A stretch of DNA of 64,000 bases, taken from NCBI GenBank assembly GCA_951406725.2, contig OX597815.1, forward strand, positions 40,548,001 to 40,612,000, written 5' to 3'. The notes under the pieces are model-generated. The model was given only the letters and a program-made list of their open reading frames with translations. It was not told the origin of the DNA and searched no databases. Origin of the DNA: Octopus vulgaris. Its lineage: Eukaryota. A program made the position numbers and the translations under genes. This document shows, piece after piece, positions 1 through 64,000 of this stretch (within the stretch, counting starts at the first letter, position 1; the number at the start of each line of letters is the position of its first letter).

Positions 1-365
1 TGTAATTATTCATCATCTATAATTCCTAAATCTGGAAATTGTCAGATCTACATGATGCAATTTTCTCAAATATCTTTGCACTCAAAAATCTTTTACATAT
101 TTACTTTTATTCATTATACTATAAGCCTAAGGCCTAGCAGGATGTATAAAAAAACAAGAGTCAACTATATGTATATATAAAATATGTTTTATTTGAGAAC
201 ATAATCTTTGTGGAGAATGGCAATTTGACGTCTATATCTAGCATGTTGACTGTCCACTTTTCGTGTTCAGTCCTTAATTGGTATATATAAATATTTTAAT
301 CTTTGGATTCTTTTTAATATGCTAGACCACTGGTTTTAATTGACTAATATCAATTTCTACCCTTA

Positions 366-399
<34 letters not shown>

Positions 400-404
<5 letters not shown>

Positions 405-1274
405 GGTGCAATGGGTAAATCATTGGCATGTTATATTTTTATTTTTGCGCATGCACCTGGTTTGTTTTTGATTGTCAACTACACAGTATGGTAGGGTCAG
501 TTGAGCATCATCTGAGAAAAACAGCACCATGACGCAATTCACTCTGCCAGAAATCTGGAAACAGCATGCTGTACTGCTTGGCATTCACACTGGAAGCTCC
601 AGTATGAATATTTCAGCGTGTTTGGGTGTCAATCTGAGGACATGTACTGGTGATTAAAATCAAACATCCAGTCAGCATCATGGTGTATGGAGTGACCACT
701 AGTGATGGTGACGTTATGCCTTGATTCATCTGCCCACATGGCCTCAGGTTTAACATGGAGGCCAACATCAAGTACCTGGAGAAGGTAGTGCTGCCCTTGG
801 TCAAGAGGATGGCTGCTGGAAGACCCAATGTCTAGCAACAGGACTCTGCACCATTCCACACAAGCGGGAGAACTCAGTCATGGCTGTCAGACAATCTTTG
901 TGACTACATCACCTACCTCTTAATAATCTGGCCACCTAACTCCCCAGACTGCAACCTCCTTGATTATTATGTGTGGGGCACAGCTGAACAAGAGACCAAC
1001 AAAACCCCTTGTAACACGAAAGATAAACTGAAGGTAAGGATTATGGCAGCATTCACCAACTTAAACAAGGAGACCATCCAGAAGAGTTGCAGGAGATTCC
1101 AAAGCCATCTGGAGGCCGTGGTTGAAATCAATGGTGATTTTATTGAATAAATTTACTCTTTAGTATTTCAAGATATTTTTATGTAATTTTGATAAATATA
1201 TCTGTTAAAATAAGATGTCAGTGTTATTTTCATTTTTGCATAATTTAGATGATAATATATTCACTGCACTCTAT
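400..1274 (+). mobile_element. Decayed Tc1/mariner DNA transposon (maT/DD37D-like), internally deleted
   Basis: TIR TACAGGGTGC... with a decayed partner GCACTCTA, in a TA context. Broken transposase reads KHPVSIMVYG...QQDSAPFH...WPPNSPDCNLLDYYVWG with in-frame stops. Confidence 0.85.
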
Positions 1275-1988
1275 GTGTGTGTGTGTATGTATATATATAT
1301 ATATATATATATATGGTACTCCAGTTTCCCAAATAGTCACTAAACCAATAAATCTCACAGTCAATCATTCAGTAAATAGATCTGTTCTTTCCAACTGATA
1401 TATTTATGACAACAACCACACAGCACTCTAGATATAGCAATGGGGAAAAAAATCTCACCAATATTACTTGTATTGAATTTTTTCTGGTTTAAAAAATTTC
1501 CAAACATTTCATATGGATACTTATTTCAAATCTACATACACATACATGTTCTAGAACTCTTTCTGCATTTCCTCTTATATTTTATACCTCTAATCATTAA
1601 CAGTAGTACATTTGGAACACCTGTACACATACAAATATTTAGAGACACACGACAATGTATATTTTATATTAAACCTCATTAAAATTTTTAATCAAATCTT
1701 GAAATTAATTATTCAAATATTTAAATTAAAAATGTACATTTTAATTGTTGCAGAAGAACATAATCCATATTATAAAATGATTTATTTACTTTAAGAATCT
1801 CAAAACATTATTCTCTAATCTGTATACAAATATCAATATTATATTTGCAAAGCAATCCAATCTGATAGAAGATTAGGAAATAAAAGATACAAGCGAAAGA
1901 AGGATGAAATAGCTAGTAAGTGTGTTAAATCAACACTGCTAAGACTATTACTGGGATATATTTTGGAAGCGGTGAAAGAAATACTTAC

Positions 1989-2112
1989 TCAGCATCATTG
2001 CGTACACAACAGTCAAGATCTAAGATATGGTTACCAATAAACCAAACAAGATTTGAAAAATAAGGAGCTGCTGTTCGATCCCGAATATATCTCAACATTG
2101 CTTTATCATCCA
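1989..2112 (-). CDS. CLEC16A: CLEC16A exon 7 (DDKAMLRYIRDRTAAPYFSNLVWFIGNHILDLDCCVRNDA-); gene continues beyond window start
   Basis: Poly-T tract plus CAG acceptor, GTAAGT donor, 124 nt. PYFSNLVWFIG motif. Confidence 0.96.
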
Positions 2113-3810
2113 CTGGAAAAAAAAAAAAACAATTTTACTTTAAAATCAAATTATATATATTTCAATATAAAGGAAATGTTAATTTGCAAATCATATTTTA
2201 GGATATATATCTAAATTTATAGCTAAAGATTGTTAAAATAAATTTCTTTTCACAAGTCACAATTTTTGAAGAGAAATGATGAGTTGATCCTAGTATTTAA
2301 CTGGTATTTATTTAATTAGCATTAGAAGGGTGAAAGGCAATGGCTACTACAGAAAGATTGAAACACAGTTATGAGACACCAAGATCTAACCATCTCAGTG
2401 GTCCTTAAATTTACTAAAATAAAAAAAATGATCAAAGAAGTAAGATAGTTTAAGAAAAAAATAAATTTTCTAAGTTGAGGTTCAACAAAAATAGTTTTGA
2501 ATGAAGAATTTCAAATTAAACCCAGTATAAACATTAAATGGTGGTTTGAAAGTTTTGTGTCAAGATGGCAAAGATGTCCAGGAAAGCTTCCACCATTACA
2601 GCATGAAGAAAATATATTTTAAAAAGTCTGAGAAAGCAGCAGATTAGACAGGAAAATGTTTAGTAGTGAAGAGATCACATCTAAATAATATTAAATCAAG
2701 GCTATTTAGTAACCATCTCCAAATATTTTATCAACCTTCTTCATACCTGACAATGTCTTCCAATGATATACTGAAAAAAAGACTAAACTTCATAATTTTT
2801 CCAAGATTAAATTCCACAAATACTTAAATTAACAATCTATTCAAGCTTCCTCCAAGCAAAGTATCTCACTATTCCTCCTTAATTATCTCAAAAATAAAAT
2901 CAAACTTATTTAATTAATCCTTCAGTATAAGGATATATTAAACCTCATTGAATAAGTATCTCTGCAATTCCTGGAAATATGAAATTCCTAAACAGTGGAA
3001 CAAGAGTCAATAATGTATCAGGTGATCAGGCAAAGAGTAAATTATATATACTCACCAATGATGCACAATGACAGTGGCTAAAACATTTAGCTCAACCCAG
3101 GCCATCTAACTATAAATATATACCAAAAGATGACATAGCTTCAGCTACTGTGAACTATGCTATTTGATCATACTGTGAGGATCCACTAGCTTAGAAGCTT
3201 TGAATTCATGTCTGGCGTTTGAAAATATTTGTTCTCACTGCTTCTGGCTGATTTAGATGCACTACATTAAAATAATACCTTTAATGATACACTTAAAACC
3301 CACATTGACACCATACAATAGGAGAATACTGCCTTTCTTTAAACTGATTTCATTATTTCACTAAGGCTAGTTTTAAAACTTTTGTTTATCTCCCTATAAC
3401 TAATGTTTCCTTATATACAACAATTTCATACATACTGTGGTCATTTACAATGTTTCAAGTTCATGCTATCCATCAAACTATCATGATTTTTATCTTCATA
3501 AACATTATATAGAACAGAAAGTAAACTTCCTTCATTCATAATAATAATCTAAATTTTATATCAGTAAATCAGTCCACTTAGCCATTACTTTAACCAAGTC
3601 ATTCATTAGTCTATATGCATTTTTGTTTACAATGTATAAAAAAGAAACTACATTTTGACAAATGTTTTAAAACCTTGAATAGAATATTAAAAATAGAACT
3701 GTGACTAACTTCTAGTTGTTTTCATACCATACATCCATTGTACAGATAGTGTCATTACTTGCTTCTAAAATACATTTAATGTAATAGTGTAAGGGTTGCA
3801 TCTCACTCAC

Positions 3811-3916
3811 CTCGATATACATTTAAAGTAATAGTTCGGACAGCAATTCGGACCATAGTCTCATGCTGATTGAAAAATTTTATGGCTTCTGTATAAAGTG
3901 CAAAATCATTTGTATG
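3811..3916 (-). CDS. CLEC16A: CLEC16A exon 6 ([36 protein letters not shown])
   Basis: CAG acceptor, GTGAGT donor, 106 nt. [14 protein letters not shown] motif. Confidence 0.97.
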
Positions 3917-4232
3917 CTGCAAAAGAAAAGATAGTAAAGAAGAAATTTTTACAAGAGAAAGTAGTCCTAAGAAACCTTCATCATCATATATCTATATGTA
4001 TATCATCTTCATCATTTTAACATCCTCTTATCCATGCTTGCACAAGTCAGACAGAATTTGTTGAGGCAGGTTTTCTATGATTAGATGCCTTTCCTGTTGC
4101 CAAGTAAGGGAATGCTTCTTCCTGGTTAGACATGTTTTCACAGAAGTTTGGAAACAAAGGACACCATCTATATGATGTTAATATTTTATAATTATCATAG
4201 GAGGTCAAGACAAGGATATACACACATACAAC

Positions 4233-4288
<56 letters not shown>

Positions 4289-5139
4289 CATCATATATAC
4301 ACATGCACATACATGCACGTGATAGGCTTCTAGTGAGAGTGACATATCAACATATAATTCACAAGACTAAAAAGCCCCCTTGAATAAGACCAAGTGGGAG
4401 CTTAATAGAGAGAAAAGTGGCTTTATGATAGATGTTAAAGTACAATAGAAGGAACAGGTTTCTTGCAGTAGAGGAGATACATGGCTACCTTTCATTATAT
4501 AAAGGTAAATGAGAGTAACTAGGATGGAGCTGGAAGAGAGATAAAAATGGTAACAAGATATAAGAATGTGTCCTCAATGCACAAGGTGAATTAAAGAGCT
4601 TATAAGGACAGATTGGGATAGGTGGGTTAGTAGAGGTTGCAAGAGTTTGTGGAGAGATGGGTGGTGAATGGTGAACAAGGGTGGAGAAGTGGTCAGTGGT
4701 AAATATGAATCGTGGGAAGGTGATAAGAATGAGGGATGGATTTCAATAGAATTGGCTCCAGATAAGAAGAGGTGATGGCACACTAGAAGGTAAAAATCAA
4801 ATTATATTTTGATAATCAAGGTTGCCAACAGAGCAATATCCAAATCACTTGTAACATACCTCTAAAGATTAAATAATTGTGTTGGTCATGGAGGAGGGGG
4901 ATATAGTGAAACTCCTTCTTATAATTATTTTTACAACTGTTTTGGTGTATGACAATTTACAAATACCCAAAGACTATTCTCATGAGCAGAATGTTATCTC
5001 AAATTATTTTTAAAATGAAAAACAAAGGAAATGTATTCATACTATAATTCTTTATATTTTTCTATGGCAAGTGGAGAAATGTAATAAAAGAAGAAGGCAA
5101 TATATAAAAATAATGTAAAACCTAAGGACCAATACTTAC

Positions 5140-5220
5140 CTCATTGTAGAAAAAGTGAATTGTATGTCGGTTTAGTTTTAAAGACAATGTTTTCAAGAAT
5201 GAAATATAGTAGGCCATCAC
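5140..5220 (-). CDS. CLEC16A: CLEC16A exon 5 (VMAYYISFLKTLSLKLNRHTIHFFYNE)
   Basis: CAG acceptor, GTAAGT donor, 81 nt. MAYYISFLKTLSLKLN motif. Confidence 0.97.
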
Positions 5221-6532
5221 CTGTAAGATATGGTTAACAGATTTTAACAAAAAGTTACAATAAAGGCAATCATATTGAATACCATAAGAAGACATGAAAA
5301 ATACATCAAGTAATTTTGCTAGGATAAGTTAACTGAGTAGAGCCCATTATTCTTGAAACTACCACAATGAAAGGATTTTAACTCAGCACATCAAATCAAT
5401 GAAACAAAGTTAAATTGTTTATGCTACTTCTAGAAGTTAGCTGTACCTACACATGGTACTTAGATGGACTGAACCAGTGTTAAATTCCTAGATCACTAAC
5501 GCTGAGTAATCCTGGGACACAAAGTATGGATCTATGGCCAACAGACAGACTAACATCATATCAATATAGTCTGTGGCTATAAAAATATAAAATATATAGT
5601 AAAATAAAATATAATATAAAAATATAGTAATTAGAATAAAATATAAAATATTTTATAAAAATATATAGTATATAAAAATATAGTAATTAGAATAAAACAA
5701 ATCTTTGTTAGTTTCATTTGACCCAATCACATAAAAGTCAATACAACAAAAAGATGCTAAATTAGATTATATTCTTATTGGTTTTTACGTTTTTATGTGC
5801 TGAAGAGGAGAGTAAAATGTGCATTCTCTTTCTGGGATTTTTTGTTTCTCACTCTCTCAAATTAAATGTGCATTTAGGTAAAAAAAGGCACATTTCTGAA
5901 GAGAAGCTTTTTTTGACATCTGCATGCTTTTAGGAGTATCACTCAATAACAAAGTATGGTACTTATAAAATAGCTATGTTAAATAAGCAAAACCTTGTTA
6001 AGGACCTTAAATATTTCAGAGAAAAATCAGAGAATTACTTTTTAAGTAAAGGCTATTAAGATAAGATTACTGGTTATATCACAATTGCTACACAGTTGTT
6101 TATCCATTGAATCTCTACACACAAGCAAGGGATACTATTGCAATCAAACTAACATGGTTATATTTTCCTTCTATATTTTTCTGTCATGTGCCAGTACAAC
6201 AATGACATTGGTTTATCAAAATAAGCCCAATTACCATTCACTATTCCAAGAGGATTTTAAAATGGCACAGGTCTGCCACTACTCAAACAAAGTGATAAAT
6301 GTAATCCAAATAAAAATTTTGGGTATACAAAATTTTCCTTTAAATATTTAAGGTACAGATTTTCCCTGAATTTTTCAAGCCACCATCATATTTTTAGGTG
6401 TCCAATGAAATAGTGAGATATTTAGATGAGTAGTAGATCTCATATATCACAATTTTATATCAGATTTTAAGCATTCGATGAAGTGATGGTAAGTATATTT
6501 AGTCAAAAACCTCACTTAGTTTGCTGTCTTAC

Positions 6533-6600
6533 CTCTTCATCTGAGAAATCAAATTTATGAACAATGATAGAGTTGATGTGGTTGTTTGAGAGTAAATAGT
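6533..6600 (-). CDS. CLEC16A: CLEC16A exon 4 (YLLSNNHINSIIVHKFDFSDEE)
   Basis: CAG acceptor, GTAAGA donor, 68 nt, frame continuous. Confidence 0.96.
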
Positions 6601-6828
6601 CTGGAAAAAGAAGAAAACATACAATTATTCTTTTGAAAATATCTCCAAATTATTGAATGGTTATTAAGATTACTAATAATATTACAGATGATACAACATT
6701 TAATTTCTTCAAATTAGAAGTAGATCAATTTTGAAGGTGTAAGGATTGAAAAAGGAAAAAAATACAACTGGATTTTTTTTTATATATCATTCATAAACAA
6801 AGTAAATGAAAGTATGATATATACTTAC

Positions 6829-6962
6829 ACAATGAGGTTTCATTACTAATATTTTCAAATAAAATATTTAAAGTCTGTAACAACTGGACACAGATGTAGC
6901 GACCACATTTTTGACGTAGATAACGTAGAAAAAATGACAGCATGTTCTTTTCCAAGAAAAAG
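6829..6962 (-). CDS. CLEC16A: CLEC16A exon 3 (FFLEKNMLSFFLRYLRQKCGRYICVQLLQTLNILFENISNETSL-Y)
   Basis: CAG acceptor, GTAAGT donor, 134 nt, frame continuous. FFLEKNM and VQLLQTLNILFENIS motifs. Confidence 0.97.
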
Positions 6963-7243
6963 CTGTAAAAGATTTATCAAACAAAATTGATCTTAAACTA
7001 ACAGTAAACCAAAAGATAACACAGATTACTGCATACAAAGTGTTCCAGGCATATTAGGAAAAGCTTCAACAATATAATATGAACTTGATAAAAACTTTTT
7101 AAAAATTAATCTAAAGTTGAGGAAAATTATAGTGTATATCTCTATCTGCATTTTGATTCCTTTGATCAACCTTGGGGTTTTTATTACTGGATATGTTCAG
7201 GAACAAAATACCTGATAATGAATCAAGATTAAACCAACTAGAA

Positions 7244-7280
<37 letters not shown>

Positions 7281-10254
7281 TCTTAAGGTGTTGGGGGGAT
7301 ATAATCTTATTAAAAACAAATCATTTTAGACATTTAAAAATTTTATCAACTTGTTAGTATCTATGAAATTTATTGTTTTTTTTATATTGTGTTTAGAGTA
7401 AAAGAAGATCATTAAATATGTTATGGGAGGAGTATACTCAATAAATTGATCCAGTAATGTTCTTCTCCAACTGAAGGTTGAAAGGTAAAACAAGGAGAAC
7501 AAAACACAACACTGTAAAGCATTTGAACTGATATTATTGTAACAATCACAGCTTCTAACCCTATAAAGATATATATGCTAGACTGTGCTGAATGATCAAA
7601 TATAGAAAAATATATTTTGGGTTGAGTTACACTTGTTGGCATGAAACTTGATTTGAGAGTGTGTACTGGGACTAAAATAACTGCATAAGCCATGAAAAAG
7701 TACACTGTTATAAATAACTTTATTTTATGGTTATTTCATTATAAAACTTACACATAAACATTTCCTATTCCCTCCACCAACCTTCTGTTGCAAAATTTTA
7801 AAGACATAGTATTAACATCTTGATAATATTTCTATCTTCCAACAATTCTAGAGAAACAATGTTTCACTCAAAAAGGAAAACTAATTAAAGGACTAAGTCC
7901 CAAATTAATGATACAATGACCATGAGGTCAAACTCTACAATAATCTTTTCTTTTTTTATACATTTGTTTATATACATTTAGATATCATCAGCAACAGCTA
8001 TTGATTTCTACTCAGGTGGAAGAATGAAACAAAAGGAAATATATTTTTTTAAAAGATCTTAATTGTGTAATATATCTTTTTAAACAATCTTAATTGTCAG
8101 CAAAGCTTACCATTCCTATATTAATAAACTCATTTACAATCTTCAGGCTATTATTGCAAATCCATTTCAACTCATGACAGTTTCTCATTTAGCATACATA
8201 TTATAACATTTACTTGGTCCAGTACTGGACTGTGGCCATGCTGGGGTGTCCCCTTGAAAGATTTTAGTTGAACAAATCAACCCCAAGACTTATTTTTTTA
8301 AAGCCTGGTATTTATTCTATCAGTTTCTTTTGCTGAACCACTAAGTTACAAGGACATAAACACACCAATATCAGTTGTCAAGTAGTGGCTGGGGACAAAT
8401 ATGGATACAAAGGTACACACATAGATATATGATAGGCTTCTTTCAGTTTCCATCTCCCAAATCCACTCACAAGGCTTTAGTTGGCACAAGGATACTGTAA
8501 AAGATACTTGCCCAAGATGCCACACAGTGGGACTGAACCAAGACCGTGTGGTTGGGAAGCAAATTTACCATACAGTCACACCTGTGTCTAGGTGTATGTG
8601 TATCTACATAACTGGCACCTGTGCTGTGGCACATAAAAAGCCCCTTTCCAGCACTGGGCCTCATGTAGGCAATGTGGCTGATGCTGGTGTCATGTAATTA
8701 GCACCCATGCTGGTGACATGTAAAGAGCACCTTCTGAACACTGGGCCTCTCAGAGAAATGACAAGAAATGACCCATCGAGCCAAGTGAAATCGTAGCCAT
8801 GGTAAATATTGATGTCATGCAAACTGACACCCATGCCAGTGGTACATAAAAGCACCCATTACATTCTCAGAGTGGTTGGCATTAGGAAGGGCATCCAACC
8901 ATAGAAAGCATGCCAAATCACACTAGATTTTGGTGTAGCCCCTCAGCTTCCCAGCCCTGGTTAAACCATCCAATCCATGCCAGCATCATCATCATTGTTG
9001 TTGTTTTTATATCCACTTAGCTATGCTGGCATGAGTTGGCTAGAAAATTTTGAGGCAATGTATACAGATATCTTCCTTCCTGACAACAGTGACACAATGT
9101 ACTTAATCTAAAAACCAGGATACATGTGGTGCATGCATGTGTACACACACACACACACACATTATCCATTCATATTATACATCTACTTCCAGGTAATCAT
9201 CTCTTCACCATTTTGACCAATAAGGTTTCACACAAGCAGAAAAACTCATTGTTGCCTGCGGAGGTTAAAGTTCCCAGACCTATGCGATATCCAAATACAC
9301 ATCACAACCTAATCAATTACTTAGGAAATAGAACATATTTATTACTTCCAGGAAGTCATCCATGCAATGTATGGTCTTCAATCCATGACTGATTAGGTTG
9401 TTCTGCTTACAACTGATTGACAGAGTGTATGCGAGAAAGAGAGAGAGATCAGGAGTAAATAGACCCTTCAGAAAGGGAAAAAAAATGAAAGGTGATGTTC
9501 ATGCCTTCCCCAAGGGAATTAGCAATGTCAGTGAAAATGCTTCAGTGGGAATTGAGCCAGTCTTGCAGTGTTTTCCAGCTGTGTTCCACCTACACTACAA
9601 ATCTTACTACTGCTAGCCATTGCAATGCAACTACACAACATGCTGTACAAATTAAGATACATAACAGTCCACAAAACTCAGATATATGTTTCACTGTAAC
9701 AAATCATCATCATTTAATGTTCATTCTCCATGCTGGCATAGATTGTTGAATGTTTTAACAGGAGCTGGCCAGCCAGAGAACTGCACTAGGATCTAATTAT
9801 CTGTTTTGGCATGGTTTCTATGGCTGGATGCCCTTCCTAAAGCAAACCACTTTACAATGTGTACTGGGTGCTTTAAACATGGCACCAGCACAGGTGCTTT
9901 ATATGTAGTAGCAGAGCAGGTGCTTTTTATGTGGCACCAACATGTGTGCTAATCCTAAAGGACAGCACATGGCAACAAGCTATGTGTATGTATACATACA
10001 TTCGTTTTCTGAGAATAAATCAAAAATTGTTTATATTCAGAGAGAAAGAAGCACAAAAGAGCACTATATATGCTATTTGTGTTTGTATCCACACTAGTTT
10101 TAAGATATAAAGAAATTATTATATTGATATTATTTTGCTGTACAATAATTTTCATTGGATTAAAGGAATTCACTGAGTAAGAAAATTGTGAAATAATCAC
10201 GTATACTGTTAAGTAGAAAAGTACAAGTATAACACAGATTATGATAATACTTAC

Positions 10255-10383
10255 TCAAACACAGAACTGTCATGTTGATCCCCCCATATAAGTATTTCAG
10301 AAATAGATCTCAATGTCTCCACCAGCAGGCACCGGTTATTTTCAGTCACTGTTTGATTTTTACATAAAATACTGTACAAATAC
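10255..10383 (-). CDS. CLEC16A: CLEC16A exon 2 (K-YLYSILCKNQTVTENNRCLLVETLRSISEILIWGDQHDSSVF-D)
   Basis: CAG acceptor, GTAAGT donor, 129 nt. Contains the diagnostic LVETLRSISEILIWGDQ motif of the FPL domain family. Confidence 0.97.
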
Positions 10384-10494
10384 CTGTTTAAAAACCATAA
10401 AAGAAAAAAAGAGTTTAGTTAAGTCAAATTTAAGCAAATAGAAATTATCACATAATATTAAATGATTTCCCTGTTATTATAATTAATATACATA

Positions 10495-10665
10495 TACTGT
10501 ATTTATTCGTGTATAAATTGCACAATTTTATACTTGGTTTTAACTGAAAATCTTGGAGTATGATTTATACACAGCACAAAGTTAAAACTAAGAGGAAATA
10601 AAAATTTTGTACCAAGATTTAGCATTAAATTAGGGGTGCAACTTTATACACGAGTAAATACAGTA
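10495..10665. mobile_element. Tc1/pogo-type MITE
   Basis: TIRs TACTGTATTTATTCGTGTATAAATTGCAC and GTGCAACTTTATACACGAGTAAATACAGTA. Confidence 0.75.
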
Positions 10666-11590
10666 GTTTCGCTTAAGTGTGACATAGCTACAAGAATTTT
10701 CCATTTGATTTTATATATTGTGTAGTCTACCTACCAACATATGATAATTGTGATTAAATATTGGAAAATAGATGTTGTGATGTCCATATAGTCATTAGCA
10801 ATATAAGTGCAGTGAAATGGTTCCAATTAAGAATTAGAACTATGTCAACAATTATACTCATCAAGAACTTACCATCATTTCATGGGTTTTGTCATTACTT
10901 TATGCATAAAAGAACAAAAATTGAAGAAATAATGCATAAGGAAAATCTAACAGAGCAAGCAAAGCTAAAGCATATATACGAAAAAAAAGTTTAAAAGAAT
11001 GCTGTATAATAATTTCAGTACTGAAGTTCAAAACTAAAAATTGACAGGTCATCATACAAGCCTCTTCTTGGCATTGAGTCAACACCAAAGTATCATGTAA
11101 ATTAAAACTCCCAATGTCAATTTTCAGATAAACACTTCCACTACTATCATTGCTGTATGTTCATTTTTCTCTGTATGAAGGCTAGATGCTATTAAAGTCT
11201 AGTATTTTTTAGTTGTGTCTTCCTTCTCAGATATTGAAGTGGTCCACTTTATTTCCTTGAATCACCCTGAACTTGTGTTATCCACATAGAAAGTTATCAC
11301 CCCCACTTTGACCATCTGTTGACAATTTATGCTCTGTATGTATATACTAAACCAGTGTTGTCAGTTTTATCAGGCAATATCCTTGATATTGAGAACACTA
11401 AATGTTGAAATACTCCAACTCAAGTTTTGCAAAACAGTTCCATCTAATCATGGCACTGTCATTTTGAACAAGGTAGTTTAAGTCTTAGACATTAGTAGAA
11501 AAAAATTGACTAACAAAGTAGCATGTTACAAATATAAAAATTATTAATTTACTCCTCTAACACTAAAGGATACACACAGGTAACTCAGAA

Positions 11591-12761
11591 AAGATAAACA
11601 TGTCAAGGTGACTGCATCAGAACCATTGGAATTAATTAAACTAAGTAGCAAAAAGAATCACAACCTCAAAACTTTCATTAACCACGGTCATTTGCTGGAG
11701 TTGAGGCTCTTGAGGGGTATTGCATGTAGTACAATGTTATAGTTGACAAGCAAAAGAATGGAGGAATCCAAAAAGTTGGTAAAGATTCTTTACAATTCAA
11801 ATAGAATATTTAAAACTTTACATTGGTTACAGTATGGTGAACATAGTGTTAAGGAAACAATAGAAAAAGCCCCAAAATCAACTGAAAACAATTATAGTGT
11901 TCATAAACAAAAGTTACAATTGCAATTAAGCTATTTAATTTGAAACATAAACTATCAGAAACTGCACAAATAGAACCAAAACTATATTAAAACAGACTGA
12001 ATTTCCAACTGCTACAGTCCTAAATAAATCATAATCCTTTACTATCACAAATTTGCTGATACATTCATCATTACATCCAAAGATCCTTAGTCAAAGGGAT
12101 CCTGCTTAGTAGCTGTAGTAAATACGGTTGAAGGAGAAGAATACTGTACAAATACTGTACAGTGACCCAGTGATTGGAGTGTGTTAATACAGGTTCATCT
12201 ATTAGATGAACCTGTATTAACACACTCCAATCACTGGGTCACTGTACAGTATTTGTACAGTATTCTTCTCCCTCAACCGTATTTACTACAGCTACTAAGC
12301 AGGATCCCTTTGACTAAGGATCTATGCATCAGATTGTGTGATGCTCCATGCATGAGTTTAATGGAGAACAGCAGCCATAACATGTCCCAATGGACCAGTT
12401 TGTATTTAATAAAGCAGACTGGTCCTTAGCTGAACCATGTTCATATGGTACCTATACCAGACAACCAACACTGAGTGAAGGGTTCTGTTCAGAAGCAGAA
12501 GAGAAGCAATAGATATCAACATTTGATTAATGGACAGATAGGCTAATACTCAGATCACTCAGTTTTTCCTAGTACTCTCTTCTTTCAACTCTAAACTACA
12601 GTTAGAAAACCAAGTCAGTCAACCTGCTTAATCCTTTTGATACCAACACACACAAGACTGCTGCTAGTCAGTAAGATAAACATGTCAAGGTGACTGCATC
12701 AGAACCATTGGAATTAAATAAACTAAGTAGCAAAAAGAATCACAACCTCAAAACTTTCATT
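11591..12761. repeat. 89-bp direct repeats (11591-11679, 12673-12761) enclosing 993 bp
   Basis: AAGATAAACATGTCAAGG...AAACTTTCATT occurs twice with one mismatch. Confidence 0.93.
12081..12323. repeat. 243-bp near-perfect palindrome
   Basis: 121-bp arms around T12202 with one mismatch (GAAGGAG vs GAGGGAG). Confidence 0.95.
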
Positions 12762-12999
12762 TGCTTATTGTTTCTAACGTAATCTAAATTAAAATCTGCC
12801 ATAAAAATTTTATGTTAATTTATGTTCCAAACACCAGCTAAATAATAACCAAGTTATTTTATTAAATTCATAATTTTCAAAATTAATTGAAACAAAGGCA
12901 GTGTATTTCAAGAGAAATGTGGCAACAAAAAGATTAAAACTGACAATTTCAGAACTCTACGTAGTGTATATGATAACCCCTGCTATTAATCACCAACCA

Positions 13000-13320
13000 G
13001 CATTGCCTTACTGGCACATGAAAAAACATTCAAGCGAGGTCATTGCCATGGCCACTGGACTGGCTCCTGTGCAGGTGGTACATAAAAAACACCATTTGAG
13101 TGTGGCTGTTGCCAGTACCACCTGACTGGCCCTCATGCCAGTGGTACGTAAAAGCACCCACTACACTCTCGGAGTGGTTGGCGTTAGGAAGGGCATCCAG
13201 CTGTAGAAACTCTGCCAGATCAGATTGGAGCCTGGTGCAGCCACCTGATTCGCCAGTCCTCAGTCAAATCGTCCAATCCATGCTAGCATGGAAAGCGGAC
13301 GTTAAACAATGATGATGATG
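13000..13320 (+). mobile_element. Non-autonomous retroposon with RTE-like 3' end and (GAT)n tail; copies ~8590-8985(+), ~9705-9940(-), ~15333-15470(-), ~16036-16330(-), ~21873-22080(-)
   Basis: Recurrent GAGTGGTTGGCGTTAGGAAGGGCATCCAGCTGTAGAAAC...GCATGGAAAGCGGACGTTAAAC(GAT)n. Confidence 0.75.
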
Positions 13321-13567
13321 AACATATACTTAACATGAATCACAACAACCTCATGCAATATACTTAAAATTTTAGGAGTATCTGAAAGGACAACAGTCAC
13401 TGACCTCATCCCCGGTCAAATAAAAAAATGTCTATCTTGGAAAAACTCACTGTAGTGTAAATAAAAAAAGCAAATGATCATTCAGAAATTACATAGCCAA
13501 AAGAGATTGATGAACTATTTAGAATCCAATAGAAATTTCAATGACAAGAAGAGATCCAGAGGAATAG

Positions 13568-13820
13568 TGAGGACCTTAGAGTGACTTATCAAATTAAATA
13601 CAATATATAGGTTGTGAACAAAAAAAAAGATTATGATTATGTATGATATGACTGTATTAGCAACACTCAAAAGCAAAGCTTTGTTATGAAATCATTGAGG
13701 ACCTTGGAGTGGCTTATCAAATTAAATACAATATATAGGTTGTAAACAAAAAAAAAAAAACTAAATCAGTATGATGTACTATTAACAACTTCCTAAAACA
13801 AAGTTTTGTTATTAAATCAT
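13568..13820. repeat. ~128-bp diverged tandem duplication
   Basis: TGAGGACCTT.GAGTG.CTTATCAAATTAAATACAATATATAGGTTGT begins at 13568 and again at 13696. Confidence 0.85.
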
Positions 13821-13959
13821 TTTAATTTTATATGCATTTGTAAAATTGTGCCTGAAAAATTTTAAATGGCTTCTAAAGTTGCTATAAGAGAAAAAAAATT
13901 TATCGATGAAATTCTGGATACGACCACTTGTCTTTCTCTTTCCACATATATACACACAA

Positions 13960-14525
13960 GCAGGCTCCAGTCTGGTTAGGCAGTGTTTCTACAGCTGGAT
14001 GCCCTTCCTAACACCAACCACTCCGCGAGTGTAGTGGGTGCTTTTTACGTGCCACCTGCACAGGTGCCAGAGGGGTCTGGCATCGGCCACGATCAGTTGG
14101 TGCTTTTTATGTGCCACCGGCACAGAACCCATTCGAGGCGGGGTTGGCATCGGTCACGTTCGGATGGTGCTTTTTATGTGCCACCGGCACAGAACCCATT
14201 CGAGGCGGGGTTGGCATCGGTCACGTTCGGATGGTGCTTTTTATGTGCCACCGGCACAGAAGCCAGTGGAGGCTGCACTGGCGACGGCCACGTTCGGATG
14301 GTGCTTTTTATGTGTCACCGGCACAGGTATCACAACTACTACTGTTTCCATTGATATTTGGTTCGATGTTCATGTACATGCACTTGACTCAACAGGTCTC
14401 CTCAAGCACAGCGAGATGTTCCGGGATCCCACGATCGGTTGGTGCTTTTTATGTGCCACCGGCACAGAAGCCAGTCAACGCGGTGCTGGCATCAGCCACG
14501 TTCGGATGTTGCTTTTATGGCACAA
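13960..14525 (-). repeat. Same retroposon family with an internal ~68-bp GC-rich tandem array
   Basis: The unit GGTGCTTTTTATGTGCCACCGGCACAG...CACGTTCGGAT repeats from about 14099; this explains the three overlapping ORFs here. Confidence 0.85.
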
Positions 14526-15184
14526 AACTGTCCGATGAACGGGAACGTGAAACTGAGTAACAGTTCTTGTGATATTTTTGCTGCTTTTTAATAAAGCATA
14601 TTACTCTATCTCTCGTATTTGAGTACTATTTTTTTCCACCTTGTTTTGCATTTATGTGCTTACTCTTGTGTGTATATATATATATACATACACACACACG
14701 CACATATTCCATTAGCTAAATTTAATGTCTATAAAGTCAGAGTTTTATACAAAAGTATTTTTAAAATTAAGAAACTATAAGAATAAAATGCCAGTCTTAC
14801 ATCAACAATTTGATTAATAGGGAGAGAGCATATTCTATCTATATTATCTGATGTGCCTAAGATTACATTATCTAATGTGTATCATATTTTAAAATAGCAG
14901 GGATAACAGCAAGTTGGACACATTGTAAAACATGGGTGAGTTCTATTTATAAGGCGCCATGCATGTCAATTTATTTGCAAATGTAATTTCATATATTCTA
15001 ACAACTGAGTAATTAAGAATTTAGCTCTCTAAATTAGGGCCATTATCAGCCAATTACCAGACTGTTTCAAGTCAAGATATATATATATATATATATATGT
15101 AGGTCCCGGGTTGATTCGGGGTTAACCACAGTAAATAAGGTACTCAATACATAGCAGAGTAAAATTAATTTATTATATAGAAGG

Positions 15185-15235
15185 AGCTTCTACAGGACTA
15201 GAACTGTTTCATTCAAGAGAAATCTTCAGGAAGCT
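15185..15235 (-). ncRNA. Type I hammerhead ribozyme motif (family A), mirror copy, sense to the CLEC16A pre-mRNA
   Basis: Exact reverse complement of 15232-15282 within the perfect palindrome 15168-15299. Confidence 0.8.
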
Positions 15236-15282
15236 TCCTGAAGATTTCTCTTGAATGAAACAGTTCTAGTCCTGTAGAAGCT
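15232..15282 (+). ncRNA. Type I hammerhead ribozyme motif (family A)
   Basis: Stem I AGCTTC/GAAGCT; core CTGAAGA (15238-15244); stem II tTTC-TCTT-GAAt; GAAA (15257-15260); stem III CAG/CTG around loop TTCTAGTC; cleavage triplet GUA, cut after 15276. Confidence 0.8.
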
Positions 15283-15297
15283 CCTTCTATATAATAA

Positions 15298-15331
<34 letters not shown>

Positions 15332-15590
15332 TCATCACCATTTAATGTCCTTTTTCCAAGTTGGCATGGGTTAGATGGTTTGACAGGAGCTGGCCAGCTG
15401 AAGAGTTGTCCAGGCTCCATGTCTGTTTTGGTATGGTTTCTATGGTTGGATGCCCTACCTAATGCCAAGATGCCTGGATTATGGCCAGGCTCATGCACTG
15501 CCTTCAAGGATATAGTAGAACAAATTGCCTCTAGCACTTATTTTACCAGTCTCTTTTTCCAAAACCACTAAGTTATGGGGACAAACACAA

Positions 15591-15627
<37 letters not shown>

Positions 15628-16339
15628 TGAAGAAATAAGATTTTTTTCCCCAAAATTCTGAGAATCTTTTTTCTCAATATTCAATTTCTGTACACCACAC
15701 CTAACACACACACAAGCTTCTTTCGCTCTTTGTCAAGCAAATCCACTCACAAGGCTTTGGTTGAACTGGAGTTGTAATAGAAGACACTTGCCCAAGGTGT
15801 CACACAGTGGGACTGTGTGCTTGGAAAAAGCTTCTTACCACACAGCCATGCCTACACACAGAGCCATAATAATAAAAACAGCTAGATAGAAAAAAGCAAT
15901 GAAAACAAAACGAAAAATACAACCAAATATAAAGACACAAATTTGACTACTGTTGAAAATTCATTGTTATACCTTATTAGGATTCAGTATTTTGGTTGGT
16001 TTTTTAATCTTTCTTTCCAGCTATTTTACATGCTATCATCATCGTTTAGTGTCTGCTTTCCATACTGGTATGGTTAGACAGTTTGACTGGAACTGGTAAG
16101 CCGGAGAGCTGTACCAGGTTCCAGTCTGATTTTGACTTGTTTTCTACAGCTGGATGCACTCCCTAACACCAGCCACTCCAAGAGTGTAGTGGGTGCCTTG
16201 TATGTGTCACTGGCATATATGCCAGTTATGTGCCACTGGCACAGGTTCCAGTTACGTATCACAAGCATGGGTTCTTTATGTGTCATTGGCATGGGTGCTT
16301 TTACATGTCATCAGCCACAACTATGATTTCACTTGGCTT

Positions 16340-16800
16340 GATAACTCTTCTCAAGCACATTAAATCACCAATGGTCACAAACATTTATCACCTCTGTGAG
16401 ACCTATCATTTGAAGATTATACTTCACCACCTCGTTCAATGTCTTCTTGGGTCTATTTCTTCCACAGGTTGCCTCCAATGTTAGAGATCAACACTTTTCG
16501 CAGCTGTCTTCGTTCACACACAGCCATGCTACATGGCAGTGAAACATGGACTGTGACTATACTAGTGCAGTTGCCTCTCTTGCACACCATATCTGATGTC
16601 TTTTATGTCCAATTTTTCTCTCAAGATGCTTACATTGTTGTACATGCACACTAATGTTGCACATCCAGCAAAGCATACTCATACTGTGATCATTTCCTTC
16701 AAGCCTTCACGTCCTCTGCAGTCACAGCCCCTGTTTCACTGCCATGTAGCATGGCTGTTCGCATACAGGTATCATACAATCTGCCTTGGAAAGGGTTTTC
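16340..16800 (-). mobile_element. Decayed RTE LINE fragment
   Basis: QGRLYDTCMRTAMLHGSETGAVTAEDV, an RTE ORF2 thumb motif. Confidence 0.75.
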
Positions 16801-18850
16801 AAAATTTTGGACATTTGCATAGTTATTGAGTTTGATTGTTTTTCTTTTGAAGCAGATATTATTCCTAACTGAGATTAACATCAAGTGTGGAACCTGAAGT
16901 TCAATGGTGTGACAGAGGCAAGCCCAACAGGCATACAAAATGAAACTAAAGTTAGAATCGATAATGATTTGAACATTAGTTCTAGCATCTGTCTCTATAT
17001 TCCATTTGACTATCATTATCTACTTGGATCCATCATGCCAGTTAAAATCAGATCGTCTCTGGGTATAAATTAGTGCAACTGTTCATTTAATGTGTAGAGT
17101 CTTTAAAACTGATTTGGGTGATGCCAAATGAGTAGTTGCACGAGTATGAAATTTTGTTTTACCTTTTACTATAGCATTGGGTCAACCAAAGTATTATGAG
17201 TGAAAGTAGCCAGATAAAAAAAAATATGTATAAGCCCAACATACTGTACATATTCTTAAGTGGTAGACTTAATCCATTACATGATTCAACTTTTAGCATT
17301 TAGATTATTTGTCGAATGTAATACTTTTTCATTTACATTATTTTTAATTAATCATGCATTATCTCATAGCTTTGAAATTCTAATAATATGATTGTATATT
17401 TTTAGAATGACATTGGAGAGCAGGTGTGATAGGCCGGATCTGGCTGATTAGAACATAAGACAGATAGCATATTGAGGGCCAGATATGTCCAGTTTAAATG
17501 CTAAAGGGTCAAACACTACCAATTGGCACTTAACTTAAGCAGCATCTACTCTACTGCAAGTGTGCAAAACAGATCTACAGTCTGAGATTAATTTTTCCTT
17601 TTCCTTCCCCAGCAGTTTCTTGCCCTGCAAAAGGTCGTGAGTGCTACCTTCCTTTCTCTGACATTTCTATAAGGGTAACCTTCCAAGAGATCAGAAAACT
17701 GGTGTATGGATATCTATAAACAAATAGGTATAAAGTATATTATATTACTTAAAATAAGTAATCTCATCAAACCAAGTTAGTTTTAAATGGTACTAAAATT
17801 ATCTTTTTAGCATAAACTTCAAAATATTAATTCCATTAACTTATTATTGATTATTTTTTTAAAATCAATATTTGATATCAGGGCAGCAAGCTGGCAGAAT
17901 CGTTAGCACACCAGGCGAAATTCTTAACAGTATTTCGTCTGCTGTTATGTTCTGAGTTCAAATTCCACCAATGTTGACTTTGCCTGTCATCCTTTCAGGT
18001 TCAATTAAATAAGTACCAGTTATGCCCTGGGGTCGATGTAATCGACAATTCTTTTGTCTGTCCTTGTTTGTCCTCTCTGTTTAGCATCTTGTGGGCAATA
18101 AAGAAATAAATATTTATTGATATCTGTGTGTGTGTGTGTGCACGCATGCAGAGCCACACACACACACAAATTTAGAGCTATGCACATCATTTTGTGCAAG
18201 ACAAACATGAAATAATTAAGTTGTATTTGTATGACAAATTATTCAATCTGAGATTGTTAGTTGGGACTAAAACAACTTCATCTGGTTTCATGTCATTGTA
18301 GCTATGTAAGATAGTAAAGAATAAAGTAAAAGTGAATAAAACTATTTCTAATAGCAACAAACAAATGATTAAGTGGTATGTAAACCAAAAGATAACTATA
18401 AATTAAATGTAAAATAATTTAAAAGATTAATGATAAAACAGCCCAACTCTACTGATCAACAGGAACATTTTTAACATTCTCAACTGAGTTTACCAAATGA
18501 TTATATGTTATATATATATATTAAAATATATGTGTACTGCAAGAAATGCGCTATGATGATGATAATGCTGAGATGTGTCTTAAAAAGAGGGTGTAAACAA
18601 GTACATAACTAAATGTACGATTTAATATCTGTAGATCAGGATATAACACTTCATAGAGAAAAGGAATGATACACACACACACACACACACACAGATATCA
18701 GGAAAAAGTGAACCATGAAGAATTTGTACCAGTTTTTGCAGAGTTCAGAGTTTTTTTAAACATTTTTTTGCAATTGTCTGATAATACAGACAGACTTGCC
18801 CAAATACATCAATAAATTAACATTGATATTTTTTTCACCGTTGTTACAGT

Positions 18851-19191
18851 CAAAGCGTGATATTCTGCCAATTTTGCTACTCAACTTCAAAAAAGGATGT
18901 AAAGCAGCTGAAACTGCTCGCAATATCATCACAACATTTGGTGAGGAAATGACTAGTGAGTGGTTAACTCGAAAATGGTTTAAATGATTTCACAGTGGAG
19001 ACCTGAGCCTTGAAGATCGTGAGCATAATGGATGCCCGTCTGTCATCAATGACAGTCAACTAAAGACCGTCACTGAGAAAAGTCCACATAAAACCACTCG
19101 AGAACTGGCAAAAGAAATTCATGTTAGCCACAAAACTGCCTGCAACTATTTGCATGTGATTGGAAATTCAAAAAAGCTTGACAAATGGGTA
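18851..19191 (+). mobile_element. Mariner transposase N-terminal remnant
   Basis: FKKGCKAAETARNIITTFGEE...RKWFK*FHSGDLSLED...TTRELAKE...KKLDKWV: mariner HTH and linker with a stop. Confidence 0.85.
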
Positions 19192-19560
19192 GTGTGGAAA
19201 TTAAGGCTGACACGGTTGACTTTACAAGTCTAAACAATCAATGCTCTGAATGTTTTCTGTCAAGGGTTTCTAAGAACAATCATGTGACTATTCTTTATCA
19301 CTCAAATCCTATTCAAAACATATACTAATTTGAGCCATGAACTCCCTATAAAAACAGGGTAAACTTCAAACACTAGCCAGAAGCAAGACAGCTGCAATGT
19401 AAACCATGTCTTTCTATTTGAACCTTTTTTAAAAAATCAGTGTTAACTGTGAAACCAGTTAAAGCTTCAAATATTTTAATAAAAATTATTTTAACTATTC
19501 TCAGTGCACTTACAACTTCTATTTTTCTTATATTTCTACCAGTGTGGAATAAAATATCTT

Positions 19561-19605
<45 letters not shown>

Positions 19606-19635
19606 TATATTAGGCATATACATACAAATATTTAT

Positions 19636-19940
19636 GGAGAAGTTCTTAAGCAGATCAGCCAGAAAATGTCACTTGAAGCTAGGATCACCAAGCATAGATT
19701 GGCATATTTCGGTCATATTATGCAGAGAAAATCCCTGGAGAAGGACATCATGCTTGGAATGGTCAGTGGCAAGAGAGGAAGAGGCCGACCAAGAACCTGC
19801 TGGCTTGACACCATCAAGAGTGATACCGGAATGGACAAAGCCAATTTGAAAGAAGCGGCCCAGGATAGAACTGACTGGAGGACACTGATCCAACGAGTAA
19901 CCGAGAGTCAACTCCGACTGAGCGGATAGATAGATATTAT
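19636..19940 (+). mobile_element. 3' end of an RTE-clade LINE (5'-truncated)
   Basis: RLAYFGHIMQRKSLEKDIMLGMVSGKRGRGRPRTCWLD...WRTLIQRVTESQLRLSG* followed by a short (ATAG) tail. Confidence 0.88.
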
Positions 19941-22900
19941 ATATATACATACAAATATTTATACATTCTTATACACAAATATACATATCTATTTATACAT
20001 TACTTTTTCCAATAACTTGATTGTGCTACATTGATAAATCAATTTATGTAGAAGAAAAATATAGGTGATGACATAAATAACAGCCTAGCAATGGTTAATA
20101 AAAAAACAAAATAGAAACCCACCAACTATAGCATGAAAATCCAACAGATCACTCTTTTAATCTTTAATATGACACCTTAAAGGAAAGTAAAACAGTCCAA
20201 TAAAACGGAACATTGCATTATTTTTACAATGTCGATTTATAGCTGATGAGAGAAATTAATCATAATATGAAAGCTGTACCATTGTACCCTCCTAAATGTC
20301 CTCCCTTGTGACAGTTTCGTGCAGGTCTTCAAAACTGCTATAGATTGCTTAGCATCACAAAAACTGATGATTTTACATCCATAATATAGCAAAAATTATG
20401 TTCTAAATACTGACTTACTCTCCAGAGTCAGAAAATATTTCAATCCCAAAACAGCTGGTGACTCTTAAAATTCAAATGAAATCTACAATGGAATGTTGTT
20501 CTCAACCTCTATTTCTATACACACACACAGATCTTCAACTGCATTCAATGTAAAGCTATTTAGCTTAATGACAAAGACTTATTCACCAACACATTTCAAC
20601 ATCAAGCCCACAGATATCTTCCTACTATTTGTAACAACTTTAATAATCTCTGCTCTTCAGAGGTATCTCACTGCCTCCACATAAGCCCACCCATCTGTCT
20701 ATTGTGCATCACTTGTATTGTGGTTTACTATTCAAGCCCCACACTAACCCCTATTGCCAATCCTTTCTTATTAAAACATCAATCCTCTAGAATTCCTTTC
20801 CTATCCATATTTTTCCTGCAGACATCAACTTTCAACATCTCAAATTGATCATTTGCATAAATCTGAACAGCCTTAGAAGACTTACAAAGGATGTGTACAT
20901 AACCTCTCTTTCTCTCATTTTTTTTTAATTATATGAGAAAATGATATAGCCTTCTATTTATGTCATATTGTCTGACATACAGCATGCTTGACATTAACCA
21001 TCGCTAGAGTGACTTGCTTAAAATCCAAATATTTGGGGGCCGATTCATTTTTAAGCTACAGGGAAAACCACAAGGAATCATCTACTCTGAGTTATGACTT
21101 TTTAGATTCAATCTCACAAACATGTTTTACTCTTTTTATATCTATATAGTTTAACAGCTTTGAAACAATTTTGTATTTAGTTGCAGCAAAACTGAGCAAC
21201 AAAAATATTAAATGAAAGCAAATTGAGTTAGAGTGAATTTGTAAAAGAGAATACAGAGATAATAGGAAATGCATAGTTAATATGAAGAGAATAAGTTCAA
21301 GCATATTTAAAGCATAATTAAATTTAAAAATCAAGAATAAGCATAAAACCAAAGATGTACTGATGAAATGGCATAAAGTAATTGTGGAGTTTATTAAGCC
21401 ATACAAATATAAGACATTTAACCATTTCAATACCAACCCACCTGAGTGCCTCTGGTTACATATGAAATAGTGTTCCTATTTAAATCAAAACAGTCCATCA
21501 TAATTTTACGCAAGAAAACATATATTCCAAACCTCAGCTTCTTAATGAAAGAGCTATTTTACTACATGCTCCCAAATTCTTATCTACTTACTTAGGCCCT
21601 TTGCTTCCAATTGAGCATAGGCCATTGATGAATTTTCTCCACTGATCTTCACTCTAGGTTGTCTACAAAACAATCCTCATTTTATTTGTTATAAATGTTC
21701 AAATGTCAGTATTTCAGACAATTGCAAGACTATTCCAATTTTAAATCCTGAAAACTGATGCCTTCCCTATTAAGCAGTCATCATAAAAGATAAAATTTTC
21801 TGCAACAAATAATGGCAAAATAAAATATTTAAGATACTAATCTAGAAAATACTTTATTTCTACACTATACATTATCATCATTTAACATCTGTTTTTCATG
21901 GGTTGGGTGGTTTAACAGGAGCTGACCAACTGAAGGGCTGTTTGGGCTCCGTCTGTTTTGGCATGGTTTCTATGGTTAGATTCCCTTCCTTATGCCAACC
22001 ACTTTACGGAGTGTACTGGGTGCTTTTATGCAGCACCAGTATGGGTGCTTTTTATGTTGCACCAGCACCTACAAGTCTGCAAGATTAGGGATGCCGAGCT
22101 ATAGAGGATTGCAGGAGTTGAGCCTGTATACAAGGACAATCACTTAGCATGATGGATCTTTTCAAACACAGCAAACTGCCAGCGGGGACACAATTTTTCA
22201 AATAGTTAAATTCTGTTTAACTTAGTTGCTTAAATTTTTATCAAGAGATGATTAAATCAGTTGAACTTTGAAAATTAGAAATAATATAACTCATTCTAGA
22301 ATGTACTGACTTTGTTTATAGTTTTATATAATACGAAATGTATATCCAGTAAAAGTTAACAGTATATATATATATATATATATATATATCATCAACAACT
22401 AGGCATTGACATATTAAGAAACTGTCAACAGAAACAATAAAGAAAAAAATTATATCTGCTCAACTGTTTTAAAAATGGTGTGTGTGTGTATGTATTCACT
22501 CTTGTTTTATGACTATCTTTCCATGCAAGCACGAGTTACATGAACATGCTGCAGAGGCATTGTTTTACAACTGGATACCCTTCCTGTCACTAACCCATAG
22601 CTATTTTTCAAGTAAGCGATGTTTTACCTTACATGTCTTTGGTGGGACAAAGCTAGCAGATAACTTGTTGAGAAGAGAAATTATACAATCACCACTTGTA
22701 GCTTGTGATATTCAGAGACATGCAAATAGAAACACACACACACATTCTTTCAGTTTCTGTTTACCACATTCACTCTCAAGGTATAGTAAAAGATACATGC
22801 CCAAGATGCTGTGCTATAGGTTTGAATCTGAAACCTAGTGTTTGGTAAGCAAACTCCTTAAGAACAGCTATGTCTGTATCTACCTGTGTGTGTGTGTGTA

Positions 22901-25900
22901 TGCATGTATATATGTGTGTGTGTGTGTGTGTGCGCATGTATATGTGTATGCACATGCTTACATTTAAGGTACAAATAATACTAATTGGAAAGATCAAGTT
23001 AATATACAAAAAAAAACTTTCTATAAAGAAAATGAAAACCTATGAATTATACAAGTGATACATAAAAAAATTATCAACATGCAAATATTTGAAAATGTTG
23101 GTAATTGGCATTTAATAATAAAAGTGATGGTTATAATGTAGGACATCTAGCAAAAAGTTAGAGGAAGTTAGAGTTGTTATGACTACTCAAACAATTATTA
23201 TTATTATAGGGTAGCAAACATGCAAATAGATGGGAAAAAAAAGGTTTAAAGAAATGATAGTGATAACATTAAGATTTTTCCAATTCTTAAACATTATAGA
23301 GTTTAACATAGACTGTAGCAGAAATCTATGACAAGAAACAATTGAATGAAATAGCGTTAAAATACTTAACTGAGAATTATCATGGGCTTTGTTGAATTAA
23401 GATAAAGTTTATGTTTCTGTAAAACTAATGGCTTTTTTCTCTCTTTTTTTTTTTTGTTGACAAATATCTATAAGTTTCAAATATCCCAAAATAAACAGTT
23501 TTCATACATTTCAGAATTCAATGAAAAAGCACAAACTAAAAGTCTACTTAAATAGCATGAGCAGAAAAAAGAAATGAAATTTAAAAAATAATAAAAAGCT
23601 GGATTGTATGCAGCTTACAATAAAATGTTTTGTGAGTTCCATAATGCATCAAGTCATATGATTAATTTTTGCAGAACTATCTTCATAAGGTATATTTATA
23701 TTGCTATAGTAAGTTATCTAGTGAACCCATTTCACTTCAAGCTATACTTTATGAAAGGACGTATCTTCATTTTTGTAAGCTAACACTAAAAACATGCTGT
23801 TAACAGCTTAACTTGTACCAAACTATGGCATCTATTTGAAAGAGTTTCAAGAATCAGACATTGACAATACAGCACTGCTTGTGGGACATGAATTGTTGAC
23901 CTCAAGACTAATGCTACATTGAAATGAGATACCATATTGTTTAAGGTTACTTTTGTTTAATTTTCTGTATGAATTCTTTTCTACTTCAAACAATTTTAAT
24001 GCCAGACATTATTTGCTGCTTTGATATTTTACTGAAAGCAGTTAAGGCTATTCAGTTATGCTTTGTAAATCACACCTGAACAAAGTTTAACACAATATTA
24101 CCTTAATTTATCTTGAATGAACATTGGACAAACTGGTGTTTCCAGCATCAACAGAGCCTGACAAGATATGTTTTCTTCCTATCTTTTTCATTCATTTTTC
24201 AATGCCTGCATAAATTGCTGCAGCAGGCTTTACAGCTAGATGTCAGTCAGATAGAGACTGAGGCAATATAACAGTGTTTGAATTATTGATGTGGATTTTT
24301 AATCAAACACTGATTATATGTTTAACATCTGATCAGTGTGCCATTTAATACATGTGTATAATTAAGTATTTAATTGAATAGATGTCAATAGTTCTGGAAT
24401 CAAATCTATTTCAAAACAAAATCATTAATAACTCTTAAAGCAAATTTCATCCTCATCAAAAGTAGAAGTTGTTCTAATGTGTCTAAAGTGATATTTTGAA
24501 AGAATCTTTTGTAAATTTACAAAAATCAAATCACTAAAACTTTAAAAGAATAATACATTACTGTAAGCTCACAACAGTAATAAATATCCAAGCTAAATCT
24601 ACAGTGAGTAAAAATATTTATTAAATGCAGAGGAAAAAATCCAATAAAATAAAACAAACAATTCTCTATAATTAAAATAAAATAAAGCCCAAGCCATAAT
24701 TAGCAGCAGGCTGAAGAAAAACAACAACAACTACACATCTATGGATTATTAAAAAAGATTTTATAAAAAGATTTTAAAAAAGCAAAACATTTTAGAAGCC
24801 TTTAAAATTAAGGGGGAAAAAGATTAAAACATCTTGAATGAGGAGAATCCATCGAAAGAAATGTCTATAAAGCTTTTGATTAGAGAAACTAAGCGAATAG
24901 CCTTTCTCAGAAGATATTAGAAAACCAGATTGAAATAAGTATTTAAGAACAATAAGAATTGATAGTTAAACATATTAGTTAGATGATTTAAGGTCTATGA
25001 GATTAGTAGAATGGCAGTAACTGATTATCCTCATTTGCAGAAGTAATCATTTAATCTCCCTTGCCACATGTAGTGGAACATCTCAATACTATTCTATATT
25101 GAGAAACTGAAGCTGCACTCCTCTATCTTTTTAGTTAAACAATACTTTTATCAATATCCATCAAATGATTTTAATCTTAGTCAATATTTACTTTTTGTTT
25201 TTACATTCAAAATTATTATTTTCAAAAATTACATTTCCATTACCATCTTCATTAATATTATTACTTACAATGCACTTAACTAAAATCGTGCATAATTGCA
25301 TTTTTCCTATATTTCTCTTTCTTTTTTTTATTCTTTTTTGCAGAATTTAAGAATTTAAGTAAATTTCATTTGGACATGAAGTGATGACAATGAAAATGCA
25401 TCTTTCTTCTAAAGTAGACTAAATCTTTAAAAGAAAATCACACATGCATGTATATATAACTAAATCAAAGATATTCACTTGATCATGACCAATTCATGAA
25501 TTAATTAATAACAGATGATTTAGAAATCTAGGAAGAAGTTAAAGAGAGAAGTTGCAGCTCAGTTTGAAAGAATTAATTGAAGAGAAGAATTTTATCTGTT
25601 AAAAAGCAAATATATCCTAGTATAGTTTCCAGGATAAGGGCTAAGAAGAGGAAATTATTTATTATAGGTTGTGATAATGAAGTGCAAATCACAGACGATG
25701 AGGTCAGGAGGAAAAGGGCCTTACTTTATACCCTTCATGTTGCTGCAATGACGTCAAAGATACTCCCCAAATTTTTCTGTCATTGTATCTCTGCTCATTC
25801 TATAAGGAAAACAGAAAAAACTGAAGTTTGGAAAAGCATTATTTTTCAATTCAGGTGATTAAAATTAGAAAATAAATAAATGAAATATAACCAATATTTT

Positions 25901-27099
25901 CGTGAATTGAAATTTTTTAAAGTTTATAAGTCTGCCTCTTCATAGACATATTGTTTAAGTGAATAAGAGCTTTGAAAAAATATACCATTATTATACCATA
26001 AATGATGAAAATTAAAATAAAACAATCATCTTAAAATCAAGAGAAATATTGACAGGCTGAGCTATCATTCAGAAACAAGGAGTCAATTTATCCACACTAT
26101 AGCTGAGCAAGATATAGCCACTTAAATGAGTAGTTAAATAAGGTGGTGGTGGTAGTGGCAACAGCTATCGCAACCCCATTAAAACCACAAAACTGTTCAC
26201 TGAAGACTTCACTGTCATGTAGTCTATCCAGCACAAGTTAAGCTCGATAGAATCTATCCCTCATCAAGCTATATGAATAGAAATTATAATTGGTACTTCA
26301 AGCTCCAACAAAACATTTGTCAAATTATACAATGCTCCTATAAGTATCTAATTAAAAATTAAGTTATTTCTCAATGGCCCAATACACCTAACTATAACAG
26401 ACAGTACTCTGTAGAACCTATTTACAAACTAGGTGGATTGAGCCACTGAGAAGGAGATATTTTTGTTAGAGTTATTGTATTCTGCTAGGATAAAAACCAC
26501 TGAAATGAAACTAGTATCAAAATGTATTCTGCCAACAACCAAATTTGTACTGTTGTTATTTAAAATAGTTCAGTTTAATTAGCTTCTTTGATTCAGTTAT
26601 TTATACTAAAAAATAATTATATTTGAAAACTAGCTTTTAAAATACTAAAATAAACTAAACTGAGGTTGTATAAGATTACAAGAAACTCAGTATAAACACT
26701 GAGTTCAGTTATAAAAAATTTTGTTTTGTTTAGAAAAAAAGCAGAGTAAAATTAGAGAAAAGGATATAATCATAAATAATGAGTGCTAAAAATATAGGTA
26801 TGTAAATAAATATTTCATTTGACTAGGAACAAGGTCAACTTTTGAAAGGGTGGATGTACAAATAATTGAATCAAAGTTAGAATTTATTTTATCAATTCAA
26901 AAAATTGAACTCTGAACTCTAAAGTAGCATCTGGTCTGATATTCTAATTTCATACAACAATAGTATTTCTTACATTGACAAAAGCTGATAAAATTGTGGG
27001 GTTAGGCTTTAGTCGATTAAATTAACTCTAGGATTCTACTGGTACAGAACCTAGAATGATGAAAGCAAATTTTTTTTAAATATTGTTGACGAAATGCAT

Positions 27100-27800
27100 A
27101 TCAGCAAAACTATTTTAAATGTGTGTGAGCAGTACCCCTGTGCAAAGTGCACTAAAGTTTATAGAGGGTCACCAACTGATCAGGTCTGAAAAGGAAACCT
27201 AATCTTTAGGATGCAGTTTTAGTAATATTGTATTTTGAGGTTGCCATCATAATACTAGGATCTTTAAGATTTTAGTTTTTGTTCAGCATAGAGAAGATAC
27301 AGATGTGTAGAGTGATTGTGCTTTGTACTGTTAGAGGAGATTAGGTTGTCATGTCCTTATTAAAGAATATTTTAAAGAACTTTAATCATGAAAGCAGTTC
27401 ACATCTTAAGTAAGATTTCTATGTATATAGAAGGTTAAGGGTATCATCATTCACATAGGATTGTGTCATTAGAAGCAACTGGGGGAGGTCATTTAGACAT
27501 AAAAGAAAGAATAAAGAAAGCAAAAACCAAAATAAAAGGACACAAGAGTTGATAAAATGGGCTTTCATTGCAGCTATGACTGAACCATTTAAAGGATTGT
27601 GTGTTTTCTTTTTAGAGGCGTAGAGAGACATACATAGAAGAATAATATCAGTAGTCCACTTAGCTGTCTCTGAGATAGAGGAAACCACTAGTAATTTTTT
27701 AATATTCGGTCAGAAAAAAATTATCAAATTTTACTGTACAGAAAGAAACTAGCTGCAGTTAAGGAGACAAGAGAATAGGTGTCACTATTAGGAATGTAGC
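27100..27800 (-). mobile_element. Highly decayed CR1/Jockey-type LINE reverse transcriptase fragment
   Basis: INSCV...FLLCLNDL...SYVNDDTL resembles SGVPQGS..LFLLFINDL..YADD. Confidence 0.6.
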
Positions 27801-29079
27801 ACAAAAGCTGCAAAGACAGTCTTTAACAATCATTTAGAAGGGAGATTTAGTGGTGTTCATGCCTTTTTTAGAAAGGTAATAAGCTGTATATAAGTGAAAT
27901 AGCTTCAATCATGAGTGTAAACTGTTTTACAATTTCAGTTTGCTTTTTAAAATGTATACCACTACATAAAATTCAGCTGCTGGGAGTGTACATACCTTGT
28001 GACAGATTCTGTCCAGTTGCTAACAGATGTGTGTGCGTGAGTGTGTGAATATATGTATAAAAATTGAAAATGCGTTTTATATTTGTATGTGTGTATGTGA
28101 ATGGATGCATGCATATGTACATGTATGTATAAAAACAGAAAGAAAAAAAGGAAAATGCTCTAAAAATTTTCCATGAATTACATCACTTAAAGGGGAAAAT
28201 ATATATGCAAGACAATGTCATACAATCTCATTAGTACTGGATCACATATTTAGAAGCAGAAAGTGTAGGCAAATGAATCAATATCAGACATAAAGTGCAA
28301 AATCAACATTTGAACTCAGAAGCAGAAGAACAAAATAATTTTAAGCATTTAACCTATTACTATATGACATTAATAATCTTCCCCCAGCTCTACAGAATAT
28401 TTTTCCGGATCTCCATTTTGGTAATAGTATATGATACTGCATTTTGTAGACAAAATTCTCGAGAATGAAGATCATTAAGCTAGAACAGCATTTTAGTAAA
28501 AGATCCTATTGTTATAAACAGGCATGAATTTTAGAACAATTGCTTCACAACTTTAATTTCTTGTTTAATATCATTTTCTAACAAATTTGCCAAGTATCTT
28601 CTATCATGGAATCATGTTAAACAAAGCCCTATGAGTGAAATTTGATAGACAGAAACTATGTGGGAGCCTACTGAAGAGACAGCTTTTATGTGGGGATTGT
28701 AGACTATCTGTCACTCAAGTTTACACTACCACCTAGCCCATAGCTATTGCTAGTAGAGCCACTTATGAGTATTTGGACTAGTATTTGAGTTGAGAAACTT
28801 CCTTCATCATACCAGTCTCAGAAGCCTTGAGAAAAAAAATAAGGGTCCTTGCTTCTCTAGCTAAGTTATAAAAGATAAAAGAAAAACACTGAATAAATAA
28901 TGCCTTAAACAATTTACTAGGTAGCACCAGTTACTAAAATTGTTTTCTGAATTAGTTACAATAAAATAGGCATCTTTTATATAATTTTCAAACATATGAA
29001 AGTAATTAACATCAATAACTTTTAAACTCATTTCTTTTTATTGCGCCTTCCTTAGCCTGCCATTGCCTTACTTTTTTAA

Positions 29080-29080
29080 T

Positions 29081-29120
<40 letters not shown>

Positions 29121-29469
29121 GCCAAAATGACTGTGTGTGTGTCCTTTATACAAATCCACAATTTTTCAGTTAGAGGGCTCGCACTTTCTATGGTCATTCA
29201 AAACCGTCCAAGGGTGGCCGTGCACATCTTTACATTGCCCCAGTCACCCTGCAAAGCCATTTAAAAAAATCAATAGAAGTGACTTTTTTGAGAATTTTCT
29301 ATCCAAAACCCAATCAAAATGCCCGAAACTTGATACGCCAATTGAATACCAGCTAGCTGTATGTGATTGGTCAGAGATATGGACAGTACTCGCGTTAATA
29401 TGCGCACGCACGCAGCTGTATATACATGCACTAGCACTATGACCCGGCAACGCCAGGTCATAGTGCTAG
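29080..29469 (+). mobile_element. Non-autonomous Helitron-like element
   Basis: Inserted between A and T. 5' TC followed by (TA)n; 3' GC hairpin CCCGGCAACGCCAGG and terminal CTAG. Confidence 0.72.
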
Positions 29470-30282
29470 TCCATTATGTATCTTCCATTCTCATGACATG
29501 TCATATACTGCAGCTGCCTCTCATGAACTTTGAACACAGAACTCAGCCTTTGATGGCCAAATATTTCCTCAAATCACTTGTTCATTCAAATTAACCCTAT
29601 ATACTTAACAGGCATATTAAAACTCATCCAATCCAGCACCTGCAACTGTTCAGGCACCACATCCTACATCTCACAACAATGTTGTAGCATGTTATTTACA
29701 CACTTCGGAGTAAACAGCAACCAAAAATTATATCCTTTCAATTAAAATTATGTTCTATGTCATATGAGATTGCACACTACCAGTCTCAGGAAAACTACAA
29801 AGTTTAAAAACATTCAGAAGCAAAACTTATTACACGTTAATGAAGGAGCCTCTACATTGACTCTCAACCTGCTAAATTTATCAATCAGAACTCCCTCAAA
29901 TCACACACTGTTTTTAAAAAGGGAAAACATTGAACAATGTAATGTTGGAAGTTTAACACCCGAAGAAATAAGGGATGGTCATTGCTAGAACTCCTTTAGA
30001 TATAAATCAGCTGAATAAGATTTAACAATAAGAATTCAATTTATCTCCTAGTTTGGCAGCCTGCGTTTCCAGAAACAAAAATATAAAACTATGAACAGCC
30101 ATAGTATCGACACTTTATTAATCATGTCTTATCTGTAATAAGTATCAATTACTGCATTATTAATGACTATTCTACATAAAAGAAAAAAAAATCTTGAATA
30201 TCATAGAAAGAGAAATTCTAAGAACGCATCCATGAATGCAGATCATGGTTGAAGTTCAAGTTAAAATACAATGATACCAAAT

Positions 30283-30514
30283 GCAACAAGCTGGCAGAAA
30301 GGTTAGCATGTCGGGTGAAATGCGTAGCCGTATTTCGTCTGCCGCTACGTTCTAAGTTCAAATTCCGCCAAGGTCGACTTTGCCTTTCATCCTTTCAGGG
30401 TCGATAAATTAAGTACCAGTTACGCACTGGGGTCAACATAATTGACTTAATCCGTTTGTCTGTCCTTATTTGTCCCCTCTGTGTTTAGCCCCTTGTGGGT
30501 AGTAAAGAAATAGG
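30283..30514 (+). mobile_element. tRNA-derived SINE, second family (another copy at 17881-18110)
   Basis: AGCTGGCAGAA A-box, GTTCAAATTCC B-box and a conserved central GCCTTTCATCCTTTC.GGGTCGATAAATTAAGTACCAG domain; two similar copies. Confidence 0.8.
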
Positions 30515-31532
30515 TGTTGACTGTCAAGTATTAATTGATAAAAAGAAGGAATGGTTGTGTGAAGATAAGTATTTTTAGCCACCATATAACCTCAGGCTCA
30601 ATTCCCTTGAGCAGCATCTTTGGTAGGTGTTTTCTGCTGTACACTCAGGTTAACCAACTTATTGTGAATGAAATTTGGTAGATGGAAACTGAGGAAGATT
30701 GTTGTAATATTTGTAAGTGAAAGAGAAAGTGTGTATGTGTGCATGTATGTGTGGGGAGAGAGAGACTGAGAGTGAGCATAAATGATGCAAAATGCTGTAT
30801 CAAGTGGCATTCTTTTATGTCAAAAGTTTACTTCACTTATTTTGGTATCAGACTGAAAATAACTTAAGGGGTTAATAGATTGACAAAAAACCCTTGGAAA
30901 CAATATTCAAATATGGTCAATGACAGTTCAATTACCAAAACCAGCAACAAAACATTTTTTAAATAAAAAGTGCACAAGACATTCTCTCTAATCATTTTAT
31001 TCAAGATATACTGGTCTTCTAAGGTTAAGCTACAATCATATACATGAATGGCAATTTCTGTCTGTTACCATCTTGCTGCCTACACCAGTGAACTAATCTT
31101 GATGAAACTTTGCATACATGTTAAACTAACATCCAGTTGAATTATAAGTTGACTGGATTTCACTAAAAATCTATAATGTCCCCTACCTAGGGGGTTGGGC
31201 TATTATTTGATAAAATAAGGGTGCAAAGAACGTTAGTGTGAGGGAAATATGGTGGCATAGTGAGTGTGGCTGATATCAGGGAAGGGGAGAACACTGTTAT
31301 GTAAGCAACAAATATGGAGTTGCAGTGGATGATAATGTTAATACAGCTGTCATAAATAACTTTTAAAATGCTGAGGAAGGGAAAGAAAGGTGGGTGTGAG
31401 GAATATGTAGCTTTAAGGAGAGAGGGGGTAGGTGGCTTTTCTGCTGTCCATCGCAAAGAAACACACACACATATGTACATACATACATGTCTACTATACA
31501 CCATTTTAAATTTGTGATTACTTGTGTGTACA

Positions 31533-31565
<33 letters not shown>

Positions 31566-34301
31566 TGTCCTATAACTGTCTGTCTCTCTACTTTTGTAGG
31601 GTCTTCTCTGTTGCTATCACACGGTGAAATTTTAAAATTACATCAAAATTTTCAAATTTGGTATATTGAAATAATTTTCTACATTAAATCTGATTTTGTT
31701 ATTTATTTGTTCCAGAAAATTGCAGAAAAATGTTACTGAGGTTTAAAGTTTAATCAATTTTACCTAATCAGAAAACAGGATTTGGAAGCTGGCATTTTCT
31801 GCATGATAGCTGTCTATCACAAAATGAAAGCAAAGTCATTATGAGGAGGATTTTTTATTAAACAAACGAAAGTAAAGCATTACAACAACCAAAGTTGTAA
31901 GAACTTCTGAAGTTTTCATAAGTTTTAATGAATAAAGCCATGTGAAATGGTCGAACAGACATGTAAATAATTTAAAAAGGAAGAAAATCCTCAACAAAGT
32001 TTTTTTCTGAAAAATTTTACAAATCTGTTCTGATCAAGAGGGCTATCTGTCAGGGAAAGCATGGTCTGACATGGAGTAAACAAAAATTTATATATGACAT
32101 TATATTATAAAAACTGCCTGGAAACAATGGGCTATTGAACCAGTAAATAATATAGTGAAGGCATTCAGAGATACTGTCTCCTGTATGGCTGAGTGATCTT
32201 GGTTAAGTGAGGTCAATGCCTCCTAGGCTCCATACATTAATTTGTCACCTCAATCTATTTTTAATTATCAGAGCTATTTTGTGTCTATATGATTATTAGT
32301 CAGTATATTCAATTTAATGCAGAGATGACACAACAAACTCTGATATAAAAAAAAATACAAAATTTTATAATCTAAATATCCAAAATACAATATCAATTCA
32401 AAACACTCATTATACCATAATATTAGTTGAATGACAAATATTCAAATTGTTAATCATTGGAAAAGAAAAAGTGTTTCAATGAGCCACATGATCTCATAAA
32501 ACTCATATGCAGCTCTGATTTTAATAGCATTAAGCAGATAAGAAATGCATTTTGTTTATGGATAGGGCACCAATCTGTCATGAGTAGCATTCTCTTGAAG
32601 CATGAAAGTTTAAGTGTTTTGCCTAGGGTCACAAGAAGCTTCATCAGTTGATAAGAACTATATGATCAATAGACTGATAGCCCAATACCATATCTAAATA
32701 GTTGTATCACTTCTACATCTGGCTCCTGTACATATTAAACATCTATAGCAAATTTCTCATTACAAATGATCAAGATACAGTAGATAAGAATTAAGATATT
32801 ACACTACATTTGTGAAGTAATGTTAAAATCTTGTTTACAGTTTACGTATCAGGTCTCTATGTAAGGTGCATTTCAAGTGATTAGTTGTAGAAAATGATGT
32901 TCTGCTACAAGGCATTCTTCTATAAATCATACAGAAATACTGAATATTGAAAATCTATCCCACTCTTATTAACATAAAAGTAGAAGATAAAAATTAAACA
33001 TAATGCTTGGTAAACTACAAATATTTTTGTGGAGTGGTTTCACTTGCAAAGTAAAATGCAATACAACAATTAAGAGTACTTATGTCTTCTTTAGGTACCA
33101 GAGACTTCAAGAACTCTTATTTTGATCTACAAATGAAAATGAAGTAAAATGTATGGAGAAATTATTATTGGTTTCAAATTCTTTTTTCCTCAAAGTGCAA
33201 AAGAAAAGAAAAAAAACAGAAAACTTCAAGAAAATCAAAATAAATAAGCTGCCGAATCAACACAAAGATAATGAACATAACTAAAAATTTGAGAGTGGTC
33301 TGAATATTACTGATAACAGCTACTATCCAAGTACATGGACCTACATTTTCATCATCATAGAGGCCCCAAATTTTCGCAATACCCTCCCTTTCTCCTTCAA
33401 GTTGAAATACATGGCAAGGAGAGAAAGATATAAGTGAGTATAATTAAAGAAAAGTTTTTCTTTTTTTCTTTTGTCATGCATTATTGAGTCTCTAAGTCTA
33501 ATGGTTAAAGCTTAAGCAAAAAAGGACAAGTATCACAAGAGCAATAAATGTTACTGAGGAGAAAAAGAACTGCTCAAGAAATTGTGTAAGAATATAGTTA
33601 ATGTTTGTCATACACTCAAATCTTTCCATATCATTTCATTATATCATGGGCTTTGGTTAGTCTTTTGTTCTTATTTAACAGCAGTTAAGTCATATTTAAT
33701 AAACATCAAAACATATTTAAATCGTTTCATTTAATATGTGAGACAACTTTGAATATATTTTGGTCTTATGAGACATTATAGCATTAGACTTCATCTCACT
33801 CAGCAGAATAGTGACAACAAAATCAGTAAGTAGATGTACAATACTGTACATAGGTAAGCATGAAAAATTAGCATATTTAAAAAACAAAACAAAAAAAAAC
33901 GAAGTAATTAACCTCAGCAATTAATTTTTTCCCCCCCATCAATGGCCTTCTTTGTGGTCTTTACTAAGGATAAATCAGCAAAGTCAGAATTTTTCTTTTC
34001 TCTAGTTTCAGCTCAGAGCTGCGTCTAAGTAATGGGTCTAAGTTAAGTAATAGATCTGGCTAATTTAGTTGAGTAGAGGTTATAAAAACAGGCAGAGAAA
34101 CAGGGAAATACAGTTTTACAGAGAGTAAATGACTGCACAAAATTATTAAGTGGAACATACTCTTCAAATAAGAGCCTTTTCTTTGGTCAAGGAGATACAT
34201 GGTTAACTCAATTATATACTTTAATGTAGAATATATTTTCAGATTTTAAAGTATAAGCAAGAAGTAAAATTTCTTAAATTAGAAATACATTCCTACCTTA
34301 A

Positions 34302-34510
34302 CCCTTTAGTATTTAAACTGGTTTTATATTCTACCTGTTTTATGTTCAAACTGGCCAGATCCAACATCTCACACCTACTCTCCAATGTCATAGTAAAAAT
34401 AAACAATTATGTTATTGAAATTTTGAAGCCACAAGATAATGCTTGGTTAATTCAAGACAATGTGAATAATTAAGCATTACATTTGACAGAGTAATCTGAA
34501 TGCTAAAGGG
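34302..34510. mobile_element. piggyBac-type MITE (related copies ~17288-17510, ~44965-45137, ~50615-50825)
   Basis: TTAA on both sides; TIRs CCCTTTAG/CTAAAGGG; the internal sequence recurs in the window. Confidence 0.8.
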
Positions 34511-37500
34511 TTAAAAAGTAGCTGCATTAAAAAAAAGGAAGATCAAAACATAAAACAATGTTTGCATATGTTTAGATATTCAAAAGCTTTTGAATGAAAT
34601 ATTTTCATTTTATCAAATTTCATCTAATCTCTAAAACACAAAATTAATATTCCTTATTACCATAATATGAGCAATGCAGTTTGCCCAATCAGTAGACGTC
34701 GCAGATGCTACACTGTCTCTGGTTTACATAGTTCTAAAATCAAATCTTTTCAGAACCAAAAGTTTTTAACTAACATGATTTGGTAAAATAAGTCCCAGTT
34801 ACTTGTAGGGAATAAAAATTTATTCAATTCCCTACAAAAGTGGTCCCATGCTTGTTTTGCCTTTCTAGAATTTGATAACAGTACAAGTCAAATACTAGAT
34901 TTAATAGATTTCAGTCCACTCCAAATAATGTGGCCTGATGCCTAAATTAGAAAATATTAATGTATTGGATTGACAGAATCAGAGCAACAAAATGCCTTAC
35001 AGTATTTGGCTACATACCTTTATGTTCTGGGTTCAAATCCTGTCAAAGATGACAAATACTAAGCATGCACAGGAATTAATATAATCAACTGTTCCTTTTC
35101 ATAAAACTTGAGATTTGTGAATATGCTAGAAAGTACCAGTTGAACACTGAGGTTAGTGTAATCAACTTACCTACCTCTCTGAAATTGCTAGCCTTGTGTC
35201 AAAACTTTAACTTATTATTATTTTTGCTACTGTATGTGACAAGATGTTGCCATAAATTCTTGACAAACTAATCTTTGGTTTCCACCTGAAACCATTTTAC
35301 TTACATCACTGACATTCAAAGCAACAAGTAGAACAATATAAAAATTCATTTCTCACTTCACCTATTTAAAGCACTGTAACTCATTATTTTACTCCCGTTT
35401 CTCACCACCACTATTAAGTAAGGTTAACTTTTCACTAAACACATGATTTGCATTACATGTCCAAATTAGCAAATTTGTTTCTATTACATTTATTTTCAAA
35501 TTGTTGATACACACCTTCAAAATATTTAATAATGAGAACTAGGTCATTAGAACAAAACCATACTCAAAGGTTTATTTCCAGTTAGATTGCTTTAAGGTTT
35601 CTAGAGAGAGAGAGCTGACAAAGTTCTTGTGGCTAAATTTCTCACCAAGTTCATTGCTGAACTTGGCCTTTATAGTACTTTCCTTTCTTAAGTCATTTCT
35701 CTACACCTAGCCTACTCATTGTTCTCAGAACCAAAATGCATGAAACCTGAAATAAGTTCGCTTAACCAACAAATGGAAACTAGAATATTTATCATGTCCT
35801 GCTACAATTTGAATTCTAACAAATATGGTTGTGTCTCAATACAAACTCATACTACAAAACCAACTATACGTATCCTACACTAACATCATAGCTATCAAAT
35901 CTATTAACTCAAAGCCCTTATAATTTGAGTTCTTTAAAGCACTTCAGCTTAACTTGGAAGGAGCTGACTACAGAAGATTCCATTATGTCATTCACTAGAG
36001 TTAACATTTTTCTGCATAAACTGATTAAACTAAGACCAATGCTTTCAGCATTTCATCTATCTATAAGGGACTAGCAGACTTCTTGTCCTGAATCACTAAA
36101 TCCATACTCTACAATTACTCTCCTATTGAATCCAAACAGTGGATGCTCCTTCTTCCACTCATAAGTTTTAACAGATCCTAACAGAGAGTGTTAAGATTCT
36201 TTGTTTCCAATATCATTTTATACAGGTGAACTTGTGATATTTAAAATAATATATTTCTTACTGAAGAAATAACCTTTCATCTGTATGCACTGAATACTTC
36301 ATGCAACTGAGCATAAAACTTTGGCCAATAGCTGACTCTACTCCTTTTCAGTTAAGTATATCTAATATTCAACTTGCAAGTATTATTTCCTTTAAAGCAT
36401 GTTTCCATATTACTCTCAAGACATCTATTTATCTTCAAGCTTATGTAATAGATATATTTTATCATCATCATCATATAACTTCCAGGAATATTAATATTAT
36501 GAAACTGATCTTGAGGATGTCTAAGAAAATCAGAACATTTGCAAATGTGATTAAATCATGAAACTAATTATATAAACAAACAAACTCACATGTGTACATA
36601 TATGTTTATTAGAGAGAATTGTAATGCTAGTTTATTCTTTCTGTCTGTCAATCTCTCTCTCCTTCATTCCCCTATACCATTATTGTCTTCTTTTTTTTTT
36701 ATTACATAGCCTTTATTACCTCATTATTCCTCCACCACTGACTCCCTCATTTCTCACTCTTCTTCCACACTAACACCTAATTACTCTATCCCCCTCCTCT
36801 ATTTAGTTCATTTTCACTAATCACTCTCTCTCCTACCTAATCTGTTAGTCACTTGGGTCCTGAACAGATGGAGATGATGCAGAGCAGTGAAGACCCCTTC
36901 TGTCTTTCAAGGTACAAGGTAACATCACTAACGTTGGTATACCCATTACACTCTGCAAAGTGACTGGCATTAGGAAAAGCAGGACAACGTCTCCCAAATA
37001 TTCCTAAAAGAGCAATAATCCCAAATAAGGATTCAGACCATGACAACCTTCAGCTGGAAGCATTTACAGTTGTTATTCAGCCCCAGATCAGCCATGATTG
37101 TGCAGCCCAATGGTGAAAGCTTTCTGGCCATAACTGTCTGTCATTTTTGTGCAAAAGGAAGTACATTCTCTAATATATCCATATTCACTACCATACAAGG
37201 CACTGAATTGGCATAGTCTTTAAAGAGTCAGATAAAATAGCTCGCAGTATACATTCTGCACTCTAATTGCAAATACTACCAAGACAAGCTTTGCCTTCCA
37301 CCCTTTCTATGTTAATAAAATACCAGTTTCGGTACTTGAGTCAACTCTTTGTCTTCCTCTCTCTGGAAAACATCAGTTCTGGTGAGATCAGGAAAATAAC
37401 AGGCTTCTCTATATGTAGCAATGCTGCCTCTAACAATTCCATCAGAAATTGTGGGTTCAAGGACAGATATACATATATGAAGTCTTCTGTCAGTCAAGCT

Positions 37501-38871
37501 TCATGTAATGTGTACTTGGAAAGGTCTTCAAAATGAATCCCTGGACAAGATTTATGTAAGACTAGCAACTGCCCATGCAGCAAGTATTCCTTCTCCATCC
37601 CACTAATGTTGCTATCAGAATGTAAAGAGCTGAAACGTATACCATAAAGCATCTCATCCAATGCACTTATAAATTCCACCAATCTGGATGAGTAGTTTAT
37701 TTACTGACCCCCAAGAGAGTGAACAGCAATGCTGACCTCCATGGGTTTTAAACTTAGAGCAGAGATAGGTGTTTTACCAAGACTAAAATTATCTGCCAAA
37801 TTGAGGGCCATTCTTCCCATTTGACTAACTGTTGAGTTACTGTACATTTTCAGTGATTAAATATATTGTTTAGATAAACTAAAAGTATACTTTCTAGGGT
37901 CATGTGCATTTAGAGAGAGAGAGAGTGAGTGAGTGAGTGCGTGACATAAATAGCAAAGATTTGTTAATCAGGCTCACTCTGCCAAATCCAAATTTATAAT
38001 GAAAGTAAAAGATTTTATCAATTATAATTAAAAGCAAGAAATGTTTGCCAAAAATAAGACAGCCCATTTTGCCAAAATTTAGATAGGTTTTAGATCTAAT
38101 TCAAGTTTGCATCTGTATTTCATCTACGTGCTTATTATAAGTTCATAAATTTAAAAGATTAAAAGAAAGCTCATTAATTTGCTCGACTAAAGGCGGTGCT
38201 CCAGCATGGCCACAGTCAAATGTCTGAAACAAGTAAAAGAGTAAAAGAGAGAGTAAATTCACAATTTCAGACGCCATGACAAGATTTTTAACTTGTATAA
38301 AAAGACTATAAATTAAATATTTCTCTAATCAAAAGATTTTCCAGAACATAAGAAAGAGGAGTCATAGACTCTGAAAGCCACAGTGAAGGTAAACCATCCA
38401 GAGTAGTAACAACACCATTTATAAATTGATATAAGATAGAGAAAACTTTTTAGACGTGGCCAACAACTTTTAATGTCAATGCAGGATAAAATGCTGAAAA
38501 CTGGTTGGTAATAGGAAGGCTTTTTTTTTTTCTTACCAATGCACCTAATTACTGATTATCTCTTACTGATAATCTCTTACTGATACACACACGAACACGC
38601 ACTTGACAATCTTCTGCACAGTTTCTGTTTCCTAAATTTTAATCACCCCCCCCCCCACCTCCCACCCACAAAAAAAATTTCAGCAACTCAAAATTGCAAT
38701 AGAAGACACCTGTCCAAGGTGCTGTACAATAGGAGAGAACCCAAAACTATGATTGCAAATCAAACTGCCCAAATAATTTCCAGTTGTACTGCACCATTCT
38801 TTCTCTGCAGGTGTTTTAAAATTTTACTTCAGAAATTTCAAATGCAAAATATCAAATCACTTATGGAGTTA

Positions 38872-38940
38872 TTGATCATTTTAAATGAGATCATTAAATT
38901 GATGATTTTAAATGAGACCATTAAATTGATCGTTTTAAAT
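38872..38940. repeat. 27-bp minisatellite, about 2.5 copies
   Basis: TTGATCATTTTAAATGAGATCATTAAA unit repeated. Confidence 0.85.
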
Positions 38941-39439
38941 AAAGGAAAAAGTTGTTATGGACAAAGCTATGAATGTAGGCATTCCACAGATCTAGTAGAG
39001 CAGATATACATGTCTCAGCCTAGTCAAGAACAATACAATACTAGAATGAAAAATGTGAGTGCAGAATCCTAGAATATTCCTAAGAATTGAACCTTGAAAA
39101 GTACAGAACAAGCAGTAATTAAGCCTGAAAATGTACAGAACAAGAAGAAAAAAAAGTTAAATGAAAAAAAGACATTGGAGGGAGCTGTGTGCAGTAAAAT
39201 TTTTTCGCAAATTATAGTATTGCTTACGTATTGAACTAAATTAAGCTTTGTAAGTATTTGATTAACAGAGGATTAGAGTGAGATTTTTAATATGTACATA
39301 TTTTAATACACAAGCAGAATCATAAAAATATGAAACTGCAAAAAAAATTGTAGCTTCTTTCATGCTTCATATTTTTAGATGAAGTTTTCTCCAAAATTTG
39401 AGTTCAAATATTATTTTTCTCTTAAAAAGACAAAAATAT

Positions 39440-40010
39440 TTTGATTTCTTAAAATTATCACCTTTTTTCATCATTTAAAGCCACACAACCCTTTTTGTAG
39501 CAAATAGTTTTTGACAATGTTTTCACCATAAGATTCTCCTCATAAAGCTCTTTCTTCCGAGGTAGATATCAAATGCAGTATAGCTGCCTTAAAAACAGAA
39601 AAAAGTAGCTAGCAAGCTGCTATAGAGTATCAAACTCTGTACCTCTCAAACTCTGGTTAAGCATTCTGTACCATTAAGCTAAGAGACCCATGACATTAGA
39701 TACCATCTTTTATAGCACTAAATATCTTAAAATGACAAAAAATATTTTAATTTAAAATGATCGTTTTTTCATCACTTAAAGGCCACACCTCTCTTTGTAG
39801 CAAGTATATTTTGACTAAGTTTTCACCATAAGATTCATCCTATAGCACTATAACTATTGTATAGTTTTCTTTTAGAATAACTGAGATATTTTGATTCAAA
39901 GTCAATTTTGGGAGTTACTTACCATTTTTTTCATCACTTAAAGCGACACAACATTTTTCATTACTAATACTTTTTAACAAGAGCATCACCAAAAGATTCT
40001 TCTCATTGAG
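39440..40010. repeat. Three diverged internal repeats within an unclassified AT-rich element
   Basis: TTTTTTCATCA(C/T)TTAAAG...CACCA(T/A)AAGATTC recurs near 39463, 39764 and 39926. Confidence 0.6.
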
Positions 40011-41328
40011 CACATTCTTTTAAACCCAATTAATCTATACTTTTCTTCTAAAATAACAGATATTTGATTCAAAGTTAATTTTTTGCCTTACTCTCCTATT
40101 TTTGACCTCACATATTTTGACCTAACTTTTTTTTTTAATGAACTAAATTTCAACTATTTTATCTCAAAATGTATCTTGGTAGAGGACCATCAATGCTAAA
40201 AAAAACACACACATCCAATTTGGTTGAGGACTAAGTGATGAAGCCTAGAAGTGCTTACAAGTAACTAAAAGTTGACCTTAATATATTCACCCACTGCCAT
40301 GGATGAATGATTCAAAGAATGCAATATGATAATCTAAATCTGTTGTATTTTCTTCACTGCCCTGTCTGTTCATGTATGCCTTTAGATTCTGGTGTTGGCC
40401 AGAGCAAAGTGGATTTGGTAGGTGCATGATAGTTTCTGTTTCTCTAAACTTAACACATTCCAGTACTATGTCCGGAGTTGATGAGGTTATAGATGTTGTT
40501 ACCATTCATGAGTGAATGTAATTTATATTTGTATAGACTAAGCGGGAGCTGCAGTAGTGTCTGGATGCTTGAACAAGTAATGGGGATTGTCTGTCAGAAC
40601 TTACTGTAGTAACAGCCCACACTCCTCAAATATGCAGATGTTTCTGAAAAACCTTATTGAAAAATGTAATTCCTAATAGTTCAACAAAATATTAGATGCC
40701 TGTTTTCATATTACTACTCTATTTTGTCAGTGGAAAAATTCTGACAGGATCAAAATTTCAACTTGCTTCTTTATACCTTTTTCCTTCCTCAATTTTTTTC
40801 ATTAACATCAAAGTTTTATGGTGTTTTCTCACACTTCTTTTAACTCAAGGTGTCTGATATCAATATATTTTTTCTCATCACACACAATTTTTTTTTTACA
40901 CAGAATTATTATACTTACTGCTATGCACCACTGGATACCATGTAAAAATTGTTTCATAAATGTAACTGATTACACAACACAATTTTCTTGTATGCAAACA
41001 ATGGTTAATGACATTATTCCTGAAATTTAGTTTTGCTTTGTTACTAATATGTGGTTTTATATGAAAGTAATTACCAGAAGTGAAAGTGCATGACCTTAGT
41101 GGCTAGGAGGTTGCACTCATGATCATAATTTTGATTCCTGGACCAGGCAGTATTACATTGTGTTCTAGAGTAAAACACTTCATTTCACAATACTCCTGTC
41201 CACTCAGCTGTAAATGAGTCCCAGCAATAGTTGAGAAGGTAACCTTGTGACAGACCAGCGTCCCATTCAGTGGAGAGGGAGGGGAGTGTTGTAATCTCAG
41301 TCACATATAGGCAGACCTAACCTAAATT

Positions 41329-43242
41329 ATATAGAGTCAAGGTGACCAATCAGATGTGGTATTACTAGCTCCTGTATCACAAGCTTGTATTTCACAATGG
41401 GTGTAGTTTCTCTGAGGAAAATCAACTACTTGTTTCATTTATTCTATCACAAATATCTTTTCCTGGAAAGGTATTATTACATCAATATAACATTTCAAAA
41501 GCCAGTCTCATGGACTGGTTTTAATTAACTATTATGACTGCTGAAAGGAATGACATCCCTGTAAGAACTCAAACCTAAACCCAACAGCTAATTATTTCAA
41601 AGAAAATAACCAAATATATTGCTTTATTTTACAAATGGTGTTCAAACAGCTTCAATAAAAATATAAATACATGGAAAACAAGCAATATTAAAAAAAAAAA
41701 GAATTTTCAATAAACATAAAAATATAAAAGTAGCAATAAACAATACAATAATTTTTAATTGTAATACATGTTTTAAATGGCACATTTTAGCAGACAAAAT
41801 TCTTTTTATTGAAAAAGAACTGGTGATAAAAAAAATTACTTTATTTACAGCTACTTCACGGTTGTCCTGAAACTGTTGTTGTTTGGTACCAGTCAGTGTG
41901 ATTTCAGCAAACCTTTTTGCATGGAAGTAACCAGTCAACTTTTTTTTTTTTAAACCCAAAATCTTGTTCACTTTGCCTGCTATGCTTAAATTATGTTAAT
42001 TTGGTTTAAAATGCATTCCTTTTTTCAATAAAGCATAGTAAGGAAAGATGCATAGGAGCCTTGCCTAGAAAATGATCAATATGAAGAAAATCTATACTAC
42101 TAATCTCTTCAAACAACTCAAGAGAAAATTCATGGAGATAATTTAGACAGTCCTCATTTACAGGTTTAGCTCCAGCTCAATCCTGGCTGAAGAGACTTTT
42201 GATCAAAAGCATTCCAACCATGACCATCCAATCTGTTTATGGGTATGTAGGATTACATTATCTGTCTGTTTATCTGAGAAGTTCACTTTGCAGTCATTCT
42301 ATCTCACAGTATGACATCAAAAAAATTTCTTTACCACAGTCTCATGTCAAACCAAACCTAGCAAGTGAAATTAAGTAAACAGAAACTGAGTAGAAACTGG
42401 CAAAGTGGACTGTATCTGTAATTCAAAGGTTTGGCTTTGCAACATTGCATCATGCTGATTCTACATGAATTAAAGAAATTCATAGATCTGTGTAATACTC
42501 AACCACTTTGCTTGTTAATTCACTGAGTATGTCATTAAACTAACTGAACAACTTTTAAATATTTTTATATGTCAAAAACCTCAAAATGCCATCTAATAGT
42601 CATGATAACCTAGTCTCCAATGAAACAAAAGTATAATCCCTATACATTTCAAATAAAGTCTTCCTCTGTATTCTCCCTAAATGCGAGCAACATTCCACTT
42701 TCAAAAACATTACAAATACTTGAGCCTAACTATCTGCAATTTCTTATATATCAATACCCTCCTATCTCTTAAAGCCAAAACATTCCTCAGAGCTGATAAG
42801 CTGCTGACCCACTACAAAACTAAAGTGCGATCTACCTACCAGGACAAACACAAACATCTTCTGCATCTGAAAAAAAGATTGACAGACTTGTACACATAAC
42901 CACTAACTCATTGACACATTTTTTTTTCTCTTATCTTTTAATAACTACTACTATGATGTATGCTTCTCTGAACTTGATGCATTCCCCTCTCCTTGTTGTC
43001 ATGATCCTACCCAAGCCTTTCACTTAATAGAAAGACTTGTTTAATCCCAGGTTAAATTCTAGCTTTGATTATTCCAGCTTTTCTTTTTCTGTTGTTTGGT
43101 ACCAGTCAGTATGGTTATTTGTGATAGAATAAATGAAGCAAGTAGTTGATTTTCCTCAGAGAAACTACACCCATTGTGAAATACAAGCTTGTGATACAGG
43201 AGCTAGTAATACCACATCTGATTGGTCACCTTGACTCTATAT
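41329..43242. repeat. 127-bp inverted repeat pair (41329-41455 / 43116-43242)
   Basis: Reverse-complement match with one mismatch across a spacer of about 1.66 kb. Confidence 0.93.
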
Positions 43243-45363
43243 GTCTAAGATTACATTATCTAATGTACTATTTTTGTACATTATTGTACTATTATTTAAG
43301 GAAATTTGATTATTTCTTGTAGGTTAAGCAACCACCTAAGGACTCCTTTTGTGGCTTGTTCAAACAGATGTTTTACTACAAGATGTCAATCTACAGAAAG
43401 TGAAGCTGAAACTCCACTACATCAACCTCACCAGTCTGGGACAGTCTAAAGTGGATAGGTACTGCCTCTTTGAGTAATAAAAAATATGTATATCATCACT
43501 ATCAACATAATTTTTATTTGCCTTCAAAGCTAACACAGGCTGAATGCATTGCCTCAGTCCACGTTGGTTCTTATTCAGAGGTACTGCCATTCTTGTTGAG
43601 TTGGAGGACCATGTTAGTGTGTGTGTGTGTACACACACACGGTATTCTGGTGTAATTGGACAAGTTTTTTTGTCTCCTTTTTTTCAGGAACATTTTGATG
43701 TATGAACAGTAACAGTCAATGGCAATAAAGAGAATAAAGATTGAAGTAGTAGCTGAGAAAAAGTTAGCTGAGTTGGGAGGACTAGAAGCTAAATATTGGA
43801 AAAGAGTCGCCTGTATCATGATGATTTGCATCAGATATCAAAATCTCAACATCATGGCTGCTGCTCAATGCTCTGTGAACACTGTAAAGGTTGTCAGACA
43901 TGACATGAACAGCTAACAATTTTCAAATGGTAAAATGATTTCATTCATTCAATGATAAAAATTTTGCTGCATTACAATTACAAATTATCAAGGTAGAGTA
44001 GAGCAAACCAATAGCATTATATTACTGGTACTTATTCTATTTCTCTAATGGTGAGGAGACTCTAGTTTGAGAACTTATGTCCAGGCCAGTCACATAATCC
44101 TTTAGAAATATATAATTTATTACTGTTAATACTTGTACATACAGTGTAAGTGTTATATACTAAAAGCAACATGAAAATATAGTTCCTTTCCCTTCTGTGG
44201 TGAAAGATTGTAAAATACTCAGTTCCCTATCTCAAGTGAAATAAAAGTAAAAGGAGAAACTGGGAACTCATCTTAAATTTCTGTAATAATGTTTTTTAAC
44301 CACATGTCAGCTCCAATCAAATACATATGATGAAAGGCCTTCTGTCTATGACCATTGCATCTTATTTTCAGGTATTGTACATAATACATTATTCACTGTG
44401 CACTTTCCTTAAGATAGTAGTGTGATCTGAGACAGATTTGGCTGCTATTCTGAGCAACATAGTAGAGGCTCCTTCATGACCTATAATAGTATTTACATTT
44501 ATATTTATAATGTAGGCACACAAGGCCACATATGTTATATATTTTGATAGAGGGGTTATTCAATTAAATCAACCCCACTACTTGAATGGTAATTTATTGT
44601 ATCAATTCTGGAATAATGAAAGGAAAAAATTGACCAAGCAGAATGAGACTGAAACAGAACTAAGTACCACAAAGAATGGTGTCCAGCTCAATATTGATTC
44701 TGCCATTAATAATTATAATAATTTTTCATACTGGAATAAGCTAATTTAAAAGGGAGGAGGATAATGTCAATTGAATCTACTGCAATACAAATCTGGCTAG
44801 ATTTGAATGAGGACCTAACTGGGGCACAGAAACAAAATTCCCTTCTTGCACAGTTTTTCCTGCAGGTATCAACCTGCAAAAATTTAATCCTTTCTATATC
44901 AATCCACTCAAGACAGCCTTCAATCCCATGATACAAAACCATTTGTTTTAAAATGTTTGTATGTAACTCTTTAGCATTCAAATTATTCTGTCAAATGTAA
45001 TGCTTATTTATTCACATTGTTTTGAATTAATCATGCATTGTCTCATAGCCTTGAGACTTTGATAATGTGGTCATAGGATAGGTGTGAGAGGCAGGATATG
45101 TCTGATTTGAACATAAAACATACATGCAAAAGGGTTAAATCTTTTTTTTCAGTTCTGTTCCAAACACCAAATTAATAATGAACAAGTTATGTTATAAATT
45201 TCTCTAAATTCTTCATTTTTAAAAAAATTAATTGAGATACAGTCAATTTCATTGCCAGATTTTATAATAAATATGGTAACAAAAGGCTAAAATGGAACAT
45301 GAATCACATTAATGTCAATGGTCATGAAGGACCTGAAAATACCATAGACAGAGCCCCTGCCTC

Positions 45364-45745
45364 AAGTGGCTGTGTGGTAAGTAGCTTGCTTACCAACCAC
45401 ATGGTTCTGGGTTCAGTCCCACTGTGTGGCACCTTGGACAAGTGTCTTCTACTATAGCCTCGGGCCGACCAAAGCCTTGTGAGTGGATTTGGTTGATAGA
45501 AACTGAAAGAAGCCCATCGTATATATATATATATATGTATGTGCGTGTATATGTTTGTGTGTCTATGTTCGTTCCTCCAACATCGCTTGACAACCAATGC
45601 TGGTGTGTTTACGTTCTCATAACTTAGCTGTTCAGCAAGAGTGACTGATAGAATAAGTAATAGGCTTACAAAGAATAAGTCCTGGGGTCGATTTGCTCGA
45701 CTAAAAGCTGCAGTCAAATGACTGAAACAAGTAAAAGAGTAAAAG
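45364..45745 (+). mobile_element. tRNA-derived CORE-type SINE (octopus OR-like); many copies, e.g. ~8215-8583(-), ~52748-53131(-), ~53172-53330(-), ~54640-54995(-), ~60575-60735(+), ~62040-62356(-)
   Basis: A box GTGGCTGTGTGGTAAG, B box GGTTCAGTCC, CORE-like GGCACCTTGG(G/A)CAAGT, internal TA/TG microsatellite and a GTAAAAGA tail. Confidence 0.82.
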
Positions 45746-46808
45746 TGAGTAATAAGAGGATTTATACAATAATTGATTTCTCATACATTTTCTTAGTCAA
45801 CCAATTTATAGAAGAGAGAAGATAAAATATTTATACCCTTCTCAAGAGTGTCAAAAACAATAATAAACTTTTATGGTTAAATCTTATAACAATCCTTGAT
45901 AACATTATATGAAAAAGAAGGAATGTTCTGAATTAAATTATATTGCTCCATCAGAAGTGACAAAAAAAATTTATTTGAAAATGAAGAGTATTGATAAAGT
46001 GTCAATAATTTTAATAAAAGTTAAATATATTTTGGTGAGATAGCACACCTCTATTGCAAAACAATCCATTATACCAATTTATGCTACATCAATATGTTTA
46101 GACTAGCAAAAAAGCCTAGCTATGTATGCATGTCCTCCTAGTTCTGCTAAATTTCTCACAAATAGAAAAAGAGCTGGTTTCTAATCCAAAGCTCTTTTGT
46201 TGGAACTTAGACAACATCAACTAGATAGCCATGTATTGTATGCATCTGCACACATGCATGCAAGAATGCTTGTCATTGTGCTGTAACGTATTTGTTACAT
46301 ACAATAAATAAGATAACCAGACAGCAGTAAAAACAATGTAACGAATTATCAAATCTCTTTCTGAACCAACAATCAATATTCCTTGTGAACTAACCAACCG
46401 ACACCTTTCTACTTCACTGCAAACTAACATGTACTTCACTTGACTCCAAACTCTGAACTTATGAACTCACTCGGATCGTTGCTATTTATACTTTACTCAG
46501 ACCAGGCTATCTTTCACAAGGGGGCATCGTAACTCTCATCACAACACACTGCATTATGGATTTGCATATTTTGATTTAACATTTGTGTACATATGTTTGG
46601 GTGTCAACATATGTGCATATGTACCAATACAGACCAAACTTTTGAAACGTTTTACATATATTCACAGACTTGTAATTGGCTTGTAAATGTAAGTTCCTAA
46701 TCATATATCATTTCTGATTTTGTGAAACCCAGCTTCAAGACTAGTACTAAGGCAGTTAGTAAAGTAACCCAATAATTAAAGATATAAATCTAAAGCTATA
46801 GTCTAGAT

Positions 46809-47138
46809 CAGGGGTTCTCAACCATTTTTTTACCTGTGGACCCCTTTGATCCCATTTTTACTTAAGTGGACCCCCATAGTCATTCAATGTTTAGAAAATT
46901 TTATTGTATTTTTATAAATAAATATTACTGGGAATTGTATAAAATTTGCTAAATTATTTTGTGTATTGTGAAGGGATAATCTGCACACAAACTTTACTGG
47001 TCTGAGCACAATTTTTTCATGACTCCTGAAAAATTATTGTAGACCTCCCCCCACCAGTTTACTATATTGCATACATGGACAACCAAAAATTTTATAAGAA
47101 CCCACAGGATCCATATGGACCCCAGTTGAAAACTCCTA
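46809..47138. mobile_element. hAT (Charlie-like) MITE
   Basis: 8-bp TSD GTCTAGAT (46801-46808, 47139-47146); TIRs CAGGGGTTCTCAAC / GTTGAAAACTCCTA. Confidence 0.88.
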
Positions 47139-48499
47139 GTCTAGATGGAGTATCTGTAGGATTTCTTGTTATTTTGGAGGAATAAATGTTTTGTTTTCTA
47201 CTTATCTTTAATATTAACATCTGAAAAATTGATTTCCACTACTGCAAGTTGATGCTGCCAGGAATGCAGCTCACAGAAGATTCAAGATAAACAATGAACA
47301 CGAGGCTCATTGTGAATAGAATGCTATCCAACAGTCAGACAGGCAGTGAATAGATAACTGATAAATGGCAAGCTCACTTTCAACTGGATATTGTCAAAGA
47401 GACAACATGAAAGTCATAAATGCACCAGGCTTGACAAAAAGCTCAAAGAGCAAGACAAAGAATGATTTGATCTTTCAAATGACGAGTGAAAAAAGAAGTG
47501 CCTTCAATTTTGATCTGGATATGACTAAGATTCTGAAAAAATTATTTCAATTGGCATCGTGTCCAGAATTTGTGACCAAGAAATGAAAGCAAGAGATGCT
47601 TGCAATGTGGAGTTCCAATAAAAAAAAGTTACTCAACCAGTCTTTGTTGATTCACCAGTAACCTAAGACAGATTCTTTCTCTTACTTCCAAGACATTTCT
47701 TGCAGAACTGATAGTTATGCTTCCTAAATAACTTTCTTCGGAGCTAGCCACATCAGAAGAGGACATTAGATTAAAATAACTATCTATGTATCATACATAA
47801 TGTGAATACACCACTGAAAGGCAAATTTACTGTGATATTTGTATGGAGATATCTCTGCATTTAAAAACACAGCATGTCAGCAGGAGATAAAAATCATCCC
47901 AGCAGTGGCTTGAGACTGCCAAAAGCATTTCTGCTTTGTTGGATGTTGTCAATAAGCAGATGCTTAGATGAAATTTATCTCTATTCATATATAGGAAAAC
48001 ACTGTATAAGCATTCACTGGTGTTGTGAATAGACACCCAACTAAATAAGAATGTGTTATATGTAACAGAAGTTGTATTTGATTAAAACAACCATCTATGT
48101 ATCGTATTTAATGTAAATACATTAAGTACGACTGGAACAAAGCTGACTGGACTCCTATTGTACTGAGTTACAGTACCAAAACTGGCTTACATTTTAGGAT
48201 TCCAGAACTGTTAATACTAGCCTTCAGTGTAACTTTAGTTCAATTTGGGCTATTTGCTGAGCATCAGTACCATATATACATGTTAGAAACCTTAAAAGTG
48301 TAATTGGAAGACTGCAGCAATCTGCTTTGCAAGGAAAGAACAAAAGGACACTGAATGTAAATACAGATTACTTAGAACAAAGGATAATAGAAGGCAAAAC
48401 AGAGTGTGTAGCCATATCAAGGAGGTGACTAAAAAGCAGTAATTAAATTTGAACAATGCATAACAATCATCAACCCAGATAGTAAAGTGTTTTGGAAAT

Positions 48500-49620
48500 A
48501 TGAGCATTTGAAACAGGCCTCATTCACCAGTCAGCCCTCTTCACAATCTCCATACAGGTCAGATTACTAATCATCACAAAGAGTACACAAAACTTATTGC
48601 TGAATGCTATGCTGGCATTTTTACTGTGGAAAATCCAAATGTACCCTCTTCACTGCTACTGACACCAAATTTCATAATACCTGTTGAAATAAATCCTACA
48701 ATGTTGTGATGCCACTTCAAGTATATAAACAACTATGCTTCCCCTGGTCTTGAAGATGTTACTTAACTGTTTCTTAGACATGACAGGCTCTTTTTATTGC
48801 ATTAACTTTTGCCCTGCTTTCAATTTTGTTACTCCAGAACAGTGGAAAACTCAGCATTATTCCTTTGTTCAGAAAGGGCAACCACGCATCACATGTCAAT
48901 TATGGTCCAGGTTACACTAGCTATATCACCAAATTGATGGAATCCTGCAATAATGAGACTTCTGAAACTTTTGGGACTCTCATAACCTTATTCAACTCTC
49001 ACAATTTGCCTTTATCCCTAACTTCAGCTGCTGTAGCTAACTCATCAAATTCCTTGAAGACATCATCCAAAACTCCAAAACCTTTAATTCTGAACCACAA
49101 AAATGACTTATTGTGAAGATCTCTGCAATAGGCATGATGGTTAATCTTTGTAACTTGTTGAAGTCCTTCATTCCTGGCCAAAAGGTGAGAGTCACAGTAC
49201 TAGGACAACATTCTGCATCCTATGTGATAACATCTGTTGACTTACAGTAATATATTTTTGCTCTCTTGTTGTTTATTGCATATATTAATAAAATAGATGC
49301 CAACTTGAAGCATGTTAATGTATTAAAATACATAAAAGACATTAAGCTCTACCTTGAGATGAAAAAAAAAAAATCAAAATTTATGTTACAGATCTGTTCT
49401 GTAATCTGAGCAGGAGACAATGCAGCAATAAACTGTAGGCTGACAACACAAGCTGTCTGCAGATAATTGAACCACTGTACATTTTGGAAGGAAAGACTTG
49501 GAATTTACCTTCTCCCACCACAACACCAATCTTAAGAAGTCTGCTGGTGAATGTGACTAAGGCAATATTGTCAACAATGACCTGCAATGGCTGAATCACA
49601 TTTCTAAAATTGTCAAAAAA
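48500..49620 (+). mobile_element. Highly decayed CR1-type LINE reverse transcriptase
   Basis: PEQWKT, IIPLFRKGNHASHVNYGP and LLFIAYINKID...LKYIKDIKLY remnants. May extend left to about 47200. Confidence 0.7.
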
Positions 49621-49789
49621 GTCAAAGATATCTCAGCATCTGTCAGCAAGACCTTTGTCAACCACTCACTGGCTATGTATTTAAAGCCATATATGGTTAT
49701 GTCTCACCCTAGGGTAATACTAATTTAAGGGTTTCTGGAAGTTTTGTTGTACAGATACATACAATTTATATACACATACACTCATACAC

Positions 49790-50600
49790 AATGTAGCTTG
49801 TCTCATAATGATGGGACACACAAATTTGGCTATATATTAATAAACTAGCTTAAAAGTCACCCTATTGGGCTGCTTTTAAGCTAGCTCCTGTATAGGGCTC
49901 TTCATTGGGCCTTGGGCCCAACAATGACACTTCATGCATTAAATACATATTAAATTTTATTAAACTTGACCAATATTCTTCAAGCAATGCACAATTTTCA
50001 TCAAAACAATGATATAATTTGTCGACTTGGAACTTACTGCAAAACTGCATGATAAACATATTTTAACTTCCCATTCAGGGGTTAGTACAATTTTTTTTTT
50101 CTGTCTAACCTCTTTCTTTCTCACTCTCTTTCTGTTGATTATTTTCAACCATCACCATCACCAGTACCACCACCATCACCAGTACCACCACCATCACTAC
50201 CACAACTGCCATACACACAGCATTCAGACTTCTGATGCCACCACCTTTGACTTTGCCGCCTTCCCCTCCACCACCATCATCATCACTTACTATCACCATT
50301 GTTCCTGACTGCTTCAGCTACCACCACCACCATCACCTCCTAATCACAACTACAGCTATTACTATTACTATCACCCAATTACCATCACAATTGTCAATCT
50401 ACTACCATCTCTATGCCTACTATTACTCTTAGCCCAACATGAGCAATTGTAGGAGTGTCAATGAATGGTGAGAGAGGGGGTTCAAAGTGTGACACACTGA
50501 CACACAAATTAGTTTTTGCATTTATTATATTATATGTACTTCTTTCAGTCCTAGCTACTTGCATTTAAAATGTGTCCCATCATTATGAGACACCACAAAT
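49790..50600. mobile_element. Tc1-like non-autonomous element containing a (CAC/CAT)n low-complexity tract
   Basis: TIR core GTCTCATAATGATGGGACACA (49800-49820) / TGTGTCCCATCATTATGAGAC (50571-50591). Confidence 0.7.
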
Positions 50601-51369
50601 AAATAAATATATACATCCCTTTCGCATTCAGATTATTTTGCTAAATATAATGGTTATTCATTTACATTACTTTGAATGAACCACAATTATCTTCAAGATT
50701 TTGATGAAAGTGATCATTTATTTTTAGAATGACATTGTAGGGTAGGGGTGAGAGTTTGGATCTTGCCAGTTTAAATATAAAACAGAATATTTGTGCTGGA
50801 TACAGCCGTTTTAAATGATAAAGGGTGTATATATATCCAACAAGCTAGAGGGCTGTGTTGATTTCCAATGTTTGTTTTGCCATAGTTTCTACAGCTGAAT
50901 GTCCTTCTTAATGCTAACCACTTTACAGAATGTAAAGGCTGCTTTTTGCATGGAACCAGTACTAGTGAGGTCACCAAGTAATTCGCAAGACCATGAAAAA
51001 GACCCCTTGACTGTGTAGGGTTATAGTAGAATAGGAGTTCGCTTTATGCTAGGTGTTGAGGGGGTAAAGTATAGTACAGAGACAGACATAAGTATCTCAC
51101 TACAGAGAAGACACATAGCCACCCAACATTGTATAAGAATAGAAGTAGCTGAAAAGAAAACAACAATGGTGGTGACAAAATGGCAGAGCATACTTTCAAG
51201 ATGCAAGAAGATGAATATAAGAGAATATGGACAAAGAATTAGGAAAGGTAGGTAATTAAATTATTTACAGTGTGAGAGGAGGGTGACAGATGATTAGAAA
51301 TGAGTGTAAAAATGAATGTAATGAATGGGACATGGATGGGGGTGTGGTCAGGATCTCACTTTCATTAAG

Positions 51370-52710
51370 ACAGAAGGGTCTTCTTGAGCAGATCATATTA
51401 CTAATCATCTTGGTTCTTTGACATCTCCATGAGGCTTAAAATCTTAAGGTCAACCTTCACTACTTCATCCAATGTCTTCCTGGGTCTCCCCCTTTCACAT
51501 TTAGCAATCAGTGCTTCTTTACACAGCTATTCCTATCCAAACATGACCATACCAGTGCAGTCTTCTCTCATGCACACTACATCTGATTCCTTTTAGGCCC
51601 AATTTTTCAGAAGGAACTATATGGAAAATAAAGCAGTAAGGGATGATACTGAGAATGTGGGATAGGTGACAAAGGAAATGATGCCAAGGAATGGGAGAAC
51701 CAGTAGCACACAAGGTTATGAAATATGTACAGTTCTGCTCTTATACAAATACAACAGCTGAGTAAATGGTGTCCTACTTAAAAGAGTGATGGAGGAATGG
51801 CTGTTAGGAAATTGCGGTGGAGGCTTAACAGGGACAAACTGAGTGCAGGAGTAGAGATATAAATGATGTGCTTTTAGGACTTCAGAGTCTTCTCAAGCAC
51901 TGTAGATTGCCAATCATTTTGATCCTTTGTCATCTCCTCCATGAGGCTCAACAACTTGAGGTTGGTTTTTGCTACATCACTGTTTTGTTGGGTCTACCTC
52001 TGCAACAGGTTCCATCCACATTTGCAATCAGCACTTCTTTATGCAATTGTTGCCACTCATATGCATCACATGACCACACTACTGCAGTCTTCTCCCTTGC
52101 ATACTACATTCAATGCCTCTTAGGCTCAATTTTTCTCTCAACATGTTAGCACCTTGTCGTACATGCACACTTATATTGCAAATCCAATGGAACATACAAG
52201 CTTTATTTCTTTCTAGCCTTCATACATCTTCTGCATTCACAGTTCTCATTTCACTATCAACAGGCATTACTGTTTATACACAAGTCTGATGTCACTCTGA
52301 AAGAGAAGCTTTTTGTAACCAACTGAGGTAATAGCTCTCTGAACATTTTCCAGCCAGTTCTAGCAGTCATACTTTCAGAACATCCTCCGTCACTGATACT
52401 TAGTTCACCTATATAACAGAAACTATTTACTATCTGTAAGGATCCTCCTAGGTATTCAAGAAAATCTATTTCCCGTACATTCTTAGTGTTTACTGCACAT
52501 TTGCTACAAACTATACTTTCTCCATTAACTTTCCTATGATTCCACTGCACCTCTTATGTGTCCACAGTTTGCACAGGGTAGACTGCATGGAATTTCTACC
52601 TACACTTCCCTACATAAGGTCATTTTCCTGAAGGGATTAGCATCTTTTCTGTTTTCCTGCTTACTAGAACATTGGTCTTTGTAAACTTTAAGGCCCTTTG
52701 ATTTCACACT
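51370..52710 (-). mobile_element. Decayed RTE LINE fragments
   Basis: IVNSFCYIGE...GGCSESMTARTGWKMFRELLP and ERRLHWYGHV motifs, with many frameshifts. Confidence 0.75.
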
Positions 52711-52941
52711 GGGAATTTCTTTTTTAATTATTTTATCTCTTACCTAATGTTTCAGTCATTTGACTTTGGCCATGCTGGGGCATTACCTTGAAGGATTTTA
52801 ATCAAACAAATTGTCCCCAGGACTTATTCGTTGTAAGCCTAGTACTTATTCTATCGGTCTCTTTTGCCAAACCGCTAAGTAACGGGGACATAAACGTACC
52901 AGCATCGGTTGTCAAGTGATGTTGGGGGGACAAACACAGAT

Positions 52942-52973
<32 letters not shown>

Positions 52974-53563
52974 GACAGGCTTCTTACAGTTTCCGTCTAC
53001 CAAATCCACTCACAAGGCTTTGGTCAGCACGAGGCTATAGTAGAAGACACTTTCCCAAGGTGCCATGCAGTGGGACTGAACCCGGAACCGTGTGGTTGGT
53101 AAGCAAGCTACTTACCACACAGCCACTCCTGCGCATATATATATATATATATACATACAATATATATAAACAGGCTTCTTTCAGTTCCCATCTATCAAAT
53201 CTACCTACAAGGCTTTGGTCAGCCTGAGGATATAGTAGAAGACACTTGCCCAAAGTGCCATGCAGTGGGACTGAACATGGAATCACGTGGTTGGGAGGCA
53301 AGCTTCTTACCACACAGCTATGCCTGCACCTACTGCATATACATCTGTAAGAACATGACCATCAGCATAGGGGAGTTCACACAAGCAACTCGTCTTAAAC
53401 TCTTCTGTTATGGGCTGAAGGACTATGATAAATAGGATGGGACAGAACCTGGCAAACCCCTACGTCCACACTAAATTCATTGTATTCATTGCTAAGTCAC
53501 ATATTATTGACAGTATCTAGTTATATATATTTATAAACATAGATTTATAAATGTGTGTGTGTT

Positions 53564-53780
53564 TATGGGGAGGTGCTGAAAAGTTCCTGACTTTGGATAA
53601 AAGAAAACACAGGAGGATCAGTTAATGATTTTATTCAACACATTCTCCTCTCAGATTCACACACTTATTGCAGCAGTCCTTCAGTTTTTCTAAGCCCTGT
53701 AAAAGAACCTGAATTTTGGGCCTCCAGCTAGGTCTTTCACAACACCTTTGAAGCCAGGAACTTGTCAGCACCCTTTCGTA
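53564..53780. mobile_element. Mariner-type MITE
   Basis: Imperfect TIRs GGTGCTGAAAAGTTCCTGACTT / AAGCCAGGAACTTGTCAGCACC with TA ends. Confidence 0.75.
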
Positions 53781-53788
53781 TATGTTTA

Positions 53789-53819
<31 letters not shown>

Positions 53820-53999
53820 ATATTAGGGAATAAATCCAAATTTACAGGGAAAATCAGATTTAGGATTGAATCCAATTTTATAGTAAAATATTATATAATA
53901 TTAATTAGAGACAAAACCACTATTTTGCAAATCAAACAAAGAAAGACTTAATCCAATACATAAAACAATTTTAATATAAATTAAATAAAATTATATTAG

Positions 54000-54045
54000 C
54001 CACTACAATTGTTTCATGTCTCTTCTCAGGACATTCATCAGGTGG
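54000..54045 (-). ncRNA. Minimal type I hammerhead ribozyme motif (family B), mirror copy, sense to the CLEC16A pre-mRNA
   Basis: Exact reverse complement of 54105-54150 within the palindrome 53892-54258. Confidence 0.88.
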
Positions 54046-54104
54046 ATTTCAGGTCTTCTATTCTATTTTAAGTTTAACTTAAAATAGAATAGAAGACCTG
54101 AAAT

Positions 54105-54150
54105 CCACCTGATGAATGTCCTGAGAAGAGACATGAAACAATTGTAGTGG
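54105..54150 (+). ncRNA. Minimal type I hammerhead ribozyme motif (family B, Penelope-like)
   Basis: Stem I CCAC/GTGG; core CTGATGA (54109-54115); stem II ATGTC/GACAT; GAAA (54135-54138); minimal stem III with palindromic CAATTG; triplet GUA, cut after 54146. Confidence 0.88.
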
Positions 54151-54245
54151 CTAATATAATTTTATTTAATTTATATTAAAATTGTTTTATGTATTGGATT
54201 AAGTCTTTCTTTGTTTGATTTGCAAAATAGTGGTTTTGTCTCTAA

Positions 54246-54295
<50 letters not shown>

Positions 54296-54299
<4 letters not shown>

Positions 54300-54614
54300 T
54301 CTATAATTATGAGTATAATTATAATTAGGGTTCAGCAAAATTTGCTTCACCACATACCGAAATTTAGAAATAGCAGTTAAACTACTATAAGATATCTCCC
54401 AATTGCTGTCTGGAAGATATCTTATGGTAGTTTAACTGCTATTTCTAAATTTCGGTATGTGGTGAAGCAAATTTTGCTGAACCCTAAATATAATTATACA
54501 ATTATACTCATAATTATAGAATTTTTGTATAAGTTTACCAATAACAGTTCTTTTAACATACCAAACTACTTGGTAAAATTATTAATTAATTAATTTTACC
54601 CTTTATTATTATTG
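54296..54614. mobile_element. Fold-back insert in (TA)n without a canonical hammerhead
   Basis: Roughly 100-bp inverted arms (54296-54397 / 54415-54524), a right extension ending TTATTATTATTG, and (TA)n flanks. Confidence 0.6.
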
Positions 54615-54834
54615 ATATATATATATATACACACACACTTTTTATCTTTTACTTGTTTCAGTTATTTGACTGCGGTCGTGAAGGGGTACATTGCCTTGAA
54701 AGGTTTTAGTCGAACAAATCGACCCCAAGGCTTGTACTTATTCTATCGGTCTTTTTGGCCGAACCTCTAAGTCATTGGGACGTAAACACACCAACACTGA
54801 TTGTCAAATGGTGGTGTTGGCCAAACAAACGCAC

Positions 54835-54888
<54 letters not shown>

Positions 54889-55264
54889 CATATAACTGAT
54901 AATCTTTCAGTTTCCATCTACCAAATTCACTCATAAGTATTTGGTTAGCCCGAGGCTATAGTAGAAGACACTTTCCCAAGGTGTCATGCAGTGGTACTAT
55001 ATATATATAACACTTTAGATAACAGAGAGAGAGCATCCAGCCATAGAAAATCTACCTCAACAAATTCCGTTTGTACTATGCAAGAAAGGAAAAGCGGACA
55101 TTATATATATATATATATGGCATTCTTTTGATATAGATATCTTATCTATCTATATCGAAAGAATGCCACAATTATATATAGGCTAACACGTATGTATACA
55201 TATACACAAACACTTATATGATGATGTAAGTGTATAACTGCGCGCGTGTATGTGTGTGTATACA

Positions 55265-55298
<34 letters not shown>

Positions 55299-55665
55299 CA
55301 TACATATACATACACACATATATACATATGAGAGGGATGACCACTATGTGGACAACCCTTATGCTAGAAGTAGAGATCCGCTATGGTCCACTAAGAAATG
55401 TTCTCTTGAGAACATATCTTAATGGTAAGACCATAGCGGATCTACTCTCATATGTAATACAATTTTCTGAACCTTCAAATTTTGATATGCCAGACCACTT
55501 CTTTTAAATTGATGTTAATCAAATATCCAATCCCCCCCCTCATTTTAAATATATATATATATATATATATTGTACAGCATAACCATAACTGAGTGTGTAA
55601 GCATATTATATATATAATACACTTACACACAGACACACACAAAAGTACTTTTACGATTATGCTGT

Positions 55666-55713
<48 letters not shown>

Positions 55714-56527
55714 TATACACACACACACGCACACAAATATATATGCATTTTATCCAACACATACACAAATAAGCCTAGTTTCATTCAACAGCACTAAATT
55801 TGCGTGGGGGTAACCGAAAAACATGTGGCTGAATGGAAAGTAATGAGAATATAATTATATGGAATGAGAGAGTCAGCGTCAAAATAAAATTCGATAGAAA
55901 ATTCTCAAAATGGTTCAATAGTACAGATTTTAACAACAACACTTTAATGCGAATGGTTGTTCGGTGTGGTGGGGGTTTTAAAACAAAAAAATATGTTTTG
56001 AAGTATTTCGGATGATAACAGCTGAACAACAGGAAATATCCAAAAAATATATTATTTAATACGAAGAACGCTGGCTGATGGAATAAAATTAAAAAAATTC
56101 AGTATCACAGCTTCTCAAAGAAATAAATATATATATATATATATATTATTATTATTATTAAGAACTATGTCAAGACCAATTCATTACAATCATGTTGCTA
56201 ATAACCATTAAGAAAGGCATATGCATCACAACCTCTCATTTTGTAATAATACTTAATCTGAAATACGGAGTCTTCAGAAGAAACCAATTTTTTTTTTCTT
56301 TTTCTTTTTAATTTTATCCATTTTATCCATTTACCACCAATCTGTATACTCCTATATTTAATGATATATTAAGTTTCTGCTGAGAAATAATTAACTACTA
56401 CAGTTATTTGTCTTTAATCTTTCTTCAATATTAAATTCAAACGTTTTTGGTTTTTTTGTTTGTTTTTTTCCTTTCTTTCAAACATGTATGTTTATTTTTC
56501 CCTATCTTTTTAACTTTGATTCAGCGT

Positions 56528-56656
56528 GTATATATATATATTTGTGTTTGTGTATTTATCTATATATATATATATATATATATATTTGTGTTTGTGTATT
56601 TATCTATATATATATATATTTGTGTTTGTGTATTTATCTATATATATATATATATA
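56528..56656. repeat. Compound minisatellite (TA)n-TTTGTGTTTGTGTATTTATC x3
   Basis: Three units separated by variable-length TA runs. Confidence 0.85.
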
Positions 56657-56856
56657 AACACATGCATTTTTAAAAATAATATATATAATTAAATTGATGG
56701 GTTAAACAGTAATTATGACAATGTAGGTGTGTATAAAATATACATATATTTATGCGTGTGTGTAGGTTTTTTTTTTTCCTTTTTCTGTCTGGTGATTTAC
56801 AACGTATAACATTAACCAGTCTGCTAATCAACAACTTACAGATAACATTTACTTAC

Positions 56857-56933
56857 TTGAGGTGTTCCAAGGAATGGGGGTTTTTGGGCTTCCACAGAGC
56901 TCCGGGTAACCAATTTTTAGACCTCCTAAGCAT
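56857..56933 (-). CDS. CLEC16A: CLEC16A/GOP-1/Ema orthologue, coding exon 1 (MLRRSKNWLPGALWKPKNPHSLEHL-K)
   Basis: ATG at 56933. The HSLEHLK motif matches the CLEC16A N-terminus (HSLDHLK). Donor AA|GTAAGT at 56856. 77 nt, phase 2, joins exon 2 in frame. Confidence 0.92.
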
Positions 56934-57130
56934 CCTGATCGAATCGAAATCTGTGTCAGAATAAAACCAAGGATCTGTTTCTGTCAATTGTTTGTGATCG
57001 CCAGCCGACATTGTAGTTGTCAGCCATTATTATTTTGTCATGTGGGCTGACATATTAAAGGCAACATGTGATTGGTTGATATTATAACAAATTACGTATT
57101 CATCCAGCCACTTCCACAGCCTTCCAACTA
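56934..57130 (-). promoter_or_regulatory. Probable CLEC16A 5'UTR / core promoter
   Basis: Directly upstream of exon 1 with locally retained CpGs. YY1-like AATAATGGCTG near 57021-57031 and CCAAT at 57071-57075, both on the minus strand. The TSS cannot be determined. Confidence 0.45.
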
Positions 57131-60100
57131 TTGTTACGTTGCATTTGATTAGTTAAGTCATTATTCTGATAAATTCTTTTGGACAAAGTTTCTTTTTTTC
57201 TTTTCTTTTAATCGAAGCGAAGAAGGGTAGCGAAGCCAGTATCCATGACCTTTGCAGGTTTTACCAGACATGTGGAGATCACTGTAGTTGATGTTCTACT
57301 TTATCTTCTGAAGACTGATGCCTGATGGTAACACTAGAGCAATGACCTAATGGGACAACCTTAGCTCTTCGACCTGCTAGAAACAACTGCTAAATTCCTT
57401 CAACTTATATCTCATCGTTTAAAATAAAGTTAGGAGATATTAAACACTGTCTACCATATATAAGACAGAATGTTAACTGAAGCATCTTTAATTCATAAGT
57501 CTGGGCAATCAGAGATGACCAGAAACTAAACAGTAACAACAATGAAGTGGTGAGAGAATTCCAGAAGGTTGCAATTCTGGAATGGTGGTGAGGAATTCGG
57601 CGAAGTGTCTATTTACGAATTAGTATGGGGTAAGACACAAATTGGGCTCAAGAGCATTAGGAGGATGCTAAAAGGAGAGTAGGTCGTTGTAAAAAAAATG
57701 CAGATACAGGAAACAACACGTCTACAGGATAATGGCTATAATTGCTTTTTGTGTGTGTGTCAATAAGCTACTGTTTTTTTTTTTTCTTTTCCTTGTTTTT
57801 GATTTTTTTTCTTTCCTGCCTAACCTGTTTGTATAACAGCTCTATCATAGACATAAGTAGTTAGGGTTAATGTGAGTAGCAGTTGTGCTTTGTAGGGAAT
57901 CAATGACAAATCAGTGCTGAAGTCTTTTCTGACTCTGAGAAGTAAGCATAGTCTTTAGAATGTACTTTTAGATGAACCCTTAGTTTCATTCATAATGAGT
58001 TTAAGGGTTTTAGCCATATACTGTTCATGGATAGGAACGACGTTACATTGCAAGATGGTTTCTTTGATATGTATATCAATTGTGTCATCATGCTATTGAA
58101 GAAGAAGATGTCATATCTCATTTGAGGATCAGGATGTTTTTGAAAGTAAGATCTGGTGGTGATATGCATAACGATGCTATGTTGCAAAGAAATGAGAGGA
58201 AGAACAATAATTAATTGATAAGGCCTTTATTTGTTCATTATAAAGTAAGATACAACTTCTTTGAGTTGTTATACAATAATAATTAGCAGTTCTGTTATCC
58301 ATTTTGTAGGTAGTTAACTTCATCTTTTGTTGACTGCTAGAAGACAGGTGGAAAAAGGGGAGAGAAAAAAAAGGAACAGAATCTGCCTCTGTATTGATGA
58401 GAGGCTGGAAGTTGTGTAGCCGTGTGCTGACTATACATACTTGAAGTGAGAAACAGGGAAATGTGCTTTTCTAGTGAGGGCTAAGTAAAAGAGGTAGAAC
58501 TGAATTTGCTTATAGTATTTATATTTGTTGGAGAGTTGGATGTAAGTCAGCAAATAGTGGAGAGTAACGGGTTCATCTCTTGAGCTGTATTTAACACAAT
58601 GTTCACTTAAACAATAGAACTTAACTGAGACAGTTGACTCATAAATTTCTAAGTGCCAAATTCAAGGACAATAGGAAAGAAACTGATACAAAACTCTAGG
58701 CTTAATTTCAGATATTGGCTAAGAATCTAGGATGCTATTTGGTACATATGTATAGGTTGTGTACTGATGTCACCTGTGTATGAAAGGTTTAAGGGGGAGT
58801 AAGGGATAGTATTATCTCCATGAGAGTAGTGTGTGAGTCAGTTGTTAGAAGTAAAGGTGAGAATGTTATTAATGTACTGAAGGCAGATTGTATGAGATAT
58901 AACCAACCTATGAGAGTTGATATAAAATAAGACATATACAAGTTACTCTAGAAAGTTTTGAGAGGAAACTATTAAGCTAACAGATGAATGACATGTACAA
59001 CCCATTAGATTTGTTCAAGTCAGTCTTTGCAGATGTGAAAAACAACAACATTGCTTTCTCCAATAAAGTGTGAAACATTTCTGGTATATAACCCTATGCT
59101 AGCAAATTTATGACTACAAAAACTGCACTAATGATTAATCTGTATGTGTTGTATGGAATTAGAAGCAAAATAGGCAACAAATGTGGTCACTTTATCTTAT
59201 CTGTGCAGTCACTTTAGTCAAGGAGTGGTAACTAGAAGGATTGTTACAAAGTTAAAAATAAGGATGTTCTTAGCAGGTATGATTGTGTACTTAAGAATTT
59301 CATTTCAGAACCACTCTATTTCAAGTGTGAACCCATTGCATTGGCATCTTGGGCAAGTATTTTCTGCCATGGCCTTGGGTCAACCAAAGTTTTGTGACTG
59401 AAATTTAGTAGATAAAACTGTATAGAAGCCCAACAGAGGGACCCCTTCCTGTTCTTGAGTTGTACATTTTAATCTGTAGCCTGGTTTAACACTGTCATCA
59501 GGCCTTTGGATACCTTTAGCCAGGTTCAGTCACTTGTAAGCATTCCGTTTCGGTCTCCCACCTAAAAATAACTTCCCTTTCTCCCACATATCTTGGAATC
59601 CCTGAAAAATAAAAATAAAAACTCCAGTGAATGTTGCATTTCTTCTTCATTCATTGTTTAAAATCTACCTTATTAAACATATTTTAAAGTAATTCTCTTA
59701 TTACGGAGTTGATGTCATTTGAGTTGATAATGAGTCAGGCTATTATCCTGAAGGTTCATATTCTATCAAGGTACAATAAATGGATATAGCTTACTATTGT
59801 AATCAACAAGTGCCTCATATAATTAACAAGTTTGTTTTTAGCCTTGGTAGTGATGAATGTACTTTGATTAGATAAACTCTTACAATTATCTAGTTTCAAT
59901 TTCACCACCACTATATTCACTAGTGTAGCTGGGAGTGGGGTCCACTCCAGGCAGCACTTTTGGGTCTGCTGTAGGCAATATGAGATTTTTTGTGGGGTCT
60001 GGGGGTGGCAAATAGAAGGACTGCCCTGGGTGGCACACACTCTAGCTACACTAGTGACTATACTAAAGTAAAATGATTACAAATAAATTCCTGTCATTGC

Positions 60101-62515
60101 CTACGATGATCTTTCACTACTTAATGCAAATATTCTTTTTTTCCTTTTTGAAGGTCAATAAAATACCTTGTAAGATATTTATCCTGTACATATCACAAAC
60201 TCTCTCTCTCTCTCTCTCTTTCTCCCCCTATCTCTCTCCTTCTCTCTCTCTCTTTCTCCCCCCCCCCCTATCTCTCTCCCTCTCTCTCTCTCAGTGGAGG
60301 CCTACAATATAACATTTGTAAATATATTGACTTATTCCTTAACAAAACAACTATGCAGTTTTGGAAATGTGTGATGAAAAAAGTGCTGCGAGCTGATGCA
60401 CTGATGTTATAAGGTACTCTTAATAGAAGTCAGGCATGAGAACATTTAAGTCTCACAGTTCAGATGATGACAGGATTAGATGACACAGAATGATGTTTCA
60501 TTCGGAGGTTCATTTTACCTAAGCTAAAATGAAAATATGGATGTTAAAACAATTACGATGATTATATTTGAATATGGGCATGACTGTGTGGTTAAGAAGT
60601 TCACATCACAACCATATGGTTTAAGGTTCAGTCCCACTGTGTAGCAGCTAGGGCAAGTGTCTTCAATTATAGTCCTAAGGTAAACTATACCTTGTGAGCA
60701 GAATTGGTTGACAGAAACTTTATGGAAGCCCATCATATGTGTGTGTATGTGTATATGTATGTGTGCATGCATGAGTGTGTTTGTATCTGTGCATATGTCC
60801 ATAAACACTGATATTTCATGACTTTATTTGTCATTGTTAAAGTAAAATGATGATATAATTTTTACATCTTAACTGGTCATTCTGCTCTTTCAAAGACCAG
60901 TTGAATAGAAAATATCAATTACTTGAAAAAACAGGTCGGGGTTAGCAATGGGAAGGGCATCCAGTCACAAAATGCTCCCACAATTTGGAGGTTAAGCACT
61001 TTCAATATTCCACACAAATATGATGTCCATTGAGTTAGTGTGAGTCAAATTTGAGAGTATTTTATGTTTTCAAGGCCATTGCAGTCTTGAATTTATTGTT
61101 AGACATAAGTTTATATTGGATACAATTGATGTAAGAAACCACTTGCTTTCTTCAAAAATATCCAATAAATATGAAAGGATATTGGTATCAACATAATTTG
61201 ATTGACACTACTTCATCTTTCACATGCATGTTTCTGTACAAGTCAATCTTCTGTCCATTACAATTAAAATGAGGAAAATAGAAATGGAAAGAAGGAAACA
61301 AAGTCATTAAGGTACACGTATATTTTACTGTATATTCTCATATCACTTTATTGAGTTAAGTTACATCAAGTGTATGTTTATTCTTTATTTCATTGTCTAT
61401 TAACCCTTAAGCATTCAAATCAACCACATCTGGCCCAAATATTCTACCTGTCAGATCCAGACTCTTATGTCATTCTAAAAAACCTATGCACTCATAGAAA
61501 AATTAAGGTAAAATGGAAAAATATTTGGGTTTTTTTTAAAAATAAAGTGATATTCAAGAAGGCAGTAAGGGTGAAATTTGAACTTAAATTAAAAATCAAT
61601 AAAATTAGGTAAAAATATAAACTAGAATCAGTTAGCTCCAATTTCAAACTGAAAAAATAAAAATGAAAAAAATATTGAAGAACTAAACTATCATTTCCAG
61701 TCATGGATCCATTAGCTTTTTAGTGCTTCAAAACCTTTAACCAGGGAGTATATAATGTGATTTTTTTAAATCTCAACATTGAAATCTCCAACTGGCTTCC
61801 ATATTTTGAGTGTGTACATTTAAAAGTAAGTTTCACTGGGTTATAGAAACACCATGAAGGTGTGTAACCTAGTGGTTAGAGTGTTGCACTCATAGTTGCA
61901 AGATCACAGTTCTGATTCCTAGACCATGTGGTGCATGGTGTTGAGCAAAACATTTCATTTCAAATTGCTCCTGTCTGCTCAACTGTAATTAGTAACTATG
62001 CAATGGACTGGCATCCGATTAGGGGAAATTCTTTTGTTCTTTTACTTGTTTCAGTCATTTGACTGCAGCCATGCTGGAACACCGCCTTAGTCAAACAAAT
62101 TGACTCCAGGACTTATTCTTTGTAAGCCTAGTACTTATTCTATCGGTCTCTTTTGCCTAACTGTGAAGTTATGGGGACACAAACACACACACACATATAC
62201 AATGGGCTTCTTTCAGTTTCTGTCCACCAAATCCACTCACAAGGCTTTGGTCAGCCCAAGGCTATAGTAGAAGATACTTGCCCAAGATGCCATGCAATGA
62301 GACTGATCTTGGAACCATGTGGTTGGGAAGCAAGCTTCTTACCACACAGCCATGCCTCAGTCACTTATATGCCATGAAAACCAGAAAACCAGTTCTAGGA
62401 CTCAAGATAGTAATATACTAATTACTATTTACTATAGAAACACCATTTAAGAGTATTGTCTTCTTGTAGTGCATCTATGACAATTTAACTAAATAGAACT
62501 CCTCCTTCCCCAAGT

Positions 62516-62836
62516 AAAAAGGTAAAGATCCCCTTTGGTCATGAATGACCATGGGATTGCACCTCCAAGGCACAAGTTCAGGCAAGGTTGTTTATAGAAG
62601 ACTAGTAGTCACCCATGCATATCAGCCTCCCTTCTCCACACCACCAATATTATTCCAGGGAAAGGCAAAGGCCAATACAGTTTGGCACCAGTGACTCATT
62701 TCTACAGCTGAATGAACTGGGGTAACGTGAAATGAAGTGTCTTGCTCAAGAATACAACACATTAACTGGTCTGAGAATCAAACTCACTACCTTATGTTTG
62801 TGAGCCCAACACACTAACCACTGAGTCATGCTCCTT
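62516..62836 (-). mobile_element. tRNA-derived SINE, third family (partial copies ~41085-41270(+), ~61856-62020(+))
   Basis: Head CATGACTCAGTGGTTAG...GAGTTTGATTCTC, CTTGAGCAAGACACTT core and a TTTACC-type tail. Confidence 0.65.
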
Positions 62837-64000
62837 CCCCAGGTAGCACTGCAAGCTAAAAAAAAACACTTGTCCATTATAGCTTGAAATTCCCATGGTA
62901 TCTTATGTCGAGTAATGTGATCTGGACTCATTAAAACTTTCGATGACAAAGACTTATTTCACTGAATTGTTCAGGGCATAAACAGTTTTAAGAATTAAAT
63001 ATTTCAAAATATGATACAGAGTAATGTTAGACAGAAGCTATGGATCCCTTTGGTCAGCAATTCAACACAATTACAACTTATCCAGCTGAAACTTTAAACA
63101 TACAGTTAAATATAATTCTATTCACTTCATTATAAGAATAGCAGCTTGACTTGTAGCTTTTCAGCATTGATTAATAAATATCTCTCAGTTTTAAACCAAT
63201 ATGTTCCCATTTTAAATCCAGCTGCATTCAAACCCTGAATATCTGCAACATGTGTTTCTCATATACAATTACAATCTATGTTATTGATTAACTACTCTAA
63301 CAGCAAACAAGGAACTGTAAACAATCTTTTTTTTCATCAAATATCTTTCCAGTAAGCACAATCATTATTTTTTTAAAAACTATATTATAAGCTATCATCA
63401 TTATTGTCAAACTTAAAAGTAGAGCTACCTAAGTGTTCATTGCTTTTTCTTTTATTTGAAGAGATATTACTTTAACTGGAATGCTTAGGGTGGATGTGTG
63501 TGTGTGTGTGTATGTATGTATGCATACATGCATGTATATATAGAGCTGATGTCCTAAGCACTGAGGCAATGGTAAAGGAAGCTTCATTTACATTGGACTG
63601 GATACCGTGTTTGGATTAATGATCAGAGGATTATGGTGGACTTGTTTATGGAAAGTGCCACCAGTAAAAATCAAGACTACAATTTAAGGATTGTGTAAAG
63701 TCCCCTTTGAAGGCATATGAAATATAGGTCATTATGAAAAACAATGCTTGTCATCACCACCAATGGAGGTAAGCAGTAAAAGAGGACATGGGTATTTTTG
63801 AAACTATATGCATTTTTCATGCCAAATTTAAGTGAGTTGTTCAAAACACACTGCCAGTATAGTAAATGGGAGAAGCTTGGTCTGCAATATATGCAGACAT
63901 GTATGCTTATCAAGAGCTGGGCTTATTAGTCATCAAGGAAGTCTCAAGTGTAAAGTATAATTTTGTCTGAGTGTACAATGTTCTTACTGGTTAGTGATGA

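What the first reader, a model, noticed from the sequence alone, without database searches (positions are those of the whole stretch)
15168..15299. Hammerhead family A whose palindrome axis lies inside its own stem I
Seen: the axis is AAG|CTT (15231-15236), which overlaps the 5' strand of stem I (AGCTTC), so the two opposite-strand ribozymes overlap by 4 bp. Stem III is a real CAG/CTG helix whose loop contains CTAG. Stem II opens with a non-canonical U.U pair. Inference: the self-complementary AAGCTT nucleated fold-back priming, tying the ribozyme sequence to the duplication mechanism, and this motif may work as a monomer.
Basis: partly seen in the sequence, partly recalled or inferred. Interest (0 to 1): 0.72.

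Follow-up and report, generated by a model that had tools for sequence, protein, structure and literature searches.

The report
Penelope-like hammerhead palindrome in TA repeat
A 201-base insertion in a TA microsatellite holds two head-to-head copies of the end of a very abundant animal repeat, likely a Penelope-like retrotransposon, each with a hammerhead ribozyme motif that is predicted to be shut off by the palindrome itself; this layout is already described for such elements.

Summary
In detail: 15168-15299 is a perfect 66+66 palindrome with a type I hammerhead motif on each strand sharing AGCT. The unit is larger than reported. The left arm runs on by a 69-nt tail to 15099, and both ends enter (TA)n. 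Two more palindromes in the window have this layout. Contigs of three DNA runs show a very high-copy family, a recurrent tail-less end, and this same axis in other copies, but only 0.4-6% of neighbouring depth crosses it. Copies that continue past stem I show that only AGCT is native, not AAGCTT. One contig has a zero-spacer axis 6 nt away with no native micro-palindrome. So the micro-palindrome may favour the junction but is not required. U.U in stem II and a 4-bp stem III are usual in Hydra-clade Penelope hammerheads; only the 8-nt loop III is odd. Monomer folding is marginal, and the whole palindrome is predicted to block the ribozyme. Verdict: likely a truncated Penelope-like insertion with the known inverted-end-plus-tail anatomy; the parent RT/endonuclease ORF was not found. 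New member of a known kind.

The parts
15077..15098 (.). (TA)11 microsatellite, left half of the likely target
15099..15167 (-). 69-nt one-sided tail: element sequence that continues the left arm into (TA)n
   Evidence: sequence; family-level depth over 15110-15167, peak 0.41-0.46 of arm peak in 3 DNA runs; 15068-15109 was skipped by the tool as repeat
15168..15233 (-). left arm, 5'-truncated element end
15234..15299 (+). right arm, tail-less element end running into (TA)n
   Evidence: tail-less end at the mirror position 15168 seen in 2, 14 and 16 contigs of the three DNA runs
15232..15235 (.). AGCT, the native micro-palindrome at the axis, shared by both stem I 5' strands
   Evidence: stem I complement; loose ends behind 15235
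15232..15282 (+). type I hammerhead motif; predicted cleavage after 15276
   Evidence: activity untested
15185..15235 (-). mirror type I hammerhead motif; predicted cleavage at 15191
   Evidence: activity untested
15260..15275 (+). stem III, 4 bp with 8-nt loop containing CTAG; can pair with a second copy
   Evidence: hairpin -1.4 kcal/mol, self-duplex -12.8 kcal/mol
15273..15291 (+). predicted competing hairpin covering the cleavage site and the 3' strand of stem I
   Evidence: minimum-energy fold of 15232-15299 and of 15222-15300
15298..15330 (.). (TA)8(CA)n microsatellite, right half of the likely target

Best explanation
15099-15299 is a short insertion in a (TA)n microsatellite made of two head-to-head copies of the end of a very high-copy repeat, likely a Penelope-like retrotransposon, probably formed when both cut target strands primed reverse transcription and the two truncated cDNAs were joined at the native AGCT. 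Shown: palindrome, one-sided tail, (TA)n at both ends, hammerhead motif, high family depth, recurrent tail-less end, recurrent axis, a second axis. Inferred steps: (1) an element-encoded GIY-YIG endonuclease nicks both strands of (TA)n; (2) reverse transcription of uncleaved element RNA starts at the tail end on one strand and at the tail-less site on the other; (3) both cDNAs stop near the foot of stem I; (4) being the same sense, their 3' ends can pair only through a self-complementary stretch, here AGCT, and fill-in gives a zero-spacer palindrome with unequal arms. The hammerhead is cargo of the element's terminal repeat. At this locus read-through RNA would fold into the 66-bp hairpin and not cleave.
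For: Anatomy matches published Penelope-like insertions: inverted 5'-truncated copy, a tail at only one end, microsatellite targets (PMC8557442); palindromes at inverted junctions (PMC3846280). The purified Anolis element nicks AT-rich DNA, extends both strands, has two RT start sites that define the tail, is predicted to be a dimer and uses uncleaved RNA (PMC11167929). Hydra-clade hammerheads: sense strand, near the 3' end, (TA)n targets, U.U at the base of stem II in 14 of 26 rows, 3-4 bp stem III in all 26 (File S2). Two more palindromes of this layout in the window: 53820-54258 with a hammerhead motif and about 54297-54610 without one. Family depth peak 5.6e5, 9.2e5 and 2.3e6 against 18.5, 8.4 and 9.2 on the unique flank; tail peak 0.41-0.46 of arm peak; no fall in depth at the cleavage site (bins 15180-15189 to 15190-15199 rise in 3 of 3 DNA runs). 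Hammerhead fold is 76 kcal/mol above the ensemble in the whole palindrome and 10 kcal/mol above once 10 nt of the other arm are included.
Against: No RT or GIY-YIG ORF was linked to the family: none among 30 of 77 window ORFs scanned, no homologous locus in four informative collection scans, no match of the motif terms in the Craig 2021 supplement that belongs to this family. The tail is 69 nt, longer than the published 30-40 nt. The second axis has no native micro-palindrome, so annealing cannot explain every junction, and two cDNAs stopping at the same base without homology is itself hard to explain. The neighbours have 1-nt and about 9-nt spacers, which fit fold-back as well. Loop III (8 nt) is longer than in all 26 Hydra rows (1-3 nt). 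No empty site or target duplication could be seen. Contig depth is not a copy number, and 47 loose ends were not shown.
Confidence: 0.55

Rival explanations
1. Same Penelope-like origin, but the junction forms by fold-back: one cDNA (or an antisense RNA) turns on itself and primes a copy of itself, which stops at the AT-rich stretch and anneals to (TA)n.
For: Explains identical arms and why the second arm is never longer than the first; tail-less ends cluster in an AT-rich stretch at 15164-15171; neighbours with 1-nt and about 9-nt spacers; proposed in PMC3846280; this axis recurs.
Against: AGCT has no loop and no native closing stem: the native base after it on the cDNA does not pair, and no hairpin at the axis was predicted; a non-templated base would be needed here and about three at the second axis.
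Confidence: 0.27
2. The insertion began as a longer inverted pair and its centre was later trimmed and rejoined at AGCT during repair of a cruciform or hairpin, so the axis says nothing about retrotransposition.
For: Long palindromes are unstable (own knowledge); rejoining two identical ends also needs a micro-palindrome or blunt ends; would account for several zero-spacer axes.
Against: Arms are 66 of 66 identical and about half of the laid contigs are 99% or more alike, which suggests little time; no longer allele was seen, though contigs break at the flanking microsatellite.
Confidence: 0.1
3. The palindrome is a self-contained non-autonomous unit (MITE-like or fold-back DNA element, or a selected two-strand ribozyme cassette) that spreads as a whole with this axis.
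For: Other copies share the axis in 3 of 3 DNA runs of three organism labels; short perfect inverted repeat in TA targets.
Against: Ends are unequal (one-sided tail); 94% or more of neighbouring depth does not cross the axis; the palindrome is predicted to inactivate both ribozymes; the two neighbours put their axes elsewhere relative to the ribozyme or lack one.
Confidence: 0.06
4. Assembly or library fold-back artefact.
For: Arms are 100% identical; no contig spans the whole locus.
Against: The same junction appears in contigs of three DNA runs from separate studies; the one-sided tail and (TA)n ends repeat at two other window loci, one with 89% identical arms.
Confidence: 0.02

Closest known systems
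[quoted passage not shown] 2021, PMC8557442)
   Same: Sense-strand type I hammerhead about 100-200 nt from the 3' end (131 nt here), U.U at the base of stem II (14 of 26 rows), ACAG/CTGT stem III (4 of 26 rows), (TA)n targets, inverted 5'-truncated copy noted for Penelope-13_HM.
   Different: Loop III is 8 nt here, 1-3 nt in all 26 rows; tail 69 nt against 30-40 nt; ORF not seen; sequence does not match the listed octopus Hydra hammerhead.
Penelope elements of Adineta vaga (Arkhipova et al. 2013, PMC3846280)
   Same: Head-to-head inverted pLTRs, palindromes at the junction, overlap of inverted and direct pLTR, optional tail on one pLTR; self-priming proposed.
   Different: There the palindromes are 18-38 bp parts of longer elements with target duplications; here the whole insertion is 201 bp and the native palindrome is 4 nt. 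In the passages read the junction was not related to a hammerhead.
Poseidon element of Anolis (Frangieh et al. 2024, PMC11167929)
   Same: AT-rich target, both strands extended, two start sites giving tailed and tail-less ends, uncleaved RNA as template.
   Different: Inverted junctions were not reconstituted in the parts read; its hammerhead needed the protein to cleave; nothing was assayed here.
Metazoan minimal PLE hammerheads and non-LTR retrozymes (PMC4209133; bioRxiv 10.64898/2026.07.22.740005)
   Same: Type I topology, palindromic character around loop III, opposite-strand pairs 100-700 bp apart already noted in Schistosoma.
   Different: Stem III can close as a monomer here; copies are head-to-head and overlap instead of being tandem, so this is not a retrozyme array.

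Membership tests
Type I hammerhead ribozyme | CUGANGA, GAAA and NUH around three helices | tested here: met
Type I hammerhead ribozyme | Match to a curated Rfam hammerhead model | tested here: not met
   0 gathering-level matches; no hammerhead among 31 E-value matches. Minimal variants are known to escape standard descriptors.
Type I hammerhead ribozyme | Purine-pyrimidine pair 10.1-11.1 closing stem II | tested here: not met
   U.U here; a natural variant reported as the best-tolerated mismatch (PMC3088659) and common in Hydra elements
Type I hammerhead ribozyme | Covariation in the stems across copies | tested here: inconclusive
   Only two variants reached 2% and both lie in loop II; compatible with constraint, but most positions of the stretch are unconstrained, so this is weak
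Type I hammerhead ribozyme | Self-cleavage after N17 | not testable with these tools
   needs in vitro assay
Penelope-like elements | Telomerase-like RT plus GIY-YIG endonuclease ORF | tested here: inconclusive
   Absent from this 201-bp copy; parent not retrieved; no whole genome held
Penelope-like elements | Hammerhead in the terminal repeat near the 3' end | tested here: met
   core begins 131 nt from the tailed end
Penelope-like elements | Inverted 5'-truncated copy and a tail at one end only | tested here: met
   tail is 69 nt against 30-40 nt published
Penelope-like elements | Insertion bias for (TA)n (Hydra, Naiad) | tested here: met
   both ends here; loose ends before 15164-15171 mostly run into (TA)n
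Hydra clade | RWK and DKT motifs, endonuclease without CCHH | not testable with these tools
   no ORF in hand
Non-LTR retrozyme | Head-to-tail tandem units each with a hammerhead | tested here: not met
   copies are head-to-head; no further copy in the window
MITE / fold-back DNA transposon | Matching terminal inverted repeats at both ends and a defined target duplication | tested here: not met
   ends unequal by 69 nt; duplication not discernible in (TA)n

The most novel reading that the evidence does not exclude
In this family the AGCT of hammerhead stem I is a true hot spot where two same-sense cDNAs made by a dimeric Penelope-like protein on both target strands are joined. Tens to hundreds of independent 200-bp insertions would then record twin priming as the source of Penelope inverted ends, and each would lock its own ribozyme in a perfect hairpin.
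Probability: 0.25. Interest if true: 0.58.

Novelty: new member of a known kind. Interest (0 to 1): 0.3.

Why it matters
How Penelope-like elements make their inverted ends is still open (PMC8557442). A family with very many short, young, fully readable junctions and loop II markers lets fold-back and two-cDNA joining be told apart from a genome alone. Such palindromes would also give long perfect double-stranded RNA if transcribed, the kind of substrate linked to heavy A-to-I editing (PMC5625713); expression of this locus was not shown. The ribozyme itself is an ordinary Penelope-type hammerhead with one odd loop.

Tried and rejected
Whole-genome search: no genome is held for this window, so axis positions could not be counted directly. 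Collection scans for the family: 0 hits in metagenome and viral contigs, 0 in prokaryote genomes, 1 hit with a shorter pattern that lacks the core and is a chance match. Earlier findings of the scan: nothing in three look-ups. No RNA holder listed; run X9 is only guessed to be RNA and its family contigs say nothing on this locus. Empty-site test failed: the flank contigs stop at the (TA)n in 3 of 3 DNA runs. Rfam miRNA matches are the perfect hairpin, all below gathering score. One search had stem I out of register by one base; its hammerhead energies were discarded and replaced. Tail folds are not better than shuffles (z -1.08, -1.02, -0.34), so no conserved tail structure is claimed. The 63-nt monomer is not more stable than shuffles (z -0.24). 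A loose end behind 15211 in X9 may be a further junction but was too short to count. Lunse et al. 2017 on dimeric PLE hammerheads is not held and was seen only as cited in a review. Six literature searches listed no paper describing a junction inside hammerhead stem I, and none with both Penelope pLTR terms and 'twin priming'; the library lacks most subscription papers, and Repbase or Dfam libraries could not be searched.

Full report
Observation. 15168-15299 is a perfect palindrome of 66+66 nt with no spacer and centre AAG|CTT. Each strand carries a type I hammerhead motif. On the plus strand: stem I 15232-15237/15277-15282, core 15238-15244, U.U then a 3-bp stem II, GAAA, a 4-bp stem III with an 8-nt loop containing CTAG, and GUA ending at 15276. 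A strict descriptor hit only these two places and gave 0.01 hits per simulated 64 kb (1 of 100 simulations); a looser one gave 0.14. Rfam does not recognise the motif.

The real unit. The left arm continues for 69 nt (15099-15167) and ends in (TA)11; the right arm ends directly in (TA)8(CA)n. The insertion is therefore 201 bp: microsatellite, tailed copy, tail-less copy, microsatellite, with the two copies head to head. Two other palindromes in the window are built alike. One at 53820-54258 has 183-nt arms, a 1-nt spacer, a tail of about 70 nt and a different hammerhead whose core starts 33 nt from the axis. One at about 54297-54610 has a spacer of about 9 nt, a tail on the right and no hammerhead hit. 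The window is AT-rich, microsatellite-rich animal DNA. Its repeats look like octopus repeats to me, but that is recalled and was not tested.

Other copies. No whole genome is held, so I laid contigs of 4 of the 24 listed runs (three DNA, one guessed RNA) on the left flank, tail, left arm and 17 nt past the axis. Depth over the arm peaks at 5.6e5, 9.2e5 and 2.3e6 against 18.5, 8.4 and 9.2 on the unique flank; this is not a copy number but shows a very abundant family under three organism labels. Tail peak is 0.41, 0.45 and 0.46 of arm peak, as expected if about half of the ends are tailed. The tail-less end at 15168 recurs (2, 14 and 16 contigs), with further ends at 15164-15171, mostly running into (TA)n. 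Depth does not fall at the predicted cleavage site, which fits uncleaved RNA as template. Only two variants reached 2%, both in loop II. The tool showed 22 loose-end rows and 32 pieces; 47 and 3004 more were not shown, and no joint was listed.

The axis. First, the same axis recurs: a contig with 5 differences ends at 15248, exactly 15 nt past the axis, and depth in 15240-15249 is 158, 546 and 135 times the flank. That bin is only 3.0%, 5.8% and 0.4% of the bin before it, and some of it may come from nearby axes aligned with gaps. Second, loose ends behind 15235 (5, 5 and 20 contigs in the DNA runs, agreement about 0.6) begin with A on the plus strand, so on the element strand the base before AGCT is T, not A. 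AAGCTT is thus partly a product of the duplication and only AGCT is native. 4-mer palindromes take up 12 of 134 positions of the unit, so one coincidence is weak evidence. Third, an 18-nt loose end behind 15224 in one contig reads, by eye, as a second zero-spacer palindrome: it carries both loop II variants, ends 15 nt past its axis, and its right arm starts at G5, 6 nt further in, where the native sequence has no micro-palindrome. This rests on one contig.

Mechanism. Published Penelope-like insertions have an inverted 5'-truncated copy, a one-sided 30-40 nt tail and microsatellite targets (PMC8557442, passages). Palindromes at the inverted junction were read as self-priming in 2013 (PMC3846280, passages and Discussion). 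The purified Anolis element nicks AT-rich DNA, extends both strands, starts at two sites that define the tail, is predicted to be dimeric and does not need ribozyme cleavage (PMC11167929, parts 1-2 of 4). AGCT with no loop cannot fold back within one strand, and no hairpin at the axis was predicted, but two same-sense cDNA ends can pair through it. I therefore favour priming on both target strands followed by joining (0.55) over fold-back (0.27). This is inference. The second axis fits neither model well, and the neighbours' spacers fit both.

The ribozyme. In File S2 of PMC8557442 (supplement part 2 of 59; Hydra section) 14 of 26 Hydra rows have U.U at the base of stem II, all 26 have a 3-4 bp stem III with a 1-3 nt loop, and 4 have the same ACAG/CTGT helix. 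U.U is a known natural variant (PMC3088659, passages). Two of the three features flagged are thus usual; the 8-nt loop III is the odd one. It lets stem III close in a monomer (-1.4 kcal/mol), but pairing with a second copy is much stronger (-12.8). Metazoan PLE hammerheads mostly cleave weakly and as dimers (PMC4209133, parts 1-2 of 4; review PMC6765202, passages). Monomer activity is possible but not shown; silence in read-through transcripts of this locus is predicted.

Membership. The anatomy meets three tested features of Penelope-like elements. The defining RT plus GIY-YIG ORF was not retrieved (30 of 77 window ORFs scanned), so membership is likely, not shown, and the Hydra assignment rests on ribozyme build and target only. 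It is not a tandem retrozyme (bioRxiv 10.64898/2026.07.22.740005, part 1 of 5) and not a symmetric MITE. Penelope-like elements are abundant in one annotated octopus genome (6.83%, 190 families; PMC13282606, passages and supplement search), so the family may already sit in a repeat library that I could not search; bioRxiv supplements were closed.

Novelty. Six searches listed no description of a junction inside stem I, but inverted ends, junction palindromes, self-priming and opposite-strand hammerhead pairs are all in print. Verdict: new member of a known kind, interest 0.3. Its value is as material for testing how Penelope inverted ends form.

Noticed in passing
window 53820-54258: Second hammerhead family: 183-nt perfect arms, 1-nt spacer, tail of about 70 nt on the left, 5-bp stem II and a fully palindromic stem III (dimer type), in (TA)n.
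   Followed up: partly
window 54297-54610: Third head-to-head palindrome sharing a (TA)22 run with the previous one; arms about 89% identical, spacer about 9 nt, tail on the right, no hammerhead hit; may be a copy truncated 3' of its ribozyme or from a ribozyme-less clade.
   Followed up: partly
window 12075-12329: 127-nt arms, 124 of 127 matching, 1-nt spacer, no hammerhead hit and no (TA)n flanks; probably a different element type.
   Followed up: no
window 15273-15291: A native hairpin is predicted over the cleavage site and the 3' strand of stem I; it could keep the ribozyme off until protein binding.
   Followed up: partly
loose ends behind 15235: Native sequence upstream of stem I seems to hold further 6-8 nt micro-palindromes; low agreement of these loose ends may hide more axes there.
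   Followed up: no
run X4, loose end behind 15163: A variant with G at the cleavage position (predicted inactive) appears in the consensus of 14 contigs.
   Followed up: no
window 41318-41455 and 43116-43253: 138-nt inverted repeat, 96% complementary, 1660 nt apart; possibly ends of a DNA transposon.
   Followed up: no
window 14073-14534: Tandem array with a 67-nt period inside a G+C-richer dispersed repeat that also has an inverted partner at 13150-13234.
   Followed up: no
window 836-1147 and 18988-19230: Weak Pfam matches to DDE_3 and Tc3-type HTH domains, below curated cut-offs; likely mariner-type remnants.
   Followed up: partly

Follow-up and report, generated by a model that had tools for sequence, protein, structure and literature searches.

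Palindromic inserts in (TA)n of Octopus vulgaris as ends of hammerhead-bearing repeats, two of them Penelope-like elements, probably formed by two primings on one sense RNA

Inserts 1, 2, 3 and 5 of the window analysed here (64,000 nucleotides of Octopus vulgaris contig OX597815.1) are end pieces of hammerhead-bearing repeats, two of them traced to full Penelope-like elements (PLEs), in a known layout that is ordinary for PLEs; what is new are the pairing, allele, splice and start-site statistics of their families. Based on these statistics, a single insertion, with both nicked strands priming on the same sense RNA, probably gave rise to each of the four inserts (probability of about 0.68). 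The double hammerhead is accordingly proposed to be a by-product of the insertion reaction. The features of the window are as follows.

15099..15167, minus strand: tail of insert 1, about 68 nt, family 1; full elements continue towards the ORF start (L139, L134)
15168..15235, minus strand: left (tailed) arm of insert 1, 5' leader of Hydra-clade family 1; hammerhead motif at about 15185-15235
15232..15299, plus strand: right (short) arm of insert 1; hammerhead motif 15232-15282 (sequence, folds)
53806..53891, minus strand: tail of insert 2, about 86 nt, family 2; the ORF follows in L406 and L412
53892..54074, minus strand: left (tailed) arm of insert 2, spliced form, exon junction 54054/54055; hammerhead at about 54000-54045
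54076..54258, plus strand: right (short) arm of insert 2, spliced form, exon junction after 54095
54296..54401, minus strand: left (short) arm of insert 3, family 3
54402..54614, plus strand: right arm and tail of insert 3, tail at about 54524-54614; nested in the (TA)n ending insert 2
55118..55168, no strand assigned: insert 4, 22-nt arms, 7-nt spacer, tail absent
55323..55403, minus strand: left (short) arm of insert 5, family 5
55405..55550, plus strand: right arm of insert 5, with an internal deletion; tail at about 55452-55550

Inserts, families and their relatives

The palindrome scan recovered all five palindromes of the preliminary description at these coordinates, and no non-simple arms of at least 22 nt were present in any of eight order-4 Markov sequences, compared with five in the window. 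The arms of insert 1 (66 nt, axis 15233/15234) and insert 2 (183 nt) are 100% identical, with zero spacer and a 1-nt spacer (54075), respectively; those of insert 3 (85-89 nt) are 97% identical, and insert 5 (55323-55550) has a shorter arm pair with an internal deletion. The AGCT 4-mer at 15232-15235 is common to both arms of insert 1, and this overlap is likely the RNA 5' end of family 1. None of the five inserts matched another by blastn, in agreement with their described dissimilarity. The architecture described for them, with a (TA)n target and usually a tail, holds for inserts 1, 2, 3 and 5, and insert 4 deviates in that it has no tail and is flanked by clean (TA)n on one side only; just two further 20-nt exact matches to it were found, both outside (TA)n, and no family. 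A chimeric assembly, named earlier as what would undo the description, is unlikely because the layout recurs at more than 100 loci with differing junctions. A sixth palindrome, previously overlooked, lies in non-TA sequence at 12081-12323.

Two of the inserts were described before as containing hammerheads, and type I motifs are borne by both arms of insert 1 (read by eye, then folded) and of insert 2 (motif scan). The right arm of insert 1 has the core CTGAAGA at 15238-15244 and GAAA at 15257-15260, with a predicted cut after 15276, while that of insert 2 has a minimal type I hammerhead at 54105-54150 with a palindromic CAATTG stem III/loop. The Rfam search that had been suggested gave no match at the gathering threshold; the type I hammerhead of families 1, 2, 3 and 5 is present at motif level.

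The reading of the inserts as ORF-less PLE ends with type I hammerheads in (TA)n was supported, and inserts 1 and 2 were traced to ORFs. These two are the hammerhead-bearing ends (pLTR and tail), 5' leaders, of two Hydra-clade PLEs. Inserts 3 and 5, whose truncation lies below the ribozyme, come from the ends of two other hammerhead families. RT/GIY-YIG ORFs of 713 aa (family 1) and 820 aa (family 2) are located elsewhere in the genome. In family 1, the pLTR and tail precede the ORF in L139 and L134, the 713-aa ORF of L139 following 46 nt later, and the unit of about 4.8 kb consists of an inverted short arm, partial tandem, ORF, and pLTR with tail. In family 2, the order in L406 and L412 is pLTR with tail, ORF, 3' UTR and pLTR, the 820-aa ORF is open in L408, and the unit is about 5.5 kb; this ORF was located through the start-site pattern and the 3' UTR, as tail read-through had not reached it. 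Both ORFs are linked to the pLTR and carry PLE-type RT and GIY-YIG motifs (GLYRDD, VY..YIG). Their homologues carry PF26215 and, in a few cases, PF01541 or PF00078; a direct Pfam scan of two ORF fragments gave no RT/EN family and only a sub-threshold unrelated match, and a PDB sequence search gave no match. The partial tandems forming pLTRs, the inverted 5'-truncated copy and the tail at one end that characterise PLEs are all present. Family 3 is an ORF-less, head-to-tail monomer of about 570 nt whose hammerhead lies upstream of the part copied in insert 3, and its tail-end sequence precedes the unit start in 5/5 copies reaching that start. Longer copies of family 5 also hold a hammerhead motif upstream. 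Linked RT/GIY-YIG ORFs, a point raised in the preliminary description, were found for families 1 and 2 and not, within 1.5-kb flanks, for families 3 and 5 or insert 4. Family-1 copies were collected via exact patterns, and all copy samples are top matches or exact-pattern matches, not a census.

The Hydra-clade assignment rests on motifs, the reference sequences of the supplement being compared by eye. In common with this clade (Craig et al. 2021, PMC8557442), both ORFs have a C-terminal GIY-YIG, DKT, a CxCX5C linker, CxxC and CxH near the C-terminus and no CCHH, and the elements share the type I hammerhead, (TA)n targets and insertions that combine an inverted, 5'-truncated copy with one terminal tail. 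They differ in unit length (about 4.8-5.5 kb against the less than 3 kb stated as general), because of long microsatellite-rich 3' UTRs, in tails of 68-100 nt instead of 30-40, and in the 1.1-kb intron and the 99-aa, 40% Asn insert of family 2. The N-terminal RWK motif reads RWR in family 1 and KWK in family 2. Neither ORF matches Hydra-1_Obim (PMC8557442 supplement), from which the N-terminus and hammerhead differ in the by-eye comparison. Family 3 resembles the non-LTR retrozymes (PMC7229834; bioRxiv 10.64898/2026.07.22.740005) in being an ORF-less head-to-tail monomer with a type I hammerhead; it is longer (about 570 nt against a typical 150-450) and is inserted with the inverted, one-tail layout of PLEs.

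Pair layout and same-source markers

Pairs with one tailed and one short arm make up 70/71 in family 1 (scored by outer ends, including the complex loci L157, L284 and L288), 46/48 in family 2 (21/23, then 18/18 short and 7/7 long), 16/17 in family 3 and 9/10 in family 5. These counts exclude same-strand tandems, tail-to-tail neighbours and second loci of the same insertion; they include the exceptions L174, L250, L255, L048 and L072. Published work (PMC8557442, PMC3846280) already describes inverted insertions of this kind, one-tailed and lying in (TA)n. Spacers between the arms form a continuum from 0 to about 10 kb, and some contain the ORF. The axes vary in families 2, 3 and 5 and recur in family 1, where 38 zero-spacer pairs among the first 100 of 312 entries indicate that about 120 or more share one axis; this axis likely falls on the RNA 5' end, at the start-site pile-up. 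Each arm has sequence that the other lacks in at least 6 of the 21 first-counted family-2 pairs (L003, L008, L015, L025, L028, L269) and in three family-1 pairs (L166, L172, L173). In L010 and L021 the spacers are copied from flanking DNA, which fits the repair of two free ends. Short snap-back repeats were seen at some junctions (L154, L169).

Two subfamily alleles are about equally common (1738 and 1977 exact cores), and these were mixed within a pair in 1/57 cases against 28 expected. The concordance in 56/57 pairs indicates a common source of the two arms; it would equally result if each cell had only one active source copy, a point against reading it as a shared RNA. Arm-versus-arm distances (0.8 vs 2.8 differences in 13 family-1 pairs; 2.1 vs 3.8 in nine family-2 pairs) agree weakly with a shared template.

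The start site gives a second marker. In family 1, the arms cluster at a single start, in many cases preceded by an additional G: the base before AGCTTCC is the native T in 856 of 1503 arms, A in 312, G in 310 and C in 25. None of the approximately 24 partners of G-start arms reaches upstream, while in long pairs both arms have the native upstream sequence (19/19). Leader-type and upstream-reaching arms therefore do not mix, which indicates that both arms derive from the same pLTR copy. By eye, the neighbouring sequence cannot supply the G in 7 of 30 listed arms; for the other 23 G junctions, microhomology to the partner arm or stem I is an alternative reading. In family 2, G occurs in only 3/9 arms at the commonest start.

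The third marker is a GT-AG intron of 1062-1144 nt (about 1.1 kb), present in six family-2 copies and exactly missing from the arms of insert 2. This exact loss points to a sense, spliced template. Among 66 scored family-2 arms, 45 were called spliced, and the 11 scorable pairs comprised eight with both arms spliced, none mixed and three with one unclear arm. The intron is kept in 12/14 copies with native upstream DNA versus 0/6 without it (n=20; Fisher p = 0.0007). Two of the 14 native-upstream copies are spliced, so spliced source copies could exist. Contigs from three presumed-RNA runs cover the family-2 end and carry no start, strand or level. Pairing statistics, spliced arms and an extra G were not found for PLEs in the literature covered, which lies outside subscription journals.

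Two primings on one sense RNA and the alternatives

In the proposed mechanism, both strands of the (TA)n target are nicked and would start cDNA synthesis on the same sense RNA. One strand would do so where the tail ends, its counterpart at an AT-rich 'short' site 70-100 nt upstream, and each cDNA would extend towards the RNA 5' end. Where the 5' leader is primed, the cDNAs would reach the likely capped RNA start, and end there, after just 70-280 nt. Microhomology would then allow head-to-head joining of their free 3' termini, giving an ORF-less palindrome with one tail. Where the downstream pLTR of a read-through transcript is primed, long inverted insertions with the 3' UTR and ORF would result. 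The capping, the single RNA molecule, the priming order and the end-joining pathway are inferred parts of this scheme. In LINE-1 twin priming, two target strands likewise prime on one RNA and leave a 5' inversion; the PLE sites differ in being both fixed and internal, and the arms usually overlap.

The closest biochemical parallel is the Poseidon PAc of Anolis (Frangieh et al. 2024, PMC11167929). It nicks and extends both strands of an AT-rich target in vitro on an uncleaved RNA template, starting at two internal RNA sites that bound the tail. It belongs to another clade, and neither strand-specific site use nor a pairing rule was reported. Since the two strands were seen to use the start sites alike, the one-tail rule demands coordination beyond that observed in vitro, which counts against the proposed mechanism. 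A tentative extension, which we hold at slightly under even odds, is that a single protein dimer uses two fixed positions of one capped sense RNA to prime both strands, that spliced 5' leaders yield only ORF-less palindromes, and that insertions with the ORF originate when unspliced read-through RNA is primed in its downstream pLTR.

The preliminary description attributed the palindromes to fold-back priming, and a related model is published: one cDNA, or an antisense RNA (Arkhipova et al. 2013; PMC3846280), loops back at its 3' end and copies itself, and endonuclease action at the AT-rich short site then resolves the hairpin. Arms of identical sequence and a single tail follow simply from this model, the axis of family 1 falls on the self-complementary AGCT, and the snap-back repeats show that fold-back steps do occur at some junctions. 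Such copying cannot yield a short arm reaching further 5' than the tailed arm, nor non-overlapping arms, and the sequence exclusive to each arm already contradicts it as the sole route and leaves it unsupported as the general cause. Moreover, an antisense template cannot splice at a sense GT-AG intron, yet most scored family-2 arms are spliced. We regard this route as unlikely. Slightly less likely still is that the two strands are primed on different RNAs, both from one active source, with a protein dimer assigning the tail and short sites. This would fit the allele concordance, would allow full arm overlap without strand displacement and agrees with the predicted dimer (PMC11167929); one source should, however, give leader-type with upstream-reaching arms and spliced with unspliced ones, and neither combination was found among the pairs called. 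Penelope of Drosophila virilis and Adineta vaga (PMC2377424, PMC3846280, PMC4209133) shares with these families palindromes at inverted junctions, Asn-rich inserts, a start inside the pLTR and a short first exon, followed by an intron whose end lies near hammerhead helix I; those papers stress intron retention and propose antisense self-priming, whereas the short arms here are mostly spliced.

Very improbable, in our view, is the further suggestion that the palindromes mask their own ribozymes, move as independent units and persist because dsRNA keeps the ribozyme silent in introns, with editing as a switch. The masking part stands energetically: the full hairpin is predicted at -109 kcal/mol against -8 kcal/mol for the ribozyme fold, so that masking in modelled read-through RNA is energetically certain. 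Xenopus introns are also reported to be depleted of hammerhead repeats (preprint 10.64898/2026.07.22.740005), and the common axis of so many family-1 palindromes counts against two primings, as a mobile palindrome would produce it. As a function, masking is opposed by the many unmasked cores (only 48/178 sampled cores lie in exact-match pairs of <300 bp) and by the same layout in the ribozyme-less inserts 3 and 5. A solo family-1 arm already misfolds (-9.0 vs -7.4 kcal/mol), the family-2 motif has a minimal stem III reported to need a dimer (PMC4209133), and such hammerheads are described as weak or protein-dependent as monomers (PMC4209133, PMC11167929). The spacer continuum, with ORFs in some spacers, and the varying axes of three families speak against an independently mobile palindrome; a fixed axis and ends copied as one unit were not found, and the sole non-autonomous unit found, family 3, is a head-to-tail monomer. 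The copy statistics as a whole favour two primings on one RNA that is sense, spliced and likely capped, followed by end-joining; they speak against fold-back of a single cDNA, against copying from an antisense template and against a palindrome that moves as a unit.

Meaning for Penelope-like elements

PMC8557442 and PMC3846280 leave open how the inverted insertions with one tail arise in PLEs and how introns are retained. If the reading with one dimer and two sites is true, the head-to-head one-tail layout and the keeping of introns would be explained without an antisense template. Host transcripts would gain many perfect hairpins from the palindromes, and nothing in the analysis points to a function of these hairpins or to selection for masking. 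The Octopus vulgaris genome holds thousands of young copies with natural allele, splice and start-site markers; these three markers discriminate between the published antisense self-priming and two primings on sense mRNA, and their patterns give exact predictions for the existing in vitro PLE system.

Palindromes in the window

The scan for non-simple arms of at least 22 nt returned five in the window versus none in eight Markov controls. The five palindromes are real, and they occupy the positions originally assigned to them in this 2.8-Gb genome:

15099-15299, insert 1
53806-54258, insert 2
54296-54614, insert 3
55118-55168, insert 4
55323-55550, insert 5

Both arms of insert 1 and of insert 2 carry an outward-facing type I hammerhead motif; the Rfam search by which these hammerheads were to be checked left the motifs of both inserts unscored. 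The preliminary description had placed the inserts in TA-rich sites, usually with one unpaired tail. This was confirmed for inserts 1, 2, 3 and 5, each of which is flanked on either side by (TA)n-type sequence and has a single tail, but not for insert 4, in which the tail is absent and clean (TA)n is found on a single side. A 20-nt match to insert 4 occurs elsewhere at two places only, both outside (TA)n.

A sixth palindrome (12081-12323; 121-nt arms, 98%, 1-nt spacer) lies in non-TA sequence, is single-copy in the DNA search and is not the end of a Penelope-like element (PLE). Contigs from four other runs stop 30 nt inside each of its arms, as expected of a real palindrome, and one spans the axis. 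The window also contains inverted repeats of 138 nt (96%, 1660 apart; 41318-41455 and 43116-43253) and 85 nt (92%, 726 apart; 13150-14045), as well as tandem arrays at 14072-14326 (period 67, 3.8 copies) and 52964-53318 (period 195, 1.8 copies), which are apparently made of abundant short interspersed repeats.

Element families of the inserts

The identification as PLE ends stands for inserts 1 and 2, and the elements belong to an already known kind; the Fig. 2 legend of PMC8557442 describes an inverted 5'-truncated copy with the tail at one end. PMC7229834, PMC2377424 and bioRxiv 10.64898/2026.07.22.740005 were also used for comparison.

The 33-nt hammerhead core of insert 1 has 1738 exact genomic matches, and its one-base allele has 1977. 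At locus L139, the ribozyme-bearing end (pLTR) and tail are followed by a 713-aa RT/GIY-YIG ORF, linking insert 1 to a PLE; the whole unit opens with a short arm in inverted orientation, followed by a partial tandem, the ORF and, at its end, a pLTR with tail. The protein contains DKT, CxCX5C, CxxC and CxH and lacks CCHH, which matches the marks given for the Hydra clade by Craig et al. (PMC8557442). Of 7992 candidates scored against it, 1117 are homologues, with identities mostly of 38-43% among the best. Long family-1 pairs enclose RT/GIY-YIG fragments and 3' UTR, and the notion of an independently mobile palindromic unit does not hold, as the spacers of minus/plus pairs range from 0 to about 10 kb.

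The family-1 3' UTR at L124 carries nested PLE-type insertions, namely another hammerhead family whose short and tailed arms lie in inverted orientation, and a diverged family-3 relative (L124:6500-8560 and L124:4410-4620). In the partial tandems at L134 and L284, a start-site copy is fused straight after a truncated ORF, the pattern expected from a template jump off the RNA 5' end. Among runs X4-X7, the summed family-1 contig depth at 15059-15292 of the window was ~60-140x lower in X6 than in the others, while neighbouring repeats differed only 2-4 fold. A burst that was recent and specific to a population may be the cause, although depth is a poor measure.

For insert 2, 40 of 1398 candidates were scored in the DNA search. 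Some family-2 copies, reached through the start motif, contain a GT-AG intron (1062-1144 nt) that separates a 27-nt first exon from the hammerhead exon; this intron is precisely absent from both window arms. An upstream walk met a second Hydra-type ORF:

G000:C20:41853500-41863400, minus strand, locus L408 with the 820-aa family-2 ORF

This ORF is 38% identical to family 1 across the RT part. At L406 and L412, the order is pLTR with tail, ORF, 3' UTR and pLTR, and these pLTRs share 88-96% identity with the reference arm, so that insert 2 is likewise a PLE end. In the L408 ORF, a 99-aa insert (40% asparagine) separates RT from endonuclease and resembles the N-rich inserts reported for Adineta vaga Penelopes (PMC3846280). 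Loci L198 and L199 (G000:C28) hold a cluster of C2H2 zinc-finger ORFs and a duplicated family-2 fragment within a LINE remnant.

Families 3 and 5 are both abundant (40 scored of 2109 and of 1072 candidates, respectively), and their longer copies have hammerhead motifs upstream of the portion kept in the window. Tail-end sequence precedes the unit start in 5/5 family-3 copies reaching that start, which indicates a monomer of ~570 nt that lacks an ORF and, judged by sequence, is retrozyme-like.

Proposed ribozyme masking

The inverted arms had been proposed to trap the ribozyme in double-stranded RNA. The hairpin does beat the ribozyme fold by about 100 kcal/mol in predicted folding of read-through RNA, but functional masking is not borne out: only 48/178 sampled cores lie within exact-match pairs <300 bp, copies that lack the ribozyme show the inverted layout too, and the family-1 arm on its own is already predicted to favour an alternative fold. 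The antisense arm would be absent from transcripts begun at the element's own start. Metazoan PLE hammerheads are described in PMC4209133 and PMC11167929 as inactive as monomers or protein-assisted. At 15273-15291 of the window, a hairpin that spans both stem I and the predicted cleavage position competes with the ribozyme fold in the solo arm as well, and could possibly act as a built-in off state.

Pairing and origin of the arms

Pairs were counted by hand from tables of sampled copies (top hits or exact matches), with duplicates and tandems left out. One tailed arm was joined to one short arm, which ends at an AT-rich short site 70-100 nt upstream of the tail end, in 70/71 pairs of family 1, in 21/23 and then 18/18 pairs of family 2 plus 7/7 of its long pairs, in 16 of the 17 pairs of family 3 and in nine of the ten of family 5. 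Unlike this one-tail rule, the in vitro study of Poseidon (PMC11167929) describes start sites without strand bias, which counts against the two-priming reading given below.

The palindromes had been attributed to fold-back priming. If a single cDNA folded back, all the sequence of one arm would have to be present in the other, and although short snap-backs occur at junctions, this explanation does not hold as the general cause: the short arm has 5' sequence missing from the tailed arm in six family-2 pairs, and at L015 and L166 the overlap between arms is zero. The best reading of the sequences is two primings on one sense RNA and joining of the cDNA ends. A sense RNA template is indicated by the splicing of 45/66 scored family-2 arms; among 11 pairs, with one arm unclear in three, no spliced/unspliced pairing was called. 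The allele is common to both arms in 56/57 pairs (28 mixed expected), which argues for one shared source; one active source per cell also fits this concordance. Moreover, start-site arms pair only with arms starting there or further 3', and in 19/19 long pairs the DNA upstream of either arm is native, which points to a shared pLTR copy.

Family-1 arms accumulate at AGCTTCC, the likely RNA 5' end. The preceding base is the native T in 856 matches, A in 312, G in 310 and C in 25, the remaining 235/1738 being otherwise; the A class is mainly a zero-spacer palindrome on AGCT (76 of the first 100 A-class matches listed). Copying of the cap leaves an extra G, as known from LINE-1 work. The extra G is not derivable from adjacent sequence in 7/30 listed G arms, the rest being ambiguous, and family 2 has it in 3/9.

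The spacers at L010 and L021 are copied from the flank, which fits repair of two free ends. With two primings, both nicked strands would prime on one sense RNA, at the tail end and the short site, after which the cDNAs would be joined by their ends. Leader priming would give ORF-less palindromes and downstream-pLTR priming long ones; intron retention appears to track the putative downstream-pLTR-primed class (12/14 vs 0/6). Antisense self-priming is proposed in PMC3846280, which leaves the question unsettled. The splice, allele and start-site markers are the main value of these results, and they bear on this unsettled question of the PLE mechanism.

Follow-up and report, generated by a model that had tools for sequence, protein, structure and literature searches.

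The locus examined here raises the question of what a perfect palindrome with a hammerhead ribozyme motif on each strand represents in the first intron of a CLEC16A-like gene of Octopus vulgaris, how it was formed and whether its ribozyme affects the host transcript. The window, i.e. the whole stretch of DNA analysed, is 64,000 nt long (contig OX597815.1, positions 40,548,001 to 40,612,000).

The arms of the palindrome (53892-54074 and 54076-54258) are 183 nt long each, 100% complementary and separated by a spacer of 1 nt, which agrees with the 367-bp palindrome free of arm mismatches described in an earlier note on this DNA. The extent of 53892-54258 given there holds for the palindrome, but not for the full insertion, which spans 53806-54258 and includes a tail of 86 nt on the left (minus) arm. 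This one-sided tail and a spliced-out intron are informative features that the note had missed. The tail has no mirror on the plus arm, which stops at unit position 183 in (TA)n. No unique target-site duplication is readable at the window insertion, both flanks of which consist of (TA)n. The features of the locus are as follows:

53788-53805, unstranded: left (TA)n target flank
53806-54258, unstranded: whole insertion, two head-to-head spliced pLTR 5' parts of a Hydra-type Penelope-like element (PLE), with a tail on the left arm only
53806-53891, minus strand: tail, unit positions 184-269, beyond the palindrome
53892-54074, minus strand: left arm covering unit positions 1-183, in sense on the strand of the host transcript
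54000-54045, minus strand: hammerhead motif of type I, in sense orientation within the host pre-mRNA, with cleavage predicted at 54004/54003
54075-54258, plus strand: right arm, unit positions 0-183, tail-less, continuing into (TA)n
54095-54096, plus strand (mirror 54055/54054 on the minus strand): exon-exon junction left by a lost GT-AG intron, 9 nt 5' of helix I
54105-54150, plus strand: mirror copy of the hammerhead, with cleavage predicted after 54146
54253-54296, unstranded: right (TA)n target flank, its initial 6 nt common to the arm end
56854-57037, minus strand: first coding exon of the CLEC16A-like host gene, ATG at 57011 (presumed-RNA contig)

The motif of 46 nt reads CCAC-CTGATGA-ATGTC-CTGAGAAGA-GACAT-GAA-AC-AATT-GT-A-GTGG and is a type-I hammerhead, present once per strand. 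Its placement 30 nt either side of the axis, as described previously, was confirmed at 54105-54150 (plus) and 54000-54045 (minus), and the minus-strand cut formerly assigned to 54003/54004 coincides with the scissile bond predicted here. When the 64-kb window was scanned for core plus stem II, this motif was the only match, once per strand. The exact 46-nt motif occurs 50 times in the genome, with 18 of these matches arranged in 9 divergent (back-to-back) pairs, while a reversed control pattern gave 0 matches. The conserved core (CUGAUGA, GAAA, GUA) and helices I, II and III (4, 5 and 2 bp) are present. Helix III, with its 2 bp, is capped by AAUU, and ACAAUUGU is therefore self-complementary (computed at -6.4 kcal/mol as a duplex). 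This short palindromic helix III is of the dimer-dependent kind that the note had recognised. Lunse et al. have reportedly published on dimer cleavage. The designation 'textbook minimal' is slightly strong, given that the pair 10.1-11.1 of the window motif is A-U, not G-C, and that Rfam yielded no hammerhead match in the window at gathering thresholds (locally, 2 chance snoRNA matches with E-values of 0.6 and 2.7 were obtained).

A G-C pair at 10.1-11.1 is called highly conserved by Cervera and de la Pena (2014, PMC4209133), who described opposite-strand hammerhead pairs 100-700 bp apart that derive from truncated PLEs. The motif studied here shares the short helix I (4 bp), the palindromic helix III and the opposite-strand pairing with the PLE hammerheads of that study, but differs in the A-U pair and in lacking an extra base before helix II. 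Such motifs showed no cleavage as monomers and low cleavage as dimers and trimers (PMC4209133). In the Anolis element PAc, ribozyme cleavage was absent without protein and the ribozyme was not required (Frangieh et al. 2024, PMC11167929). The former statement that these hammerheads cleave efficiently as dimers is overstated in the light of both reports.

In 12 core-intact variants from the family, only N7, loop II, one compensated pair of helix II and a helix III maintained by wobble pairing vary; the scan demanded an intact core, and the hammerhead of the copy L170 is broken. Subfamily hammerheads (L087, L088, L102, L153, L085) have the first pair of helix II compensated from A-U to U-A, carry U, C or A at N7 and keep helix III self-complementary via G-U. 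This variation hints that the dimer fold may be under selection in master copies. None of 114 family arms starts at the ribozyme cut site, in agreement with PMC11167929, where the template is uncut RNA. An apparent clustering of 5' ends at the cut was rejected, as the cluster at 77-84 represents AT-rich sequence past the cut site, and apparent arm starts at 90-110 were found to be diverged subfamilies cut off by the identity filter.

A search of the 2.8-Gb genome with the arm yielded 945 first-look candidates (40 scored, 55 matches), and the tail yielded 445, the best 40 of which are 100% identical to the window tail. Sampled arms deviate from the majority by a median of 0.8% (85 arms). The window insertion is thus one copy of a young repeat family, in the full-length copies of which the tail sits just upstream of the ORF. 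Classification of 80 of 90 loci (10 repeats of the same place were omitted) gave 70 insertions; the samples are top-scoring matches, about half of them picked for having the tail. Divergent pairs account for 43 of the 70 insertions. They combine a tailed arm with an arm ending at 183 in 39 cases and with a slightly shorter arm in 3, whereas 1 pair is tail-less and 0 have two tails. Exactly one tail is hence present in 42 of the 43 pairs, the layout of the window insertion included. The same was true for 16 of 17 pairs in a tail-blind subset of 24 insertions, again including the window (p 1.4e-4 against independent 50% odds). Palindrome axes differ among copies, and the 3' ends fall at two fixed places, approximately 183 and 260-269. 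At the loci examined, tail-end flanks run into (TA)n, which is the insertion preference of the Hydra clade, and a pattern for the sequence past the tail retrieved only microsatellite flanks among the matches listed. Beside one family copy, a tandem array of ~4.7 kb with a period near 76 nt was observed (L161:635-5347).

A GT-AG intron of 1078-1144 nt was found in 7 of 8 long copies checked, which read AGAAG/GT ... TTTTTAG/ATCTG, and both arms in the window run straight across the junction. Since this intron is missing from both arms but present in longer copies, the arms were templated by spliced sense RNA, which shows an RNA intermediate of sense polarity. Exact junctions in the genome number 31 spliced and 34 unspliced. 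In each of the 29 spliced arms sampled, the match to upstream sequence is limited to 13 nt at most and ends around the initiator-like TCACTT; among copies extending further upstream, 11 of 12 kept the intron. The exception is L185 (G000:C9:62750500-62760400), with two spliced arms, one reaching ~360 nt upstream of exon 1. It is the only spliced copy found to extend upstream of exon 1 and possibly an intronless promoter-bearing copy, so that intronless DNA masters are possible. Splice state agreed between the arms of all 8 exact-pattern pairs (6 spliced/spliced, 2 unspliced/unspliced, 0 mixed; P ~0.02). With near-exact pairs included, 11 and 3 pairs were concordant (P ~0.003, with same-source pairs not fully independent).

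The parent element was located by walking upstream from long copies. A PLE origin had been proposed in the earlier note together with a search for the parent, and both are answered by two ORF-linked copies, L159 and L170. L159 features two pLTRs (99.1% identical over 1352 nt) flanking a frameshifted ORF, each ending in a hammerhead-plus-tail unit that is 88% identical to the window, and the ORF starts ~40 nt past the tail. The hammerhead lies within both pLTRs of L159 and of L160. L170 repeats the window layout at a 5-kb scale, with a tail-less inverted arm, ORF residues 283-820 (83-89% identical) and a tailed arm; its tailed unit is 94% identical to the window. Overall, the window unit shares 88-94% identity with ORF-linked copies, and 94% is the highest identity found for any copy with an ORF. 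Among copies that keep the intron, L171 comes closest (98.4%), and 6.9 kb of sequence upstream of it shows no ORF. The pLTR whose 3' part forms the unit is that of an RT/GIY-YIG (EN+ Penelope-like) element.

An open frame of 821 codons of the Hydra-type ORF is present in L158 (3280-5742, minus strand). It contains YRDD, YIGST, KWK (44), DKT (129), CxCx5C, CxxC and CxH, the cysteine-rich motifs being CTCRDKSKC at 673 (linker), CYLC at 778 and CRH at 807, whereas DKG, GxKF/Y and Cx2-5CxxC did not occur in the motif scan. The GIY-YIG core has a single Cys and no CCHH. The ORF is 28-37% identical to 10 database proteins with the same motifs (RW[KR] in 8 of 10); Pfam gave no match for the 821-aa ORF, nor did a PDB sequence search find anything. 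Between thumb and linker, it carries an N/K-rich insert of ~80 residues that most homologues lack and that recalls the N-rich inserts of Adineta Penelopes (PMC3846280).

The Hydra clade comprises C-terminal EN+ Penelope-like elements and includes Hydra-1_Obim, an octopus family in the supplement of Craig et al. (2021, PMC8557442). Judged by its motifs, the parent ORF appears to match this clade as defined there, namely in DKT, CxCx5C, CxxC and CxH and in the lack of CCHH and GxKF/Y. The canonical hammerhead, the (TA)n target and the octopus host are further similarities. Differences are KWK in place of the RWK of the clade and a unit length above 3 kb, which results from a long GT-rich 3' region and a 1.1-kb pLTR intron. 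The available entry of Hydra-1_Obim notes no pLTR, whereas L159 has two, and the hammerhead found here is unlike the one listed for Hydra-1_Obim and therefore belongs to another family.

The GIY-YIG profile search of the genome (148 matches of 150 scored, 6136 candidates) also returned a Neptune-type family of 781 aa and others, which were rejected as parent because they lack this pLTR. The Neptune-type PLE (L124:2930-8172, G000:C16) is very abundant and young. Its RT/GIY-YIG frame comprises 781 codons and is preceded by one of 359 codons that has no Pfam match, its 456-nt pLTRs are 99.3% identical, and the scan found no canonical hammerhead. Another PLE (L128:2821-5983, G000:C14) possesses a perfect inverted 5' copy of 766 nt and has CCGAAGA as the core of a hammerhead-like motif.

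Based on these results, we consider it very probable that the window harbours a promoterless, ORF-less and intron-lacking stub of a PLE with Hydra-clade motifs, for which both strands of a (TA)n tract were likely cut and the front of a spliced RNA was copied twice head to head, with the hammerhead as a predicted silent passenger. Transcription would start ~6-13 nt upstream of unit position 1, at the initiator-like TCACTT. The enzyme of the element would cut both strands of the (TA)n tract, each cut DNA strand would prime at one of two internal start sites, and both cDNAs would extend to the 5' end of the RNA through the uncut hammerhead, where they would be joined. We infer two-site priming from the fixed ends, the one-sided tail, the loss of the intron and the (TA)n flanks, together with the finding that PAc cuts and extends both strands from two internal start sites (PMC11167929). 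Tails on exactly one arm and the agreeing splice state suggest one RNA primed at two sites. Anolis Poseidon PAc resembles the family in the two internal start sites that bound the tail, the AT-rich target and the uncut RNA template, but belongs to another clade, and its ORF starts inside the hammerhead, compared to ~40 nt after the tail here.

On a broader scale, the family may constitute a natural record of Penelope integration, a reading we offer tentatively and with somewhat less than even confidence. One spliced, uncut sense RNA would be primed at two fixed sites by the two cut DNA strands, and the resulting head-to-head arms would have a single tail and a common splice state: priming in the first pLTR (intron spliced) would lead to dead promoterless stubs, and priming in the last pLTR (intron mostly unspliced) to the only promoter-bearing copies. 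If true, this would solve the long-standing puzzle of why Penelope-like elements retain introns, with no need for an antisense template. The origin of inverted ends with a one-sided tail and the survival of introns are treated as open points in PMC8557442 and PMC3846280, and the near-identical copies, divided about equally between spliced and unspliced (31 and 34 exact junctions), bear on both. In addition, the family supplies a near-intact octopod Hydra-type ORF with two pLTRs for in vitro work.

The same element and the same inert outcome would be expected if the second arm arose by self-primed fold-back of the cDNA, as put forward for such junctions in PMC3846280, or if the arms were later homogenised by conversion. 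The two window arms have three non-majority letters in common, one of them unique to this locus by exact genome pattern, and 38 sampled pairs contain 14 variants shared by both arms, 5 of which are private to their own locus in the sample. These shared variants and the invariably concordant splice state favour one template RNA, but fit fold-back or later conversion too. However, in 8 of the 43 pairs (L003, L010, L012, L015, L030, L037, L050, L103) the 5' reach of the tail-less arm exceeds that of the tailed arm by 70 nt or more, which rules out copying of one arm from the other unless a deletion followed. The version with an antisense template (PMC3846280) offers no explanation either, since both arms are spliced. 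We thus regard fold-back or conversion as unlikely and retain priming of one RNA at two sites. A perfect palindrome might, moreover, be produced by an assembly or read fold-back artefact, and here the arms are 100% identical and the junction is spanned by no read or contig among the presumed-RNA contigs of the locus. Arm-to-arm differences amount to 32 of 3192 sites in 38 sampled pairs, and perfect identity in the window is not special because this rate predicts a probability of ~0.16 for zero differences over 183 nt. A folded read would also have mirrored the tail and the flank, whereas the two ends of the insertion match exactly the two fixed 3' ends of the family, with (TA)n on both sides, and 42 other sampled pairs show the same layout with varied axes and with arm mismatches. 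An artefact is accordingly the least probable of all explanations considered, and close to negligible.

Regarding the host gene, the 52-codon frame of its first coding exon shares 90% identity with a CLEC16A-like protein of an argonaut. The GT donor is located at 56853, intron 1 extends from 56853 to 10384 (46,470 nt) and the next exon begins at 10383. The palindrome axis lies 2778 nt from the donor, as stated in the earlier note ('2.8 kb into intron 1'), and the sense hammerhead on the host strand 2.85 kb past it. The weight given to this position near the 5' end of the gene is unsupported, as the same arrangement with an identical hammerhead is found at 8 other sites. The suggestion that the ribozyme was disabled in cis is supported: each strand has one sense copy, no second sense hammerhead exists in the 64-kb window and transcription of either strand reaches the antisense arm before the sense arm. 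The computed long-range pairing probability of the hammerhead is 0.9995, and the active monomer fold reaches -3.6 kcal/mol. In the CLEC16A-like pre-mRNA, the antisense arm would be made first and would zip the ribozyme into a duplex of 183 bp; in any case, helix III, with its 2 bp, would depend on a second sense copy. The hammerhead is hence predicted to be sequestered in a hairpin of the host transcript. We presume that an intronic duplex of 183 bp could be a substrate for A-to-I editing in a cephalopod.

A different role would be that of a conditional ribozyme switch, which cuts the CLEC16A-like pre-mRNA early in intron 1 and lowers expression once the hairpin is opened by editing, a helicase or dimerisation in trans. 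The intact core, the presence of one sense copy 2.85 kb past the donor on the strand of the host and the helix III palindrome, which pairs between two copies at -6.4 kcal/mol, are in line with such a switch. It is nevertheless very improbable, as the antisense arm comes first (pairing 0.9995), the window provides no second sense copy, the family is young (median 0.8% from the majority) with its layout repeated at 8 other sites, and activity was low even for dimers in PMC4209133. The depth of presumed-RNA contigs in intron 1 is alike on both sides of the insertion (2.6-5.8 and 4.1-6.2), and bins upstream of the host gene are empty of such contigs while intron 1 is covered on both sides; these are weak hints, as the donor animals may lack the insertion. 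The element sits in (TA)n within an intron of 46 kb, and nothing points to cleavage or abortion of the host transcript, as had been proposed. The hammerhead in the host intron likely does nothing, and a host-regulatory role of the insertion is unlikely. As a feature of the host gene, this piece of young retrotransposon debris matters little.

Opposite-strand hammerhead pairs, a pLTR intron, inverted copies with one tail and an octopus Hydra family are already known. Inverted copies in (TA)n whose tail is confined to one side appear in the scheme of PMC8557442 and for Adineta Pen2a_Av in PMC3846280. Pen2a_Av shares the head-to-head inverted copy, the tail on one arm and an initiator-like TCACT near the pLTR start with the family described here. 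The window insertion differs in that it consists of two stubs only, that both arms are spliced and that the tail measures ~80 nt, compared to 30-40 bp in print and 31-40 in Pen2a_Av (PMC3846280). Spliced transcripts of Penelope from D. virilis were reported in PMC2377424. The pLTR intron of that element likewise ends at the 5' side of helix I (PMC4209133), but the acceptor found here is 9 nt before helix I and the intron is 1.1 kb instead of 75 nt long. Non-LTR retrozymes (bioRxiv 10.64898/2026.07.22.740005) are similarly short, non-coding and PLE-derived with a type-I hammerhead, but form head-to-tail tandems, in contrast to the head-to-head arrangement with one sense copy per strand seen here. 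They are defined by at least 2 consecutive head-to-tail complete hammerhead units, and the window contains only two copies on opposite strands. In PMC13282606, 31 recently active Penelope-like families are given for O. vulgaris, with Hydra and hammerheads unmentioned in its accessible text. No paper on spliced genomic PLE stubs or twin priming in Penelope was found in the open literature searched; spliced genomic copies may be described in subscription papers such as Arkhipova 2003 and 2006.

The window contains further repeats. Adjoining the (TA)n tract on its right side, another palindromic stub of unrelated sequence occupies 54296-54610, with arms of ~115 nt (87% identity overall, 97% over a core of 89 nt), ~85 nt of additional sequence on the right arm only and related copies in 8 examined loci; it appears to be a further stub of PLE type that inserted into this target. 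The palindrome at 15080-15299 has perfect arms of 66 nt, is extended on one side and contains a hammerhead-like motif of variant sequence (CTGAAGA ... GAAAC). Its left arm is 98.6% identical to L100 over 148 nt, and it is probably the 'family A' of the earlier note. At 12075-12329, a palindrome with 127-nt arms (98%) and a 1-nt spacer has neither (TA)n flanks nor a hammerhead and found no match among the examined loci; it is possibly a fold-back or MITE-like element. Inverted repeats of 138 nt (41318-41455 and 43116-43253, 96% identity) lie 1660 nt apart with no long ORF between them, and this pair (41318-43253) is a possible non-autonomous DNA transposon.
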